From contig CALRHV010000001.1 of NCBI GenBank assembly GCA_943359525.1, positions 7,181 through 71,180 on the forward strand: a DNA stretch of 64,000 bases, given 5' to 3'. The notes beneath the pieces were generated by a model, which worked only from the letters and a program-made list of their open reading frames with translations, ran no database searches and was not told the origin of the DNA. Positions 1 through 64,000 of the stretch are shown here, piece by piece. Source of the stretch: Candidatus Uhrbacteria bacterium (lineage in GTDB: Bacteria > Patescibacteriota > Patescibacteriia > UBA9934). Within the stretch, counting starts at the first letter, position 1; each line of letters begins with the position of its first letter. The translations under genes and the position numbers were made by a program.

Positions 1-615
1 TGTTCGTGTTGATGCAAGTTCAACGGACACGCCAACGACGCCTTCAGTATTGGAGAGAAATGCAATTGCGGCGCTGTACGGGACGTCGTCTGCGAGCAGA
101 ACCGTTTGATCAGTTCCTGCGTTTTGATAACGTTTCTCAAAATCGTCGGCGTTTACCATGAGCAATGTAGCGAGTTCTGTGAATCGTCTGGCGCGATCGG
201 CAGCATCGAGGGGAAGATCAGCACGGCTTGCAACGAGGTGAAATGCTGGGGTATTCCACGCAAGCAACACACCGTTGCGATCCGTCATCACACCGCGATT
301 CGGAAGGACGGTTCGTGTTCGTGTACGATTGTTGTCGGCGATCTGCCGGTATTCTTCTCCGTGCATTACTTGCCACGAACCGATGCGAAAGAGAAATGTT
401 CCGAACGTAACAATGAGAACAGCGATTCCAAATCGCTTCACGCGCCGTGCGGCAAAGTTTCCCACAAAGCTTCCGGTTGAAAGTTCCGCGACGGATCGTC
501 CAGACAGTGCGTCGTCGAACGTTGTATCTGCGTCGGAATCAGAAATGCGTCCGATGGCTTCGTCATCGAGTAGGGAAAAAAGTCGTCGGTCGTTGTGCTT
601 CTTTCGGAAGATCAT
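1..615 (-). CDS. mrdA: Penicillin-binding protein 2 (N-terminal part; runs off the window edge)
   Basis: Read manually from ATG 615: MIFRKK..., a single TM, then 'QVMHGEEYRQIADNNRTRTRTVLPNRGVMTDRNGVLLA' (PBP dimerisation-domain motif RG.I.DRNG); lies downstream of mreBCD. Confidence 0.85.
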   Translation of the reverse strand, partial: MIFRKKHNDRRLFSLLDDEAIGRISDSDADTTFDDALSGRSVAELSTGSFVGNFAARRVKRFGIAVLIVTFGTFLFRIGSWQVMHGEEYRQIADNNRTRTRTVLPNRGVMTDRNGVLLAWNTPAFHLVASRADLPLDAADRARRFTELATLLMVNADDFEKRYQNAGTDQTVLLADDVPYSAAIAFLSNTEGVVGVSVELASTRT

Positions 616-1106
616 GGGAGGGATCTGAACGCGAAATGTGTAAATAGACGGCGCTCAATACTTCGAACAAGAATCACACCAACGAAAAGACTCGGAAGAA
701 GCAGCGCGCCTTCTTGCAACGCATGAACTACTGGGTGTTGTGAAAGAATCGTTGTTCCAAGTGCGTAGTCAAAAAGTTCCCCGAGAAGAATAAACATCAC
801 GCTCGCAACGGTGTACGCGACTGCGCCAAAGCCAAGGAGTGCATATATTGAGCGTGTCGTGAAAATCTGAAGAATGAGCATCGGACCAATAGTCGCAAGA
901 AGGAGCGCGATTCCGTCGCCTCGTACCATTGCAACAGCAAGGAACCATGCAACACCTTCTTCAATCCCAATGCGCTGCATGATGATCATTCCCGCGACGA
1001 TCATCACGGGAATGTGTGCAATGCTTCCCGCAAATGCATGAAAGAACGAGATCTCGATTAAGAGAAGGAAGAAAAATGTCAGAGCAAGAAGCCCGCCAGT
1101 TTTCAT
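612..1106 (-). CDS. Multi-TM membrane protein, MreD-like by position
   Basis: Hydrophobic 164-aa C-terminal part of ORF 612..1625 from MKTGGLL; lies between mreC and PBP2 with 4-bp overlaps. Confidence 0.6.
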   Translation of the reverse strand: MKTGGLLALTFFFLLLIEISFFHAFAGSIAHIPVMIVAGMIIMQRIGIEEGVAWFLAVAMVRGDGIALLLATIGPMLILQIFTTRSIYALLGFGAVAYTVASVMFILLGELFDYALGTTILSQHPVVHALQEGALLLPSLFVGVILVRSIERRLFTHFAFRSLP

Positions 1107-1921
1107 AGTATTTCCTCCGGATATGGCAGCACAAATACCGTTGTCCATTCGCGAGGATCGTGAACGGTACTGATGGTTGCAGAAATAAATGGTGCACTTG
1201 GTGTGGCGAGAATGTTCGTCACCGTACCAATCACAATCCCTTGTGTGAGAGAACCGCTGAGTCCGCTTGTAACGACAATATCGTGGAGAGCGAGCAACGT
1301 GTCTTGCGGAATGTACTCCATTGAAAGAAGTGCACCCCCCTGCCCCGTCACGAGTCCGATGGTTTTTTGTTTTCCAAGAATTGCGCCAGGAATGGCACTC
1401 TTCGGATCCTCGGTAAGACGCACGGTTGCTGATGTTGTATTCACCGAATTGACGATGCCAAAGAGTGTGCCGTCGCCAATAACGACTGCGGCGCCAACGC
1501 GAACGCCAGCAACCTCTCCACGGTCGATCGTCACGACAGATTCTTCTGGAGTGTCGCGGGCGATGATTCGTGCAGCGACGCCTTTCACGTTCGTTCGCGC
1601 GACGTATCCCATGAGCGTTCGCCATTCTTGGACCTCGCGTGCATCAGCCTCAGACGACGCTGCGAGAACGGTTGAAGCGGTAAGACGATCGGTGCACACG
1701 TTCAGCTGGGCAGAAAGCGAGTCTTCATTTGCAAACAATCGCGACGTTGCACGGCCAAGGAGCGATCCCGCCTGATATGTACCACCTTCAATGGCATGAA
1801 AGAATGAGGAAAGAATTGGAACGAATGAACTGATCCAGAACGCAAAGATAACAAGGAAAAAAATGCCAATACGTTTAGCTGTTGATCTTGCTCTGTCGGT
1901 GTTATACCAGGCGCGTGGCAT
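1103..1921 (-). CDS. mreC: Rod shape-determining protein MreC
   Basis: N-terminal TM; motifs 'VTIDRG..AGVRVGAAV' and 'IVVTSGLSGSLTQGIVIGTV'; follows mreB. Confidence 0.9.
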   Translation of the reverse strand: MPRAWYNTDRARSTAKRIGIFFLVIFAFWISSFVPILSSFFHAIEGGTYQAGSLLGRATSRLFANEDSLSAQLNVCTDRLTASTVLAASSEADAREVQEWRTLMGYVARTNVKGVAARIIARDTPEESVVTIDRGEVAGVRVGAAVVIGDGTLFGIVNSVNTTSATVRLTEDPKSAIPGAILGKQKTIGLVTGQGGALLSMEYIPQDTLLALHDIVVTSGLSGSLTQGIVIGTVTNILATPSAPFISATISTVHDPREWTTVFVLPYPEEIL

Positions 1922-1932
1922 AGGTCGAAGAA

Positions 1933-2985
1933 TTATCGATGACGATCAATGCCGGTAGTTGGAAGCGCGATGTCGCGAAGCAGGCGTTCGTCGCCAAGTA
2001 ACGCCCCACAACCACGAACCACGGCAGCATCAGGATTTTCGGCAAGGCGAACAGGAATATCGGTTTCTTTTGAAATGGATCGTTCTAAGCCGCGGAGCAT
2101 GCTTCCGGCGCCAACGAGAATAATTCCGCGTTCGTAAATATCTGCAACAAGTTCTGGGGGTGTGAGTTCGATGGTTGCTTTGATATTGTCGATAATCGAT
2201 CGAACGGATTTGTTGAGCGCTTCGCGGATCTGTCCGTCGTTCACTGTCACCTCTTTTGGAAGACCGGTAATGAGGTCGCGACCGCGCATCGTCATTCGCA
2301 ACGCCTCGCCGGTATCCAGACTGCTACCAATATGGCACTTCACGTCTTCCGCAACACGTTCGCCAAGCAGAAGATTAAACACATCGCGAGCATACTGCAG
2401 AATATGCTTCGTCATTTCGTCGCCAGCAACGGTGAGGGATTTCCATGTAACGATTCCGGAAAGTGAAATGACGGCAATTTCCGTGGTTCCTCCGCCAATG
2501 TCCACGATCATGTTGCCGAGGGATTCTTCGATTGGCAGTCCTGCACCAATTGCCGCAGCAATCGGAGCCTCTACAAGAAGTGCCTGACGAGCACCAGCAG
2601 CAAGTGCGGCATCTTCTACGGCTTTGCGCTCAACTTCAGTGATTTCCATCGGAACGGACATGACGATGCGAGGACGTGGAACGAGCGTGAATGCGTCGTC
2701 GTGGATTTTATCAATGAAATATTTCAACATTTTTTCCGTCACTTCAAAGTCGGAAATGACACCCTTCGTGAGTGGTCGAGTAATCTGAATATGCGGCGGG
2801 GTCTTCCCCACCATATCTTTTGCGGTTTTTCCAACGGCGAGAATGTGGTTTGTGCGTGTGTTGATTGCCACAATAGAAGGCTCGTTCATGACGATCCCTT
2901 TCTCCTTCACGAATACGCGAGTATTTGATGTTCCGAGGTCGATGCCGATATCCTCAGAAAATCGACCAAAAAAGCGGTTGAACAT
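1933..2985 (-). CDS. mreB: Rod shape-determining protein MreB
   Basis: 'IGIDLGTSNT', 'EPSIVA', 'MIVDIGGGTTEIAVISL', 'GRDLITGLPK'. Confidence 0.97.
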   Translation of the reverse strand: MFNRFFGRFSEDIGIDLGTSNTRVFVKEKGIVMNEPSIVAINTRTNHILAVGKTAKDMVGKTPPHIQITRPLTKGVISDFEVTEKMLKYFIDKIHDDAFTLVPRPRIVMSVPMEITEVERKAVEDAALAAGARQALLVEAPIAAAIGAGLPIEESLGNMIVDIGGGTTEIAVISLSGIVTWKSLTVAGDEMTKHILQYARDVFNLLLGERVAEDVKCHIGSSLDTGEALRMTMRGRDLITGLPKEVTVNDGQIREALNKSVRSIIDNIKATIELTPPELVADIYERGIILVGAGSMLRGLERSISKETDIPVRLAENPDAAVVRGCGALLGDERLLRDIALPTTGIDRHR

Positions 2986-3086
2986 AGGCAACCTTGATGT
3001 TGCCAGGGATTGGGAATCTTCGGAATGACTCTATCCACACCTGACGCAAACTGGCCCTGTGTTGGCCTTGGATGGATGTGATGGAT

Positions 3087-3362
3087 CTGCGGCTGATTCT
3101 TTGAATGGGTTGTGACGAGGTGACGACGAAATATGCATCATTGGCGATCCTCGAGTTCCGACCGGAGGGACTGATTTTCGATTTCACCGATGTTGTGTCG
3201 ACACGACATTTCATTTGCAAAAACACCAATGATTTTCACAATCAGATGTTGTGTCGACACAACATCCTTGATTTCGCAAAACGCACATACCAGGTCAGCC
3301 GACCACGTCAGTTGTTTGTATTTCCCGTCCATCCCGATCCACCCCTCCAAGAATCAGTTCAG
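3087..3362 (-). repeat. Intergenic TIR/twin-palindrome element, copy E1
   Basis: Imperfect terminal inverted repeats (CTGAACTGATTCTTGG..); 20-bp palindromes at 3190-3209 and 3246-3265; highly similar to 17713-17983. Confidence 0.85.
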
Positions 3363-3368
3363 ACCACT

Positions 3369-3749
3369 TCAAGCCTCCTTCCGTATACTCATCATAAGGA
3401 ATTCGATCAGTCCCACCAAAACCACTAGTAAAATCATGGTTCCGGAGGAGAACAGGTCGCGGGAAAGTAAGTAGAGACAGGCAAGGAAAAGAACAGAAAG
3501 CATCACGCCTTGTCGGAAAGAACGTGCAACGGCAGCATGAATAGCTTCTTCCGCGTATTTCTTTGACCGAATCATGGTTCCACCAATGGTAAAGACGCCG
3601 GCAATTCCCGCACCAAGCGTGAGATAGAAGATGAAAAAGGCTAATGTTCCTGCCGTTGCTGGATCAATTGAAATCATCACAATACACCATGCCGAAATAC
3701 TGATGGCGGTGCCAAGGGCGAGAGCGATGAGGTACTGATGGAGGGACAT
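3369..3749 (-). CDS. Hypothetical membrane protein (about 4 TM)
   Basis: 126-aa hydrophobic ORF, co-directional with neighbours. Confidence 0.75.
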   Translation of the reverse strand: MSLHQYLIALALGTAISISAWCIVMISIDPATAGTLAFFIFYLTLGAGIAGVFTIGGTMIRSKKYAEEAIHAAVARSFRQGVMLSVLFLACLYLLSRDLFSSGTMILLVVLVGLIEFLMMSIRKEA

Positions 3750-3761
3750 GAGAAGAGTATA

Positions 3762-4109
3762 TCAGAAATTTCCCTTCTCTTTCTGCACTCGTGCGATGAT
3801 TTTTGTGATATCTGCTTCTGGAATTTCCGACTGGATCCTCGCAAGGATTGTTGGAATCATCCCGTCGATGTCGAACGTGGCCGGTGCGTTGTCGCAGCCA
3901 AGAATGAGAATACCGGCGGCATAACTCGAGACACGAACGTCGTCTGCAAGCGGAGATCCCTCCAGCATTTCAGCGAGGATTTCTTTTGCGCTGTTGACGA
4001 TGATTGCCGCAGTTACCTGTTTTGTAATGCCATGTCGCATCAACGTGCCTTCGAGCATTTTGCTGATTTGTGTCAGCGAAGTCCGGCGGCGCTTAGGCTG
4101 GTCTTGCAT
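3762..4109 (-). CDS. DciA/DUF721-like protein (tentative)
   Basis: ~115 aa from MQDQPK; size and pattern 'VRVSSYAAGILILGCDNAP' resemble DUF721; start uncertain. Confidence 0.5.
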   Translation of the reverse strand: MQDQPKRRRTSLTQISKMLEGTLMRHGITKQVTAAIIVNSAKEILAEMLEGSPLADDVRVSSYAAGILILGCDNAPATFDIDGMIPTILARIQSEIPEADITKIIARVQKEKGNF

Positions 4110-7029
4110 ACGGGCAAATATCTTTAAAATCGCAGTACTGACAATGCGGGCCCGGGGTTGCCTGGAATGTGCTCGTGCGAATCTTTTCCATGCTGTCGCG
4201 AATCTGGAGCTTGAGCTTTTCCTTGTCCTTATCCGTTGGCTCAAAACTTACCGCCGTGTTCGATTCTAGGTAATAGTACGTCATCTTCTTCACGACGAGT
4301 GGCGGCACAAAACTTTCTTCTGCGGCAATAGCGTACAGCACCAACTGACGGCGGTCGTCCCAATCGAGTTTGGTTTTCGGCTGACCGGTTTTGTAGTCGA
4401 TAATCTCGATCCCACCATCGATGTCATCAATCCGGTCGATTCTACCTTTGACGAGAATTCCGTCGATCTTGAGCGTGAATCCTTTTTCGATGAATGTTGG
4501 CGACGGTGGATTTTCGGTGACCACGCGATAGTATTCCTTCATGATCTCGCCGCCGCGAGCCTGATACTCATCGCGAGTTTTGTCGTCTGGGTACCATTCA
4601 TCGATCCATGCCCGATCGTACATATCGAGCAAATCTTTCATTGTTGGCAGCGCGACGGCATCGTTTGAACCGTTGAATAGACTTGCTTGATGCGCAGCCT
4701 TCGACGCAATAATGCGTTCCATGAATGCCTGAAGTGCGTTGTGCATGGACTTTCCAAAGCTCATCTGGTGCTTGCCATACGACGGTACGCCAATAATGTG
4801 CGCGTATTTGTACTGCAACGGACACGTACTGAATGCAGCGATCTGCGAGAAACTGATCTTGTCCGGAATGTGAATGTTCGCGTCGCCCGTTGGTTTCTTG
4901 CCGACTTCGAGTGCGAGGCTGTCGGCGATATTCTCCGGTCGAGCAACAGTGATCGCGTTTGTGAATCCGAGTTCATCAAGAAACCGTGAGACTTTTCTCT
5001 TCCGAGCTCCTCCGTAATCCTCCGCACTCATCAGATACAATCCTTCCTTTGCGCGAGTCATCGCCACGTAAAACAGCCGACGCTCTTCTGCGACGTGATC
5101 ATTCCCCTCAACTTCATCCTTCATCAAACCCGCCGGAAAATCGATCGCCTGTGATCTGCTCACCGACGGGAAGCGTTGCTCGACCAAGTTGATCACGAAA
5201 ACGTATCGGAACTCGAGACCCTTCGATCCGTGCACGGTCATCACCGATACCACGTCTGGTCCTTCCTCAGGATCTTGAGCAACCGCGCCGTCTTCCCCCG
5301 CTGCACGCTCGGCATCGAACTCCTCAATGAATCTTGGGAGCGTCGCGTCGTCATTCATCGCAACAAAGCGCTTCAGGCGATTGAAAAAGCGTTCAAGAAA
5401 TCTATAGAGCTCTTGCTGCTCCATCTCGGAAGCGTGCTGACAGTCGCCGAGCAATCCTGTTTTCTTCATCATCGTCACGAACAATTCCGTGATCGGCAGT
5501 CGTTTTGCTGTATTTCGAAGTTCAGCAAGTTTCTGTTGGAGGTCGATAATCGTGTTTCGGCCGTGCATTGAAATGCGTGCCGCATCGGCGTACGTGAGCA
5601 AATCGAAGAGAGACATTCCCTTTCGTCGAGCATAGAACATCAGTGCCGTCAGATCTTCCTGCGATAACCCTAGTCGAGGATGCGAGAGGATCCGATATAA
5701 CGATGGTGAATCGTGCGGCGCGTTGATGACACGAAGGTAGCTGACTGCATCAAGAATAATCGGCATGGTGTACAGACCGGAGAGCGCCATGAATCGGTAC
5801 GGAATACCGGCACGTTCAAGGGCCTCGAGGAATGGATCAACGTGGTCGTTTCCACGCGCAAGCAGCGCGAAATCCTTCCAGCTTGCGCCAGACTCGTCGT
5901 GTAATTTCGTGATCGTCTCAACAACGGTAGCAACCTCGTCTTCGAGCGTTGCGGCATGAATGTGATGAACATTTCCCGCGTGTTCGATGTTCGAGATCAG
6001 TTGTTTCGATAAACCCTCGGAGACCTCGAGCCGATGGGGATTGTTCTTGGTGATCGATGAATATGCAATATCGAGAATCCCCCTGCCGCTGCGATAGTTG
6101 TGCACGAGCACGATCTTCTTTGTATCTGGAAAATCCGATCGGAACGTGAGAATATTCGCAAGCGCCGCACCGCGAAACTTATAGATCGCCTGATCATCGT
6201 CGCCAACGATTGTAAGGTTATTCCTCGGCGCCGCCAAAAGTTTGACGAGCTCGTACTGCACGCTGTTCGTGTCCTGAAACTCGTCCACCACGATGTATGT
6301 GAACCGTTTTTGATACTCGGCAAGAATGTTCGGACGAGTCTTGAAGAGTTCTACGGTGTACGCGAGTAAGTCGCCGAAATCGAGCGCGTCTTCGTTGATG
6401 AGAATGTCTTGATATGTTTTGTACGCACGAGCAACTTCACGGTGTTTTCTCCATTCAAGTCGTTCCTCTTCCGGCAACGCATCGAACGCTTCTTCCGATC
6501 CCGAAGTGATCGATGCGATCTGTGATTCGACTTGATCGATGTACTGATCTGGCGTTATTCCCTCGTCCTTCGCTCGCGAAAAGTGTGAAAGCAAAAGTTT
6601 GAAAAACTTCGTCGGCGTCCCCCGTGGCTTGTAGTAGTCGAGCGTGAAATCGGCAAGATGACGTCGCATGAACAGCCAGCCGTCCACTTCGGACGCGACC
6701 GTGAAATCTTGCGGGATGCCGATATCAACTCCGTGTTCGCGCAGCACTTTTTCGCAAAATGCGTGAAAGGTTGAGATGGAAAGATCGACGTATCCCATTG
6801 GCAGCAGCACGTCTACGCGTTCCTCCATTTCATTCGCGGCCTTGTCCGTAAACGTGAGTGCAAGAATATTTTCCGGCATCGCCTTACCTTGCTCAATAAG
6901 CCACGCAATGCGCTTGGTGATTACCGTCGTCTTCCCCGTCCCAGCCCCAGCAATAATCATGAGCGGCCCATCGCCATGGGTAACCGCTTGCTGTTGCTCA
7001 GCATTGAGATTATCGAGAAGCGAAGTCAT
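4093..7029 (-). CDS. UvrD/PcrA-family SF1 helicase fused to a C-terminal PD-(D/E)XK (RecB/Cas4-like) nuclease
   Basis: 'AGAGTGKT', 'VDEFQDTN', 'VGDDDQAIYKFRGA', 'MTVHGSKGLEF', 'EERRLFYVAMTRAK'; C-terminal 'GRIDRID..IIDYKTG' plus Cys..CxxCxxxxxC Fe-S motif. Confidence 0.92.
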   Translation of the reverse strand: MTSLLDNLNAEQQQAVTHGDGPLMIIAGAGTGKTTVITKRIAWLIEQGKAMPENILALTFTDKAANEMEERVDVLLPMGYVDLSISTFHAFCEKVLREHGVDIGIPQDFTVASEVDGWLFMRRHLADFTLDYYKPRGTPTKFFKLLLSHFSRAKDEGITPDQYIDQVESQIASITSGSEEAFDALPEEERLEWRKHREVARAYKTYQDILINEDALDFGDLLAYTVELFKTRPNILAEYQKRFTYIVVDEFQDTNSVQYELVKLLAAPRNNLTIVGDDDQAIYKFRGAALANILTFRSDFPDTKKIVLVHNYRSGRGILDIAYSSITKNNPHRLEVSEGLSKQLISNIEHAGNVHHIHAATLEDEVATVVETITKLHDESGASWKDFALLARGNDHVDPFLEALERAGIPYRFMALSGLYTMPIILDAVSYLRVINAPHDSPSLYRILSHPRLGLSQEDLTALMFYARRKGMSLFDLLTYADAARISMHGRNTIIDLQQKLAELRNTAKRLPITELFVTMMKKTGLLGDCQHASEMEQQELYRFLERFFNRLKRFVAMNDDATLPRFIEEFDAERAAGEDGAVAQDPEEGPDVVSVMTVHGSKGLEFRYVFVINLVEQRFPSVSRSQAIDFPAGLMKDEVEGNDHVAEERRLFYVAMTRAKEGLYLMSAEDYGGARKRKVSRFLDELGFTNAITVARPENIADSLALEVGKKPTGDANIHIPDKISFSQIAAFSTCPLQYKYAHIIGVPSYGKHQMSFGKSMHNALQAFMERIIASKAAHQASLFNGSNDAVALPTMKDLLDMYDRAWIDEWYPDDKTRDEYQARGGEIMKEYYRVVTENPPSPTFIEKGFTLKIDGILVKGRIDRIDDIDGGIEIIDYKTGQPKTKLDWDDRRQLVLYAIAAEESFVPPLVVKKMTYYYLESNTAVSFEPTDKDKEKLKLQIRDSMEKIRTSTFQATPGPHCQYCDFKDICPYARPA

Positions 7030-7032
7030 GGC

Positions 7033-8163
7033 TTAAAGCGATGCGATATTTTCTGCGGCGGTAACAGCGAACTGAATTCCTTGTTGAGTGAGAAGATATG
7101 TTCCGGCGCCAAACATGATTGCAACGTGAACAGCGAGAACACCTGCGAGAATTTTCTGGTGCCTCGTCATTGGTGTTGATTCCGATGGTTCTGATCCCGC
7201 GGTGAGCGTTATAACGCCGCGAATCAAATACACGTTAATGATCGCGAGTGCAAAGAAGACAAGAAGTGCAAGGATAAGGTGTGCTTGAAGTGCATAACCA
7301 ACGCCAATAAGTTCGCTTACAAAAAGCACAGAAAATGGAGCGCCAAGAAGTGACGCGAAGAGCGCGCCAGAAAGATATTTCAGTGTGGTGTTTGATTGAA
7401 CCACTGCAGAGCTTTGTGTGGAGTACCACAGCCCAGAATGCGCAACGGCCTGACCAACAAGATGAATAATTGCAGGGATGGTCCCTGCTGGACCAGCGCC
7501 GATCATGAACGCAACAAGGCCAATGTGCTGAACGCTGGAAATTGATAGAAGCTGTCGTTTCTTTTTAAACACCAATTTCACCACCGCCATCAGTATAATG
7601 AGCGCACCAAAGCCAAGAAAAAAATTGTTCGTCCATACTCCGTCGTCTGCCATCGCTCCGTCGGTAATCTGTTTTACGCGGAGAAGCGCAATGAAGAACA
7701 CCACTGGCGCTGCGCCGCCAACAAAGCTTGTGAAACGCGTTTTCATGAAAAAGATCCCGAATGACGAGAGCGTTGCGACCGCCACCACAATAAATGCCCA
7801 TTGGATATATTGTGACGTGAAGAGCAATGCAGCTCCAATAGTGAAGAGACCAACCGAACCAATGCACAACGCGAGAATTGCCTTCCGTGCTTTTTCGTCT
7901 GCCGCACGCTGGGCGTGAAGCGCGAGGCACGTTGCCGCAAGAACGGCTAGCGCAAATGTCAGTGCAAGAACAGCGATGTTATTAGTGAACGCGGCCGCGA
8001 CAACCGCGACAAGTCCGGCGAAGGTGACGGAAAGTTCAGAACGATGTGCTCGTGCTCCATTGATGGTGAGCGCAAGCGTCCCAACCGCGAGTATTCCAAT
8101 CAACACCAACTGGCACCACACAAGGATGTCAACGTGCCACACAGAAAGGAATGCGTTCAACAT
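7033..8163 (-). CDS. HyfF-like proton-antiporter-family membrane subunit (degenerate/shortened)
   Basis: 'KKRQLLSISSVQHIGL' and 'GAPFSVLFVSELIG' resemble HyfF/NuoN motifs. Confidence 0.65.
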   Translation of the reverse strand: MLNAFLSVWHVDILVWCQLVLIGILAVGTLALTINGARAHRSELSVTFAGLVAVVAAAFTNNIAVLALTFALAVLAATCLALHAQRAADEKARKAILALCIGSVGLFTIGAALLFTSQYIQWAFIVVAVATLSSFGIFFMKTRFTSFVGGAAPVVFFIALLRVKQITDGAMADDGVWTNNFFLGFGALIILMAVVKLVFKKKRQLLSISSVQHIGLVAFMIGAGPAGTIPAIIHLVGQAVAHSGLWYSTQSSAVVQSNTTLKYLSGALFASLLGAPFSVLFVSELIGVGYALQAHLILALLVFFALAIINVYLIRGVITLTAGSEPSESTPMTRHQKILAGVLAVHVAIMFGAGTYLLTQQGIQFAVTAAENIASL

Positions 8164-8172
8164 ATGAGGCGA

Positions 8173-9900
8173 TTAGCGACGAAGTTTTTCAAGCGCACAG
8201 TTCCACAGCGTTTTGCATCGATTCCCCACCGTCAGTCGTGCGACGATTTTTTCGCGACATGCTTCGATTGCTTCAAATGTGGGGACGCGATCCAGCCACG
8301 ATGCACGGAAATACCATGCGATGAGTGCAATTGCGCCAGTAAGGATACCGATGATTCCCATGCGCAACGTCCCCATTGCAGTGACGATGCCTCCGTTAAA
8401 CGTTCCCGCAGCGCTGGTAAGTGGATCAGCACCGATAGCAGCGAAAAGTTGCGGCAGCGCGAATCCGCTCACGAGTGCGAGGAATGCGAGCAGCACAATG
8501 GGAGTGAGTTGCGAATCGGTTGCCTCGGTGATGACCTTCTCCGATTCTGCTCGCGATGAACCAAGGAATACGCCGATGATCACGCGACCAACACTCACAA
8601 TCGACAACAGCACACAAAGATCAAAGATAACGAGGATAGCACCAGAGATAATTGCCAGCGGAAGCGCTATGTCGGGAAAAGCCCCCCAAAGTGTTGTGGC
8701 AAACATCCAGGCGCTCGTGAACGTTGCAAACGGCGGAAAGCCAATGGCACAGAGGAGAAGAATGAACGCAGCAATCGTTAGCTTGGGCATTTTTTCTGCA
8801 AGGCCTCCGGTATGGTTGATGTTCGATCCCACAATATCGCCGACGAGGAAGAGGCCCGATCCTGCGATAGCACTAACCGTAATCTGTACGAATGCCGCAA
8901 ACAGCATCACATTCATTGCCTCATAGATTGCGACAGCTTGGAACGCCATTGCACCGGCAACCATCGTTATTGCAACACCCATGCTCTGTAAACTGATATT
9001 ACTGAAGATGCGTTGAATGTTCTTTTCATTCAGCGCACAAATTGCGCCGCACACAATCGTCAATACACCAAGCAAAGCCACAGGAAGAGCGAACCAGATG
9101 GACAACGGCGGAAGAATGAACAGAATACACCTTACGAATCCGTAAAAGGCCACGCCAGAAAGCACTCCTCGGAATAACGCGCTGATATGTGCAGGAACGG
9201 TTGCGTGGACGTTGCGGAGCCAGCGATGCATCGGGAACAGGCCAATGGTGCTCGCGAAGCCAAAGAGCAACAGACCGTAGCCAACAGTGAGCTGAATTGG
9301 ATCGATTTGGCCAGCGAGATATGCGAGCGTGCCGAAGTCGCTAAACAACGCGCCGGAAGAAAGAATAAAGAAACCAGCAGTGAGTGCCGCGATACCGAGT
9401 TGCGAGATGGTCAGAAATTGCAGCGCGACCGACTTTTCCGATCGCGAAAAAACGAGAAAGAACACGGAGAACATCATTACGGCCCAGGAGGCAATGAAAC
9501 CGATAATGTTTCCGGAGATGAACACCCACTGTGCACCAATGACGAAAAGCGCGCTGAGGATTCCGACGTGACGAAGATGCGCGAGATTGTTTTGGTGCTT
9601 TGCTCCATACACCAACGCGTAGAGACCAGCCGCTGCGATCACAATCGATATCCCAACAAAAAAGATCGCACTGAAGCGATCCAACGCGATCGTCATCCCA
9701 TAGAACATCGGAACGGACATAGTGAACGGTGCTTCGGCGACGGCGCCGTATGCACCAGCGATTGCTCCTCCAATTCCTGAAAGGGCAAGGAGAAGCGAGT
9801 TCCATTTGAACGACATCGCCGGCTTAAGGAACGCCGACACCACAAGGGCAAGCACCGGAGCAACCATGGCAATATAGAGTGTATTCTCAAAAGGTGTCAT
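8173..9900 (-). CDS. HyfB/NuoL-M-like proton-antiporter-family membrane subunit (degenerate)
   Basis: 'LDRFSAIF', 'GLFPMHRWL..H..VPAHISAL', 'GGLAEKMP', 'GFPPFATFTS'. Confidence 0.75.
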   Translation of the reverse strand: MTPFENTLYIAMVAPVLALVVSAFLKPAMSFKWNSLLLALSGIGGAIAGAYGAVAEAPFTMSVPMFYGMTIALDRFSAIFFVGISIVIAAAGLYALVYGAKHQNNLAHLRHVGILSALFVIGAQWVFISGNIIGFIASWAVMMFSVFFLVFSRSEKSVALQFLTISQLGIAALTAGFFILSSGALFSDFGTLAYLAGQIDPIQLTVGYGLLLFGFASTIGLFPMHRWLRNVHATVPAHISALFRGVLSGVAFYGFVRCILFILPPLSIWFALPVALLGVLTIVCGAICALNEKNIQRIFSNISLQSMGVAITMVAGAMAFQAVAIYEAMNVMLFAAFVQITVSAIAGSGLFLVGDIVGSNINHTGGLAEKMPKLTIAAFILLLCAIGFPPFATFTSAWMFATTLWGAFPDIALPLAIISGAILVIFDLCVLLSIVSVGRVIIGVFLGSSRAESEKVITEATDSQLTPIVLLAFLALVSGFALPQLFAAIGADPLTSAAGTFNGGIVTAMGTLRMGIIGILTGAIALIAWYFRASWLDRVPTFEAIEACREKIVARLTVGNRCKTLWNCALEKLRR

Positions 9901-9987
9901 AGCCTGGAAATATTACGGAATAAGTCCCTGTATATCAGCCGAAGTGTATGGTTTATAGGGTTCCCGATCAAGCAGGTTGTCCACTGC

Positions 9988-10028
9988 AAAAATGACCCTT
10001 CCCGGCCTTATGGCTGGGGAGGGTCATT
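9988..10028 (-). terminator. Intrinsic terminator after atpC
   Basis: Stem AATGACCC(T)TCCC(G)GCC / GGCTGGGGAGGGTCATT with a U-tract on the minus strand. Confidence 0.8.
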
Positions 10029-10036
10029 GATCGCGT

Positions 10037-10477
10037 TTATCCCTCGGAACGGTGCTGTCTCGACTTCCCTTTTTTCATCGCTACACGATATCTCGCTAAT
10101 TCGCGTTCCAAGTGGGCCGCGGCGTCGGCGAACCCAACGTCGTTTTTGTCTCGGAGTTCTCGCAAATTGTCTTCCGCGAGTTTCTTTGCGGCTTCGATTG
10201 CGGCGATTTCGAGCTCTTCACTACGCTCTGCCGTGTCGGCGAGAACAACGATCGACGAACCGTCGCGAACCTCGAAAAGCCCGGTGGACGTTGCGAGGAG
10301 CGTTTCCTGTTTGTCGTTCATAATCCGCATCTCGCCAGCCTTCATGAGCGCCAAAAGCGGAATGTGATTCGGCAGAACAGTGATCTCGCCCATACTCGTC
10401 ATAACCGAAATTGAATCCGCCTCGCCTTCTTGGACGATGCGTTCTGGCGTAACGATTTGGTATTTGAGTTTTGGCAT
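10037..10477 (-). CDS. atpC: ATP synthase F1 epsilon subunit
   Basis: 'IVTPER', 'GEITVLPNHIPL'; last gene of the atp operon. Confidence 0.95.
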   Translation of the reverse strand: MPKLKYQIVTPERIVQEGEADSISVMTSMGEITVLPNHIPLLALMKAGEMRIMNDKQETLLATSTGLFEVRDGSSIVVLADTAERSEELEIAAIEAAKKLAEDNLRELRDKNDVGFADAAAHLERELARYRVAMKKGKSRQHRSEG

Positions 10478-10489
10478 AGAGTGGTGGAT

Positions 10490-10635
10490 GCGAGCGATTC
10501 AACGGGTGGCACCGAGGGAGGCCCCCGTACGGAGCGCAACGAGCGCCGTAGTAACGTGATGATCGCCGATGAAGTGACGCGCGCGGTGAGCACCGTAACG
10601 GGGTCCGAGGTGACAGGACCCGTTGATGAGCTCGC
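10490..10635. repeat. Long imperfect hairpin (REP-like) between atpD and atpC
   Basis: GCGAGC/GCTCGC and TCAACGGGT/ACCCGTTGA pairings; its first ~28 nt recur at 35399. Confidence 0.7.
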
Positions 10636-10637
10636 AA

Positions 10638-12895
<2,258 letters not shown>

Positions 12896-12897
12896 AG

Positions 12898-14406
12898 TTA
12901 GGCCGTGAACGTTGAAAGGAATTTCTTCAGCTCCGCTTCGAGATTTGTTTTGATGTCGCCAGAAACGTCGCGAGCATCCACGATCGATTTCAACACCGAC
13001 GCACCGCTCGATTCAAAGTAGCGCAAACACTCTTCCTCGAACTTCTGCATGGCGGTGACTGGCAATGCGTCGAGCATGCCGGTGTTGAGTGCGAAGATGA
13101 CGATTGCCTGTTTCGCAAACGATATTGGCGAGTACTGTTTCTGTTTCATCAACTCCATCGCACGACGACCGCGTTCGATTTGTTTCTTCGTTGCCTCGTC
13201 GAGGTCGGAAGCGAACTGTGCGAACGCTTCGAGTTCGCGAAACTGCGCAAGGTCAACCTTGAGTGTCTTTGCAACGTTCTTCATTGCCTTGGTCTGTGCA
13301 GATGATCCAACACGCGACACGGAAAGACCAACGTTCAGCGCTGGGCGCTGTCCGCGGTAGAAGAGATCGGACTCCAGATAAATTTGTCCGTCAGTGATCG
13401 AGATAACGTTTGTTGGAATGTATGCTGACACGTCGCCACCTTGGGTTTCGATGATCGGCAATGCAGTGATCGATCCTCCGCCATGTTCTTCGTTCAAGCG
13501 CGCAGAACGCTCGAGCAAACGAGAATGCAGGTAGAAGACGTCGCCAGGATATGCCTCGCGGCCTGGTGGACGGCGGAGCAACAAGGAGATTTCGCGATAT
13601 GCCCACGCGTGCTTACTCAAATCATCGTACACAATAAGCACGTCTTCGCCCTTTGCCATGAAGTATTCAGCGATTGCACAGCCTGCGTACGGAGCAAGGT
13701 ACTGCATTGCGGCTGGATCCGATGCTCCAGCAAGAACGATGGTGGTGTAGTCCATTGCGCCAGCAGCTTCGAATCGCGCCATGATCTGCGCAACCTTCGA
13801 TTCTTTCTGTCCAATAGCAACGTAAATACACTTCACGTTCTCGCCCTTCTGGTTGAGAATCGTATCAATAGCGATTGCGGTCTTTCCCGTCTGACGATCG
13901 CCGATGATGAGTTCGCGCTGACCACGACCCACTGGAATAAGCGCATCGATTGCTTTGATTCCCGTATGCATTGGAACGGAAACAGATTTACGTGTCATGA
14001 CGCCTGGAGCAACCTTCTCCACTGGAGCAAGATTCTTTGTGGAGATCGCGCCCTTTCCGTCGAGTGCATTTCCCAATGGATCAAGAATACGTCCAACAGT
14101 TTCTTCACCGACAGGAATAGAAAGAATACGACCAGTGCTTCGCGCAGTGTCGCCGGCCTTCACACCACGTGCGTCACCGAGAATAATGACGCCGATCGTT
14201 TCTTCTTCAAGGTTGAGCGCGACGCCGAACACGCCGTTGCCGAAGTCGATCATTTCTTGGCTCATCGCATTGCCGAGGCCGGACAAGCGAGCAACGCCGT
14301 CGGACACGCTCATGACGGTTCCCACTCGCTCTTCGTGCGCTTCGACTTTAAACTCGTCGATGCGTTCGCGGAGTACTGCAATGATGTCTGCTTTTTTGGT
14401 TGCCAT
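12898..14406 (-). CDS. atpA: ATP synthase F1 alpha subunit
   Basis: 'GDRQTGKT', 'RRPPGREAYPGDVFYLHSRLLER'; start taken at MATKK. Confidence 0.98.
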   Translation of the reverse strand: MATKKADIIAVLRERIDEFKVEAHEERVGTVMSVSDGVARLSGLGNAMSQEMIDFGNGVFGVALNLEEETIGVIILGDARGVKAGDTARSTGRILSIPVGEETVGRILDPLGNALDGKGAISTKNLAPVEKVAPGVMTRKSVSVPMHTGIKAIDALIPVGRGQRELIIGDRQTGKTAIAIDTILNQKGENVKCIYVAIGQKESKVAQIMARFEAAGAMDYTTIVLAGASDPAAMQYLAPYAGCAIAEYFMAKGEDVLIVYDDLSKHAWAYREISLLLRRPPGREAYPGDVFYLHSRLLERSARLNEEHGGGSITALPIIETQGGDVSAYIPTNVISITDGQIYLESDLFYRGQRPALNVGLSVSRVGSSAQTKAMKNVAKTLKVDLAQFRELEAFAQFASDLDEATKKQIERGRRAMELMKQKQYSPISFAKQAIVIFALNTGMLDALPVTAMQKFEEECLRYFESSGASVLKSIVDARDVSGDIKTNLEAELKKFLSTFTA

Positions 14407-14416
14407 AGATTGGGGT

Positions 14417-14812
14417 TCAAGATGCTGCGCTATCAAGGGACTGTTTCAATCGCTGAAGGATCCCTGCCACACTTGCGTCGATACGCCGGTCGTCGATGCG
14501 GATCACTGCGCCACCCATTAAGCGTTCATCGATACGTTCAGTAATATCTGCGCCAGGAGCATTTGCCTCGATCGCCTTTCGCATGGCAACGGTGAGTGGA
14601 TGTGCCGAGACGACGGTAACGTTCGCTGCGCCGAACTTTCGTTTCCAGGCGCCGTGAATTTCTCGTTCAACATCGCGCCATTTGTGCATCATGCCTCGTG
14701 TGGCAAGCTCGCCCACAAAGGCGTCGATAATTTTCACCAGCTCGGCGCGAGTGACATCGACACATTCATCGACGAGCACTGTGGCAAGATGACGTGGAGT
14801 AAGCTTTGGCAT
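14417..14812 (-). CDS. atpH: ATP synthase delta subunit (short form)
   Basis: 'IDERLMGGAVIRIDDRRIDASV'; operon position. Confidence 0.88.
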   Translation of the reverse strand: MPKLTPRHLATVLVDECVDVTRAELVKIIDAFVGELATRGMMHKWRDVEREIHGAWKRKFGAANVTVVSAHPLTVAMRKAIEANAPGADITERIDERLMGGAVIRIDDRRIDASVAGILQRLKQSLDSAAS

Positions 14813-14813
14813 A

Positions 14814-15365
14814 TTACGTCATCTTTCGCACAACCTCTTCTGCGAGTGATTGCGACTTCTTTTCCGTCAGCCCTTCCGTCACAATCTTCGCTGCTGCGCG
14901 AACCGCGATGTCAACAACATCCTTGCGCAACGCCGTAAGCGACGCCTCGCGTTCTGCTACGAGCTGTTCCTTGCCCTTTGCAATCACGCGCTCTACTTCA
15001 CGTTTCGCGGCCTCGAGCATTTCGTTCTTGCGGGCATCTGTTTCCTTCATTGCCCCTTCAATGATTGCTTGCGATTCTTTCAGCACAGATGCAAGCATTG
15101 CACTGCGCTCTGCTTCTGCTGCCTTCATACGCGCAGAAATGTCTTCCACGTCTTTCATGCTCTTCGCGATCGCTGCCTCGCGTTTATCGAGGATAGCGAG
15201 GATTGGTTTGTAAACAAAGCGCCACAACACAATAAGTACGAGAAGGAAGTTTACCAGTTGCGCAGCGAATAAATCGCCGCGAATACCAAAGGTTCCAAGA
15301 ACGCCGGTGTCGGACGCTGGCTGTTCGGATGCTGTTGCCGTAGGTGATTCGATTGCTAATGACAT
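14814..15365 (-). CDS. atpF: ATP synthase Fo b subunit
   Basis: 'QLVNFLLVLIVLWRFVYKPILAILDKRE' followed by a coiled coil. Confidence 0.95.
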   Translation of the reverse strand: MSLAIESPTATASEQPASDTGVLGTFGIRGDLFAAQLVNFLLVLIVLWRFVYKPILAILDKREAAIAKSMKDVEDISARMKAAEAERSAMLASVLKESQAIIEGAMKETDARKNEMLEAAKREVERVIAKGKEQLVAEREASLTALRKDVVDIAVRAAAKIVTEGLTEKKSQSLAEEVVRKMT

Positions 15366-15439
15366 AGAAGTTCGCTATTTCGATCTCATGACACGCAGAG
15401 GTTCGATGAATCGAATCCCCTGACGTGTAACGACATCGT

Positions 15440-15718
<279 letters not shown>

Positions 15719-16564
15719 TTATGCATGATGCTCTTCCTCGTGTCCGCCGTGTGGAGTACTTGCAATGACTAAGTATACCAACGTCAGCATAGAGAAGACG
15801 GTTGCCTGCACAATGCCGACGAGAATTTCAAGGAACATGAATGGGATTGGCAGAACATACGAAATAAGTCCGAGCATGACCGTCATTAAGATTTCTCCCG
15901 CAAATACGTTACCGAATAATCGAAGCGAAAGCGAGAGGACTTTCGCAATCTCGCCGATGATCTCCAGGAGGCCGACGCCGAATTCAATGACGGCAGTAAT
16001 GATGGCCATCGGACCGTGCTTCAGCGACTTCCAGATTCCCTTCACGTTCACGAACTTACTGAAATAGTTGAACACGCCAAATGCGCGAACGCCAATAAAG
16101 TGCGAAAAGAACACGGCCGTGAGCGCAATCGCCAACGTGAAGTTCAGGTCGCTCCCAGCGGATCGCAACAAGGGAACAAGTTCCACCTCGCCGTGCATAA
16201 TTTCGTAAATACCAATAGTGCCTGTGCCCGGAATCAATCCTAACCAGTTGTTTGCGAGTACGACCAAGAAGATCGTTGCGATCAGCGGCAAGAATTGACG
16301 GGCAAGCTTTCGGCTACCAGCAACTTTTTCAATTTCGTTTGAAAGTGTTTCGACAATAGCCTCGATGACATTTTGAATCCCCCGAGGAACAAGGCCTTGC
16401 CGACGGGTCGCAATACAAGCGACGACGACGAAAAAAGCTGTCACAATCCATGCGTTCACCATGGTGTTGGTGACGGGGAATGCGCCAATATGCGCGATTG
16501 GTTCCGCAGCAAGCGGAATAATTGCGTAATTAAGGAGCGATGAGTTTTTGATACTCTTTTGCAT
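15719..16564 (-). CDS. atpB: ATP synthase Fo a subunit
   Basis: 'NWLGLIPG', 'SLSLRLFGNVFAGE', 'VQATVFSML'; start uncertain. Confidence 0.95.
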   Translation of the reverse strand: MQKSIKNSSLLNYAIIPLAAEPIAHIGAFPVTNTMVNAWIVTAFFVVVACIATRRQGLVPRGIQNVIEAIVETLSNEIEKVAGSRKLARQFLPLIATIFLVVLANNWLGLIPGTGTIGIYEIMHGEVELVPLLRSAGSDLNFTLAIALTAVFFSHFIGVRAFGVFNYFSKFVNVKGIWKSLKHGPMAIITAVIEFGVGLLEIIGEIAKVLSLSLRLFGNVFAGEILMTVMLGLISYVLPIPFMFLEILVGIVQATVFSMLTLVYLVIASTPHGGHEEEHHA

Positions 16565-16769
16565 ACTGCCGAACTTTTTTCACAAGAATGAACGCGGTGC
16601 CCAAGAATGTTGCCGTAAGCAGCACCACGAACAGGACTCGGCCTGTGCCATAGCGAGCATCCAGGAACTTTCCCACGATTGCCGCAACGAATGCTGGCAC
16701 AAGGATTGTTCCGGTGATGTCTACCATCGCCTTCAATGCAAACCGCATTGATTCCCGATAATCGTCCAT
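16530..16769 (-). CDS. AtpZ/AtpI-family small membrane protein
   Basis: 79 aa, 'GKFLDARYGT', first gene of the atp operon. Confidence 0.75.
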   Translation of the reverse strand: MDDYRESMRFALKAMVDITGTILVPAFVAAIVGKFLDARYGTGRVLFVVLLTATFLGTAFILVKKVRQYAKEYQKLIAP

Positions 16770-16839
16770 AAAGCGGCATGAGTATACCGTACGCGCAAGA
16801 GAATTGAAAGATTACTGGTGGGAAAAGAAGATACAATGG

Positions 16840-17700
16840 CTAGGATAAGCGGAAAAGCTGGCGGGCGTTTTCCGTGGTAACGCGGGCAACCTCGGCAAGT
16901 GAAACGCCTTTTACGTCGGCGATGGCTTGGGCGACGAGGACGACGTTGGCGGGTTCGTTCCGTTTTCCTCGGAGTGGCACGGGGGAGAGATACGGGCAGT
17001 CTGTTTCGATCATCATCTGCTCCAAAGGGATCTCTCTTACTGCAGCAGCAAGGGATTTCCCGAAGGTTACGATCCCGGTGATTGAGATCAAAAAACCGAG
17101 ATCGGCATACTTCGCCGCATCGTCGATCGTGCCCGTAAAGCAATGAATCACTCCCCTACGCTCAATTCCCCCTCGGCCAATCTCCTCGGCAATGAGTGTT
17201 CGCATATCATCGTGCGCTCCGGTTACGTCGGCCGTTGCGCCACCACGACAATGAATCACGACAGGCTTGTTGTGTTTGGTGGCGAACTGAAGCTGTTGAC
17301 GGGCGACGTTGCGTTGATCGTTTTTGAACACTTCAACGTCCATTCCGTTCGGAATGCGAGAATAGTCGAGACCGAATTCGCCGATCGCGACAACCTTCGG
17401 ATGAGAGACGAGCGATTTGTAGCGTGCTTCATCGAATTCGCGCTCCGGCATCGGCTTATCGTGCGTCTCTTCGTTCTCGTCGACGAAGTTGTGATCGTGC
17501 ACATGTCCTGGATGCAAACCAATCGTGCACCACACACCGTCGTGCTGTTCGGCGAAGTCGATTCCAGACATACTCGTCGCGAATTTCGTTCCAACGGTAA
17601 TCAAAGAAATCCCGTTATCGCGAGCACGTTGCAACACCTCGGCACCATCGGCGCTGAAGGCTGGGAAATGAAGGTGGGCATGAGAGTCGATAAAGTCCAT
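16840..17700 (-). CDS. tatD: TatD family deoxyribonuclease
   Basis: 'IDSHAHL', 'IGEFGLDY', 'IHCF', 'ETDCPYLSP..RGKRNEP'. Confidence 0.95.
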   Translation of the reverse strand: MDFIDSHAHLHFPAFSADGAEVLQRARDNGISLITVGTKFATSMSGIDFAEQHDGVWCTIGLHPGHVHDHNFVDENEETHDKPMPEREFDEARYKSLVSHPKVVAIGEFGLDYSRIPNGMDVEVFKNDQRNVARQQLQFATKHNKPVVIHCRGGATADVTGAHDDMRTLIAEEIGRGGIERRGVIHCFTGTIDDAAKYADLGFLISITGIVTFGKSLAAAVREIPLEQMMIETDCPYLSPVPLRGKRNEPANVVLVAQAIADVKGVSLAEVARVTTENARQLFRLS

Positions 17701-17712
17701 AGAAGAAATAAT

Positions 17713-17983
17713 CTGAAACTGATTCTTTGGATGGTGGTGAGAATGATAAAAAAGTGCATTGTTGGCGATCCTTATGCTCCGACCGGCAGTTCAATTTCCA
17801 ATTTTGGCGATGTTGTGTTGACACAACATTTCGTGTGCAGAAATGCCAATGATTTTCACAATCAGATGTCGTGTCGACACAACATCCTCAATTTCGCAAA
17901 ACACACATGCCTGTCGCCGACGATGTCTGTCATTCGTTCGCCTCCGTCACCACGTCCCAACCCCCTCCAAAGATCAGTTTCAG
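17713..17983 (-). repeat. Intergenic TIR/twin-palindrome element, copy E2
   Basis: TIRs CTGAAACTGAT(T)CTTTGGA at both ends; palindromes at 17810-17829 and 17866-17885. Confidence 0.88.
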
Positions 17984-18453
17984 AGCAGCCCTGCATTGCT
18001 TTCAATATCGACCGCGCGGCTGACGACTGATGATGAGAGAAGCGAGATTCGTACATCGCCGATTGGAACAAGCGTTACAGCAACGTAGGCGAGAACAAGA
18101 ATCGCTACAGCAGATTGTGCTACGCCGAATGCAGCGCCGAGAAGATTGTTGATGAAGTTTACAAACGGAATAATTGCGATGATTTTTCGAACCAAATCGA
18201 GTGCGTCAACAATGTATTGCGCGAGGCGACTGACGATGAGGGTAAGAATCAAAAACGCAACAATCGTAATCCACGGATGCTCCGCAAACGACAGTCCGTA
18301 TGCTTCATCTAACCAATTCATGGCGTAGAACGACGCGACGACACTGGCGACGAGCGCAACCAAACTTCCGAACGACCGCACAAAACCACTTCGCCATCCA
18401 GCAAATGCCATGACAATAACGAAAATGATGATGAGAATGTCGACGATACCCAT
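17980..18453 (-). CDS. CvpA (colicin V production) family membrane protein
   Basis: 'VDILII..GWRSGFVRSFGSL', 'NNLLGAAFG'. Confidence 0.85.
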   Translation of the reverse strand: MGIVDILIIIFVIVMAFAGWRSGFVRSFGSLVALVASVVASFYAMNWLDEAYGLSFAEHPWITIVAFLILTLIVSRLAQYIVDALDLVRKIIAIIPFVNFINNLLGAAFGVAQSAVAILVLAYVAVTLVPIGDVRISLLSSSVVSRAVDIESNAGLL

Positions 18454-18454
18454 A

Positions 18455-19885
18455 TTATCGATCTCTTCGTGGGAACAACGGCTCTCCAGCTACAAGAATA
18501 TCACTTTCGTATCGGCGGAGAATTTCCGCAGCAGTTGTAGGAATAACTGGCTCAAGCGCAACGCCAATCCATCGAATCATCGCCGCAAGTTCGGACAGTG
18601 ACTTCTTTGCAGCAGCCGGGTCAACTTTGACGAGTTTGAAAGGTTCCTCGGTCCCGATTTTTACGTTCGCGACATCGACCACACTCCAAACGAGGTCAAC
18701 GTACTTTCGGAAATCGTATTCTCTGAGCGCTTCATCAAGTTCAGCACTAACTCCATCGTACACAACACGATCGATTCCCTCCGGAAAACTCTTCGCACAC
18801 ATCGCCGCGACACGACTTACCAAGTTACCGAGGCCGTTCGCAAGTTTCGTCGCGAAAAGAATTTCGAATTGTTCCTTTGAGTAGTCGCCATCTTGCCACG
18901 ACGGCATTCCGCCAAGGAGGTACAAACGTGTAGCGTCTGTTCCGTATTCCGCAACAAGATCGTACGGATTAATCACGTTCCCGATGGACTTACTCATCTT
19001 CTGTCCATCAGCCGTGACGTAACCATGAATGAATACTTGCTTCGATGGCTCGATCCCAACCGACATCACCATCGCTTGCCACATCGCGGTTTGCTGACGA
19101 AGATTGTCCTTCCCTGCCACCTGCACGCTTGGCCACGCAGAATCAAAAAGCGATCCAGACTTTGGCCAGCCGAGTGTTGAGATGTAGTTTACGAGCGCAT
19201 CGAACCACACATACATCACCTGCTCTTCATCGCCGGGTACAGAAACACCCCACGGCATTTTCGATTTCAGGCGCGAGATACTGAAATCGTTCAGTCCTCC
19301 CTCCACGAACGCTCGAATCTCATTCATGCGTGCCTGTGGCATCACGAAGTCTGGACGGTCACGATACAGATCGAGAAGCTTTTGCTGATATTTTGAAAAT
19401 GCGAAGAAATAATTTTCTTCCTCGATCAGGTCGAGATCACGATTCGGATGAATCGGGCAGCGGCCTTCAACGAGCTCAGAGTCTGTTTTTTCGAGTTCGC
19501 ACCCAACGCAATACTTAATCGAATACTGTTTCTTATAGATGTCGCCGTTCGCATCGCATCGCTTCCAGAATTCTTGCGCGGCCGCAATATGATGTTCGTT
19601 GGTTGTGCGAATGAAATGCGTGTAACTCAAATTCAACGACGACTTCAAACCATCAAACTTCGCCGCGTATTCGTCGCAATACGCCTTTGGATCGAGTCCG
19701 GCCTCAATAGCCTTCTGATAAATCTTCTGACCGTGTTCGTCTGTTCCTGTATTAAAAACAACATCTTCGCCCTTCGATCGATGATATCTCGCCAACATGT
19801 CGGCCTGCACAATCTCCAATGCAAACCCAATATGCGGATCAGCGTTAACGTACGGAAGCGTTGTGGTGATGGAATATGTCGACAT
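18455..19885 (-). CDS. metG: Methionine--tRNA ligase
   Basis: 'YVNADPHIGF', 'TGTDEHGQKI', 'YVWFDALVNY', 'KMSKS'; start taken at MSTYS. Confidence 0.96.
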   Translation of the reverse strand: MSTYSITTTLPYVNADPHIGFALEIVQADMLARYHRSKGEDVVFNTGTDEHGQKIYQKAIEAGLDPKAYCDEYAAKFDGLKSSLNLSYTHFIRTTNEHHIAAAQEFWKRCDANGDIYKKQYSIKYCVGCELEKTDSELVEGRCPIHPNRDLDLIEEENYFFAFSKYQQKLLDLYRDRPDFVMPQARMNEIRAFVEGGLNDFSISRLKSKMPWGVSVPGDEEQVMYVWFDALVNYISTLGWPKSGSLFDSAWPSVQVAGKDNLRQQTAMWQAMVMSVGIEPSKQVFIHGYVTADGQKMSKSIGNVINPYDLVAEYGTDATRLYLLGGMPSWQDGDYSKEQFEILFATKLANGLGNLVSRVAAMCAKSFPEGIDRVVYDGVSAELDEALREYDFRKYVDLVWSVVDVANVKIGTEEPFKLVKVDPAAAKKSLSELAAMIRWIGVALEPVIPTTAAEILRRYESDILVAGEPLFPRRDR

Positions 19886-19889
19886 ATGG

Positions 19890-20543
19890 TTATTCGCGAT
19901 CAACGACGATAACAAACTCCCCTCGCGTGCTCGTCTTTTCAAGATCGACCAGAATCGACTCTACGGTGCCACGATATATTGTCTCATGGATTTTTGTGAG
20001 CTCGCGGCAAACAATCAACTTTCGGTTCAATTCCTTCATCGCCTCGAGCGTTTTAACGATTCGATGCGTCGATTCATACATGACGACCGCATGATCGATC
20101 TCGCCAATTTCGCGGAAGAACCTCTCACGACCCTTCTTGTTCGGCGGAAAACCAACAAAGGTGAATCGATCGAGCGCAATTCCGGCAATCGAGAGTGCCG
20201 CGATTGCTGCGCTCGCACCAGGAATCGGCGACACTTTTACGCCGGCTATAACAGCATCGGCAACAAGGAATCCACCGGGATCCGAAATACACGGCGTTCC
20301 TGCATCCGTAATAATCGCCATGTCGATTCCAGAAACGAGTTGGTCAACAATCTTTTTTCGCGCCAACTGATCGGTATGCTCATGAAATGCCATGAGTGTT
20401 GGGCGTACTTGAAGATGCGCCATCAACTTGCTCGACACTCGCGTGTCCTCGCACAACACAATTTCAACACTCGCAAAAATTGCCTTTGCTCGTTCGGTTA
20501 CATCGCCAAGATTTCCGATCGGAGTCGCGACGACGTACAGCAT
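19890..20543 (-). CDS. rsmI: 16S rRNA (cytidine-2'-O)-methyltransferase RsmI
   Basis: 'LYVVATPIGNLGD', 'EDTR', 'DAGTPCISDPG', 'RELTKIHE'. Confidence 0.96.
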   Translation of the reverse strand: MLYVVATPIGNLGDVTERAKAIFASVEIVLCEDTRVSSKLMAHLQVRPTLMAFHEHTDQLARKKIVDQLVSGIDMAIITDAGTPCISDPGGFLVADAVIAGVKVSPIPGASAAIAALSIAGIALDRFTFVGFPPNKKGRERFFREIGEIDHAVVMYESTHRIVKTLEAMKELNRKLIVCRELTKIHETIYRGTVESILVDLEKTSTRGEFVIVVDRE

Positions 20544-20549
20544 AAATTC

Positions 20550-21692
20550 TTAATTCGTTTCACTCGTCGTTACCGCTTTCCACGTTGGATGCATTGCTGC
20601 CAAGCAGAACCAGTAGCCGCGAACTGCTGGAATCTCGATCAGTGCGTGCTCTTCGTCGTTATTCTTCACATTCCATCCATCGGCGTACCATGCGCTTCCC
20701 GTTTCGTTATCCGTCAACCGCTTCTTCGCAAAATCGAACGAAAATGTGTGAACGTCACCATTCCTCGATTTCGTTTCGAATACGCGCACTGTGTCTGTTT
20801 CAAAATTATAGATGGCAATCACCGGAACTTCGCCGAGTTTTGCAGTCATGATTCCCGTTCCAGAAAGTGCGATTGTCGCAAACGCAAGACCATTCGTTCC
20901 ATCGGTGACGCCGTACGTAATCCACTTCGATGTGAAATCGGGGCTCGTGTGGTTAATTGGGAAATACAGTCCTTTGCTCGTATCGTAATTTCCGTATGGG
21001 TGACGAGTGTAGTCACGGGCAATACCCGTGTTTGTGGAAAGGACCAAGCCAGATGGATACAAATTTTTCCACACACTCCACGTCATCATCTGTGAAGGAA
21101 TGACCGCGAGGGATTCACCGATCCATGATCCTTGAATCGACTGTCCAGTCGCCTGGATCCAAAGCGATCCCGACTCCTCATCCTTTAACACGGTGTTGTT
21201 GTTATATACCTGTCCGGTTGCAGACAATGTTGCTGTGCCCATGTTGATGTGACGGTCATACACAACTCCCGTTCCGCAAAGCGGACAATATGTCACTGCA
21301 AAGCTCTGGCCACCGACCGAATCATTTACTACTTCATGCCAGTTCATGATTTGTACCGGGTAGAAACGATGCTGTCCTTCGATCTCGAGATCAATTCCCA
21401 TCAGTGAATCGGCAATCACCGAATCTGACGCAAGAACGGAATCGTATGTTGGATTCGTCAGTGCGGGAATGCCGCCTTCAACAACGCCGCTGTCGTACAA
21501 CTGATCACCCGGAACCAGCGATGTTACGCCGTCGCGAGTCACTGCCGATGTATACACACCGCCATCCAACACCGGCCACGCTGAAGCGTTCGCTTTACTC
21601 GACTGATACGCACTGAAGGCCAACGAAATGCCAGAAATAACCACGATCGCCCCAACGAACAGTCCAATATTTTGCTTTTGTGCTTGGGTCAT
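20550..21692 (-). CDS. DUF3179-like exported (seleno)protein-family protein
   Basis: N-terminal TM; 'GIPALTNP', 'WHEVVND', 'TYCPLCGTG', 'SLWIQATG'. Confidence 0.8.
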   Translation of the reverse strand: MTQAQKQNIGLFVGAIVVISGISLAFSAYQSSKANASAWPVLDGGVYTSAVTRDGVTSLVPGDQLYDSGVVEGGIPALTNPTYDSVLASDSVIADSLMGIDLEIEGQHRFYPVQIMNWHEVVNDSVGGQSFAVTYCPLCGTGVVYDRHINMGTATLSATGQVYNNNTVLKDEESGSLWIQATGQSIQGSWIGESLAVIPSQMMTWSVWKNLYPSGLVLSTNTGIARDYTRHPYGNYDTSKGLYFPINHTSPDFTSKWITYGVTDGTNGLAFATIALSGTGIMTAKLGEVPVIAIYNFETDTVRVFETKSRNGDVHTFSFDFAKKRLTDNETGSAWYADGWNVKNNDEEHALIEIPAVRGYWFCLAAMHPTWKAVTTSETN

Positions 21693-21805
21693 AGATGGAA
21701 GGAGTGTAGCGGATAACCGGTTGATTGTAAAAGTTTTTCGCGGTATCTTTGGGTCTGATCAGGGAGCAAAACGTAAAAAAATTTATCTATTAGTGTCGTA
21801 AAACT

Positions 21806-22330
21806 ATGATCTCGATCAACAAGCCAGCACCAAGCTTTGAAAACATCACGTCGTACACCAAGGGCGAGTTTACGAAAACAAGCCTCAGCTCGTACAAAGG
21901 AGGCTGGGTGGTGCTGTTCTTCTACCCTCGCGACTTCACCTTCATCTGTCCAACCGAAATTAAGGGCTTCCAAAAGCACGAAGCGGACTTTGCCGCCCTC
22001 AACGCAAAAGTCATCGGCGCATCCACAGACAGCGAATGGAGCCACAAAGCATGGTTTGAAAAGGATCTCCCTGAAGTGGCCTACCCTATCCTTGCCGACA
22101 CAACGCAAAAAGTTTCCCGCGACTACGGCGTGCTCAACGAAGACGACGGCAGTTCCGATCGCGGCTTGTTTATTATCGATCCAGAAGGTGTAGTGAAATA
22201 CGCCCTAGTCTCTGCCGGCTCCGTCGGCCGATCAGTCAAAGAAGTGCTCCGCGTTCTCACAGCACTTCAATCCGGCGAACTCTGCCCAATGGAATGGGAG
22301 CCGGGCGAGAAAACATTGGGAAAGGCGTAA
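21806..22330 (+). CDS. ahpC: Peroxiredoxin (AhpC/TSA family, 2-Cys)
   Basis: 'FFYPRDFTFICPTE', 'GELCPMEW'. Confidence 0.95.
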   Translation: MISINKPAPSFENITSYTKGEFTKTSLSSYKGGWVVLFFYPRDFTFICPTEIKGFQKHEADFAALNAKVIGASTDSEWSHKAWFEKDLPEVAYPILADTTQKVSRDYGVLNEDDGSSDRGLFIIDPEGVVKYALVSAGSVGRSVKEVLRVLTALQSGELCPMEWEPGEKTLGKA

Positions 22331-22348
22331 ACGTCACATATCATCAGT

Positions 22349-22382
22349 AAAAAACTGGAGCCACAACAGGCTCCAGTTTTTT
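22349..22382. terminator. Bidirectional intrinsic terminator
   Basis: A6-CTGGAGCC-loop-GGCTCCAG-T6 between convergent genes. Confidence 0.85.
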
Positions 22383-22641
22383 ACACCGACCGATAGATAT
22401 CGTGATCACCAACAGCAAGAAGGATTATTCCGTCAGTCGATCGTTCAAAAACAATTCTGGTTTTATAGTTTACCGAAAAACTCCACAAGTCATGAAGATT
22501 CCCTTTTAATTTATGTACTTTTAACGTGCTGTGATGTTCGGGGTTGCGAAACATCTCAACCTTCTCATAGACATCTTGTCGAAGATCTTCCGGCAAAGAA
22601 CTCGTCATTTTTATAAATTGCTTCGTAAACTGAATTCGCAT
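22381..22641 (-). CDS. RelE/YafQ-like type II toxin
   Basis: 86 aa; 'LKVHKLKGNLHDLWSFSVNYKTRIVF', 'VGDHDIY'. Confidence 0.85.
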   Translation of the reverse strand: MRIQFTKQFIKMTSSLPEDLRQDVYEKVEMFRNPEHHSTLKVHKLKGNLHDLWSFSVNYKTRIVFERSTDGIILLAVGDHDIYRSV

Positions 22642-22644
22642 ACG

Positions 22645-22866
22645 TTATGAAACCGCTTCAACGAGGGCCTTCAGATCTCCTTCGTAAAGCTCACCATTCC
22701 GGGCTTGTCGTTGCGAAATCAACACTGCGTTTAAAGCCTCTTCCTCAGAAAGCCGAATAATCGCTTTTCGCACAACTTCGGCTTTTGTTTCTGCAAAACC
22801 CATCTTTACCAAGCGCTCAATGATATTCTCCAGTGTTGGAGTAAGTGGTACAGAAAGTGTAGACAT
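22645..22866 (-). CDS. Ribbon-helix-helix antitoxin (putative)
   Basis: 73 aa; 'TLSVPLTPTLENIIERLVKMGFAETKAEVVRKAI'; directly upstream of the toxin. Confidence 0.75.
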   Translation of the reverse strand: MSTLSVPLTPTLENIIERLVKMGFAETKAEVVRKAIIRLSEEEALNAVLISQRQARNGELYEGDLKALVEAVS

Positions 22867-22867
22867 A

Positions 22868-22899
22868 TAGTAATGTTATGTCATCATATTACATTGCTA
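22868..22899. promoter_or_regulatory. Inverted repeat, probable TA operator
   Basis: TAGTAATGT-N14-ACATTGCTA immediately upstream of the antitoxin ATG. Confidence 0.5.
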
Positions 22900-22928
22900 A
22901 CACGGTGAAGTCAAACGTGCTCCTCATT

Positions 22929-23060
22929 TACCTCATCTCCGCCGGCAGGGAGTGCCGATCGGTAAAGAAAGCGATGCGTGTACTGACGGCACTTCAATCC
23001 GGCGAACTCTGCCCAATGGAATGAGAACCAGGAGAGAAGACATTAGGAAAGGCGTAAACG
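22929..23060 (+). pseudogene. Duplicated, decayed 3' end of ahpC
   Basis: Translates YLISAGRECRSVKKAMRVLTALQSGELCPME*EPGEKTLGKA*, versus ahpC ...RSVKEVLRVLTALQSGELCPMEWEPGEKTLGKA*. Confidence 0.9.
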
Positions 23061-23064
23061 AAAA

Positions 23065-23160
23065 CACGGTCACCCCAATTGTTCAGGATGACCGTGCGAG
23101 TGGTCACCCCTATCTTTCGGGATGACGTTGTAAGTGTCACTCCTATTGCGTTGGAGTGAC
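23065..23160. repeat. Three tandem related hairpins (33-34-bp period); the last on the minus strand may terminate 23179..23895
   Basis: GTCAC(C/T)CC-loop-GG(A/G)..TGAC units at 23069, 23103 and 23136. Confidence 0.7.
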
Positions 23161-23178
23161 CGTGTTTGCTGCCTTGGC

Positions 23179-23895
23179 CTAGGACTTTTTGGCGTCGATG
23201 GCCTTCTGCAGGGCGGCCAGCCCCTCAAACTTCATAGCCTTGGGTGCCTTCTTCGCTTCGGCCTTTTTGGCGACCGCCTTCTCCTTTTCCTTCGCCATCT
23301 TGATTGCGCGGGCCTCATCGGTGATCTTCTTGGCCTGACCGGCTTCGAGGAACCCGTGACGCACCATGCTTTCGCGGTAGCTCCGGTAGGATCCGGCCAG
23401 CTCGTCATTCTTGGCCATGCAGATCGAGCGCAGGTGCCGCTCGGCCGCTTCGGCATAGGTCTCGACACGCACCCGGTTCTGGGACTGGGACCACCGGACG
23501 ATGAGCACCGGTCGCTTCGTCATCTGGGAATAGTCGAGGAGCTTGCGCGCCTGATTCTCCCCGGAGTCCGAACGCCGTTTCATCTCGTGGTAGGCCTCGG
23601 TCGCGGCGTCGTCCGGCTTGCCGTACTGGCTCAGGATGGCAAATGCCACATCCCAGGCCTCCTTCTCCTTCCCGCCGTCAAGCAGGTCGTAGAAGTGGAA
23701 CGCGAGGTTCCACACGGTGTTGCGGCTGATCGACATACGACGACCGAACTCTGCGCCGAGCTTCTTCTCCGGACAGCAGATGAACCCACGCACAAAGTCG
23801 AAACGGCCGTGATCCTTCCCTTCGCGGGCCTTGAGGTTGGGGTGAATGAGGACGCCGAGCTTGCCGGCGTTGAGGGAGGGCTTATTGTCGGACAT
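23179..23895 (-). CDS. Hypothetical protein with Lys/Ala-rich C-terminus
   Basis: 238-aa ORF with GC-rich codon usage, GGAG RBS and an upstream promoter. Confidence 0.75.
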   Translation of the reverse strand: MSDNKPSLNAGKLGVLIHPNLKAREGKDHGRFDFVRGFICCPEKKLGAEFGRRMSISRNTVWNLAFHFYDLLDGGKEKEAWDVAFAILSQYGKPDDAATEAYHEMKRRSDSGENQARKLLDYSQMTKRPVLIVRWSQSQNRVRVETYAEAAERHLRSICMAKNDELAGSYRSYRESMVRHGFLEAGQAKKITDEARAIKMAKEKEKAVAKKAEAKKAPKAMKFEGLAALQKAIDAKKS

Positions 23896-23983
23896 GGTGA
23901 ACTCCGTATCTCTACTGATGAATGGAACGTGACAGGCGGGATATGACCGATTGCCGTTGGAACGGCTTTCAGATCAACAAACT

Positions 23984-24012
23984 ACTATACCACAAAATCA
24001 GCTCCTCGTCAA
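23984..24012 (-). promoter_or_regulatory. sigma70 promoter (TTGACG-17-TATAGT, extended -10); its -35 lies inside the upstream terminator hairpin
   Basis: Minus strand TTGACG aggagctgattttgtgg TATAGT. Confidence 0.7.
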
Positions 24013-24076
24013 GTGACGATGAGCTGATTCTTGGCTAATATTAGCTAAAAGTAATGTTAATATATCCTTCAGTTCA

Positions 24077-26602
24077 CTATCGTGCTCGCACCAAACCATC
24101 CAAAAGACGACGATCAAGAGAATCTGCTTTATTACTTTTCCTGAACCAGTCTGCGAATTGATGAATCACAGCCTGCTTCGTCGGACCACGCTGAAGCTGG
24201 ATTTGACGTTGGTATACGCTTAAGGAATCCATAATCCCCTTCAATGCAATCTTCTTGAGAATACGGTGGTTCGCAATAAACTCAAGTCCAGGAATTACAT
24301 CCGGTCTTCCTTCGACATAATTATGTAATTCCATCGTTGAACCCGTCCAATTTTTTGGACGTACCTGTCCTTCCTTATGACGAACCAGGGGTTCAGCAGA
24401 AGCAAAAATTCCATTCCAAATATCTTCGTGACCATGAACAGCGTCACTCGAAAATAATGAAAGCGCATCTGTTTTATTCACATCCGTCCGTATACCAATC
24501 CTATCCCACATCTCCATAAACGAACCGTCCTTCTGTTTTTTTAATAACGGCATCCCCGTATCCGGATCAATACGTAATTTGCATTCTTCTTCCAGAATAA
24601 ACCCATGCTTCTGATTGCGGTTTACATCATGAGAAAGTTTTCGCGCAAAAAGATATTCCCCAATAAACTCTTTCTCCGGGTAAAGTTCTGCAAATCGATT
24701 TTGAATCGTTCCCGAAATACCGTTATCAATCAAAATGATTCGCTGTGCGTTTTCTACACCGAGCCCTCTCAATTGTTCTCGCACAAGATCGTCGCTTGAT
24801 TTCACTGCGGACGCTCGAGATACTGGAATGTATTGAATCCTGTCCGCAGTGAGTCCAGGAAATCGTTCCGGAAAAAGTTTAAGTAATTGTCGTTGAATAA
24901 GAAACATCGCAATAGCGTCTCGACCAAGGCAAAGACTCATAGTTCCCTTTGGGCTCTCAGCCAAGCGTTGCAATGTATGTTCGGCAAACTGAATGACTAA
25001 AGGACCATATTTGTCTCGACTCATTTCATACACTCGCTCGGCAAATGGCCGAAGGGCCTCCGGAGTGATAGTTTTTTTCACGCGATCGAAATATTCATTT
25101 GCACCGCCAGTGAGGTATTCTCGCTGAGTTTGCAGTGCGATATCTGCATACTTCTCAGAATGAATGTCCATTGATTGGAACGCTTTGTTTTGAATCAGCG
25201 CGTTTGGGCGTTTCAGAACTACGCCTTTTGCCCCAATACGCTGCGGAGCCTTTTGGTCGTTTTCTGAATGATCACCAACGTGAACCAGCGCTTCCGGAGC
25301 CACACCAAGTCTCCGGCAGGCTTCTCGAAAAATTGTACCATTTGGATCCTTTGGGGATTTCAACATGCCGTGTTCAGATGACACGATAACCTCATCAAAA
25401 TAGTCAAAAAGTCCAAAGCGTTTCAACAAACGCTCAACAGATTCTTGACTATATGAAAAGTTTGAAATGACCGCGAGCTTTTTTCCACGTGATCGCAAAT
25501 CCTCAAGCGTCGATTTTGCGCCTGGCATTACCACAGCTGTCGCCCCATCCGCTAAGCAGTACACACCTTCAAGCTCTTGAGCCAATGCCCGAATCTGTAC
25601 TGGGTCGATAGGACGCCTTTCGTTCAGCGCAATTTTTTGAATAACAAGCTCGAGAGCATCCACTTGCTTATAGTCTCGCAACGTCTGTTCCCTTCGCAGT
25701 CGAAAATCGTGTAGCACACTATCTCGAAGCTTCCGAAGGTCCTTCTCAGAAATTCCAAAACCCTTTTCACGTAAAAAAGCAGTTGCATCACTATTCATTC
25801 GTTCTTGACGCTCAGCCGAATTGGAGGAGAATTGTACAAGCGTATCGAACATGTCATACGTTACCGCCTTTACTCGCTCACCTGCACGGGCAACATACGG
25901 AAGGATATCTGCGTGCTCCTGAATATTCTGAGGAAACTTTGCTTCACGCAATTCCTGCAGCACTTCGTCACGATCTGTTCTCACTCGCGCCGCGTATCCA
26001 GAAACGGATCGCGCAATATTCATCATTTCTGCGCGATCAATAAACGATCTACGTGGCTGACCATCAGCGCGCATCGGCCATTCAAGACCTTTCATTCCTA
26101 CCGCCTCAAGCTGATGATACGACTCAAGGATATCCCGAATTCGCTCCTTATGATGCTGTACGTGCGCTGGAGTGATGCCATCCAATGTAATAACTCGTTC
26201 ATACGCAACCTTTTTTCGCGCATGAAATGCCTGAAGATCCTCCTCTCGTCCGCGTGCGGGAAAGCACAGCGCAATAATTTCAATGTGCTTTTGTGGCGAT
26301 CCTCTCATTTCCTGAACAACTGCAATAGCTGCTTCGCGCCCAATCGATCCACGCTCTACTGCCACGGACAACGGAACAGAAAATACCGCGAGACTCGTTC
26401 TCTCCTGCAAAAAGCGGGCAACAACAGCTTGCTCACCTTCCATGAGAAACGTATCCATTGATTTTTTCAAACACCGCCGTGATTCCTGCTCAAAGCCACC
26501 TTCCTGCACAACACACTGAACATCCTGAATATGCCGTTCCTTTCGAACAGTTTCACCCTTATTCACTGTCACGATTTTTGAATCAGCAAATCCAATAGCC
26601 AT
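24077..26602 (-). CDS. HAD-family phosphatase domain plus C-terminal PRTase-like domain protein
   Basis: HAD motifs 'YDMFDTLV', 'ISN', 'K', 'HVGDHSEND'; then 'CLGRDA', 'YIPVSRAS', 'LIDNGISGTIQ'. Confidence 0.7.
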   Translation of the reverse strand: MAIGFADSKIVTVNKGETVRKERHIQDVQCVVQEGGFEQESRRCLKKSMDTFLMEGEQAVVARFLQERTSLAVFSVPLSVAVERGSIGREAAIAVVQEMRGSPQKHIEIIALCFPARGREEDLQAFHARKKVAYERVITLDGITPAHVQHHKERIRDILESYHQLEAVGMKGLEWPMRADGQPRRSFIDRAEMMNIARSVSGYAARVRTDRDEVLQELREAKFPQNIQEHADILPYVARAGERVKAVTYDMFDTLVQFSSNSAERQERMNSDATAFLREKGFGISEKDLRKLRDSVLHDFRLRREQTLRDYKQVDALELVIQKIALNERRPIDPVQIRALAQELEGVYCLADGATAVVMPGAKSTLEDLRSRGKKLAVISNFSYSQESVERLLKRFGLFDYFDEVIVSSEHGMLKSPKDPNGTIFREACRRLGVAPEALVHVGDHSENDQKAPQRIGAKGVVLKRPNALIQNKAFQSMDIHSEKYADIALQTQREYLTGGANEYFDRVKKTITPEALRPFAERVYEMSRDKYGPLVIQFAEHTLQRLAESPKGTMSLCLGRDAIAMFLIQRQLLKLFPERFPGLTADRIQYIPVSRASAVKSSDDLVREQLRGLGVENAQRIILIDNGISGTIQNRFAELYPEKEFIGEYLFARKLSHDVNRNQKHGFILEEECKLRIDPDTGMPLLKKQKDGSFMEMWDRIGIRTDVNKTDALSLFSSDAVHGHEDIWNGIFASAEPLVRHKEGQVRPKNWTGSTMELHNYVEGRPDVIPGLEFIANHRILKKIALKGIMDSLSVYQRQIQLQRGPTKQAVIHQFADWFRKSNKADSLDRRLLDGLVRAR

Positions 26603-26604
26603 AC

Positions 26605-29600
26605 CTACACATCGAGAGTCAAAATTTGAGCAATCTCAACTGCGCGATCGATGTCCTCTTGCCTCGTCATATCCGGATGCTCAGAGAGGTACAGAGACAC
26701 GATATCAACGATTTCGTCACGTTCAGTGTCAGTTGCTAACAAGGAAACTCTTTCATTTACAGCGGCGCCGTGCATGGTTCGCGCAACGTCGTACTCAACG
26801 TGGCCAAAGTGCCGCATACGTTCAACTTCTCCAACCATCTTCATGAATGCCTTTTGCTCAGATGCCGGAGTTTTCTGGAAAAGTACCTGCAGTAATTCAA
26901 CCATCATTTCCTGAACTTCTACGGGCTCATCGCCAAACTTTTCCGACACAAATGTGCGAATGGATTTCGCGTTCTTTTCCCTTGATTTCGAACGTCCAAC
27001 TTCAGCCCCCGAAATTGGACTCTCATCTCCAGATTCTGTTCCGCTTTCAACACCAGAAATCACTGGCTCAAATTCAGATCCTCCCGGCGGCAGATCGTCC
27101 CCACCCGGTGGCGGCATGCGAGGTGTCCTTCTCTTCCTTGGCTCCATTGGTGTGCGAACGTTGCCCGGAAGGAACCATGGAACCGCGACTGGTGGGACGT
27201 TCGGGCCGGTTGCAAAGTCAATTTGAGTGACGTGCTGGTTAACACTTTCGCTGATATCGGTGGAGGTGATTCCGGAATGCACTCCTTCGCCCTGTGCTGT
27301 TGCAAGAATATTAAAGTGGTTCACGCCGTGCGCGTCGAAGCCCTTTGAGATTCCGATCTCAGCGTGGTGATACAGCGGAACAACCTTACCGTGTTCAATA
27401 CGGAAGAAGGTCTTGCCGATATCGGAATCCGGATCAATGTGGAACTGACCATGCTGATCACACAGAACCTCAATGACACTATTCTGCGAACCACTGTTCA
27501 TTGTGAGCAAAAGGCGAAGTTTGCGCTCCACAATTTCCTTAGGTGCGTCTTCACTGAGCGCGTCGTGGAAGGAACCATCCGACGTCATATAGCCCGCGGA
27601 CATCACAATCTGGCCGTTTGCATCCAATCCGGTTTCGTTTACTCCACCCCATTCTAATTTCAGCTCGTTCCAATCTGCCCCAAGCCACTTTTGCAGCGCA
27701 TCAGAAAAATGCATTGGTGTGTCATTGTCCATCCAATGGTCGCGATACACTTTTTGCATTGCATGATGACGCAACCAATCCCACGTGCTTTCGGTGCTCG
27801 TCACCGTTGATGACGAATTCACCCACTGATCGGACTCAACAATATTTGCGCTAGCACCTCGCAACGTTGCCTCCGATGCAGCGTCGAGATGACCGAATTC
27901 GTTGATGTGCAATCCCGAAGCAATTGTACGATGATCGGCAACCGACTCAAGAACGTAGCTTCCGTCGGCTTGAGGAACGAGATCGGTTCCCGCTGGGGTG
28001 GTGAACATTCCCCCGCCAATCGTCTCCACATTCGCTGGTCCGACCGCCGCAACAGGCGCATTGTCAAAGTACGCCATAAGTGCTCGTCCAGCACTTGCAA
28101 TAGTCGTGTCTGCTCCCGAAACAAAATGGCTCCAAAGATCATGAACAACCGTTCCAACGACGGCACCAATCACCATCGTCGTTGCGCCACGCTTCAACGC
28201 GACACGATTCGACCACGAAGCAAAAGCGCTATGTTGCTTCTGAACAGCGCTTTCTTTTCCGTACAACGCACCTTCGCTCATCGCGAGTCTTTCATTGAAC
28301 ACCTCAGTGAAATTCCCCATCGCTTCAGCATATCTCGATCGAAGTGCAGCCTTCAGTTGTGCTCGAGCAAGATCGAGATCCATTCGCTCAACCTCGGCTT
28401 CGGCAACGTTTGTATATTTCAGCAAATCAACCTTTTCGCGATCGCTGATGCGAATCCTTGCCTCGATGTCCGCAAGCGCAGACATCGCGTCTCTGTCGTC
28501 AACATCACCACGTAATTCGCGACCGCTCAGGAATCCACGGGCACTTTCCGCGAGCCCCTTTGCACTTTCACGAGCAAGTTCAAACTGCTCCATCTCGGCA
28601 CGCCGAGGCTGAACCGCGCGACCGCTATCCAATTCCTTAATCTCATTCTCAATCGCGTGTCGCTCCATGACATTCCACCACTTGAGGTTTCCCATCTGAT
28701 TGAGCAACTCCGATTTCCTCGCGAGGAGGTCGTCATTCCGCGTTTCCCCACCAAGCGCCATCTGACGCTCATGGAGCGATCGTTCGCGACCCAGTCGGCT
28801 CTTTTCTTTATACGCGCTGTACGCACCAGTCACAACCAAGGACGATCCAGATGATGCGAGCGCAGCAGCACCAGCTTTCACACGTCCGTAAATTCCACCA
28901 ACTACCCAGGCCGTGCCAAGCGCCACAGAAATCTCATTGTGAAACACGTTCAAAACGCCAGAACCAACTCGTGTTGTTGAGCCGTATCGTTGTAATCCGT
29001 CGAGCGCCTTATCGAGAAGATTCCTGTCTCGTTCCGTTCGTGCACCAAGTTTTGCTTTACCGATAACAATTTCAAGATCGATATCGAGATTCGCAATACC
29101 ACCAGCGTGCGCTGCGTGTTGACGAACTTGTTCGGCGAGCTTTTCCAAATTGTCGGCGTACATCACGCCACGGCCCTTTGCGTCGCCAGCGAGTTTGTTG
29201 GCTGCTGCGAAAATCTCATCTTTTCTTGCGTTGAGTTCACCCGCATCCATTTCTGGATTCGTCGCGTACTCACGAACGAGTGCCTCAAGATCCTTTTTGA
29301 CCGCCTTCTCTGCAGCACTGTCGCCAAAGACCTTCTTCTTTTCCGCAGTCTTCCCTTCTCCATGAAGGAATCCATCGTACTCGGTAACAAACCGATCAAC
29401 AACAGCACCGGTTGCTCGGCGATGCGCGTCGCGGTCGAAATTATCGGACGCGTACAGGTTCTTCTCGTTAAGAATCTTGGCGCGCGATCGCGAGATGGCG
29501 ATTTGACGATAGATTTCGTAGCAAATGTTGTGTTTGAAAATCTTTGCAAAAAATCCCGCATCTATTTTTTCAGCGTGCAACGACTCTTCCGCAGTGTCGC

Positions 29601-30099
29601 GAGCCCTATCCTCGACAGCTTCCGAAACATCCACAGCGCCGTATCGTAATTTCAATGGCACCTTTGGAGCCTCGTCATCCTCAAGCTCGGCGACCACTGG
29701 CGTTGGCGGCACTCGTGTTGTACCCGTTGGCACAACCTCGGGACCTTCTGGAACCGGATCCCCGTCAACCGATCCAATCAACCGCGCGGCAATCTCCACG
29801 CGCTCAAGATCAAGCGAGGCAATGGAACGGTGAAGTTTTCCGTTCTCAATGAGCACCGGAGCTTCGTCGTCGCCCTTGCTGACAGCAACAATTTTCCAGT
29901 CTTCGCCGTCGAGATGAATAATGTCGTTCTTTCCAATGCGCCGCGCAAAACGTGCCTGTGCCTCCGCGCTGGCTTCTGCAGATTGATTGTAGTCTGTCCA
30001 TCCTGCGTGGACCGCCTTCAAGACGCGATCCAACATACTCATCGTTGGTCGCGATTCTCTGGACGATTCTGGCGAATGAGATCGTGCTGGTGCAACCAT
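26605..30099 (-). CDS. Large hypothetical protein (1164 aa) with coiled-coil, Gly/Ala-rich hydrophobic segments and a Pro-rich linker
   Basis: Uninterrupted long ORF, tightly coupled to its neighbours. Confidence 0.8.
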   Translation of the reverse strand: MVAPARSHSPESSRESRPTMSMLDRVLKAVHAGWTDYNQSAEASAEAQARFARRIGKNDIIHLDGEDWKIVAVSKGDDEAPVLIENGKLHRSIASLDLERVEIAARLIGSVDGDPVPEGPEVVPTGTTRVPPTPVVAELEDDEAPKVPLKLRYGAVDVSEAVEDRARDTAEESLHAEKIDAGFFAKIFKHNICYEIYRQIAISRSRAKILNEKNLYASDNFDRDAHRRATGAVVDRFVTEYDGFLHGEGKTAEKKKVFGDSAAEKAVKKDLEALVREYATNPEMDAGELNARKDEIFAAANKLAGDAKGRGVMYADNLEKLAEQVRQHAAHAGGIANLDIDLEIVIGKAKLGARTERDRNLLDKALDGLQRYGSTTRVGSGVLNVFHNEISVALGTAWVVGGIYGRVKAGAAALASSGSSLVVTGAYSAYKEKSRLGRERSLHERQMALGGETRNDDLLARKSELLNQMGNLKWWNVMERHAIENEIKELDSGRAVQPRRAEMEQFELARESAKGLAESARGFLSGRELRGDVDDRDAMSALADIEARIRISDREKVDLLKYTNVAEAEVERMDLDLARAQLKAALRSRYAEAMGNFTEVFNERLAMSEGALYGKESAVQKQHSAFASWSNRVALKRGATTMVIGAVVGTVVHDLWSHFVSGADTTIASAGRALMAYFDNAPVAAVGPANVETIGGGMFTTPAGTDLVPQADGSYVLESVADHRTIASGLHINEFGHLDAASEATLRGASANIVESDQWVNSSSTVTSTESTWDWLRHHAMQKVYRDHWMDNDTPMHFSDALQKWLGADWNELKLEWGGVNETGLDANGQIVMSAGYMTSDGSFHDALSEDAPKEIVERKLRLLLTMNSGSQNSVIEVLCDQHGQFHIDPDSDIGKTFFRIEHGKVVPLYHHAEIGISKGFDAHGVNHFNILATAQGEGVHSGITSTDISESVNQHVTQIDFATGPNVPPVAVPWFLPGNVRTPMEPRKRRTPRMPPPGGDDLPPGGSEFEPVISGVESGTESGDESPISGAEVGRSKSREKNAKSIRTFVSEKFGDEPVEVQEMMVELLQVLFQKTPASEQKAFMKMVGEVERMRHFGHVEYDVARTMHGAAVNERVSLLATDTERDEIVDIVSLYLSEHPDMTRQEDIDRAVEIAQILTLDV

Positions 30100-30103
30100 A
30101 CGA

Positions 30104-30403
30104 TTAGCTTAAGTATGACGTACGGAAATCCATGAGCGTTCGTGCGAGCACTTCTTGGTAGTTTGGCACATTGCTGACGAAAAACTCGCGAACAATATCC
30201 GGTTCAGCATCCGCATCAAGGAGATCGTTCAGCTCCTCAACCTTGTCTGTTTCGAGCAAGGCAACCATTTCTGCGTTCAAACGTTCGCCGATACGCGTGA
30301 GAAGATCCGCACGAAGCTCGGCAAGAACCGCCTCGTCAACCGATGCAAGCCCACGTTCCACGAGCAAATTTTCTACGAACTGTTCAAGCGTTGGAGCTGC
30401 CAT
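30104..30403 (-). CDS. Small acidic helical protein, DUF5663-like
   Basis: 99 aa from MAAPT; 'FFVSNVPNYQEVLARTLMDFRTSYL'. Confidence 0.65.
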   Translation of the reverse strand: MAAPTLEQFVENLLVERGLASVDEAVLAELRADLLTRIGERLNAEMVALLETDKVEELNDLLDADAEPDIVREFFVSNVPNYQEVLARTLMDFRTSYLS

Positions 30404-30481
30404 AGCAAAAAGCAAAGAGTATTGCTTCAAGTATAACAAATGCACACCTCATCGATGTGATGAGGTGTGCATGGTTCCGGT

Positions 30482-31987
30482 CTACATTCGTTCTACCAGC
30501 TCCACCAAAGTTCGCACGCCGTGACCGGTTCCGCCTTTACCGAGGTAACTCGCCATCGGCTTTTCTGCGAAGGCGGGGCCCGCGATGTCCAAATGAACCC
30601 ACGGCTGACCGTCGACAAATTCTTCGAGGAAAAGACCAGCAGTGAGCGATCCGCCGTATCGCGACGTTGGGATGTTCCGAAGATCTGCGATATCGGATTC
30701 GATGAGTGATCGATACCGTTTCTCCAAAGGCATGCGCCACATTTTCTCGCCAGCGTCGTCGGCAGAATCGAGAACCGACTGTGCGAGCTCGTCATTGTTG
30801 CTCATCAATCCGGTGATCTCCTCACCGAGCGCAACGACACAGGCGCCGGTCAGCGTTGCGAGATCCACCATAGCGGTCGGTTCAAGCTTCTTTGCATACG
30901 TCAGCGCATCGGCCAGCGTAAGGCGACCTTCAGCGTCGGTGTTAAGGATTTCGATCGTTTTTCCGTTGCTTGCTTTTACGATATCGCCTGGTCGAATCGC
31001 TTTACCGGAAGGCATGTTCTCGACGGCCGCAACGATGCCGTGCACTTCGCAGCGAGGTTGAAGCTGGCCGAGAACCGTGAAGAATCCAAGTACTGCCGCA
31101 GCGCCGGCCATGTCGCACTTCATGGTCATCATTCCGTCGCCTGGCTTCAGCGACAATCCACCGGAGTCGAACGTGACGCCTTTACCGATGACGGCTAGGC
31201 GCTTTCGGCTCGATCGTTCTGGAGTGTAGGTAAGATGCAAGAACTTCAACGGTTCATCGGATCCATTCCCTACCGCGACGTACGAACCCATGCCGAGCTC
31301 TTCGCATTCTGCGCGATCGAGAACCTTCAACGAGAAATTCTTTCCCGCTTCCTTCACGATGCGCTCCGCAGCCTCGGCGAGTGCAGACGGCGTCATCACT
31401 TGCGCTGGCATATTCACAAGATCACGCGCAACAGCAACGCCACCAGCAATCGCACAGCCTCGCTCGACGGCTTTCCGAACGCGAAGCACGTCGCGACCCT
31501 CGCGAATCACCAACGTCATTTCCTTCATGCGTTTTGCGCCGTTCTTTTCCTTGTACGTATCGAACGCGTAGTCAGCAAGCTGTGCTGCAACCACCATCGC
31601 TTCCGCAACATCCGCGACATCGCCTTCATCGGACACGGGGATTTCGACCGCGAGCGTCTTGGCTCCAAATCGGCGGGTGCAAGCAATCGCGGTGCCAATC
31701 ATTTCGCGAGCAGATTCGAGCGTGGCGTCTTTCATTAATCCCAGACCGATCACCAAGATGTGGTGGTGCGCAGCATCGTGGACGTCGATCGCAACAGCCT
31801 CTCCAACCTTGCCCACGAACTCTGTTGCTTTCATCGATCGCGCCGCAGTCTTTCGGACCGATTCTGGCAATCGCGCAACGATCGATTCCGTCGAGAATCC
31901 CTCGCCAGCAAACACCGGAAGTACGAGCACCTCGGCTTTTGCGGAAAACAGATCCATTTTTTCTCCAAGGATATTCATAGCATTCAT
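30482..31987 (-). CDS. pepA: Leucyl aminopeptidase (M17)
   Basis: 'GKGVTFDSGG', 'MKCDMAGAA', 'NTDAEGRL', 'ATLTGA'. Confidence 0.96.
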   Translation of the reverse strand: MNAMNILGEKMDLFSAKAEVLVLPVFAGEGFSTESIVARLPESVRKTAARSMKATEFVGKVGEAVAIDVHDAAHHHILVIGLGLMKDATLESAREMIGTAIACTRRFGAKTLAVEIPVSDEGDVADVAEAMVVAAQLADYAFDTYKEKNGAKRMKEMTLVIREGRDVLRVRKAVERGCAIAGGVAVARDLVNMPAQVMTPSALAEAAERIVKEAGKNFSLKVLDRAECEELGMGSYVAVGNGSDEPLKFLHLTYTPERSSRKRLAVIGKGVTFDSGGLSLKPGDGMMTMKCDMAGAAAVLGFFTVLGQLQPRCEVHGIVAAVENMPSGKAIRPGDIVKASNGKTIEILNTDAEGRLTLADALTYAKKLEPTAMVDLATLTGACVVALGEEITGLMSNNDELAQSVLDSADDAGEKMWRMPLEKRYRSLIESDIADLRNIPTSRYGGSLTAGLFLEEFVDGQPWVHLDIAGPAFAEKPMASYLGKGGTGHGVRTLVELVERM

Positions 31988-31997
31988 AATCCTCCGA

Positions 31998-32288
31998 TTA
32001 AGAACTCAAGTACTTACGCATCTTAGTCACAAGCTCGGGGATATCGTCAATGTGAACATCCCCAAACATCGCGTCCATTGGCATGAAGGCGACGGTCGGG
32101 CCTTCTTTGCAATGATCCATGCACGAGGTCGATAAGACGCGGACGGGCAATCCGGCAGTTTTCATCGCCTCTTTGATTGCCGCCCGAAGTCCTGGCTCGG
32201 TAACACCACAGGATTCCCGGCCATCATCCCTGCGGTTTTCGCACACCAGAACAAAGGCTTTGTGTAGTTTTTGGCTAATATCATGCAT
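31998..32288 (-). CDS. Thioredoxin-like (2Fe-2S) ferredoxin-domain protein
   Basis: 'VLVCENRR...SCG...TSCMDHCKEGP'; start taken at MHDISQ. Confidence 0.8.
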   Translation of the reverse strand: MHDISQKLHKAFVLVCENRRDDGRESCGVTEPGLRAAIKEAMKTAGLPVRVLSTSCMDHCKEGPTVAFMPMDAMFGDVHIDDIPELVTKMRKYLSS

Positions 32289-32352
32289 ATTTGGTTGACG
32301 ATAATCGAACGATACGGCATACTCTACACCATCATTCGATTCCCATTTCATT

Positions 32353-32490
32353 ATGCCAAGTCGCCACCACCTTTCGAGAAAGTCCCAAAACGCCCTTTTC
32401 GCCATTAAACGCGTGGTCGGTTTTGCCAAGCGCCGTAAGGCTAAGGCCATCCGTATGCGCAAGCTGGAAGCAAAGGCAGTTGCGAAGTAA
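32353..32490 (+). CDS. Small highly basic protein (45 aa; below the ORF-track cutoff)
   Basis: MPSRHHLSRKSQNALFAIKRVVGFAKRRKAKAIRMRKLEAKAVAK*, followed immediately by a terminator. Confidence 0.6.
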   Translation: MPSRHHLSRKSQNALFAIKRVVGFAKRRKAKAIRMRKLEAKAVAK

Positions 32491-32491
32491 G

Positions 32492-32526
32492 AAAAAAGAC
32501 CCTCCGAGCGATCGGAGGGTCTTTTT
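32492..32526. terminator. Bidirectional intrinsic terminator
   Basis: A6-GACCCTCCGA-gcga-TCGGAGGGTC-T5. Confidence 0.85.
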
Positions 32527-32543
32527 GTTTGATGATCGACCGA

Positions 32544-33977
32544 CTAATAGCTCCGCGCAAACACAACGCGTTGATTCGATGGCTTTCCTGAGAATACGCA
32601 GGTTCCCGATGAGGAAGCCTCGGAGAATGGAATACAGCGGATCGTCGCGTTCGTTGCCTCCTTAATCTTCTTTTCATCGTCCGCATCGCCAGACCAATGT
32701 GCGGTCACAAACTTTCCAACCTCGATCGCGGTTACGAATTCGTCCCATGTAGAAACACCCACCGAGTTCGATTCACGGTGCGCGAGCGCACGATCGAAGA
32801 GATTCTTCTGGATCGTGACCATGAGATCGGAGACTATTGCTGCAGCATCGCCGATCGCCACACGAGACTTTTCACTGGTATCACGACGCGCAATGACAAC
32901 CTCGCCAGCCGCGATATCCTTCGGCCCGATCTCAACACGGACAGGAATCCCCTTCTTCTCCCAGTGAAAAATCTTCTCGCCAGGACGACCGTCGCGAGTA
33001 TCAATCTTGCCTCGAACGCCAGCAGCCTGGAGCTCGGCGAGCAATGCGTTCGCCTTTTCCATAACCGGTGCGCGCTCCTCGTCCTTGAACCACAATGGAA
33101 TAATGATCGCCTGAACCGATGCAACCTTCGGCGGAAGAACGAGACCCTGATCATCAGAGTGCGTCATGATCAGTCCACCGATCATGCGTGTTGAAACACC
33201 CCAGCTTGTCTGCCACGCAAGTTGTTCGACATTATTTTCGTCGCTAAATTTTACGTTGAATGCTTTTGCGAAATTCTGTCCAAGGTTGTGCGAGGTGCCG
33301 AATTGCAACGCTTTGCCGTCCTGCATCATCGCTTCGACACAATATGTGCGGAGCGCACCGGCAAATCGCTCGCTGTCAGACTTTTGCCCAGGGATCACCG
33401 GAACCGCCATCACGTTCTCGGCAAAGTCCACGTAGATATCGAGCATCTTTCGCGCAAACGCGTCAGCCTCGTCGTGGGTTGCGTGAACCGTGTGCCCTTC
33501 CTGCCACAAGAATTCTGTCGTCCGAAGGAACAAGCGCGTTCGCATCTCCCAGCGCACCACATTTGCCCACTGGTTGATGAGCAGAGGAAGATCGCGATAC
33601 GAATGGATCCAACCGCTGAACACTTCGTACATGATGGTTTCCGATGTTGGACGGACAACCAACGGTTCGTCGAGCTTCTTTCCGCCAGCATGTGTAACAA
33701 CAGCAACTTCTGGCGCGAATCCTTCGACGTGTTCAGCTTCACGACTCAAAAAACTCTGTGGAATAAATAATGGGAAATAGGCATTCTCAACGCCAATGGC
33801 TTTAAAGCGAGCATCAAGATCCTTTTGGATCATCTCCCAAATGGCATAGCCGTGCGGCTTAATAATCATGCAGCCCTTCACCGGCGAATGCTCGGCCATG
33901 TCTGCGGCAGAGATCACGTCGAGGTACCACTGGCTGTAATCTTCAGCACGAGGAGTGATGCGAGTATTGGAAGCCAT
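32544..33977 (-). CDS. proS: Proline--tRNA ligase (archaeal/eukaryote-like type)
   Basis: 'RPTSET', 'QWANVVRWEMRTRLFLRTTEFLWQEGHT', C-terminal 'FARSY'. Confidence 0.97.
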   Translation of the reverse strand: MASNTRITPRAEDYSQWYLDVISAADMAEHSPVKGCMIIKPHGYAIWEMIQKDLDARFKAIGVENAYFPLFIPQSFLSREAEHVEGFAPEVAVVTHAGGKKLDEPLVVRPTSETIMYEVFSGWIHSYRDLPLLINQWANVVRWEMRTRLFLRTTEFLWQEGHTVHATHDEADAFARKMLDIYVDFAENVMAVPVIPGQKSDSERFAGALRTYCVEAMMQDGKALQFGTSHNLGQNFAKAFNVKFSDENNVEQLAWQTSWGVSTRMIGGLIMTHSDDQGLVLPPKVASVQAIIIPLWFKDEERAPVMEKANALLAELQAAGVRGKIDTRDGRPGEKIFHWEKKGIPVRVEIGPKDIAAGEVVIARRDTSEKSRVAIGDAAAIVSDLMVTIQKNLFDRALAHRESNSVGVSTWDEFVTAIEVGKFVTAHWSGDADDEKKIKEATNATIRCIPFSEASSSGTCVFSGKPSNQRVVFARSY

Positions 33978-34011
33978 AAAAAAGAAGGAAAGAATGCCAC
34001 GATGGTACCGG

Positions 34012-34038
34012 AAAACAAAAAACTCTCCAAATGGAGAG
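34012..34038 (-). terminator. Intrinsic terminator ending the putative large ncRNA
   Basis: Minus strand CTCTCCA-TT-TGGAGAG-TTTTTTGTTTT. Confidence 0.7.
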
Positions 34039-34766
34039 AATGATAAAGCCCCATGAGCATTCCGATTTTCACGTCGGCGATCTCATGGGGCATCGTTTGG
34101 TTCACGTGTCACTCGTTGGCCGAAACTGTTTTTTTAGGTTGGGGCCGGTCGTTGTCGGGAAGAAACTCCCCTTAGGCGACCGGCCTTGCCCCAGTGGAGA
34201 TGTTCGCGTCGGCCGACGCTACTTATCTTTGATGCTCCGTTTGCACCCCACACGTTTCTGCCCCGGTTGGAGCGTCCACTTTGTTCAATCCTGCTTGCAA
34301 GGCTAGGACTAAACCGGATGCTCTGCACTCCTCACTCATGTTGACCTCCCGGCCAATGAATGGCTACAGAACTTGGGGAGGGCTTTCTCTGCCGGTATGG
34401 TTTGCGGCCACCCACTGCAAAGTCTTCTCCTCGCCATTGATGAATCTACCGATGGGAAGCAATCTTTTCAGATTACGCCATCGTGTAGTGTCGTTCACCA
34501 ACTTCCAGGCGACAACCTGGGCGGTGATCGGACTATTGGTCCGTCACCTTTCGCGCCGATGGTCCTCAGGCGGACCCACAGGAGCCCAATGGCCCCCACA
34601 CGCCCATTGGCACGTGCAATCCTCATCCCCTTGCGAGGGACTCGCCTGACCGGGATGAGACCCGGCATGAAAAGGCGTGGCCCATCGGGCCGGAGGAGCT
34701 TATTGCTGTTGAAGGTCGATGCTGCTGTCGCATCGCTATGTGACCATCGCCGCGGGGCTCAGGTAC
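34012..34766 (-). ncRNA. Putative large structured non-coding RNA (~750 nt), family not recognised
   Basis: Consensus promoter upstream, terminator downstream, no credible ORF, more than 10 nested helices including GNRA tetraloops on the minus strand. Confidence 0.6.
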
Positions 34767-34773
34767 GAGAACT

Positions 34774-34802
34774 AGCATACCACATTTTCCCACTTTGGTC
34801 AA
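34774..34802 (-). promoter_or_regulatory. sigma70 promoter TTGACC-17-TATGCT with extended -10 TG
   Basis: Minus strand TTGACC aaagtgggaaaatgtgg TATGCT. Confidence 0.75.
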
Positions 34803-34872
34803 GTGGATTAGCGTATAAAACACAAGAATATCCTTTAAATAGGCACTTTTTGTCTTCTCCGCTCTCTCTCAA

Positions 34873-34897
34873 TCATCCTCGCGTAAGCGGAGATCCA
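34873..34897 (+). repeat. REP-like palindrome (TCATCCTCGCGTAAGCGGAGATCCA)
   Basis: Matches the widespread TCATCCCCGCGNAAGCGGGGATCCA type of short palindromic repeat. Confidence 0.55.
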
Positions 34898-35003
34898 GCG
34901 TGTTTCTAAGACTACTCAGAACAGTGAATCGATTTCCATGTATCATCGATGCAGCGACAGAATCCGCAAAAATTCTTATCTACAAGTGTCGCAAAATACA
35001 TCT

Positions 35004-35384
35004 ATGATCGAACAACTCAATCCCAATCTCTCAGAAGAACAAAAGAACGTCTGTTTTTTGAAAGGAACCGAGGCGCCGTTTAGTGGAAAGTATTACAAAA
35101 CCACGGATTCTGGGATGTACGTTTGCGCCAATTGTGGCCATGAATTGTTCGGATCGGACACAAAATTTGACTCTGGAACGGGTTGGCCAAGCTTTTGGGA
35201 TACTGCAAATTCGGAGAATGTTGCGACGGAGACGGACCGCGAGCTCGGCATGGCACGAACCGAAATTCTCTGCGCGAACTGTCGTGCACACCTTGGCCAC
35301 GTGTTCCCCGATGGGCCGAAACCGACCGGAAAACGATATTGTGTGAATTCGCTGTCGCTGGATTTTCAGCCGAAGCAGAGTTGA
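35004..35384 (+). CDS. msrB: Peptide-methionine (R)-S-oxide reductase
   Basis: 'GTEAPFSG', 'GTGWPSF', 'HLGHVFPDGP', 'RYCVNS'. Confidence 0.96.
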   Translation: MIEQLNPNLSEEQKNVCFLKGTEAPFSGKYYKTTDSGMYVCANCGHELFGSDTKFDSGTGWPSFWDTANSENVATETDRELGMARTEILCANCRAHLGHVFPDGPKPTGKRYCVNSLSLDFQPKQS

Positions 35385-35398
35385 GCCGACCGAGCGTA

Positions 35399-35568
35399 GC
35401 GAGCGATTCAACGAGTGGCACCGAGGACATCACAAGCGCCAGTGGCGAGGATACATTCTTCCAACGAGCACGCGCCCCTCAGCTGCAGTCGAGTGTAAAC
35501 GAGACGTCGCAGCGTAGGGGATTCGCGCGGAGTGCAGAAGAATGTATCCGAGCCACCAGCTTGCGATG
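35399..35568. repeat. Long imperfect hairpin (REP-like) between convergent msrB and ABC-F
   Basis: GGATACATTCTTC/GAAGAATGTATCC, GTGGC/GCCAC and CATCACAAGC/GCTTGCGATG pairings; 5' end shared with 10490. Confidence 0.75.
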
Positions 35569-35569
35569 A

Positions 35570-37381
35570 TTATTTCGCCGCTTTCAACATCTCAATCTCT
35601 TCACACAACACAAGCCATTGATGCTCGAATCGGCTGAGTTCGTCGTCGAGTTCGGAAAGGCGACGATTCTTTTCTGGCGAGTAATCTGTTGGGTTCTCGA
35701 AAAAGTACGCGAGGATTCCACTTTTTTCTTTGTCGAGCTTTTCAATCTGCAGTTGCATCCGTTCTGCGAGGCGTTGTTTTTCTTTGAGGAGTTGTCGGCG
35801 AAGCGATCGTGTTTCTGCGTCGTCAGACATTTCCTTCGGCAACACCGCGACATCATCAGCATCCATGATCGATTCGAGATCGCGAACATAATCCTCGTAC
35901 GTTCCAACGTAGTGACGCAACGTTCCTCCTCGAATCTCGTAGATCCGATCGGCAAGAGCATTCACGAAGGTTCGTGCGTGAGAAACGAAGAGCACCGTTC
36001 CGCCGCATTCCTTCAGCGCCGATGCGAGCGATTCTGCAGTCTCGACGTCCAGGTGGTTTGTTGGTTCGTCGAGGATGAGTACGCTGTGTTCGTGCAGCAG
36101 CATTCCCGCCAAACACAAACGGGCACGCTCTCCCCCAGAAAGCACACTCGTCGTTTTTTCCAAGTCGTCACCACGGAACAGGAAGTTCCCCGCCATCATC
36201 AAAATGCGCTCCCCCGATGCCATTGCCGGTGAAAGGCGCGTAAGGTACTGCAGGATAGTCTCCGATGGGACCAATGTCGCATCCGTCTTCTGGTCGTAAT
36301 ACCCAATGTCGGCGCGATGCCACCATTTTACGCTTCCCTCGAGAGGCTCGAGAATTCCCGCGAGCGTTTTCAGTAACGTCGATTTTCCTTTTCCGTTCTC
36401 CCCAGCAATAACTACCTTTTCTCCGCGATTGAACGTAAACGAGATGTTCGAGGCAATAACTACGGGAGATCCTTCACTCCGTTCAGGATGACTGAAATAT
36501 CCAATCGACAGCTTCTCTACACGAACAGCGATGCCCGGAATAATCACCGGCGTGGGAATGACGATGCGCGTGGTCGACAGGTCTTTTTTAATCTGCACGA
36601 TCGATCGTCGGAGTTTCTCGATATGCTTGATCTTACTCTGTGCTCGCGACGCCTGGCTCGCCTTGTACTGAAACCGATTCACAAATTCCTGGTGATGCGC
36701 CATCTCTCTGGCAACACGCTTATTACTCTTCCGAAGAAACTCCAATTGCTCTGCCTTCCATACAAGATAATCCTCAACAGTTCCCGGGTACGCCGTCATC
36801 GCCGCGCGCTCAATCTCCATGGTGGAAGTACAGGTGTTCTGAAGAAATTCGCGATCGTGCGCAGTCATGATAAAGCTCCCCTCGTAATCAGCGAGGAAAC
36901 GTTCGAGCAAAAGCAACGTCGGCAGATCGAGATAGTTCACTGGTTCGTCGAGGAGAAGCAAATTCGGATCGCACAACAACATTGCAACAATCTTTACGCG
37001 CATTTGGTAACCCCCCGATAGTGCAGTTGGCGGCTTCTCAAGATCGGTGCCATGCAATCCAAACTTCGCGGCAAGCTTGCGGACGTCCCACGTCGGCTTC
37101 CCCGAGATCGATGAGCAGTATTCTTCGGTGGTGACGTCGCCGGGAAGAATGTCGTGTTGCGCAACCATGCCGAGCTTCGTCCATGGCATGAGTTTTACTG
37201 TTCCAGCATCGGGCTCCTCGATTCCCATGAGCATATTCAACAGCGTCGACTTCCCGGCACCGTTGCGGCCGATCAACGCGATATGCTCACCTTCACCCAC
37301 CACAAATCCAATATCGTCACAGACAATTTGCTTGCCGTACGATTTCCGTAAACCTTTTACATCGAGGAGTGGTCGAGACAT
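35570..37381 (-). CDS. ABC-F family ATP-binding protein
   Basis: Two ABC domains (GRNGAGKST, LSGG, LDEP; GENGKGKST, LSGGE, LDEPTNHLD) with linker; no TM. Confidence 0.93.
   Translation of the reverse strand: MSRPLLDVKGLRKSYGKQIVCDDIGFVVGEGEHIALIGRNGAGKSTLLNMLMGIEEPDAGTVKLMPWTKLGMVAQHDILPGDVTTEEYCSSISGKPTWDVRKLAAKFGLHGTDLEKPPTALSGGYQMRVKIVAMLLCDPNLLLLDEPVNYLDLPTLLLLERFLADYEGSFIMTAHDREFLQNTCTSTMEIERAAMTAYPGTVEDYLVWKAEQLEFLRKSNKRVAREMAHHQEFVNRFQYKASQASRAQSKIKHIEKLRRSIVQIKKDLSTTRIVIPTPVIIPGIAVRVEKLSIGYFSHPERSEGSPVVIASNISFTFNRGEKVVIAGENGKGKSTLLKTLAGILEPLEGSVKWWHRADIGYYDQKTDATLVPSETILQYLTRLSPAMASGERILMMAGNFLFRGDDLEKTTSVLSGGERARLCLAGMLLHEHSVLILDEPTNHLDVETAESLASALKECGGTVLFVSHARTFVNALADRIYEIRGGTLRHYVGTYEDYVRDLESIMDADDVAVLPKEMSDDAETRSLRRQLLKEKQRLAERMQLQIEKLDKEKSGILAYFFENPTDYSPEKNRRLSELDDELSRFEHQWLVLCEEIEMLKAAK
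36467..36492 (-). repeat. REP-like palindrome inserted in frame in the ABC-F gene
   Basis: GTCATCCTGAACGGAGTGAAGGATCT, translating to SHPERSEGS. Confidence 0.7.
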
Positions 37382-37430
37382 GGCAGGAAGGGTACACTAG
37401 AATCAACAAAATCGTTAAATAATTCCCTCA

Positions 37431-37518
37431 GTCTTTGCGAGGAGAATGTAATCGTTCGACGAAGCAATCTAGGTTTAGCCTGGATTGCCACGTCGGGATT
37501 ACCCTCCTCGCAATGACG
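37431..37518. repeat. Inverted REP-like doublet upstream of greA
   Basis: GTC(T/A)TTGCGAGGAG...GCAATC units in inverted orientation; the second unit is 35/37 identical to 49138-49174. Confidence 0.8.
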
Positions 37519-37528
37519 AATCAATTTC

Positions 37529-38041
37529 ATGAGACTTCCTACCAGAAAGAAAGAACTCGAACGTCAGCAAACCGAGGAGCCTGATTTGCATTTCACTCCG
37601 GAAAAGATTGAGGCGATGAAGCGTGAACTTCAACGGCTCATCGATACTGAACGCGGTGTTGCCGCTGCAGAAGTGGTTCGCACCGGAGAGATGGGCGATT
37701 TTTCGGAGAATGCTGGCTATCAGTGGGCCAAACAAAACCTTCGACGAGTCAACGGACGAATTCTCTCCCTTACCGAAAAGATCAACCACGCGATTCCGAT
37801 CATTCATGAAGTCGGATCCACCCGCGTCCGCATCGGCTCCATCGTCACCGTAAAGCTCGAACCTGGTTCAGCTACCTACACCTACGAAATCCTCGGCTCG
37901 CAGGAAAGCAATCCGATGAAAGGGAAAATCTCCCATCACTCCCCCATCGGTAAAGCGCTTCTTGGCGCAGAGATCGGCGACGCGGCGGATGTCCAGGTCG
38001 GCGACCGGACAACGCGATACACTGTTCTTGCAATCAACTAA
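37529..38041 (+). CDS. greA: GreA/GreB-family transcription elongation factor
   Basis: 'GDFSENAGY', 'ISHHSPIGKALLG'. Confidence 0.9.
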   Translation: MRLPTRKKELERQQTEEPDLHFTPEKIEAMKRELQRLIDTERGVAAAEVVRTGEMGDFSENAGYQWAKQNLRRVNGRILSLTEKINHAIPIIHEVGSTRVRIGSIVTVKLEPGSATYTYEILGSQESNPMKGKISHHSPIGKALLGAEIGDAADVQVGDRTTRYTVLAIN

Positions 38042-38042
38042 C

Positions 38043-38079
38043 AAAAAATCACCCGGCCGAATTGGCCGGGTGATTTTTT
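38043..38079. terminator. Bidirectional intrinsic terminator
   Basis: A6-TCACCCGGCC-loop-GGCCGGGTGA-T6. Confidence 0.85.
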
Positions 38080-38081
38080 AC

Positions 38082-38585
38082 CTATTCACTCTTTCGTTCC
38101 TCTCCGCGATGCATTCCCTCTGGCCCACGACCCTTCGGCCCGTGCCCTGGCGCGAATCGTTTTGGGAGGTTATTTTTCTCTGCCCATGCCTTCTGCGTTT
38201 CCGCATTCGCTTTCACGGCGGCCTGACGTTCTTCCTTCGTCATGTCCTTCAAACTCTCGAAGAAGGTTTTTTGCGAAGCGATATTTGCGGCGATTGCGTC
38301 AGCCTGCGATTGTGTGAGCTTTCCTTTTTCGACGGCCTTCGCAAGATGCTCTGCAGCCTTCTCTTCATGCTTCTCCTGCTTCACTTCGCGCTGTTCATCA
38401 AATACCGCCTGAACCTCGCCGGCATTCAAATGAAACTTCTCTGCGATTGCTGTCACAAGACGATCCATCCGACCGTGAGTATCAGAAGGTGCCGATGCCG
38501 CAAATGCGGACGACGCCCCAAATACTCCCATCCCGAGCGTTGCGACAATTGCTGTTGCAATCACCGATTTCTTTGTCATGCTCAT
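38082..38585 (-). CDS. Secreted helical protein (hypothetical)
   Basis: Signal peptide ending in AFA; 'AVEKGKLTQSQAD'; downstream of the two-component system. Confidence 0.75.
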   Translation of the reverse strand: MSMTKKSVIATAIVATLGMGVFGASSAFAASAPSDTHGRMDRLVTAIAEKFHLNAGEVQAVFDEQREVKQEKHEEKAAEHLAKAVEKGKLTQSQADAIAANIASQKTFFESLKDMTKEERQAAVKANAETQKAWAEKNNLPKRFAPGHGPKGRGPEGMHRGEERKSE

Positions 38586-38640
38586 AGAACAATGAGGTTA
38601 AGACTAACGCTGGCACTATAGAAAAGGTGCCATGAAGCAA

Positions 38641-39675
38641 TCATGAAGCCTTGTGGATAGGAAGAGTGATACTCACCGTTGTGCCAACATCTACAGTACT
38701 TTTCATCGAGATCGCCCCACCAAAAGACTCGATGATCGACCGCGCAATCGACAACCCCAATCCACTTCCACCGGTACGTCGCGAACGGCTCTTGTCGGCG
38801 CGATAAAACCGATCGAAGATTTTTTGTACGTCCTTTTCCGCAATCCCAACTCCAGTATCAACGATATCAATCTTCACCGTCTCGTCTTCGCGCTCCATGG
38901 AAACCGTTACCGATCCATGTGGTCGGTTGTACAGAATCGCGTTTTCAATAACGTTCGTCAGCACGCGAATCATCGGTTCCTCGGCGGCAAGAATCGTGAA
39001 TGTTTCCGATGCATCCTCAAGCGTGAGTGTAACGTGATGGCTTACGGCTATCAACGAAAGACGATCAGCAACTTTTTGAAGAACATCATTCACCACCATC
39101 GGAACTCGCAAAGTTTCCGATCCCGCATGTTCAAGCTTCGAGAGCGAAAGCACGTCACTCACCAACACACTCATTCGCTTCACTTCCTCGAGATGACTCT
39201 TTGCAGACGAACGAAGATCGACCGATCCACCGTCACGTTCATTTTCTAAATTCGCCTGAAGAATAGCCAACGGAGTGCGAAGTTCGTGCGATGCGTCGCT
39301 CAAGAACTGTCGTTGGCGCTCATACGCCTCCTCGATCGGCCTCAGAGTTCGTGTGGCAAGCCGATAACTGATGAACACAGAAATACACACAAGAATGCCG
39401 TTCACAATGAGCAACGTCTCAGAAAGTTCTTCAGTCACATCGCGAACATCCACAGGAAATACCACGGGATGAATCCGATCATTCCGATCGATGACCAGCG
39501 CAAATCTCTGACTGAGCCGTTCAGAGAACACGGTACGAGTCACGCCGCTAGAAATCAGCAAAAGAATAACGAGAATCCCCGTATATATTGCTGTCAGCGC
39601 AATGCGTGTTTTAAAATACTGCTCACGAAATGAGCCGGTATCCTTTTCCCCAAACGGTTTGAATACGTTTCGCAT
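38641..39675 (-). CDS. Sensor histidine kinase
   Basis: 'SDASHELRTPL', 'NVIENAILY', 'DTGVGI', 'GGSGLGLSI'. Confidence 0.95.
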   Translation of the reverse strand: MRNVFKPFGEKDTGSFREQYFKTRIALTAIYTGILVILLLISSGVTRTVFSERLSQRFALVIDRNDRIHPVVFPVDVRDVTEELSETLLIVNGILVCISVFISYRLATRTLRPIEEAYERQRQFLSDASHELRTPLAILQANLENERDGGSVDLRSSAKSHLEEVKRMSVLVSDVLSLSKLEHAGSETLRVPMVVNDVLQKVADRLSLIAVSHHVTLTLEDASETFTILAAEEPMIRVLTNVIENAILYNRPHGSVTVSMEREDETVKIDIVDTGVGIAEKDVQKIFDRFYRADKSRSRRTGGSGLGLSIARSIIESFGGAISMKSTVDVGTTVSITLPIHKAS

Positions 39676-40288
39676 ACTCCTTTGGCAATTTCTTTCGAAG
39701 ATTTTTCAAGTGCACATCAACCACGTTACTCAATGAGTCGAAGAACCTGTCCCACACGTGCGACAAAATGTCTTCTCGAGTGACGACCGCATCCTGGTTC
39801 CGAAGGAAGTATTCAAGCAGGGCGTATTCACGAAGCGTGAGATCGATCACCTTCCCGTTGATGGTAACAATCTGCGATCGGGTATCGAGTGACAGTGCAT
39901 TCAGTGTGAGGACGTCGCCTTGCACTGTTGGCGCACGACGAGTAATTGCACGGATGCGAGCAACAAGCTCATCGAATGAAAATGGTTTCACCATGTAATC
40001 GTCGGCACCAACGTTAAAGCCGGAAACCTTTTCATGCACATCGCTCTTTGCCGTCAAAAAGAGCACTGGAGTTTGTACGCCAACAGCTCGGAGCTTCTTA
40101 CACATCAAGAACCCGTCCATAATGGGCATCATCACATCGAGCACAATACAATCGTAAGAGTGTTCGCGAGCGATTCGTTCGCCCTCCGCACCGTCGAACG
40201 CCGCATCAACCGTGTATCCACGACTTCGCAAGCCCTGAACGATCGCTGCATTTAATTTCTGCTCATCTTCGACAACGAGGATCTTCAT
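39623..40288 (-). CDS. OmpR/PhoB-family response regulator
   Basis: 'MKILVVEDE', 'LDVMMP', 'GADDYMVKPF', 'TVWGKGY'. Confidence 0.95.
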   Translation of the reverse strand: MKILVVEDEQKLNAAIVQGLRSRGYTVDAAFDGAEGERIAREHSYDCIVLDVMMPIMDGFLMCKKLRAVGVQTPVLFLTAKSDVHEKVSGFNVGADDYMVKPFSFDELVARIRAITRRAPTVQGDVLTLNALSLDTRSQIVTINGKVIDLTLREYALLEYFLRNQDAVVTREDILSHVWDRFFDSLSNVVDVHLKNLRKKLPKEYAKRIQTVWGKGYRLIS

Positions 40289-40349
40289 ACGCGATAAGTA
40301 TACCGAAGCCACATGAAGCAACAGTGAAGACACAATATCCACAATTGCC

Positions 40350-40580
40350 TTGCAAAGCAAAAAATGTGTGGTATTCTCAATACATCCTTATGAACGCTCA
40401 GTCGACCACAATGAAGTACGCCGCATGCGCGATGCCGATTCACGGCAAGTGCGATTTTACGCGTTTTCTTCCTTGTGCCAACGACAGATCGATTCATTCT
40501 GCATAACGCATCGTGCAAACGTGCGTGACTGAAGAAAAACGATCTGTCTCCCCGATAGGTCGTTTTTCTTCAGGCGTCAC
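40350..40580 (+). promoter_or_regulatory. Promoter, leader peptide and terminator/antiterminator (putative attenuator)
   Basis: TTGCAA-16-TATTCT; uORF 40390-40506; terminator 40529-40573; GACAGATCG (40483-40491) complementary to the terminator 5' arm (40540-40548). Confidence 0.6.
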
Positions 40581-40630
40581 TCACTCCCACCGGCCCGCCT
40601 GAGGCCACAACCCCGCAGAGGTTACTGTCC

Positions 40631-40948
40631 ATGGCACGTTTGACTCCCCAGCAGAAGAAAAACCGCGAAGCGCTCCGCGCTCTCGGCCACAAGACTGTCG
40701 CAAGTGCAATTACCGAGATCCGTTCGGTGATGCCTCGCTTCAACATGCAACAGGGCTACCCGAAGGTGAAGGGTATCTGTCTGCCGCTCGCGGACATCGT
40801 ACTGTTTGTACGTGGTCAGAAGGTGCTCGAGTTCGATCACCAGACCGGCTTCGTCTCCGGAAACGCTCGCGATCGTGCGGCACGACTCTCACTCCCTCGC
40901 GAGGAGCGCTTCCCGAGCTTCACCGCACCCTGGCAGATCAGCAGCTAG
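40631..40948 (+). CDS. Hypothetical protein (105 aa)
   Basis: ORF with GAGG RBS, followed by a hairpin near 40990-41020. Confidence 0.7.
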   Translation: MARLTPQQKKNREALRALGHKTVASAITEIRSVMPRFNMQQGYPKVKGICLPLADIVLFVRGQKVLEFDHQTGFVSGNARDRAARLSLPREERFPSFTAPWQISS

Positions 40949-41025
40949 GGCACTACTCACGACGGATCGGCTTCGGTCGATCAACGAAACGGGACGGATC
41001 GCGAAGATCCGTCCCGTTCAACGTT

Positions 41026-42480
41026 TTAACTCAATGTACTCATGTCGAGCGTTTGGGTGAAATGGATTTGCGAAACGAATTCCGGTGCGTGACTCACCAT
41101 GATCACACAGCCTTGGTACTCGTCGATAGCTTTGGCGATAACCGGAAGATGCCGGAAATTGATGTGGTTTGTTGGTTCATCGAGAATCAACAGTCCTGGA
41201 GCTTGCAACACGAATCGCGCGAAGCAGAGCAAACCTTTCTGTCCCTCAGACAACGATCCGACCGTATTCTGGAGTACGGCACCGGTGAGCAAAAACTGCG
41301 ATGCAACCGCACGAAGCGTTTCGTTCGACTTTAACTCCATCACCGATGCAAGCGAGTCGTACGCGGTTTGTTCAAAATCGAGTCCGGAGAAATCTTGCTT
41401 GTAATACCCAACCTTCACACCAGGATCGATCGAAAGCCCTTCTGTCTTTCCCGCAGCCAATGCGCGGAGCAACGTACTCTTGCCGATACCGTTCGTTCCA
41501 GAAACGAGGAGCTTCTGACGGCGACGCAATTTGATGTGTACCTTTGCATCACGTGGTTCGTGATTCTTGATTACTTTCACCGATGACATCGTCACCATTG
41601 TTTCGATAAAATCCTGGGTTGGAATCGTAAAATCTTTAATGGTTCGATCATCGCGACGAACCTCCACCATATTCTCCTCCGCCTCTTCCGCTTGATCCTT
41701 CAACTTACTTGCGAGCTTACGCATTTTTCCACCCTTGTTCGCGAAGAAGTTCACTTTGTCTTTACGGTCTTGAATCTCCTTCAACAGCTGTGCGTTCTTC
41801 GCACGGTCCCGTTCAACACGAGCAGCGATCTCTTCGATCACATCAGAATAGTTTCCAACGTAAATATCCGTTTGATGACGGTAAACGTCCAGGTGCAACA
41901 CGCCTTCAGTAAATGCATTCAAGAAATCCGCATCGTGGGAAATAACGAGAACGGTTTTTGGGTACATCATCAAGAAACCAGTGAGGTGCTCAATACCGTC
42001 GTGGTCAAGGTTGTTTGTTGGCTCGTCAAGCAACAAGATGTCTGGGTTTTGAATCAACGCGTATGCAAGAAGCAATCGCGCCTGCTGACCACCAGAAAAC
42101 TCGCCGATGATCTTTTCGAGCGGCGCAACAAGGTTCACCGCTTCAAGAACTTCCGCGATGCGCCGATCAAGATCGTACGTAATTTCTGGAAACGCGTGAG
42201 CAAAGAAATCGCGTACGGATTCCGTGAGATGCTCGCGACTCATCACCTGACGGCCGATGGCGATCGTGGATCCTTTCTGAATGTGAATCTGCCCAGCGTC
42301 GGGCTTGATCTCCCCCAGAATCATTTTAAAAATCGTGCTCTTCCCAGCACCATTCTGGCCCATCACCGTAATTTTGCTGTTCTCACGAATCGAAAAATTT
42401 GCATCGTCAAGAATAGGATATTCCCCGTCGTAGGCGTATGACGTGTTTTCGAATCGAACAATGACGTTGCCGTGGTCCAT
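41026..42480 (-). CDS. ABC-F family ATP-binding protein (no C-terminal extension)
   Basis: GQNGAGKST/FSGGQ/LDEPTNNLD and GTNGIGKST/LSEGQ/LDEPTNH; start taken at MDHGN. Confidence 0.92.
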   Translation of the reverse strand: MDHGNVIVRFENTSYAYDGEYPILDDANFSIRENSKITVMGQNGAGKSTIFKMILGEIKPDAGQIHIQKGSTIAIGRQVMSREHLTESVRDFFAHAFPEITYDLDRRIAEVLEAVNLVAPLEKIIGEFSGGQQARLLLAYALIQNPDILLLDEPTNNLDHDGIEHLTGFLMMYPKTVLVISHDADFLNAFTEGVLHLDVYRHQTDIYVGNYSDVIEEIAARVERDRAKNAQLLKEIQDRKDKVNFFANKGGKMRKLASKLKDQAEEAEENMVEVRRDDRTIKDFTIPTQDFIETMVTMSSVKVIKNHEPRDAKVHIKLRRRQKLLVSGTNGIGKSTLLRALAAGKTEGLSIDPGVKVGYYKQDFSGLDFEQTAYDSLASVMELKSNETLRAVASQFLLTGAVLQNTVGSLSEGQKGLLCFARFVLQAPGLLILDEPTNHINFRHLPVIAKAIDEYQGCVIMVSHAPEFVSQIHFTQTLDMSTLS

Positions 42481-42488
42481 AGAAGAAA

Positions 42489-43385
42489 TTATCGAACCGG
42501 AACTCCACTCGCTGCGCCAACCATACAGTCGTCCGTACACCAGATTCCCTTTGAGTGTTTTGCGCAGTTGAAACAGATGAGCAATTGTTTGTGACAATCG
42601 TTCCATGCGCAGTTTCCGAAACGCTCCGTTTTGGAGGAGCACGATGTACATTCACCAATCACCATATACTTTGTTGTAAATTGCTCCGTCATGCGTCCGT
42701 CAAAGACGTACAGGGATCCTAAAAAGTCTTCGCCGGGAAACTGCTTCATGTACGTGCCGATACCGCCGTTGAGTTGATAGACGTCTTCGAATCCTTCTTG
42801 CTTGAGGAATCCCGACGCTTTCTCACATCGCACGCCGTACGTACACACCGTGAGCACTTTTTTCTTTTTCAATCCTTCAAACTTTGCAGCAATAGTCGGC
42901 AAGTCTCGGAAGTTCCCCATTGTACTATTTTTCGAACCCGCAAAGTGGCCTACAGCGTACTCGTAATCGTTGCGCATGTCGATGATTTCAAAGTCTTCGC
43001 CGTTTGCAATCCACTGTTTCAGCTCGGCAGCATCGATGTGCTTTCCGGTAATGACATTCGGGTCGATATCCTGATCCTTCAATAACCCAGTCGCGACGAT
43101 TTCCGATCGGAGCTTCACAACAAGCTTCTTGAACGCCTCGCCCGTTCCAGGACTCGATTTGAACCAGAGGCCCGCAAATTCTGGCCGAGCGTGCATCCGT
43201 GCCTCGTACTCAGCAATGACTTCCACCGATCCTTCGAGGGTACCGTTGATTCCCTCGGCCGCAATGAGGATTCGACCGAGCAGGCCAAGCTCCTCACACG
43301 TGTTTCGCTGCCACGTCACAAACGCCGCAGGATCCGCAATCCGCGTGTATTTGTAGAAGATTATGATTTCAGTCAGCGATGACAT
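42489..43385 (-). CDS. trhO: Rhodanese-domain tRNA hydroxylase family (TrhO/YceA)
   Basis: 'FYKY', 'GRILIAAEGINGT', 'DMRNDYEYAVGHF', 'CTYGVRCEKAS', 'YVFDGR'. Confidence 0.88.
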   Translation of the reverse strand: MSSLTEIIIFYKYTRIADPAAFVTWQRNTCEELGLLGRILIAAEGINGTLEGSVEVIAEYEARMHARPEFAGLWFKSSPGTGEAFKKLVVKLRSEIVATGLLKDQDIDPNVITGKHIDAAELKQWIANGEDFEIIDMRNDYEYAVGHFAGSKNSTMGNFRDLPTIAAKFEGLKKKKVLTVCTYGVRCEKASGFLKQEGFEDVYQLNGGIGTYMKQFPGEDFLGSLYVFDGRMTEQFTTKYMVIGECTSCSSKTERFGNCAWNDCHKQLLICFNCAKHSKGIWCTDDCMVGAASGVPVR

Positions 43386-43464
43386 ATTCGGCAGAAGTGT
43401 ACCGGGAAAGTTGAAAGAAATCAAAAAAACTGCTAGTGTTTGCGAATACTTCTCATCAATCAAT

Positions 43465-44262
43465 ATGTTTATCTCCATCATTACGGACTGCCAGGACGGC
43501 AACGCGCAGGTTAGACAGCAAACGCGGTATAGCGTGCTGTTTCCTGGGGTTCCGTCGAGCTTTACAGGCGCCTTCTCTGATATCGAAGCTGCCGGGAATC
43601 TTATCGACGTCCTCGACGCTTCGGACGATGAGGAAGGCATTATCGCGGTCAACGTAGCCCCACGGCATGGCGCCGCACGAAAATGGCCAAACGGTACACC
43701 ATTTGGGTATCTCTGGGTTGGGAAAATTCTCGTGGTCTGCACCATCGACGGCGAGGTGCTGTCTCTCTTGAAGAAATTTGGTCTTGCAGATCATGTGAAC
43801 GTGACCGACATTCGTACCGTCCTTACATTCGGAGGCTACGCTCAAGAAATCATCGACCGTGCGGCAACGTCGCAGTTCCGTAGCTTTGACTATCTTCCTC
43901 GCCTTGCACGAATCGTGTGGGACAAAAAAGATGCTCCATCGGAGAAGCTTATGTTCACCGATATTCCAAACGCTGCTCTGGACGTATGGCGCATCGATTC
44001 CTTCGGCAACTGCAAAACAACATTGCTCGCTGAAGACATTGCATTCGAAGAAGGTGCAGAACGTGAAATTATCTTGAACGGCCTCGCGATTAAAGCAACG
44101 TGCTACAAGCAGCTTCGCACCGTTCCGAACTATCAAACTGGGTTAACCATGGGAAGCTCGGGCTACGGCGCAAAGCGATTCCTCGAACTCGTCGTTCAAG
44201 GATCGAGCGCGGCAAAGCATTACAACATTACACAGAAAGATACATTTCAGATCGCAAAATAA
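43465..44262 (+). CDS. SAM hydroxide adenosyltransferase / DUF62-like protein
   Basis: 'IITD', 'VNVAP', 'QFRSFD', 'IDSFGNCKT', 'GSSGYG...LELVVQGSSAA'. Confidence 0.75.
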   Translation: MFISIITDCQDGNAQVRQQTRYSVLFPGVPSSFTGAFSDIEAAGNLIDVLDASDDEEGIIAVNVAPRHGAARKWPNGTPFGYLWVGKILVVCTIDGEVLSLLKKFGLADHVNVTDIRTVLTFGGYAQEIIDRAATSQFRSFDYLPRLARIVWDKKDAPSEKLMFTDIPNAALDVWRIDSFGNCKTTLLAEDIAFEEGAEREIILNGLAIKATCYKQLRTVPNYQTGLTMGSSGYGAKRFLELVVQGSSAAKHYNITQKDTFQIAK

Positions 44263-44274
44263 CTCCCCATTTTC

Positions 44275-45210
44275 CTATCTCACTGCCGGGTAGAGATCTG
44301 GATCGATGGTTCGCTCGAAGCACGTTCGGCCAACGCCATGTGTCCAATTCTCATCGAAACGATTGTAGCCATCGTAATACGGTATCGCCTTGATAACGCT
44401 ACTGCCGTTGCTCACCGATTCGGCTTCGAATGTTGCACACAGTTCAAACGTTAATGGAGATTTCACGGTGTATTCGAACGCGGCGCCACCGTTTGGATCT
44501 ACCGGCACGGAATACCCGATCAACGAGTTCGTGAGGTCTTCTAACTTTGCAGGAAGTGCTTGCTTAATGGAGTAATAGTTCGTGATCTGACTTTGGATGG
44601 TCGAGAGCTGCGATACACGCTGATCATCGAACCGCACCTTGCGCTGCTGTGCTGGTGAACCAACAAGGAGGAAACCGAGAACGATCATCGCAGCAACCAC
44701 GATCGATGCGGCGATCGCCGTCTTCTTTGGAACCGTGGACTTCCCGAGAGATTCTGTGCGCAAGTCCCAGAAGTAATACGCGAACACGGCAGCGGCCGTT
44801 GCGAGGACGACAAAAATCTTGAGGATGAATCGTGTCGTGATTTCACCGTTCAAGAAGTAGTTCACCAAGGTGATGAGATCGACGACAATCGTAATTGCCG
44901 TCACGAAAAGTGTGAGATAGAGCAACCACTTGCGAATACCAATCTCGCGCTTCTCGGAATCTGCTTTTGCGTCCTTGTGCATGAACCACGAAATTCCCAC
45001 GAACGCTGGCCACATCACAATGAGGCTTGCCATGCCACCACGAATCGCATCGAGTGCGCCGGTGTAGTAGAAGCTCAACGCATCAGGAAACGTGACGTCG
45101 ATGTACTGAAAACCGAGGATGATGAATGACACAACGGAGACGTACAGCGTCACAATAGCGAACAAATGCGAGAACACGTCTCTTGCCGTTGAGCGTGGAA
45201 GTGCCTTCAT
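44275..45210 (-). CDS. DUF5671-like membrane protein
   Basis: Multi-TM; 'IRKWLLYLTLF', 'FLNGEITTRF', 'FELCATF'. Confidence 0.75.
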   Translation of the reverse strand: MKALPRSTARDVFSHLFAIVTLYVSVVSFIILGFQYIDVTFPDALSFYYTGALDAIRGGMASLIVMWPAFVGISWFMHKDAKADSEKREIGIRKWLLYLTLFVTAITIVVDLITLVNYFLNGEITTRFILKIFVVLATAAAVFAYYFWDLRTESLGKSTVPKKTAIAASIVVAAMIVLGFLLVGSPAQQRKVRFDDQRVSQLSTIQSQITNYYSIKQALPAKLEDLTNSLIGYSVPVDPNGGAAFEYTVKSPLTFELCATFEAESVSNGSSVIKAIPYYDGYNRFDENWTHGVGRTCFERTIDPDLYPAVR

Positions 45211-45274
45211 ATGGAAAGATTATTATGACTTGAGCATAACACAAAGCCGCCATTTTAGGCGGCTTTGTGGAATT

Positions 45275-45652
45275 TTATCCTTCGTCTGCGTCTAGCAACT
45301 CGAGAATCTGGTCGAGCTTGCGTTCAATAGCGGCAAGACGCGAGCTATCATTACCGGCTGGGCGCTCAGAACGATCTGAATACGAAGGCTTACGGTCGAA
45401 CGCCGGACGACGATCGTCGCGGTCGTTGCCAAAGGATGGGCCGTCGGTACGGAAACAGTCGCGGCACTTTACCGCGCGTCCTTCACTTGGGAAGAACGGT
45501 ACCTGACATGGCTTTCGGCACTCGCTACACACAGCATCGTGAAGCTCACGAGGTGCAGGACGGCCGGCACCGGCACGGTTCCAGGTGCCACGATCATTGG
45601 ACTTTCGGTCGCTTGAACCACCAGAACGCTGACTTTGGTATTTGTTGTACAT
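45275..45652 (-). CDS. CxxC-x17-CxxC domain protein
   Basis: 'HDAVCSECRKPCQVPFFPSEGRAVKCRDCF'; C-terminal 'IERKLDQIL'. Confidence 0.85.
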   Translation of the reverse strand: MYNKYQSQRSGGSSDRKSNDRGTWNRAGAGRPAPRELHDAVCSECRKPCQVPFFPSEGRAVKCRDCFRTDGPSFGNDRDDRRPAFDRKPSYSDRSERPAGNDSSRLAAIERKLDQILELLDADEG

Positions 45653-45695
45653 ATGATTCCGCGAATGTTAGCAGAAAAAGTGGGATAGCGCAAGC

Positions 45696-46754
45696 TTATT
45701 CCCCCGTTACCACCGTAAATGTCATTCGCCCGAGGACCTGCCCCGTCGTCGTCTCCACGCTTACACGCCACTTTCCTGCGGCCAAGGAAGAGACCATGGA
45801 GTAGCCACGGTAGCCGTCTGGTCTGCCGCCGCTGATCTGAAATGGAAGCTCGTGCTCCGTTTCCCAGCGATGCGCGTCGGTATCGTATCGTTGCCATACG
45901 TGAACAATTGTGGCCGTGAGATCATCGGGAGCATAAATCGCCGTGTACGCGTAAAGCGCGTCGCCGGGAGTGACGAGAATCGTTTCACCAAAAAAGAGTG
46001 TATCGAGCCAGGATTCTTCCGGTGTAACGAGAACGTAATCCGACGTCACACTGTACGCCATCGTTGCGTCGCGGAGCGCGAGAGGAATCGGCGGAATAAT
46101 GTTCAAGAAGTAACACGTGTTCATGAACACAAACACGCCGGCGATAACAAGCCACATTCGTACACGATCCTTGTACAGATCACCGAGATTGATGAGAAGC
46201 GCCAACAGCAACGTCATCACAATCATGCTCGCCAAACCTCCAGCTAAAAACACCGGCCAGCTCAAGGATGCGAAGAGGTGCGCGAACCAAATTGCGAACA
46301 ACGAGAACAATGCAAAATACAGCATGCCAATCTGTACTAGCGGTCGAAGAACAATGTGCCGAAGTGTTTCGTTCGAGATCATGAGTATCGCCACAAGCGC
46401 GATCAGCGGCCACGTCACGGAAAACGTTCCGCTAAACCAGTAGAACAACAATGCGGTGCTGAGCAGTCCTCCCATCGCAAACTGCTGTGCGAACGGCGCA
46501 ACGAGCTTGATGTAGCGTAACTTTGGCACTTCTTCGGCGCGTTTGTACGCGGTAAGCGCCATTGATCCCATTACCACCGCAACGTACACGCTCATAACAA
46601 TAAACTTCTCACGCAAATCCAACACACGGAACTGCCACACATCAAACGCAGTTCCCATTAAAAGCATCGTCGGCATGAACCATCGTTCATATCGACTCAA
46701 AAATTCACGAACTCGCTTATATGTTTGCAACGCTTGCCGCGACCCCAAAATCAT
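45696..46754 (-). CDS. DUF2914-like membrane protein
   Basis: Multi-TM N-terminus; C-terminal 'AIYAP..IVHVW..GGRPDGYRGYS..GKWRVSVET'. Confidence 0.75.
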   Translation of the reverse strand: MILGSRQALQTYKRVREFLSRYERWFMPTMLLMGTAFDVWQFRVLDLREKFIVMSVYVAVVMGSMALTAYKRAEEVPKLRYIKLVAPFAQQFAMGGLLSTALLFYWFSGTFSVTWPLIALVAILMISNETLRHIVLRPLVQIGMLYFALFSLFAIWFAHLFASLSWPVFLAGGLASMIVMTLLLALLINLGDLYKDRVRMWLVIAGVFVFMNTCYFLNIIPPIPLALRDATMAYSVTSDYVLVTPEESWLDTLFFGETILVTPGDALYAYTAIYAPDDLTATIVHVWQRYDTDAHRWETEHELPFQISGGRPDGYRGYSMVSSLAAGKWRVSVETTTGQVLGRMTFTVVTGE

Positions 46755-46803
46755 AGAAGTATGCGCTGAGCATACCATCGAAAGAAAAACGAAAACACCG
46801 TGA

Positions 46804-46953
46804 TTACATAATCTTCTCTCCGCGAATCACACGGATGAGCACGACAATGATTGCAAGCACAAGGAGCAAGTGAATGAACCCGCCCAACGTATACGACGAC
46901 ACCAGCCCCAAGAACCAAAGCACAAGAAGAATCACAGCGATGGTCCACAACAT
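46804..46953 (-). CDS. lmo0937-family small membrane protein (49 aa; not in the ORF track)
   Basis: MLWTIAVILLVLWFLGLVSSYTLGGFIHLLLVLAIIVVLIRVIRGEKIM*. Confidence 0.85.
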   Translation of the reverse strand: MLWTIAVILLVLWFLGLVSSYTLGGFIHLLLVLAIIVVLIRVIRGEKIM

Positions 46954-47008
46954 AGGAATAGTGTTACCTCACAAGATTCCGCATAGACGATCATGCAATC
47001 ACCATGCG

Positions 47009-47605
47009 CTACAACCCACAATAAAGCAACAAGGTGTTAAATTTGTATTTCCACATCTCGACACGAGAAAGATGTTGATCGAACACCGGAAGAAGACTCA
47101 AAGACACAAATGCGTTCAGCAAACAATATCCATTCGGCGCAACCACGCTTGCAATAGCCTTCACCATCGGGTGATCTCCGAGCTGTTTTGGTGTTTCATT
47201 TCCTTTAAAAAGATCGACGATGACAAGATCGAACTTCACTGCCATTGCCGGAACAAGAGCGGTTGCGTCACCTTCGAGGATAGTGATCGGTTCGTTATTC
47301 GGATTGAGCTCGTAATACAGCCCGATCATCGCCGGATCCCATTCGATGACGGTTATCACGCAATCATGAAATCGCTTCTGGAGTTCGCGAACGGCTGACC
47401 CTCCCCCAAGACCGAGCATGAGTACGGTTTTGATTGGAACCGAGCGAGGAACGTGCTTCAGCGCCTTCCGCCACATTCGCTGAATATAGCCCGAGGATTG
47501 ATGGAATCCGCCAACAAACACATCGGATTTCCCAAAAGTTGAGCAGACGACAATCTTCCCATTCTTTTCCGACGTCATCGTCTTTTGGTTGAAGATATTC
47601 CACAT
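47009..47605 (-). CDS. Spermidine-synthase-like SAM-dependent methyltransferase
   Basis: 'VLMLGLGGGS', 'VIEWDP', 'GDA', 'FDLVIVDLF'. Confidence 0.8.
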   Translation of the reverse strand: MWNIFNQKTMTSEKNGKIVVCSTFGKSDVFVGGFHQSSGYIQRMWRKALKHVPRSVPIKTVLMLGLGGGSAVRELQKRFHDCVITVIEWDPAMIGLYYELNPNNEPITILEGDATALVPAMAVKFDLVIVDLFKGNETPKQLGDHPMVKAIASVVAPNGYCLLNAFVSLSLLPVFDQHLSRVEMWKYKFNTLLLYCGL

Positions 47606-47648
47606 ACGCGGTACAGAATAACACTTTTATGCTACACTCGCCCCTTCT

Positions 47649-48323
47649 ATGATCTCTGCGTCTTTTTTCACGGCAACCACCAAGCTCTCGGATCTTCCCA
47701 TTGATGCCAAACCGCACATCGCGATGGTTGGGCGTTCCAACGTGGGAAAGTCATCGATGATCAACCATCTTACCGGGCAAAAGAAGCTCGCTCGCGTCAG
47801 CTCTGATCCTGGCCGCACACAAACCATCAACCTCTATACTATTGCCGATCGCTTCTATCTCGTCGATCTTCCCGGCTACGGATACGCACAAACATCAAAA
47901 GAAAAGCGTGTCATGTTTGCGGAAATGATCCACGAATATCTGTTGCTCACGCCGCAGCTTCGGCTCGTCCTGCTCATCATCGACGCACGTATTCCTCCAA
48001 CAGACCTTGATGCCGACATGGCTGCGTGGCTGCAAGACAACGGCATCCCGTTCGTCGTCATCACAAACAAAATGGATAAGCTCTCAACATCGGAAGCTTC
48101 AAAGCTTCATCACGCACTTGAGATGAAATATCCTGGTATCCGTCAGATTGAGCACTCCATCACTTCTGGACGAAATCGTAATGAAGTGTGGGGCGCGATT
48201 GAAGCAGCGACACGAACTCCGCCGCGAGATATGACTATTACTGGAGAACTCTCTTGGACTGCACCGTCGTTCAATGGAGATCTTACAACGCCAGAACCAG
48301 AAACGAACGAACACGTTGAGTAA
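47649..48323 (+). CDS. engB: Ribosome biogenesis GTPase YihA/YsxC
   Basis: 'GRSNVGKSS', 'PGRTQ', 'DLPGYGYA', 'NKMDK'. Confidence 0.95.
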   Translation: MISASFFTATTKLSDLPIDAKPHIAMVGRSNVGKSSMINHLTGQKKLARVSSDPGRTQTINLYTIADRFYLVDLPGYGYAQTSKEKRVMFAEMIHEYLLLTPQLRLVLLIIDARIPPTDLDADMAAWLQDNGIPFVVITNKMDKLSTSEASKLHHALEMKYPGIRQIEHSITSGRNRNEVWGAIEAATRTPPRDMTITGELSWTAPSFNGDLTTPEPETNEHVE

Positions 48324-48328
48324 CGCGA

Positions 48329-49084
48329 CTATACAGAAATCCATGTCGGTTCGTACGCTAGCCGTCCATTCTCGATGTCGAAGCGACGAAACGCGCGGAG
48401 CGAGGTGGACGAACCAGCGTTGGAGATTGTGAGCGGTCGTTGGGCGTACGGGAAAATAATTTCCGACGGAACATGACGATGGCCGTGAAGCACAAGGTCG
48501 CAATGGCCTTTTATTTTCTCCAGAAGTCGCGAGCCGTAAGAAAGATTTTCAGCGAACGGAAGAGAGAACCAGGATGAAATGTGTTCAATAAGGAGCTCTG
48601 CAGGAAGCGGCAACGGATGATGATGGAGCGCGACGATGACGAAAGTGTTTTCTGGAATTTGCGTAAGAAGTCGATCTACCTCATTGAGCATCGCCGAGGA
48701 AATGTTTCCGTGACTCGCGAACCTGATACGGTTGTACCAAATCGTTGTATCGATGCGAAGTACCGCGATCTCATCGCGTATAACAAGGCTCACTCGTGCA
48801 CCGTCCATCATGCGATTGGAAATATTCGCTCGAGAACGGTCGTGATTTCCCGGAAGAAGAATGACCGAACGATCTCTGCGGAGATCTGAGGTGATCGAAA
48901 GAAACTCCTCGAACTCTGCAACACTCCCCCGATTCGTGATATCTCCAGTAACGATCACTGTTCCGATATCGCTTGCCAGAATCGCGTCGCAAATCTCTTT
49001 GAATGCCAACGAGCGCTCGGGCAAGGAGTCGATGTGCAGATCGGAAATATGAGCGACGGAATGCAGATGGGGATATTCTAGCAC
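48329..49084 (-). CDS. Calcineurin-like metallophosphoesterase
   Basis: 'HISDLH', 'TGDIT', 'PGNHD', 'HHHP', 'LHGHRH'; start uncertain (the ORF extends to 49246 through repeat DNA). Confidence 0.85.
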   Translation of the reverse strand: MLEYPHLHSVAHISDLHIDSLPERSLAFKEICDAILASDIGTVIVTGDITNRGSVAEFEEFLSITSDLRRDRSVILLPGNHDRSRANISNRMMDGARVSLVIRDEIAVLRIDTTIWYNRIRFASHGNISSAMLNEVDRLLTQIPENTFVIVALHHHPLPLPAELLIEHISSWFSLPFAENLSYGSRLLEKIKGHCDLVLHGHRHVPSEIIFPYAQRPLTISNAGSSTSLRAFRRFDIENGRLAYEPTWISV

Positions 49085-49092
49085 TCCTCCGC

Positions 49093-49368
49093 CTGAACTG
49101 AAGTGAGCTGATCTTGGAGTGGGTTGGGATGGGGGCTCGTCATTGCGAGGAGGGTAATCCCGACGCGGCAATCTAGAGAATTTTGCATCATCGGCGTCAT
49201 CGGGGTGGTCGATTTCGTGATATCCTCGATGTGCGGTCCACCGCACATTTCGTTCATCAATTCATTGGGCTTTTTGCAAATAAAATGTGCGGTGGACCGC
49301 ACATGCTCAAAACCGGAAATCGAGCACTCCGATCGCAACACGAGGATTGCCGATTAAGATTCATTTTC
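49093..49368 (+). repeat. Intergenic TIR/twin-palindrome element, copy E3 (contains a REP insertion at 49138-49174; right end truncated)
   Basis: Left TIR CTGAACTG..CTGATCTTGGAGTGGGTTGGGA; palindromes at 49229-49248 and 49285-49304; spacer and flank homologous to E1/E2 in reverse orientation. Confidence 0.8.
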
Positions 49369-49374
49369 TTTTCT

Positions 49375-49590
49375 ATGAAACAACCAAAATTTATTTCGCA
49401 CCTCTATTCCTTTCGGATCGTTGAACCGATCTCACAGTTCGATCTCGCAAAAGAACTCGGAATCCGCAGGCAAACGCTCGCCGCCATCGAAAAAGGTACA
49501 GCTCAGCCTTCGCTACTCACTGCCTTCCGCCTCGCAAAATATTTCAAAACCCCAATTGAAAACCTTTTTTCTTTCAAAGACCGTCCGTAG
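49375..49590 (+). CDS. XRE/Cro-type HTH transcriptional regulator (71 aa)
   Basis: 'SQFDLAKELGIRRQTLAAIEKGTAQPSL..AFRLAKYF..PIENLF'. Confidence 0.88.
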   Translation: MKQPKFISHLYSFRIVEPISQFDLAKELGIRRQTLAAIEKGTAQPSLLTAFRLAKYFKTPIENLFSFKDRP

Positions 49591-49642
49591 CGTTCTGTAC
49601 AATTTCCCATTTTTCTGCTATCCTTCGCGGTTATTTTCTTCT

Positions 49643-50047
49643 ATGGCCTACATGCCCCGCAAAACCGCCTTCACCGTTGTACCGCGCAAAAGCGCTGCGG
49701 GTTTAGGCGTATTTACCAACGTTGCTATTCCCAAGCGTCGGTTCATTATTGAATACTGGGGCGACATCGTGACGGAAGACCAAGCAAACCGCATTGCCGG
49801 AAAGTATCTTTTCGAAATTGGCAACGGCAAAACCATCAACGGCACCACGCGCAAAAACATCGCACGCTATATCAACCACTCTTGTCGTCCAAACTGCGAG
49901 GTGGAGGTAAAGGGCAACAAAGTGTTTGTATTCTCAAAACGCGCTATCAAGCCCGGCGAAGAGTTGTGCTACAACTACGGCCGCGAATATTTCACCCATT
50001 TCATCAAACCACACGGCTGCCGCTGCGCGAAGCACACTTCTGCCTAA
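49643..50047 (+). CDS. SET domain protein-lysine methyltransferase
   Basis: 'GLGVF', 'IIEYWG', 'ARYINHSCRPN', 'EELCYNY', post-SET 'CRC'. Confidence 0.9.
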   Translation: MAYMPRKTAFTVVPRKSAAGLGVFTNVAIPKRRFIIEYWGDIVTEDQANRIAGKYLFEIGNGKTINGTTRKNIARYINHSCRPNCEVEVKGNKVFVFSKRAIKPGEELCYNYGREYFTHFIKPHGCRCAKHTSA

Positions 50048-50385
50048 GTTCGCAGATTTCGAAACACGATAAAGGAGATGTCACGGACCAGCTCGCCACG
50101 GTCCTCGGATTCCATTGCATCAAAAAATCCCTGGCGAATCCCGTCACGATGACTGAGGTCCGAAAGAATACGTTTCGCGATTGGCTGTGGCTTGTCGAAA
50201 ATTGTGGAATCGGCAACCACAGTCCCAACAATATGCTCGAGTGACTTTTGAATCGTGACAATCTCCGACGCGCTGATTGCTGAATATTCCTCGTGAAATT
50301 CAGGAAACGTATTCAAGAATTCCAACACAGCACTAATAATCATCTGACTTCGTTCCTGCGGTGATCGTTCGACGGGTTTTGCCAT
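50044..50385 (-). CDS. Hypothetical protein
   Basis: 113-aa ORF with ATG start, filling the gap between neighbours. Confidence 0.6.
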   Translation of the reverse strand: MAKPVERSPQERSQMIISAVLEFLNTFPEFHEEYSAISASEIVTIQKSLEHIVGTVVADSTIFDKPQPIAKRILSDLSHRDGIRQGFFDAMESEDRGELVRDISFIVFRNLRT

Positions 50386-50480
50386 AGATTATTTCGTGGA
50401 CGGTATCATCTTTTCCTCCGCATCAGCAACAATGGACTCTACATACAAAACCTCAAGTTCGCATGTACACTGTGAATACT

Positions 50481-51767
50481 ATGAGAAACAACCGCGTTGC
50501 AGTCGTTGGAGCAGGGCTCGCGGGACTTACTGCCGCGTATCGGATTCTCAAGGAAGGAAAGCATATCGTCGATATTTATGAATCCCAACCAGATATTGGC
50601 GGACGAGTCCAAAGCCGAACCATCCAAGGTCAGAAGGTGGATTTTGGTGGTTTCCTCATGTATCCGTGGTATGAACATGCGCATCAACTTTTTTCCGATC
50701 TTCAGATTGCCGATATCCTCGTGAGTACCCCTCACAGTGATATCTTCTACTTCTTAGACGATTCCGGTGTTGCATTACGAGAAAATGAGATCCCATTTCC
50801 TGTTGGCGACGGACTGCGGATCTGGACGAAGTCGTTCTTTAAAATTCTTCCAAAGTCCGATCTTGCCGCACCAGACCTTGAACGATTCGAAAACAAAACA
50901 ACTTCTGAATATCTCCGATCCGTCCTTGATACTCAAGGCCATGCAGGACTTTACGAAACATTTTTCGACACGGTAAACCAGGGATACTGTTATGGACCGG
51001 TGAATCAAGGCAAGGCAGCTTTTATGATGCCGATTGTTCGGCAGATCCAGTTTCACGGAGACATTCGTACCACATCATTTTTTCCTCAAGGCGCGGAAAC
51101 GCTCACTGAACATCTCAAAAGAGAAATCTTTTCCCTTGGCGGAAATATTCACTGCAACACCTTGATTACCGGCATCGGAGAGAAAGCACTTACATCTGAA
51201 TCGAAGACATTCGATTTCGATTCCGTTGTTTTTGCGCAAAATGTATCGCACGAAATCTATCAATCGCTTCTTCCAAACATCCAGATCCAATGCACGTACA
51301 CTCGATTTATCGCCGTTGCCGTGCGACTTCCAAAAATACCAATCGTCGGCAATTCCCAAGATTGGGGCGCGGCGTTCTATGTGCCAACTGCGCAACCATC
51401 GTTTCAAACGCTTTCCATCATCAATCTTGGCGCGCTCTACGGCGCCGCTCTCGACGGCTGCGTGCTCATGAACATTGTTCTTCGCGACGACGAAACGACT
51501 ACATATACAATTGCCGACGCTACGCGCATCGCACACGCCGAACTTCACCGACTCTTTGCCGACATCCATTCCGTGGAGACGCTTGATTTCGTTCACTGGA
51601 AAACCACCATGCCTATTGCGCAAGAAGCATTCATTCACGCGGTTCGCGACGCACATGGAAAGAACGGAATCTACTTCGCAGGCGATTTTCTTGGCGCTCC
51701 GTCAATCGAAACCGCCATTGCAACCGGAGACATGGCGGCCGAAAGCGTTATCGCTGCTCTGGATTAG
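50481..51767 (+). CDS. FAD-dependent oxidoreductase (amine oxidase/HemY-like)
   Basis: 'VVGAGLAGLTAAY', 'IGGRVQS', 'YFAGDF'. Confidence 0.85.
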   Translation: MRNNRVAVVGAGLAGLTAAYRILKEGKHIVDIYESQPDIGGRVQSRTIQGQKVDFGGFLMYPWYEHAHQLFSDLQIADILVSTPHSDIFYFLDDSGVALRENEIPFPVGDGLRIWTKSFFKILPKSDLAAPDLERFENKTTSEYLRSVLDTQGHAGLYETFFDTVNQGYCYGPVNQGKAAFMMPIVRQIQFHGDIRTTSFFPQGAETLTEHLKREIFSLGGNIHCNTLITGIGEKALTSESKTFDFDSVVFAQNVSHEIYQSLLPNIQIQCTYTRFIAVAVRLPKIPIVGNSQDWGAAFYVPTAQPSFQTLSIINLGALYGAALDGCVLMNIVLRDDETTTYTIADATRIAHAELHRLFADIHSVETLDFVHWKTTMPIAQEAFIHAVRDAHGKNGIYFAGDFLGAPSIETAIATGDMAAESVIAALD

Positions 51768-52564
51768 GATTTCCGAATGCCAATCTTTCCGTTGATCGGA
51801 AGGGTGTTCATGAATGCATCTGAAACTATTTTCACCTCACTGAAATCTGCATTCCACGAAAGAAAGATTGTTTCTGTTGGGAACAAGTATCGTCCACCGT
51901 CGCGACCACAGAAATACACGTTGGGACTGTTTTGTGTACGAATCATGTCTCCTGGAGCGCACGCATCAGGATCTTTCGTGATCGTTTCGTGAACCGTTGT
52001 TTCTTCTGTTTCCGCAGCACTCGCGGCTAAAGTTTTTGTTTCCGCCTTTTGGGCAGCCTTCAGAATAGAGTACGGATTGATTGGAACATTCTTGGGATTC
52101 AGGATTTCAAAGTGCACATGTGCTCCCGTACGTTCCGCGTTCCCCGAATCACCCACGTACCCAATATGCTGACCGCGCTTCACATGAACGCCTTTCTTGA
52201 TTCCCTCGGCGTACGCGTGTTCTGGTCCGCCCAACCCGTCGTCGGTTCCTGGGGTGTCGTTGTTCAAATGCACGTAGTTGTACTGATAGCCGTCGTCGCC
52301 ACCAAGCATGATCATGAACCCGTAGCTTGGCTGTGCCATTGGAGCAAAGAGAATAACACCGTCGACTGCCGCCACCACGGGCAGCATCTTTGCCGCCATA
52401 ATATCGGTGGCGTGGTGAATGCGGCCACCACTTCGTGCCGCGGTAAAAGTGTCTGTGTACGCTACGTCACCAATCACCGGAAAGGTAATGTCGTGAACTC
52501 CCTCAGCACGCGCCGCCATCGGAAAACCTACGAGCAAAAGCACGCCCCATATCCAATACTTCAT
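51764..52564 (-). CDS. Secreted M23 family peptidase with a C-terminal surface repeat domain
   Basis: Signal peptide; 'HHATDI', 'YVHL', 'GDSGNA..HVHFE'. Confidence 0.88.
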   Translation of the reverse strand: MKYWIWGVLLLVGFPMAARAEGVHDITFPVIGDVAYTDTFTAARSGGRIHHATDIMAAKMLPVVAAVDGVILFAPMAQPSYGFMIMLGGDDGYQYNYVHLNNDTPGTDDGLGGPEHAYAEGIKKGVHVKRGQHIGYVGDSGNAERTGAHVHFEILNPKNVPINPYSILKAAQKAETKTLAASAAETEETTVHETITKDPDACAPGDMIRTQNSPNVYFCGRDGGRYLFPTETIFLSWNADFSEVKIVSDAFMNTLPINGKIGIRKS

Positions 52565-52690
52565 AGGCAACTAGTGTATCGCTTTTGTCAACATTTTAAA
52601 AGAAAACATGTGGACACGATGGTGATATTCCCATAGACAGAACGGACGACATCAGCTACACTTCCCCGTCCGATTTCACATGGAGATTCA

Positions 52691-53482
52691 TTGGCAACTC
52701 GCATCATTCCTCTCGACCTCAGCAATGAGGACGTTCTACAAGAATTCGAAACGCAACAGCACGCCTTCTGGCGCGGCAACTGCATCTCCTTCGCGGCCGC
52801 CGTCCATCGCATCACTGGCTGGGAGGTGATCGCCATCGACACCGATCAATACCAATTTTCGCACTGCGGCGTTCGTTCGCCGGAAGGGGTGATCTGGGAT
52901 GGGCGCGGGCCGGTGACGGCGGAACTGTTCATCGAAGGCCACGTGAGCACGGTTCCGGAAGCATTCCGCGTTCCAGCGTGGGACGAGCTGAAAACGGTAT
53001 GGCCGGCGGTCGACCTCCCCGGCACCGAACGCATCGTCTCGCAGATGTTCCCTCACCTCCCCCACCTGCCGTCCAGCGATCGTTCGCGAAACCTCACCTT
53101 CATGGACCGCGTGGAGGCATTAAGCCGACGGTGCAACGTGTGGATTCGTGGAGCACACGCTCCGCACATGAGGCCGGTGATCGGCGAGGCGTTCGGAGAG
53201 GAAGTCGGCTACCGAGCAGCAAAGACTGATGGGCGTATCACGATGGATCGAATGCTTCGGTCGGATGTGGTGCGGGGGCCCAGCCACCTCTCACAACCGT
53301 TCGACCGGTTCCTCGGAGAACTTGCCAATCTCAGCCATCAGCACGGACTGTGGATCCGCGCCGGGCTGCCCACCACGTGGCCAAGAATCGTGCGGCTCGA
53401 TCCGGAGCGCATCAACGCCAACACGCACTACGTGATGCGTCAGACCGACAACGCAGCGGGATTTCTCATCACGCTCCCCTGA
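52691..53482 (+). CDS. Hypothetical protein, possible papain/transglutaminase-like Cys-His-Asp fold
   Basis: TTG start after GGAG; 'GNCISFA', 'SHC', 'WDGRG'; followed by a terminator near 53488-53522. Confidence 0.65.
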   Translation: MATRIIPLDLSNEDVLQEFETQQHAFWRGNCISFAAAVHRITGWEVIAIDTDQYQFSHCGVRSPEGVIWDGRGPVTAELFIEGHVSTVPEAFRVPAWDELKTVWPAVDLPGTERIVSQMFPHLPHLPSSDRSRNLTFMDRVEALSRRCNVWIRGAHAPHMRPVIGEAFGEEVGYRAAKTDGRITMDRMLRSDVVRGPSHLSQPFDRFLGELANLSHQHGLWIRAGLPTTWPRIVRLDPERINANTHYVMRQTDNAAGFLITLP

Positions 53483-53575
53483 AACGCGAAGGCCGCCCTC
53501 ACCGGCGGCCTTCATGCTTTTTCATCCACAGAAATGCGTTGACAGCTGGGTGGAACAGGCATGAAATGACTGTAT

Positions 53576-54685
53576 ATGACAAATCTTTTCCTCCGTAAGG
53601 TGCTCGGAGTTACAACAATCTTCGCAATGTTCCTTACTTTTGTTCCGCTTTCTGCCAGCGCCTCCTGGCTTGGCGCACCAAGTAACGTCACGCTCGAAGA
53701 TGGCATTTACACAAATGACACCACGCCAACCGCCACCTGGACTCGTCCAGCTAACGCAACGTGGTACCAAGTTCTTGTCGACAACGGCGAGTGGCAAAAC
53801 CTGTCCAACGTTGGTTCGTACACGCTGTTAACGCAAACAAACGGCTGGCATACGTTCTACGTTCGCGCTCGTGGCAATAACAACACCGTGAGCACATCGG
53901 GATCCGTCACCTTCGAAATCGACACCATCGGCCCAACAGTCTCGACGGTATCTCCCTCATCGGCGATCGAGGATGTATCAACCGCGTTCTCAATTTCAAC
54001 CTCTGGCGAAGCTGCAACATCGTTCTGTGATCTGTACGTTAGTGGATCGTTCACTGGATCGATGACGAAAAGTGGGTCAACCTTCAGTAAGTCCTACACG
54101 TTTGCGAATGACGGAAGCTATACCGTATACGCACGCTGCACCGATGGCGACGGCAACTCCACCACGGGAACATCGCGCACCGTAACCGTGAGCAACCAAT
54201 CAACCACATACACCGGCGCAGTTCGCGGATCGCTCATCAAAATTCCTTGCGGCGTGTACGCACGAACGTCGGAAACGTGTAAGGCGGTGTACTACTTCGG
54301 CAACGACGGCAAGCGCCATGTGTTCGCAAACGAAAGCGTGTTCTACACGTGGTACTCCGATTTTGACGACGTGGTGAACGTAAGCCAAGACTTCATGTCG
54401 TCACTGACGATCGGGAAAAATGTCACATATCGCCCAGGAAGCGTCGTCGTAAAATTCGACAGCTCATCCAAGGTGTACGCCATTCAAGCGGATCACACGC
54501 TTCGTCACTACACCACACTCTCGCTCCTGAAATCCGATTACGGTACATACTGGACGAACGTTCTCGCGAAAGTTCCAGATTCCCTCTACAGCAACTACAC
54601 CATCGGCTCCGTGATCGACAACGTCCGAGACTACGACCGCGACGATGCGTACTATTCCGTCGACTCCATCGACGACGTGCTCTAA
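53576..54685 (+). CDS. Secreted/cell-surface protein, Ig-like domains plus 'VYY..DGKRHVF' repeats
   Basis: Signal peptide; Thr/Ser-rich beta domains; paralog of 57171..58310. Confidence 0.8.
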   Translation: MTNLFLRKVLGVTTIFAMFLTFVPLSASASWLGAPSNVTLEDGIYTNDTTPTATWTRPANATWYQVLVDNGEWQNLSNVGSYTLLTQTNGWHTFYVRARGNNNTVSTSGSVTFEIDTIGPTVSTVSPSSAIEDVSTAFSISTSGEAATSFCDLYVSGSFTGSMTKSGSTFSKSYTFANDGSYTVYARCTDGDGNSTTGTSRTVTVSNQSTTYTGAVRGSLIKIPCGVYARTSETCKAVYYFGNDGKRHVFANESVFYTWYSDFDDVVNVSQDFMSSLTIGKNVTYRPGSVVVKFDSSSKVYAIQADHTLRHYTTLSLLKSDYGTYWTNVLAKVPDSLYSNYTIGSVIDNVRDYDRDDAYYSVDSIDDVL

Positions 54686-54764
54686 ACGCGATCGATCAGA
54701 TCGGCAAGACACCAAAACCGGCTCTGCGCCGGTTTTGTGATTGCAATTTGTTATACTGCTCTGC

Positions 54765-55907
54765 ATGAAGATCGCAACAAATGTTCATCGTGATGCTTTT
54801 GGCGGAATTACCATTTCAAACCTCGCATTATTTGATTGGCTCAAAGACAAGGACACCACGATTGTTGGTATTGAGTACATCAATTCCCGCCATTTTCTTG
54901 GAGCAGTCATTTTTCGTCACTATCTTCCCTCATTTTTTAGTCATCACATCATTAATGGCATCGACATTGTTCCTCGCTATTCATGGGAGACAACATCGAA
55001 CATAAAAAAACGATGGAGAGTACTTATCGAAACAACAAAAAAAGTATTACAGCAAGAGGCGCCGGACGTTGTATTGATTAACGGAACCTATTCTTCCCCG
55101 TGGATTCTGGCTCAAGCGGCTCATGAACTTGGCATTCCTATTGTTTTACGATATGCAGGAGTACTGCAAAAAGAGGTTGTGCATAAAGGATATTTCGTTC
55201 GCAGGCGCCTTTTAGGCTATGAACGATGGATCGTTTCCAGCGCGACGGCGATTATTTTTCCCTCTGCTCTCTGTAAAAAAGTTGTTGAAGAAGACGTTCT
55301 CAAACACGTCGTATCGCAGGGCGTCATTATTCCGAATCCCGTGAGCGCTCTTGGTGCGATGCGGAGAAGAACAAAAAAGAGTCGCTTTACCATTGCCACG
55401 ATTGGACGCTGGACCCCAATTAAAAATTTCCAAGCTTTCATTGCCCTCCACACAAAACTTCTTAAAGACCGATGGCCGCATCGTGCGGTGATGGTCACGT
55501 CGTACTGGGACAATAAATTTGGCATTCCAGAAACCATCGAGCGAAAGGAGCCGATGAGTCAGGAAGATCTTCGGAAATTTTACCAATCCATTGATCTCCT
55601 TGTTGTCCCTTCTCATTTTGAAACATTCTGTAACGTTGCCGCTGAGGCATTGGTTCATGGATCTTCAGTGCTCGTTTCCGAAAATGTCGGCTTTGCGGAA
55701 GTACTGAAACAGGCCGGGCTCGGACGCATGGTTATTCCGTCATTCGAAAATCCCGCAATAGTTGCCACTGCAGTCAAACGCATCGCAAAAACGACTCTCA
55801 CAAAAAAGGAACGAGATGCCGTCGCACGTATTGTGCGTCCTCAAGAAATTCACGAAAATATTATTCGTGTCTTGGAATTGGTTCTTAAGGGCGAATTACT
55901 CAAGTAG
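54765..55907 (+). CDS. Glycosyltransferase family 4
   Basis: 'IIPNPV', 'IGRWTPIKN', 'VVPSHFETFCNVAAEA'. Confidence 0.88.
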   Translation: MKIATNVHRDAFGGITISNLALFDWLKDKDTTIVGIEYINSRHFLGAVIFRHYLPSFFSHHIINGIDIVPRYSWETTSNIKKRWRVLIETTKKVLQQEAPDVVLINGTYSSPWILAQAAHELGIPIVLRYAGVLQKEVVHKGYFVRRRLLGYERWIVSSATAIIFPSALCKKVVEEDVLKHVVSQGVIIPNPVSALGAMRRRTKKSRFTIATIGRWTPIKNFQAFIALHTKLLKDRWPHRAVMVTSYWDNKFGIPETIERKEPMSQEDLRKFYQSIDLLVVPSHFETFCNVAAEALVHGSSVLVSENVGFAEVLKQAGLGRMVIPSFENPAIVATAVKRIAKTTLTKKERDAVARIVRPQEIHENIIRVLELVLKGELLK

Positions 55908-56043
55908 CACTCCCGGATTTCTCCGGGAGTGCGTGGCACATGTTAGTGCGTTCCTTGGTTGTACAATTTGAGCGCGTAGTCAGACCACCACGCTCCGGCG
56001 CTCGGGCCGCCACTGCAGTTGCCGTCGGAATCGCCTGGTGCTT

Positions 56044-56505
56044 TCACCCATAATCCTGCATCTTGATATCACTGACGGCTTTCATGAATTCGTCGTAATG
56101 TGCTGCGATCATCGAACGATTGATAGTGTAGCCGAGCGTGATGTGCTGACTCAGGACTTTTGTAGCCCATTGACGGAATTTGGTTGCTCGTTGGGAATTC
56201 ACCCGGTATCCAACAGAAATAATCACGTCGAGATTGTAGTACTCAATTTCACGTGTTACTTCGCGTTTGCCTTCCTTTTGAACTGTTGCGATTTTTGCAA
56301 CAGTTGCCTTTTGGCCAAGTTCGCCACTTTCAAAAATATTCTGGATATGACGAGAGACACCGGATTTATCCGTATCAAAAAGATCAGCCATTTGCTGAAG
56401 ACTGGCCCAAAGCGTTTGTTTTTTTGTATCTGTGCGCAGCTCGATAGCTCCGGATTTCGCCTGATAAACAGCGAGCTGATTCGTGATATTCCTCTTGGAT
56501 TTCAT
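56044..56505 (-). pseudogene. RhuM-family protein, apparently C-terminally truncated
   Basis: 'QMADLF', 'SRHIQNIFESGEL', 'YNLDVIISVGYRVNSQRATKFRQWAT'; stops at 153 aa. Confidence 0.7.
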
Positions 56506-56551
56506 ACGGAGGCATTATAACAAAATCCCAGCATTTCTGCTGAGATTTCGT

Positions 56552-56626
56552 TGGCTCCGGGGGTGGGGATCGAACCCACGACCTGAGGATTAACAGTCCT
56601 TCGCTCTGCCGCTGAGCTACCCCGGA
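56552..56626 (-). tRNA. tRNA-Asn(GTT)
   Basis: TCCGGGGTAGCTCAGCGGCAGAGCGAAGGACTGTTAATCCTCAGGTCGTGGGTTCGATCCCCACCCCCGGAGCCA: cloverleaf, anticodon GTT, encoded CCA. Confidence 0.97.
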
Positions 56627-56728
56627 ACGAATAATGAACGGGGGCAGAATATCATGATTGGCGCAGAGGATCAAGCGGGTGTGCCCACAGAGCCAGGCCG
56701 TCTTCGTGTTAAAATACGAACATATCCT

Positions 56729-57118
56729 ATGCAAAAATCTACCATATTCGGCATCAAGGTCAGCGTCGGCTCAACACTTCTCCTCTTCGCGCTCGTTGTT
56801 CTCTCCTATTACGTCCTCGGCGAAGGATATCGCGAAGCTATTCACAATAAGGTTTTTATAGGTGCGTACACAACCGTTCTCTCTTTCCTCACCGCGCTAT
56901 TCACCGCAAATACTCTGTTAAAGAATTCAAAGCTCTCAAAACAAGAGGCTATCGATCACCTGAATCGAGGCTGGCGGGTATATGCAGGAATTGCGGCGAT
57001 CTTCTTTTTTATCAACTTCAACCAGGCACTGATGAATGGACCGATCTTCACCTTGTTCTCAATTCTCTCAATCGCCGCTGGTTCTGCAGCGTTCTTTGTT
57101 CTGAGGGCTCGACAGTAA
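56729..57118 (+). CDS. Hypothetical membrane protein (about 4 TM)
   Basis: 129 aa from MQKSTIFG; terminator near 57119-57153. Confidence 0.7.
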   Translation: MQKSTIFGIKVSVGSTLLLFALVVLSYYVLGEGYREAIHNKVFIGAYTTVLSFLTALFTANTLLKNSKLSKQEAIDHLNRGWRVYAGIAAIFFFINFNQALMNGPIFTLFSILSIAAGSAAFFVLRARQ

Positions 57119-57170
57119 ACAAAAAAGACGAAGCATTGCTGCCCCGTCTTTTTCTCATCGTGATCGATGA

Positions 57171-58310
57171 TTAGTCGATAACGACGCCATTGTCCCAGTT
57201 CTGATCAATGGTAGTTGTTCCGTAAAATTCCTTTGTTTTGCTGTAATCGGCAGAGGAATAAATCTTGCTGCCGATGGTGTAGTTGTTCCAATATGCCTGC
57301 GGAAGCGTCACAACGTAACTCGTCCAGCGCGAACCGTAAATGGCCTTTGCTGCAGCTTCATTAACAATGGGACGGAGCACCTGACCATCGGCCACCGCGT
57401 ACACCGTGCTGGAATTTGAGAATTTCACAAGCGACGTGCCAGGACGATACGTCACATTCCGGCCGCTCGGCATATTATTAAGTGTTGCCTTACTCACGAT
57501 GATCACGTTCGAAAACGAACTGTACCAGGTTTTGTACACGCTTTCTGATGGGAAAAGGTGCTTCTTACCGTCCAAACCGTAGTAATACACGATATGACAA
57601 TCGTCAGAAGTTGGCGCGTATGATCCGCACTGGGTCTTCACCACTGTTCCCTTTACGACGTTCGCGACCGGATAGTCGTCATACAAAATGACGCCCTTGC
57701 TCACACCAACAAACGATACCGGGCCGTTGCTCCAATTATTATCAGCATCAACACACGTTGACTGAATAACATTGCGTCCAAGCGCGTTCAAGGTGACGCT
57801 CTGAGACCATCTCGATCCATCGATCGCCATCCGCTCACCGAGCGTGCCGTTCACACGGAGTTTGCAATACTGCACCGGAGCCTCTCCCGATGTTGTCACA
57901 TAAAAACGCGTTAAGACTCCAGCTACTGCAGTGGTCGGAGTAACAACCGACACCACTGGCCCCTGCGTATCGATCTCAAAGGTCAGCCCAGAGGAAACGC
58001 TTACGCCGTTCACGCTGTCGTGGGAACGAACGTAGAAGGTGTGCCATCCGGTTGTGAGGGTGTTGTATGTATACGTAGAAACGTTGCCGATTCCAGCCCA
58101 TTCGCCGTTGTCGAGCAACACTTCGTACCAGGTTGCGCCCGCTGAAGGCGTCCAGGTGAAGGTTGGGGTAACGTCATTGGTGTACTTTCCGCCAACAATC
58201 GCAAGGTTTACTGGAGCTACAGGAGCCGCAAATGCTGGCAACGCTGGGCCGAACACCGAACCAATAATCATCACCGCTACTGCGAAACGTGACACAAGCG
58301 TCTTTTGCAT
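57171..58310 (-). CDS. Secreted/cell-surface protein, paralog of 53576..54685
   Basis: Shared 'YTND.TPT.TW', 'ATWY.VL.DNGEW', 'GWHTFYVR', 'TFEIDT.GP', 'NVTYRPG'. Confidence 0.8.
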   Translation of the reverse strand: MQKTLVSRFAVAVMIIGSVFGPALPAFAAPVAPVNLAIVGGKYTNDVTPTFTWTPSAGATWYEVLLDNGEWAGIGNVSTYTYNTLTTGWHTFYVRSHDSVNGVSVSSGLTFEIDTQGPVVSVVTPTTAVAGVLTRFYVTTSGEAPVQYCKLRVNGTLGERMAIDGSRWSQSVTLNALGRNVIQSTCVDADNNWSNGPVSFVGVSKGVILYDDYPVANVVKGTVVKTQCGSYAPTSDDCHIVYYYGLDGKKHLFPSESVYKTWYSSFSNVIIVSKATLNNMPSGRNVTYRPGTSLVKFSNSSTVYAVADGQVLRPIVNEAAAKAIYGSRWTSYVVTLPQAYWNNYTIGSKIYSSADYSKTKEFYGTTTIDQNWDNGVVID

Positions 58311-58405
58311 AGTTGAATGACCCTCCGATTACTTTTCTATTGATATTGCACGTTATTTAGGCACTTCTGTCAATAATTTCAGGGGTAGGCTATCCTTACG
58401 CGACT

Positions 58406-59302
58406 ATGAATCCACTCTCAATCCAACACGTTTCAAAAACGTACAAAACACCCAAAAAAGAAGATTTGTTGGCCGTGGACGACGTTTCGCTCGTTATTGC
58501 CCCTGGAAGCATTCATGGGCTGCTCGGCCCCAATGGCGCCGGAAAATCCACGCTCATCAGCCTTATTGCCGGAATCAATACGCCAACACATGGTTCAATT
58601 ACGCTTTTCGGCCTTGATGTGATCAAAAACCCCGAGGCCGCAAAAGGGCTCATCGGCGTTGTCCCACAGGAGGTGGTGGTGGAAATGGCTTTCACTGTTC
58701 AAGAAGTGCTGTATTACTTTTCTGGAATGTACGGCGTACCACAGGCCCAGCGACAAGCGCGAATCGACCAAGCACTTGACGACCTCCAACTCACAGAAAA
58801 GAAACACGAAAAAGCAAAGAATCTTTCCGGCGGAATGAAACGTAGGCTGATGATCGCAAAGGCGATTCTTCATCAACCAAAATTACTCATCCTCGACGAA
58901 CCAACAGCGGGCGTCGACGTCGCGTTGCGACAAAAGATCTGGGAACTCGTCCGCAGGCTCAACGCATCCGGCACAACGATTCTCTTTACCACGCACTATC
59001 TTGAAGAAGCCGAACAGCTTTGTGATGCGATTACGCTCGTGAATCATGGAAAGGTGATCAAGGAAGGAAAGCTTAAGGATATTCAGCAGGAATTCTCCAA
59101 GAACATCATTCACTTTGAGCTGTTTAATAAATCTGTTTCACATCCAAGCGACGTTGTTGCTACCGGTTCTGAATTCGAATTCCCGATGACGAATCTTGCG
59201 CAAGACATGAACATGATCACCACGCATTACGGCGATAATCTCAAAAATATTCGAAGCGAAGCTGCATCGCTTGAGCAGATCTTCCTGACGCTGACGAAAT
59301 AA
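58406..59302 (+). CDS. ABC-2 transporter ATP-binding protein
   Basis: 'GPNGAGKST', 'LSGGMKRR', 'LDEPTAGVD', 'TTHYLEEAE'. Confidence 0.93.
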   Translation: MNPLSIQHVSKTYKTPKKEDLLAVDDVSLVIAPGSIHGLLGPNGAGKSTLISLIAGINTPTHGSITLFGLDVIKNPEAAKGLIGVVPQEVVVEMAFTVQEVLYYFSGMYGVPQAQRQARIDQALDDLQLTEKKHEKAKNLSGGMKRRLMIAKAILHQPKLLILDEPTAGVDVALRQKIWELVRRLNASGTTILFTTHYLEEAEQLCDAITLVNHGKVIKEGKLKDIQQEFSKNIIHFELFNKSVSHPSDVVATGSEFEFPMTNLAQDMNMITTHYGDNLKNIRSEAASLEQIFLTLTK

Positions 59303-59308
59303 TTCTCT

Positions 59309-60076
59309 ATGAGTATCTCCCTCCCCCAAACCGGAATGTGGGCGCTGTATGCCCGCGAAGTGAAACGTTTCCAAAAACTTTGGATGGACACCATCTTTAA
59401 CCCGATTGTTTCCATCGGACTGTATCTTGCAGTGTTTGGAGTCGTTGCTGGTGATCGCGTGATTCACGGCGTTCCGTACCTCGCGTTCATCTACATTGGA
59501 CTGCTCAGCATGAATCTGATCAACGCGAGTATTTCAAACCCCGCGTTCGCGCTCATCATCAGCAAAAATCTCGGAACGATCATCGACCTACAGCTTGCGC
59601 CAATTTCCCCATGGCGCGTTGGACTGGCTTACGCCCTTGCTGCTCTCACTCGCGGAGTCATCACGCTCTTCGTTGGAGTCCTGCTCACGGCGTGGTTCAT
59701 TCCGCTTGGAGGCATTGCTCACCCATTCCTGCTCCTCCTTGCGATTGCCTTAACCGGCATTCAATTCGGCATTGTTGGCGTTGCGTTCGGCATGTGGGCG
59801 AAGAATTTTGAGGCCCTCACATTCCTAACAACGTTCGTTCTACAACCGATGATCTTTCTTGCCGGCGTGTTCTACCCTATCGATAGTTTGCCATCGCCGT
59901 GGAACATCATCAGCCAGTTCAATCCCCTGCATCACAACGTAAATCTTCTCCGTTTCGCCGTTACCGATTACGCCGACGGCAATCCATGGAGATCGCTCAT
60001 TATCGTTATCACTCTTCTTGTCGCCGCAACCGTCGCGATGCATTACATCGTGAAGAAAAAACTTCGCGCGGAGTAA
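59309..60076 (+). CDS. ABC-2 transporter permease
   Basis: 'REVKRF', 'FLAGVFYPIDSLP', 'NPL'; about 6 TM. Confidence 0.92.
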   Translation: MSISLPQTGMWALYAREVKRFQKLWMDTIFNPIVSIGLYLAVFGVVAGDRVIHGVPYLAFIYIGLLSMNLINASISNPAFALIISKNLGTIIDLQLAPISPWRVGLAYALAALTRGVITLFVGVLLTAWFIPLGGIAHPFLLLLAIALTGIQFGIVGVAFGMWAKNFEALTFLTTFVLQPMIFLAGVFYPIDSLPSPWNIISQFNPLHHNVNLLRFAVTDYADGNPWRSLIIVITLLVAATVAMHYIVKKKLRAE

Positions 60077-60079
60077 TCT

Positions 60080-61354
60080 ATGCCATACGATATTTGTATT
60101 ATAGGCGCGAGCTTTTCTGGACTGACCCTCGCCCATCATCTTCCAAAAGAACTCAGCGTCCTCATCGTCGACGCGAAGCCGGAAGCAGGATCGACGGTTG
60201 AATCAACGGGACTTATTACCGTCAAAACTCGCGACGAATTCGCGACGTTTTTCCCGATCCATGATTTCATCACGAACCCTATTTCCGCGATTGCTGTCAT
60301 CGCGCCAGGACTCGAGGACATGTTCGTCTCAACTGTGCCCGAACCATGGATTTATCAGACAGATACCAAAGCGCTCGTGAAAGCGCTCGCCGATCGCTTG
60401 CCGCCGAATGTGACACTCCGAACGAAGACGGTATTCCTCGGAGTTAATAATACTGATCAGCCGACCAGGGTTCGTGTGCGATCGCTGGGCTCCGATGAAG
60501 AGGAGATCGATATTGCGTTCCTCGTTGGCGCCGACGGCGGGCATTCGAAAGTTGCGCAATGCGTGAATGGACTATCGAAAAATACGAAGTTTCTCTTCGG
60601 CTACGAACAAGTGTTCTTCGGAGATGTTTTGCGAGGCCCGAAACCGGAGGAAACGATCTTTCACTATTGGTTCGGCGAGTTCTCGCTTGGGTACGGCGGA
60701 TGGCTGTCGCCAACTATTGTTGATGGAAAGAAAGCATTCCGCATCGGGCTCGCAAAGATGATGAAAGATCGCGGGGATGCAAAACAGCTCACGGAAACAT
60801 TCGTCAAGCAGCTTGTTGATCGCGGCGATATTCGGATTGATGGTGATGTTACGAAACCTGGATATGTATTTGGAAGTCATATTCCCATCGGCGGAACGCG
60901 TTCAAAGATTTCGAAAAACAACGTGCTCCTCATTGGTGACGCCGCCGGATTCTGCGGAGCGTTTGCAGCCGACGGTATTAAGGGATCGGTGATTTCGGGA
61001 AAGGAAGCCGCAATTCTCATTCCACAGTTTCTTCGAGGAAAAACTGATGCGCTCGATCAACTTCACACACGAATGAACACCCACGGCGGCATCATGAGCT
61101 ACTACCGCCGGCAAATGCTGTATCGATTCATTTGGAGCGTGATGCAAAGGAACCGAACATTCCGCGCAATGTACGACATTATCGCCGTAGAACACGCAAC
61201 GTTCCTGGATCAATTTTGTGATAGTAAAGACAAGCACCGCAGCCTCGCGTGGACGGTGTTAAAGTGGAGGCATACGGCGAAGCTGATACGGTACTCGGCG
61301 TATTGGGCGTACGATGCGGTGTTATGGTTATTACAGAAGACAAAACTGAACTGA
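60080..61354 (+). CDS. Geranylgeranyl-reductase-like FAD-dependent oxidoreductase
   Basis: 'YDICIIGASFSGL', 'VGADGGHS', 'LIGDAAG'. Confidence 0.82.
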   Translation: MPYDICIIGASFSGLTLAHHLPKELSVLIVDAKPEAGSTVESTGLITVKTRDEFATFFPIHDFITNPISAIAVIAPGLEDMFVSTVPEPWIYQTDTKALVKALADRLPPNVTLRTKTVFLGVNNTDQPTRVRVRSLGSDEEEIDIAFLVGADGGHSKVAQCVNGLSKNTKFLFGYEQVFFGDVLRGPKPEETIFHYWFGEFSLGYGGWLSPTIVDGKKAFRIGLAKMMKDRGDAKQLTETFVKQLVDRGDIRIDGDVTKPGYVFGSHIPIGGTRSKISKNNVLLIGDAAGFCGAFAADGIKGSVISGKEAAILIPQFLRGKTDALDQLHTRMNTHGGIMSYYRRQMLYRFIWSVMQRNRTFRAMYDIIAVEHATFLDQFCDSKDKHRSLAWTVLKWRHTAKLIRYSAYWAYDAVLWLLQKTKLN

Positions 61355-61630
61355 TCCTTTGAGGATTGGAATGGAGAAATGCAGTGCGATATGTGTGACT
61401 TGCCCAGCTTGGGTGTGCAATTTTGCATTTCTCGAGTGTAAAGACCTCTTTACATTCCTTTTGCAACTTTTATTGGGCTTTTCGATCGAAGAAGTGTAAA
61501 CTCCTCTTTACACTCCTGGATTGTGAAATTGAACACCCCAAGCCACCGATAATACCACCGTCTCGTCGCCACAACCCCATTAAAAGATCAAGATCACTCC
61601 CCTCCCAACCCATTCCAAGATTCAGTTCAC
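61346..61630 (+). repeat. Intergenic TIR/twin-palindrome element, copy E4
   Basis: TIRs CTGAACTGATCCTTTG.. / ..CCAAGATTCAGTTCA; palindromes at 61436-61455 and 61494-61513 (TGTAAA-N6-TTTACA). Confidence 0.75.
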
Positions 61631-61641
61631 TTCATATTCCT

Positions 61642-61857
61642 ATGCCCCTCCGATATATCTCTCGACTGAACTTCTATCGATCCTCCGATCGGATCTCCCA
61701 GCTCGCTCTCTCAAAGGCGCTCGGAGTCTCCCGTCAAACACTTTCTGCATTGGAATCTGGAAAAACCCAGCCAACATTGCTCATTGCTCATAAAATCGCC
61801 GCATACTTCGCGATTCCGATCGAGGATATCTTCTCCTTTAAGGATCTCAAATCCTAA
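61642..61857 (+). CDS. XRE/Cro-type HTH transcriptional regulator (71 aa), paralog of 49375..49590
   Basis: 'SQLALSKALGVSRQTLSALESGKTQPTL..AHKIAAYF..PIEDIF'. Confidence 0.88.
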   Translation: MPLRYISRLNFYRSSDRISQLALSKALGVSRQTLSALESGKTQPTLLIAHKIAAYFAIPIEDIFSFKDLKS

Positions 61858-61948
61858 ACACTATCCCCGTCATTCCTTGACCCCAATCCCAAAAACTGGC
61901 ATACTTTGGCCAAGTTTTGGGGCATTGCCCCTTTTGATTTTCGCCAGT

Positions 61949-63748
61949 ATGGAATTTCGCAACATCGCAATTATCGCTCACGTTGACCACGGCAAGACCA
62001 CCTTGGTCGACGCCATGCTCAAGCAGTCCGGAACCTTCACGGATCGCGATGTTATCCAGGACTGTGTCATGGATAGCAATGAATTGGAGCGCGAACGCGG
62101 CATCACCATTTATGCCAAGAACACCGCGATCATGGTGGACGGCATCAAAATCAACATCGTGGACACCCCAGGCCACGCCGACTTTGGAAGCGAGGTTGAG
62201 CGCGTGCTCCGCATGGTGGACTCGGTGCTTATTCTCGTCGATGCGTACGAAGGCCCAATGCCACAAACGAAGTTCGTGCTCCGCAAGAGTCTCGCGCTCG
62301 GCTTGAAGCCAATCGTCGTTATTAACAAAATCGACAAACCAACCGCACGCCCAGATCACGTGCTGAACATGATTTTCGACCTTTTCGTGGAACTTGGCGC
62401 AACCGATGCACAGCTCGACTTTAAGCACATCTACACTATTGGTCGTGACGGCGTTGCAAAAATGGAACTTTCCGACGAAAGCAAGGATCTTCGTCCCCTC
62501 TTCGACCTCATTTTGAAGACGGTTCCCCCAGCGCAGAGCAACACCACAGCGCCAATGCGCATGCAGGTTGCAAACTTGAAGTACGACAACTACGTCGGTC
62601 GTATCGGTGTAGGTCGTATTGTTGAAGGAATCATCAAAAGCGGAATGAGTGTCACTGTTATTAAACAAGACGGTACCCGCGAAACACAAAAAGTCACCAA
62701 GCTCTACACGCACAAAGGCTTACAGAAAGTAGAGGTTGAGACTGCTGAAGCCGGAGACATTGTGCAGGTTGCTGGTATCCCAAATATCTACGTAGGTGAA
62801 ACCATCGCGGAAAAAGCAGATGCAGAAGCATTGCCAACACTTTCCATTGACGCACCAACGCTTGCCATGAACTTCATGGTGAACGATTCCCCATTCGCTG
62901 GCCGCGAAGGAACGCTTGTGACATCGCGTCAGATTCGTGACCGTTTGGAACGCGAGCTTGAAGTAAACGTTGGCTTGCACGTGGAATTCCCAAGCGCTGG
63001 AGACGATTTCAAAGTCTCTGGTCGTGGTGAAATGCACCTTTCTGTTCTTATCGAACAAATGCGCCGTGAAGGGTTCGAACTGCAGGTTTCCCAGCCAGAA
63101 GTTATTATGCGCGAGGAAAATGGCGTAAAAATGGAACCAATGGAAGCCATCATCGTCGACGTCCCAGATGAATACTCTGGAACCGTCATTGAAAAGCTCG
63201 GCAAGCGCAAAGGCGAAATGACGAATCTCATGAGCGAAAATGGTTCAACACGACTGGAGTACGTCATGCCAACACGTGGATTGCTCGGCTACCGCACAGA
63301 GTTCATGACCGATACGAAAGGCGAAGGAACACTTTCCCACATCTTCTCGCACTACGCCGCACACAAAGGCGAAATCAATCGCCGTTCTACAGGAAGCATC
63401 ATTTCTGGATTCCCTGGAACCACCACTCCATACGCTCTTGCAATGGTTCAGGAACGCGGCCCACTGTTCGTCGCCCCTGGAACGGAAGTGTACGAAGGCA
63501 TGGTGATTGGTGCATCCATGAAAGAGACAATGACCGTGAACCCAGTGCGTGAAAAGAAACTCACCAACATGCGTGCATCGAGCGCCGACCACATCGTCGT
63601 TATGGTTCCGCCAATCGACATGAACCTTGAACGCTCCCTGGAATACATCGACCGCGACGAATACGTTGAAGTCACCCCAAAGAACGTCCGCATCCGCAAA
63701 CAACACCTCACCGAACACGGCCGAAAGAAAGCTGGAAACACGGCGTAA
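61949..63748 (+). CDS. typA: Translational GTPase TypA/BipA
   Basis: '[18 protein letters not shown]', 'DTPGHADFG', 'GRGEMHL', '[11 protein letters not shown]'. Confidence 0.97.
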
Positions 63749-63755
63749 TTCACAC

Positions 63756-63790
63756 AAAAAAACCGGACTCATCATGAGTCCGGTTTTTTT
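63756..63790. terminator. Bidirectional intrinsic terminator
   Basis: A7-CCGGACTCA-..-TGAGTCCGG-T7 between convergent typA and rpoD. Confidence 0.85.
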
Positions 63791-63802
63791 ACTTATCGAT
63801 CG

Positions 63803-64000
63803 TTAGTAATCCCTCAACTTCTGAATAATATCCTTCTGCTGAATTTTTTCGAGTGCCTTTGCTTCAATCTGACGAATGCGTTCGCGGGTGACGTCGAATT
63901 CGCGACCAACTTCTTCCAAGGTGTGTGAGACGCCGTCTTCAAGGCCGAAACGCATTTCGAGAATCTTCTGTTCGCGAGGGGTGAGATCACGCATTGCCTC
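63803..64000 (-). CDS. rpoD: RNA polymerase sigma-70 factor, region 4 (partial; 5' part outside the window)
   Basis: '[15 protein letters not shown]', '[24 protein letters not shown]'. Confidence 0.88.

Follow-up and report, generated by a model that had tools for sequence, protein, structure and literature searches.

Several known families of short repeats resemble the elements described here. The Correia (NEMIS) elements of Neisseria and the MITEs ERIC, YPAL and RUP are likewise non-coding, smaller than 500 bp, bounded by terminal inverted repeats (TIRs), capable of forming a long hairpin and located between genes at sites that are filled or empty, and the 155-bp form of Correia carries a site for a host protein (IHF), akin to the payload of our cassettes (available text of PMC2229807 and PMC10969869). 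However, neither TA ends nor a target duplication was found in the cassettes, no parent IS is known, and their payload is a predicted sequence-specific repressor operator, which exists in classes that can replace one another and varies together with paralogous repressors. TIRtron/TIRYT repeats and REPINs, in the available text of Di Nocera et al. 2013 (PMC3733652), are also moderately abundant repeat dimers with DNA between the partners, near stop codons, but the cassette repeat was not found flanking any of the Y1 genes examined. The Caulobacter CIR repeats are intergenic and contain a conserved recognition site for a host protein (PMC2229807, available text); compared by description, they differ in that this is a methylase site and in having two separate arms. 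Literature searches, in which subscription journals are poorly covered, did not find the cassette family described. We regard the cassettes as a MITE-like family with predicted mobility that probably captured host operators, whose binding is likewise predicted.

The window (the whole stretch of 64,000 nucleotides analysed) comes from a Ca. Uhrbacteria-like genome of the Patescibacteria. Four elements, E1 to E4, had been reported in it by the initial annotation, and their coordinates, palindromes and spacings were confirmed as written (Table 1): the two palindromes start 56 bp apart in E1, E2 and E3 and 58 bp apart in E4. It also holds that the TGA stop of the upstream gene lies within the left repeat of E2 and E4, and that the right repeat of both ends 11–12 nt before the next ATG. 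TIRs had been claimed for all four copies; E3, which has received a 40-bp insert (second copy at 37480-37519), has no intact right repeat, and the right repeat of E4 is doubled. The proposed kinship of E3 and E4 with E1 and E2 is clear for E3 (alignment score of E1-E3 69, best shuffle 28), while E4 alone is weak in pairwise comparison (matched by 1/300 shuffles against E1, 2/300 against E2 and 0/300 against E3).

Table 1. Coordinates of the cassettes and associated features in the window
Feature	Position (bp)	Strand	Description
E1	3087..3362		class A, between membrane-protein gene and mreB; no adjacent XRE
E1 left terminal repeat	3087..3120	+	
E1 palindrome 1	3190..3209		predicted XRE operator, E1/E2 type
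E1 palindrome 2	3246..3265		
E1 right terminal repeat	3333..3362	-	
E2	17713..17983		class A, between cvpA-like gene (stop within repeat) and tatD
E2 palindrome 1	17810..17829		
E2 palindrome 2	17866..17885		
E3	49093..49368	+	class A, left repeat intact, right repeat decayed, XRE gene directly 3'
Nested insert in E3	49137..49176		40 bp, CGTC-type palindromic repeat of a separate family flanking small GIY-YIG genes
E3 palindrome 1	49229..49248		E3 type
E3 palindrome 2	49285..49304		
E3-adjacent XRE/HTH_3 repressor gene	49375..49590	+	71 aa; predicted E3 cognate
E4	61346..61630	+	class A, 58-bp spacing, doubled right repeat, XRE gene directly 3'
E4 palindrome 1	61436..61455		E4 type
E4 palindrome 2	61494..61513		
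E4-adjacent XRE/HTH_3 repressor gene	61642..61857	+	71 aa; predicted E4 cognate

Further copies had been expected, and the genome contains approximately 20 cassettes in total (225–510 bp, imperfect terminal repeats of about 30 bp) that share one scaffold; the terminal repeat gave 43 matches in the genome and none in the reversed genome. Ten of the cassettes (class A) carry twin TGT-N12-ACA palindromes, a pattern found only once in 30 shuffled genomes taken together. In an unbiased scan of this genome for spacings of 30–100 bp, all 10 class A copies had starts 56 or 58 bp apart, which supports the view of a non-autonomous, repeat-bounded cassette with constant twin-site geometry. The cassettes resemble one another at 65–80%. 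Orientation with the downstream gene, which is true of E1 to E4, was seen in only 8/10 class A copies genome-wide. A second payload was missed by the initial annotation: in about nine cassettes (class B) the class A terminal repeats enclose an interior of 230 bp that contains a Fur/Zur-type box.

As in bacterial MITEs, these short non-coding elements with TIRs are dispersed in multiple copies, and orthologous sites can be either filled or empty. Both states, the empty one having been proposed as a check by the initial annotation, were found at mreB, tatD, rpiB and relA. The E1 site at mreB is filled in G000 (the genome studied here) and in its relatives G012 and G007, and empty in the 8 other genomes seen; the E2 site at tatD is occupied by class B in G009 and G002 and by a different repeat in G005, and is empty in G001. 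At tatD, mreB2 and uvrC, one species has class A and another has class B. Other sites are common to several species (trx (0.97), typA and hrcA), and the E4 cassette and its XRE are retained before typA in G005, G012 and G001. At the E3 site of G005, the XRE gene has lost its 5' half. A payload-free dimer of terminal repeats is present in G007 and a single-palindrome derivative in G012. Given these shared sites and the 65–80% similarity of the copies, present-day mobility is no more than a possibility, and repeated loss could also explain the patchy occupancy.

The genome has six HTH_3 matches, of which four are small CylR2-like XREs, each after a class A cassette (E3 and E4 are two of these four). 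CylR2, a homodimeric promoter-binding repressor (10.64898/2026.09.04.749385, available text), is the closest solved structure to the E4 XRE (E 2.4e-10). Across the genus, the twin block lies upstream of 16/17 XRE matches and a single palindrome upstream of 1/17, and the upstream palindrome is conserved with the XRE gene in genus and outgroups alike. The type of the palindrome changes together with the XRE next to it. Operator agreement was 0.92 between XREs sharing helix residues and 0.33 otherwise (0/10000 permutations; 17 in-group rows that are mutually kin, the mixed row of G007 excluded, with an XRE tree that has no starred branch). The E3-adjacent XRE has an Arg preceding the invariant Arg of its recognition helix, and the E1/E2-type palindrome precedes XREs with a Gly/Gln/Ala helix in G002, G005 and G012. 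The predicted code is not a simple one: two in-group XREs with Thr in the first position of the helix have a C7-type palindrome, but XREs of family f2 and Firmicutes with Thr in this position have the E4 type. Because all four genomic XREs and 16 of 17 in the genus follow the class A block, and because palindrome type tracks the recognition helix, small CylR2-like XRE repressors probably have their operators in these palindromes. The twin sites had been ascribed to a DNA-binding protein or a recombinase, with the small XRE noted merely as the downstream gene; the former role is likely, the latter was not supported. A likeness of E4 to a TyrR box was dropped, since the XRE link accounts for it.

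The same kind of operator occupies an ordinary promoter in outgroups. E4-type palindromes were found in the XRE promoters of three Firmicute loci and of 7/8 loci of family f2, and by this distribution the E4 type is the predicted ancestral one. The cassettes and their XREs share with CylR2-like repressors the best PDB match and the palindromic sites before the gene. However, operators of the sister family are 21–25 bp apart, whereas those of the cassettes have a spacing of 56 or 58 bp (two g3 loci have 115 bp) and are surrounded by TIRs, multiplied and diversified with the recognition helix. Two findings count against operator capture. A consensus scan found no sigma-70 promoter in E3 or E4, and for the three cassettes of E1/E2 type in G000 no XRE to match them was found in the assembly.

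The class B palindrome is found as well in front of the Fur-family gene that belongs to the znuA operon, lying over the promoter of this gene and of the metal-uptake operon, as a Fur/Zur box does. Like the znuABC boxes that overlap the -35 (PMC6103462, available text), it is a 21-bp palindrome that lies between -35/-10-like hexamers, upstream of a Fur-family gene and znuA; unlike them, it has been copied into approximately nine cassettes whose neighbouring genes have no relation to zinc. In genus g3 the Fur-family orthologues have the class B box in front, without terminal repeats. It is the znuA neighbour that points to Zur among the Fur-family members as the putative binding protein. The interior between the anchors measures 163–166 nt in 33/33 copies, and the box type equals that of the resident fur/zur promoter in 29/33 (mismatch in 4/33). 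No coding origin of class B was apparent (stops in all frames, codon pattern absent), the interior has no consensus fold outside the box, and helical periodicity and phased A-tracts were not significant (17/200, 21/200 and 521/1000 shuffles).

Among 12 copies of the E1/E2 type, conservation was 0.91 for the palindromes, 0.85 for the spacer, and 0.68 and 0.63 for the flanks. At asnS, the copies of two species are each other's closest relatives when the palindromes are left aside, but they belong to different palindrome types. The concerted swapping between copies proposed earlier is therefore not pure exchange, the change of type being at least partly in place. The suspected inversion was borne out: relative to the arms, the spacer occurs in both orientations (21 versus 16 clear cases among 51). 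No inversion joint was seen in contigs of possible source runs matching the E1 and E2 regions; contigs drop rare variants. Template switching yields both arm homogenisation and spacer inversion (PMC8604942, available text).

No mobilising enzyme was found. The terminal repeat was absent beside Y1 genes (0/31 loci, comprising 30 among >130 matches and the genome's own gene, which is flanked by a different repeat), beside DUF559 (7 loci) and beside GIY-YIG genes (13 loci). RAYT/TIRYT, DUF559 and GIY-YIG genes were rejected as partners, as each has its own flanking repeats and never that of the cassette; the RAYT/Y1 mobilisation suggested initially was not supported. Nor was the suggested recombinase partner: no serine resolvase gene (PF00239) was found, and the two tyrosine recombinases and the RTs are far from any terminal repeat, none adjoining a cassette. 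A metagenome scan gave 16 matches, of which three had cassettes, in no case with repeats enclosing a gene, and a viral scan gave three isolated matches; neither these scans nor the Y1, DUF559 and GIY-YIG loci revealed an autonomous IS or transposase with the same ends. Target-site duplications, another check proposed by the initial annotation, showed no excess (shared flank word 2.53 versus 2.55 in shuffles, 15 elements). Both features, a mobilising enzyme and target-site duplications, are defining for MITEs, and the failure to find either counts against this classification. Direct repeats are described as decaying in old MITE copies (PMC10969869, available text).

Our preferred reading, to which we assign a probability of roughly 0.6, is that of non-coding, TIR-bounded cassettes that were probably mobilised in trans like a MITE and whose twin palindromes would be operators captured from XRE promoters. 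One XRE dimer would bind each palindrome. An ancestral autoregulated XRE promoter may have become enclosed by repeats and have been copied to new gene boundaries by a transposase acting in trans. Replication template switching between the palindromes would keep the four half-sites matched and flip the spacer; the inversion would need no enzyme, because template switching explains it. Dispersed copies might be kept matched to the resident repressor by selection for binding or by conversion from the repressor-adjacent copy, and copies such as E1 and E2 would be remnants of a specificity that prevailed earlier. This reading does not explain how the XRE gene, being located outside the repeats, came to be present at several loci. 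In a bolder and rather unlikely extension, a selfish cassette would need the host repressor as architectural partner. Its operator payloads (XRE pairs separated by about five helical turns in vivo, or a block of fixed length containing a Zur box) would be exchangeable, bound repressor would loop the ends for mobilisation, paralogous XREs would split into non-cross-reacting groups like phage immunity types, and copies would be re-tuned as the resident repressor changes, rewiring regulons in regulator-poor genomes.

Domesticated regulatory modules, on which XRE or Zur would tune mreB, tatD, asnS, groES, hrcA and relA through a read-through roadblock or a long mRNA hairpin, are compatible with a mobile origin. 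The better conservation of operators than flanks, the tracking of resident Zur by class B boxes, the in-place change at asnS and the fact that several cassettes stop just short of an extended -10-like motif would all fit. However, the neighbouring genes have no common function, the same gene holds class A, class B or nothing among sister species, orientation is free, orphan palindrome types persist without a cognate XRE, and the operators lie approximately 100–200 bp from the start codons, so that we consider this explanation unlikely. A structured non-coding RNA family deserves hardly any credence: every copy folds far better than its shuffles (z-scores of E1 to E4 -6.5, -7.0, -5.5 and -5.1; 0/200 shuffles as good), but inverted repeats produce such a fold on both strands, class B has no shared structure beyond its box, orientation is not fixed and, as initially supposed, no catalogued Rfam family matches, the scan of the window yielding only a tRNA.

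Doublets of the REPIN/TIRtron type, in which repeats of a Y1 (RAYT/TIRYT) or small endonuclease family enclose a captured spacer, would account for the nested and doubled repeats, the repeat dimer of G007 and the insertion at stop codons. Among the family genomes, 49/68 contain Y1 genes, and TIR families are known as dimers (PMC3733652, available text). Against this, none of the Y1, DUF559 and GIY-YIG loci examined has the cassette repeat, G007 and G002 contain many cassettes and no Y1 match, and the GTAG or CGTC tag is missing from the listed repeat ends, which makes such an origin improbable. More doubtful still are site-specific recombination sites (res-like or an invertible switch), with the palindromes as crossover sites at which a recombinase inverts or deletes the spacer. 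The two spacer orientations and the derivative in G012 agree with this, but palindrome type tracks the XRE, not a recombinase, and the recombinase genes are absent or remote, as described above.

It is well established for eukaryotes that transcription-factor sites can spread by mobility. For bacteria, the available text of MITE reviews names only promoters, IHF sites and RNase cleavage (PMC10969869, PMC2229807). If our reading is true, the cassette family would be a bacterial case of mobile sequence-specific repressor operators. To our knowledge, gene regulation in ultra-small CPR genomes is nearly unstudied. The 70-aa repressors and their predicted operators would form a natural matched set, suited to the study of the recognition code and of four-half-site co-change in E. 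coli or in vitro.

E1 to E4, described in the initial annotation as related intergenic elements with terminal inverted repeats around twin TGT-N12-ACA palindromes, were confirmed in the window sequence (see table). Each folds into one long imperfect hairpin (z -5.1 to -7.0), and none has a match in Rfam. E3 lacks an intact right terminal repeat and contains a nested repeat from a different family. The claimed kinship held against shuffled sequences for E1, E2 and E3 pairwise and was clear for E4 versus E3; for E4 versus E1 and E2 it was borderline (1/300 and 2/300 shuffles, respectively). The 864-kb source genome has 10 occurrences of the twin palindrome pattern, compared to one in 30 shuffles, and an unbiased scan for palindrome pairs gave 10 pairs of four sequence types (E1/E2, E3, E4 and C7), all spaced 56 or 58 bp. 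A terminal-repeat profile had 43 matches in this genome and 0 in the reversed genome. The further copies that the initial annotation proposed to look for are present, and the cassette family is real.

Besides these 10 copies (class A), the source genome has at least 8 full cassettes and 1 partial cassette in which the same terminal repeats enclose a distinct interior of 230 bp (class B), and a half cassette is located upstream of a Fur-family gene and znuA. Of 162 genomes in the order, 11 have the twin pattern (control matches 0), including 8 of the 14 in the own genus; one match, in G122, is non-palindromic and probably due to chance. The terminal repeat is present in 12/14 genus genomes, and class B in 7 of the 68 family genomes, every one within the genus. 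In G007, a relative, seven loci (L168-L172, L175 and L176) hold composite cassettes of 600-960 bp with two tandem interiors that terminate in Fur/Zur boxes of different types; up to three nested terminal repeats enclose them, and a third interior class is present. Several further small palindromic repeat families exist in the source genome, some nested in cassettes. Small GIY-YIG genes are flanked by three CGTC-type families (19, 13 and 33 motif matches), DUF559 genes by another family (36 matches over both strands), and the genome's single Y1 gene has a repeat of its own (5 matches). A reverse transcriptase match occurs in 10/14 genus genomes.

Coordinates of the features (window positions unless a contig, C, or locus, L, of the source genome is named)
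Feature	Position	Strand	Description
E1	3087-3362		before mreB
E2	17713-17983		before tatD
E3	49093-49368		before an XRE gene
E4	61346-61630		before an XRE gene
Duplicate of gene 3' end	22204-22333 / 22931-23060		80% identical, flanking the 86-aa ORF
86-aa ORF	22381-22641		RelE-type toxin look, by eye
Tandem array	23068-23135		34-bp palindrome, after the 3'-end duplicate
Ig-like protein	53576-54685	+	secreted; inverted paralogue of the next, 70% alike over 120 nt; glycosyltransferase, RhuM-like gene and tRNA between the two
Ig-like protein	57171-58310	-	secreted
Reverse transcriptase	C7:35210-35821		related to the next; possibly DGR type
Reverse transcriptase	C13:14047-14655		possibly DGR type
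Fur-family gene (L208)	C20:5429-5863		protein 82% to G007, 72-76% to G005, G009, G012 and G002
291-aa ORF	L008:1429-2301 (C1:80128-81012)		adjoins class B cassette; HTH-like start by eye; no Pfam or NCBIfam matches

Four of the six HTH_3 genes in the source genome encode small XRE repressors of 66-75 aa, each downstream of a class A cassette. In the genus 17 such XREs were matched, in 9/14 genomes; 16 have a twin block upstream (one judged by eye) and 1 a single palindrome. The nearest solved structure is CylR2, described as a homodimeric repressor that targets its own promoter region (10.64898/2026.09.04.749385). Judged from sequence, the class A palindromes are likely the operators of these XREs. 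In the recognition helix, let position a directly precede the invariant Arg and positions b and c follow it. All 6 rows with Ala at c, drawn from two XRE groups, have a pyrimidine at operator base 4; all 3 with Lys at b have C at base 6, and both with Arg at b have G at base 4. The E1/E2 type is marked by Gly at a and the E3 type by Arg at a. Operator agreement was 0.92 among same-helix XREs versus 0.33 (0/10000 permutations; 17 in-group rows, with the mixed G007 row omitted and the comparison confined to the in-group). Against this counts that the rows are related to each other and that the XRE tree is poorly resolved. A simple code is also contradicted by Thr at a: two in-group XREs with this residue have the C7 type, whereas those of the sister family f2 and of Firmicutes have the E4 type, so other residues matter too. 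Three twin blocks in G001 and G007 (L045, L046, L196) have asymmetric palindromes, each fusing two different half-site types; XRE heterodimers or a specificity change under way are possible explanations.

Outside the genus, 8 of 73 genomes of f2 contain such an XRE, with E4-type palindromes immediately upstream in 7/8, five of them as pairs 21-25 bp apart; by eye, no terminal repeat surrounds them. The class A payload would derive from an ordinary XRE promoter of this kind. In another genus, g3, palindrome spacings are 21, 23, 56 and 115 bp. Most relatives' copies were retrieved by the 56/58 pattern, so that the spacing is unbiased only in the own-genome scan (10/10). With an in vivo helical repeat of ~11 bp, a distance of 56 bp spans about five turns.

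Half-sites match within a copy: agreement at bases 4-7 was 0.87 within versus 0.48 between copies. At asnS, the copies of two species differ in palindrome type although, with the palindromes set aside, each is the other's nearest neighbour (0.76). Read against two distinguishable arms, the core occurs in both orientations (21 to 16, 14 unclear). Template switching between inverted repeats is reported to homogenise arms and invert the spacer (PMC8604942); by this route the matching and the spacer flips would need no recombinase. It leaves the tracking of repressors by palindrome types, and the fixed spacing, unexplained.

The class B 21-bp palindrome recurs genus-wide between -35 and -10-like hexamers upstream of the Fur-family gene, there with a half cassette, and in g3 before the Fur-family gene with the terminal repeats absent. 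Zur boxes are reported to overlap the -35 frequently (PMC6103462), and class B is predicted to carry a Fur/Zur box. Two box types parallel two alleles of the Fur-family protein, and the box matches the type of its own genome in 29/33 copies. The source genome's class B interiors are closer to those of G005 and G012 (0.70) than to those of G007 (0.48), whereas its boxes match the G007 type; several loci have thus changed jointly in one lineage. MreB of the source genome is closest to G005 and G012, unlike its Fur-family protein; transfer of the Fur-family allele (L208) is possible. The interior measures 163-166 nt between anchors in 33/33 copies; helical periodicity, a reading frame and a consensus fold were sought in it and none was found.

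Empty sites, which the initial annotation had suggested as a check, were seen at the mreB, tatD, rpiB, relA and E3 sites. The E1 site is occupied in the source genome, G012 and G007 and vacant in eight others among the genomes listed. At the E2 site the source genome has class A, G009 and G002 have class B, G005 has another repeat and G001 is vacant; a second mreB site and the uvrC site also differ between species, being occupied by class A in one and by class B in another. The rpiB cassette is present in the source genome alone among five genomes sharing the upstream gene, and the relA cassette in 2/5. At the E3 site, G005 has a cassette with half of the XRE lost, G009 a remnant, and G002 and G012 are vacant; E4 with its XRE is stable across four species. 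Long Y1 (TIRYT-like) genes and other inserts recur at a hotspot, the boundary one gene upstream of the E1 site (L149 in G005, L153 in G001, L151 in G009).

The target-site duplications and the RAYT or recombinase partner also raised in the initial annotation did not materialise: no duplication was detected, and among the candidates examined (Y1, DUF559 and GIY-YIG genes, recombinases and reverse transcriptases) none was linked to the cassettes. The family resembles bacterial MITEs with a host-protein site, such as the long Correia element, for which an IHF site is reported (PMC2229807, PMC10969869), but differs in having no detected target duplication and no parent transposase found; it is therefore classed as MITE-like, not as a MITE member. 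With none of the 31 Y1 loci examined flanked by its terminal repeat, the family is by this test not a TIRtron or REPIN (compare PMC3733652). No description of this cassette family was found in the literature searched (main texts, mostly outside subscription journals). New here would be, as far as sequence indicates, twin XRE operators as a payload, the way this payload varies together with the paralogous repressors, and the exchange of payloads at one site.

Follow-up and report, generated by a model that had tools for sequence, protein, structure and literature searches.

The window, by which we mean the whole stretch of 64,000 nucleotides analysed here, contains a gap between proS and msrB in which we identified a candidate RNA gene on the minus strand (34766→34012), equipped with its own promoter and terminator (Table 1). 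Both signals were present as the original prediction had claimed (promoter 34802-34774 and terminator 34038-34012, minus strand), and Pfam agreed with its choice of flanking genes. The gap had also been said to hold no credible open reading frame (ORF), and none of the five chance ORFs over the region (57-178 aa) matched Pfam at E ≤ 0.1. The RNA and proS lie on the same strand, with the terminator ending ~35 nt ahead of the proS start codon. An Rfam scan, one of the checks proposed for this RNA, returned no family at E ≤ 10; across the 64-kb window the sole match was tRNA-Asn, the only tRNA of the window, which lies 22 kb from the RNA locus. The RNA is single copy in the 865-kb genome (hereafter G000), where BLAST and nhmmer gave no second match and the best other match to it spans 18 nt (E 0.044).

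Table 1. Positions of the features at the proS-msrB locus, numbered along the window
Feature	Position	Strand	Remarks
msrB, divergent upstream neighbour	34938..35384	+	SelR domain (Pfam)
Inverted repeat centred on the -35 hexamer	34790..34806	-	6-bp arms in the window unit
Sigma-70-type promoter with extended -10	34774..34802	-	TTGACC-17-TATGCT plus extended TG
Predicted ncRNA, ~755 nt	34012..34766	-	Putative start at a G conserved in sister promoters
Variable 5' domain	34553..34753	-	Closing helix of 11-12 bp, 34753-34742 with 34564-34553; inner fold uncertain
10-bp hairpin	34523..34548	-	Pair probability ~1.0
Hairpin 34520-34505 and predicted pseudoknot	34489..34520	-	Loop 34514-34510 complementary to 34493-34489
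Conserved long-range helix around a GAAA-capped stem	34436..34502	-	34502-34494 with 34444-34436
Domain with inner hairpin 34411-34397	34375..34435	-	Hairpin loop identical in G012
Hairpin with self-complementary loop CUUGCAAG (34301-34294)	34283..34314	-	Candidate symmetric kissing loop
Conserved 3' core	34130..34253	-	Covariance models R1/R2 and pair counts
3' hairpin, sequence not conserved	34048..34091	-	Pair probabilities
Intrinsic terminator	34012..34038	-	Hairpin 34038-34023 plus U tract
Separate proS promoter	34002..34030	-	Putative; -35 within the terminator hairpin, -10 TACCAT
proS, downstream neighbour	32544..33977	-	ProRS with C-terminal domain PF09180 (Pfam)

The numbers of promoter-like sites (2, with 1.4 expected) and terminator-like sites (3, with 2.1 expected) were not above chance by themselves, and we consider the two signals credible because they are conserved in relatives. 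A hairpin with a U tract terminates every sister unit. The promoter pattern was found at this locus only, at 10 sites in 9 of the 14 genomes of the genus (none for the reversed control); as these sites served to design it, the pattern informs by its uniqueness alone. The arms of the inverted repeat on the -35 hexamer, which are at least 7 bp long in 8 of 12 unit promoters, vary in sequence yet remain complementary in the sister promoters, which speaks less for an operator than for a hairpin or cruciform in the DNA or for an insulating terminator.

Inverted repeats centred on the -35 element are frequent in strong sigma-70-like promoters throughout G000 (for example at window positions 34790-34806 and 23998-24024), with arms of at least 7 bp at 7 of 15 consensus promoters compared with 3.2% of 1084 TTGAC sites. 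Two related reverse transcriptase genes of 322 and 332 aa (C7:35210-35821 and C13:14047-14655; loci L036 and L037) also lie downstream of a palindrome-containing promoter-like site, and are possibly diversity-generating retroelements. Elsewhere in the window (21806-23100, minus strand), the 3' end of a peroxiredoxin-like gene (21806-22330) appeared by eye to be duplicated near 22940-23050, the duplicated ends flanking a small toxin-antitoxin-like pair (~22380-22870).

The 759 nt from promoter to terminator folded on the minus strand with an MFE of -323.4 kcal/mol (z -6.62). None of 20 shuffles was as good, which answers favourably the folding check that had been proposed; the plus strand of the same interval gave z -4.04. 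Random windows of 755 nt from this genome (22, with 7 shuffles each) had a mean z of -0.9 and a lowest of -5.2. The tmRNA and RNase P RNA of this genome reached only -1.5 and -1.6, and the window RNA is therefore unusually stable. The folding z by itself is uninformative on function.

The variable 5' domain cannot be aligned to sister units. Downstream of it, the predicted pseudoknot retains a complementarity of 4-6 bp in all five units that have the hairpin, with no compensatory change within the pseudoknot. The conserved 3' core consists of a GUGG/CCAC helix around an AAACGGA hairpin (34246-34232) and a GGCC-loop hairpin (34219-34206), followed by a long stem (34185-34143). Each of the 23 helix-arm motifs named in the original prediction was found where it had been placed, but several of the arms pair otherwise in the ensemble and in relatives. 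The arm at 34556, assigned to 34682, pairs instead with 34753-34742 (p ~1.0); the pairings 34359/34433 and 34231/34269 conflict with helices supported by relatives, and 34566/34643 and 34586/34604 fall outside the helices with p > 0.6.

The BLASTN search for homologues, also proposed at the outset, was productive for one genome: among about 60 relatives only G012 matched, in three short blocks. We read the syntenic site (ABC-F, optional msrB, proS) via msrB and proS, and found 14 promoter-to-terminator units of 398-902 nt next to proS in 10 of the 14 genomes of the genus, G000 included. Seven genomes have a single unit (G000, 755 nt; G012, 858; G005, 902; G001, 669; G006, 857; G003, 583; G010, 630). 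Tandem units occur in three: G002 carries three (580, 447 and 676 nt), G008 two (773 and 491 nt), and G009 one of 540 nt together with a 5'-truncated one of 398 nt. No unit was found at the proS site of G007 and G011, or in the ~230 nt ahead of proS present on the contig of G013; the contig of G004 begins within proS and leaves the site unreadable. In 16 genomes of other genera, nine of them inspected in full, tRNA or protein genes precede proS.

All 14 units had the lower energy on the promoter strand, with z from -4.1 to -9.4 for 13 of them and -16.3 for G008b (10 shuffles). Over all units, GNRA and UNCG loops made up 35 of 227 on the promoter strand, against 4 of 203 on the complementary one. 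The 5' ends are shared between G002B and G002C and between G008a and G008b. The tandem loci themselves bear traces of rearrangement. In G002 (L030, C6:11837-13697), a terminator-plus-promoter block of ~170 bp recurs as almost exact repeats between three different RNA bodies, and in G009 (L031, C9:28637-29619) a deletion from inside the -35 palindrome took the promoter and the 5' half of the last unit.

Nine units contain an ordered core, recognized by model or by motif order. It comprises a hairpin with a mostly self-complementary loop, the GUGG/CCAC helix around an AAYGGA hairpin and, in eight units, the long stem; five units also keep the upstream hairpin, with a loop able to pair 15-21 nt further on. 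Model R1, built from four units, recovered two held-out units (39.8 and 33.8 bits). Model R3, built from two A-type units (G002A and G009A), aligned in register to G009C (25.4 bits), G012 (16.5 bits) and G001 (12.4 bits); because reverse-strand copies of the long stem score 12-30 bits with the core models, these A-to-C-type links are not decisive alone. The first two core hairpins stand in the same order in G006. The loop is palindromic in six of the seven units compared (that of G009A is not), and its core switches between UGCA and CAUG, the switch occurring in G005.

In a MAFFT-only alignment of four units, 4 of 23 pairs were compensatory, a count reached by 18 of 500 shuffles, and 73 of the 500 attained the covariation score. 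With six units aligned by fitting to the model, a procedure that leans towards the model and puts the 5' part of G005 out of place, 6 of 23 pairs were compensatory, and none of 500 shuffles matched this. Between G002A and G009A, 116 predicted pairs showed 6 both-side and 16 one-side changes, and 12 of 31 predicted pairs changed in a loose alignment of the middle part. We take these pair counts, drawn from four to six related sequences, as consistent support for the core but not as a formal test of significance. The remaining five units (G002B, G003, G008a, G008b and G010) have little in common with the others apart from promoter, position and density of hairpins, and could be distinct RNAs.

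The RNA changes rapidly. It is barely alignable between genomes whose tmRNAs are 94-96% identical (identity to the G000 tmRNA, obtained for four of five genomes: G005, 96%; G012, 95%; G009, 94%; G001, 85%), and a BLAST search of the genomes did not connect the RNAs of G005 and G009 with the window unit. In the four closest genomes, identity amounts to 92-95% for the neighbouring ABC-F protein and to 45-54% at fourfold sites. As judged by this comparison, the RNA sequence diverges close to the neutral rate, a rate that alone does not establish positive selection. Since the fold is kept while the sequence changes almost neutrally, selection appears to act on pairing and a few loops.

Outside the genus, R1 found nothing in the 54 other genomes of the family (68 family genomes in all), R2 nothing in 137 order-sample and 150 class-sample genomes, and R3 nothing in 137 order-sample genomes; the order and class samples held 151 genomes each and were searched with stricter filters, only the top candidates per genome being scored. 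BLAST against phage and plasmid collections gave no match to the RNA, and four viral pattern scans returned 0, 4, 3 and 0 hits, all seven of them chance matches in unrelated sequence. A core pattern run on the genome collection marked 110 stretches, and R1, applied to the 80 listed, retained only L126 and L157; nhmmer across all fetched loci added L198. In metagenomes, 3 of 57 promoter-pattern hits were real (L086, L091 and L063). Because the RNA changes so rapidly, the lack of matches outside the genus means 'not found', not 'absent'. The literature searched, mostly open-access, held no description of such an RNA in Patescibacteria or Uhrbacteria.

As far as sequence and comparison can tell, the locus has a promoter, a terminator, structure on the RNA strand, a core selected for pairing, tandem paralogues, and losses in sister genomes. 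We are highly confident, on these grounds, that 34766→34012 is an ncRNA gene. It very likely represents a real, undescribed family among the large orphan structured RNAs, unusual in its rate of change and its tandem cassettes, whose function we infer. The central claim of the original prediction, a large multi-domain novel ncRNA, thus stands, supported by strand-specific folding, genus-wide conservation of promoter and position, compensatory changes in the core and the lack of an Rfam match. The fuller description, a stand-alone ncRNA gene of ~755 nt that acts as a scaffold or decoy by its shape and is the founding member of an undescribed genus-level family of Uhrbacteria-like Patescibacteria, has in our judgement an even chance of being right. 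For the narrower choice, a scaffold or decoy rather than a ribozyme, an antisense RNA or a leader, the balance tips slightly in favour.

The predicted RNA would be made constitutively and would work by its shape, not as a catalyst, base-pairing regulator or leader. A few fixed loops (AAYGGA, CUUGCAA and the pseudoknot loop) would be displayed on stems that are free in sequence; such short fixed loops on exchangeable stems give the RNA the look of a scaffold or decoy. With so few single-stranded residues fixed, we do not favour a catalytic role. The self-complementary loop would most likely pair copies of the RNA with one another, as in OLE and GOLLD. Palindrome switches are seen in the intermolecular kissing loops of both (PMC12286853), and the similar switching of the loop here makes self-association the mechanism that we prefer. 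The palindrome in six of seven units is only suggestive of a GOLLD/ROOL/OLE-like homo-oligomer, and we hold self-association through this loop tentatively, at somewhat less than an even chance. The resulting scaffold or decoy would then bind a protein or RNA partner. Our best reading is that the RNA is probably a dispensable scaffold or decoy. Against it count the two genomes with no gene at the site (G007 and G011) and the other genome windows that reach z -5.2.

A bolder reading takes the units as modular conflict decoys that mimic protein-binding RNA motifs, among them a Racr-like repeat, and titrate host or phage proteins. It builds on a CRISPR-repeat-like module, a common stem with an identical 14-nt end, that G002B, G008b and G010 carry at different positions in otherwise unrelated bodies. 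Against Rfam CRISPR-DR10, G002B scored 25.8 bits (E 0.024), the best of 11 matches but under the gathering cut-off of 39; G010 scored 17.5 bits against a CRISPR repeat family on the opposite strand. The module stands behind a promoter in one copy per genome, in these three sister units only, and cas1 was not found in any of five genomes tested (the control matched in 7 of 14). Six of 162 genomes of the order contain the 14-mer: it lies in the G002, G008 and G010 units, once in G026, and in two chance hits inside ORFs, which weaken the case. The rapid turnover, tandem arrays and shared 5' ends would also fit a conflict gene.

Two stretches outside the genus loci bear the same kind of end. In G026 (L255, C1:22200-22420), a structured stretch of ~200 nt runs from a promoter-like site to a terminator-like hairpin and has the CRISPR-repeat-like end; it also carries the hairpin found at the start of G008a. 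A viral contig (L234:590-630) holds a CRISPR-repeat-like unit of 36 nt, with the 14-nt end, near tRNA-like genes and as the only copy in the 1.2 kb examined; from its sequence, we regard this unit as a candidate RNA anti-CRISPR.

Racrs are described as solitary repeat mimics behind a promoter in PMC10651486, and the three sister units resemble them in having a single CRISPR-repeat-like stem with a handle behind a promoter. They differ in that the module appears to lie within an RNA of 450-630 nt on a cellular chromosome and scores below the cut-off, and its motif is absent, in the transcribed orientation, from the SRU table of that paper. CsrA, a possible target of GGA loops, was not found in the genome itself. 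Known Racrs, moreover, sit on viruses and plasmids, and we know of no route by which RNA would enter a host cell. Because the window unit lacks the module, we consider the reading as conflict decoys unlikely, and its extension, in which a host-dependent bacterium uses the locus as a cassette site for modular, rapidly evolving decoy RNAs against host or phage RNA-binding machinery, a shade more doubtful still. In this version every unit would be a large folded platform on which the motif mimics are shown. If it holds, phage RNA anti-CRISPRs would have a counterpart encoded on a cell's chromosome, and conflict systems based on RNA a new kind.

It is likewise unlikely that the RNA is an undescribed ribozyme, a very divergent GOLLD/ROOL-type RNA or a relic of an intron. 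Its size, pseudoknot, and variable 5' and conserved 3' halves do recall GOLLD (PMC12286853), and the genome has two reverse transcriptase genes. Yet a comparison of all 14 units with 4227 Rfam families at E ≤ 10 gave no group I/II, ROOL, OLE or ribozyme match and otherwise sub-threshold noise. The GOLLD model RF02032 (cut-off 150 bits) was silent at the locus in all five genomes searched at E ≤ 10; its one match, of 20.5 bits, lay elsewhere in G006, and control matches in 5 of 14 genomes were none of them above the cut-off. The ROOL model RF03087 matched in none of five genomes, a result to be read with a control that matched nowhere, and cmscan of the 14 units found none. No match to OLE (RF01071) was obtained at E ≤ 10. 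The locus has no prophage, phage or tRNA-island context, and phage and plasmid collections gave no match. The reverse transcriptase genes lie on other contigs and have no sequence in common with the RNA, which for its part is bounded by its own promoter and terminator, unlike a group I or II intron. The original prediction had suggested a possible ribozyme; the lack of a long conserved single-stranded core, the small number of conserved single-stranded residues and the rapid sequence turnover speak against it. Its placement in the size class of GOLLD, ROOL and OLE is a fair comparison that does not extend to membership in GOLLD or OLE.

Other known RNAs were also rejected. The original prediction had found no hallmarks of RNase P RNA, tmRNA, group I or II introns or a T-box, and for none of these does the locus have an Rfam match. 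The RNase P RNA of the genome (RF00010) lies at C3:14257-14657 and its tmRNA at C16:5547-5945, with no copy of the former at the locus or of the latter in the window. Against its family the RNase P RNA reaches no more than 55.6 bits, and it apparently carries a long insertion. 6S RNA (RF00013, a rod of ~190 nt) was found in none of five genomes (control in 5 of 14). SRP RNA had no Rfam match, and PF00448 (Ffh) was not found in G000; in relatives, it gave two weak partial matches in ORFs of 600 aa. A template RNA of the two reverse transcriptases was rejected on the lack of a second copy of the RNA in the genome, an antisense RNA on the lack of a long match elsewhere in it, and a CsrB-like sponge for the cell's own CsrA on the lack of a CsrA match.

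We think it improbable that the gene is a domesticated stack of REP-like DNA hairpin repeats that is transcribed from a strong promoter but has almost no function. The repetition of terminator hairpins within G002, G003 and G009, the near-neutral divergence and the two sister genomes with no RNA would suit such a stack. A REP or REPIN origin is at odds with the single copy in the genome, where the next best match is the 18-nt one, and with the strong strand bias of tetraloops and energy; the nested multi-way core and pseudoknot in fixed order would be unneeded by DNA hairpin repeats.

Less probable still is a regulatory leader of proS, either T-box-like or a riboswitch attenuator, as the shared strand, the short distance from terminator to start codon and the constant position by proS might suggest. 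No T-box or riboswitch match was obtained, and proS has a conserved promoter region of its own, the -10 part of which is retained in G007 and G011, where the RNA is missing. Another gene sits between the RNA and proS in G001 and G006, each tandem unit has its own terminator, and the unit has outlasted an exchange between two ProRS types. This exchange took place within the genus, behind the same promoter region: G000 and G005 have a 477-aa form with a C-terminal PF09180 domain and the other genomes a different type of 411-417 aa. Finally, a decayed protein gene or a chance GC-rich spacer, to which the overlapping chance ORFs of up to 178 aa might point, is scarcely credible, as those five ORFs have no Pfam match, the sense ORFs of the units (6-122 aa) share no common frame, single-base indels occur inside conserved blocks, the syntenic site of the 10 unit-bearing genomes showed no protein homologue that spans the region, and structure is conserved where sequence is not.

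Bacteria have few large orphan RNAs, three of which proved to form RNA-only assemblies. A reduced genome of 865 kb, in which no match to cas1, CsrA, 6S RNA or SRP54 was found, keeps an RNA-only gene of 750 nt that relatives have duplicated. Its 14 very divergent versions with a small common core make the essential parts easy to name. The speed of change and the tandem cassettes set the family apart from the slow-changing orphan RNAs, and suggest a possible connection with host or phage conflict. LhrC and Qrr are examples of tandem multicopy sRNA genes, likewise arranged head-to-tail with a promoter and terminator each; the present units exceed them several-fold in length, are highly structured and mutually divergent, and have no shared seed or genomic target match. 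ROOL (RF03087), OLE (RF01071) and the raiA motif RNA are also large, ornate orphan RNAs whose function is unknown or partly known, from which the present units differ in having neither an Rfam match nor a conserved partner gene alongside, and in a twofold range of lengths within one genus. With GOLLD, as described in PMC12286853, the window RNA has in common a length of ~800 nt, many helices with pseudoknots, and a conserved 3' and variable 5' region, a layout that amounts to an architectural resemblance only. The palindromic loops of GOLLD form intermolecular bridges (PMC12286853), and a palindromic loop is present in six of the seven units compared here. In contrast to GOLLD, the window RNA stands in a chromosomal housekeeping context, was found in one genus, turns over much faster in sequence, and occurs as tandem divergent units behind repeated promoters.
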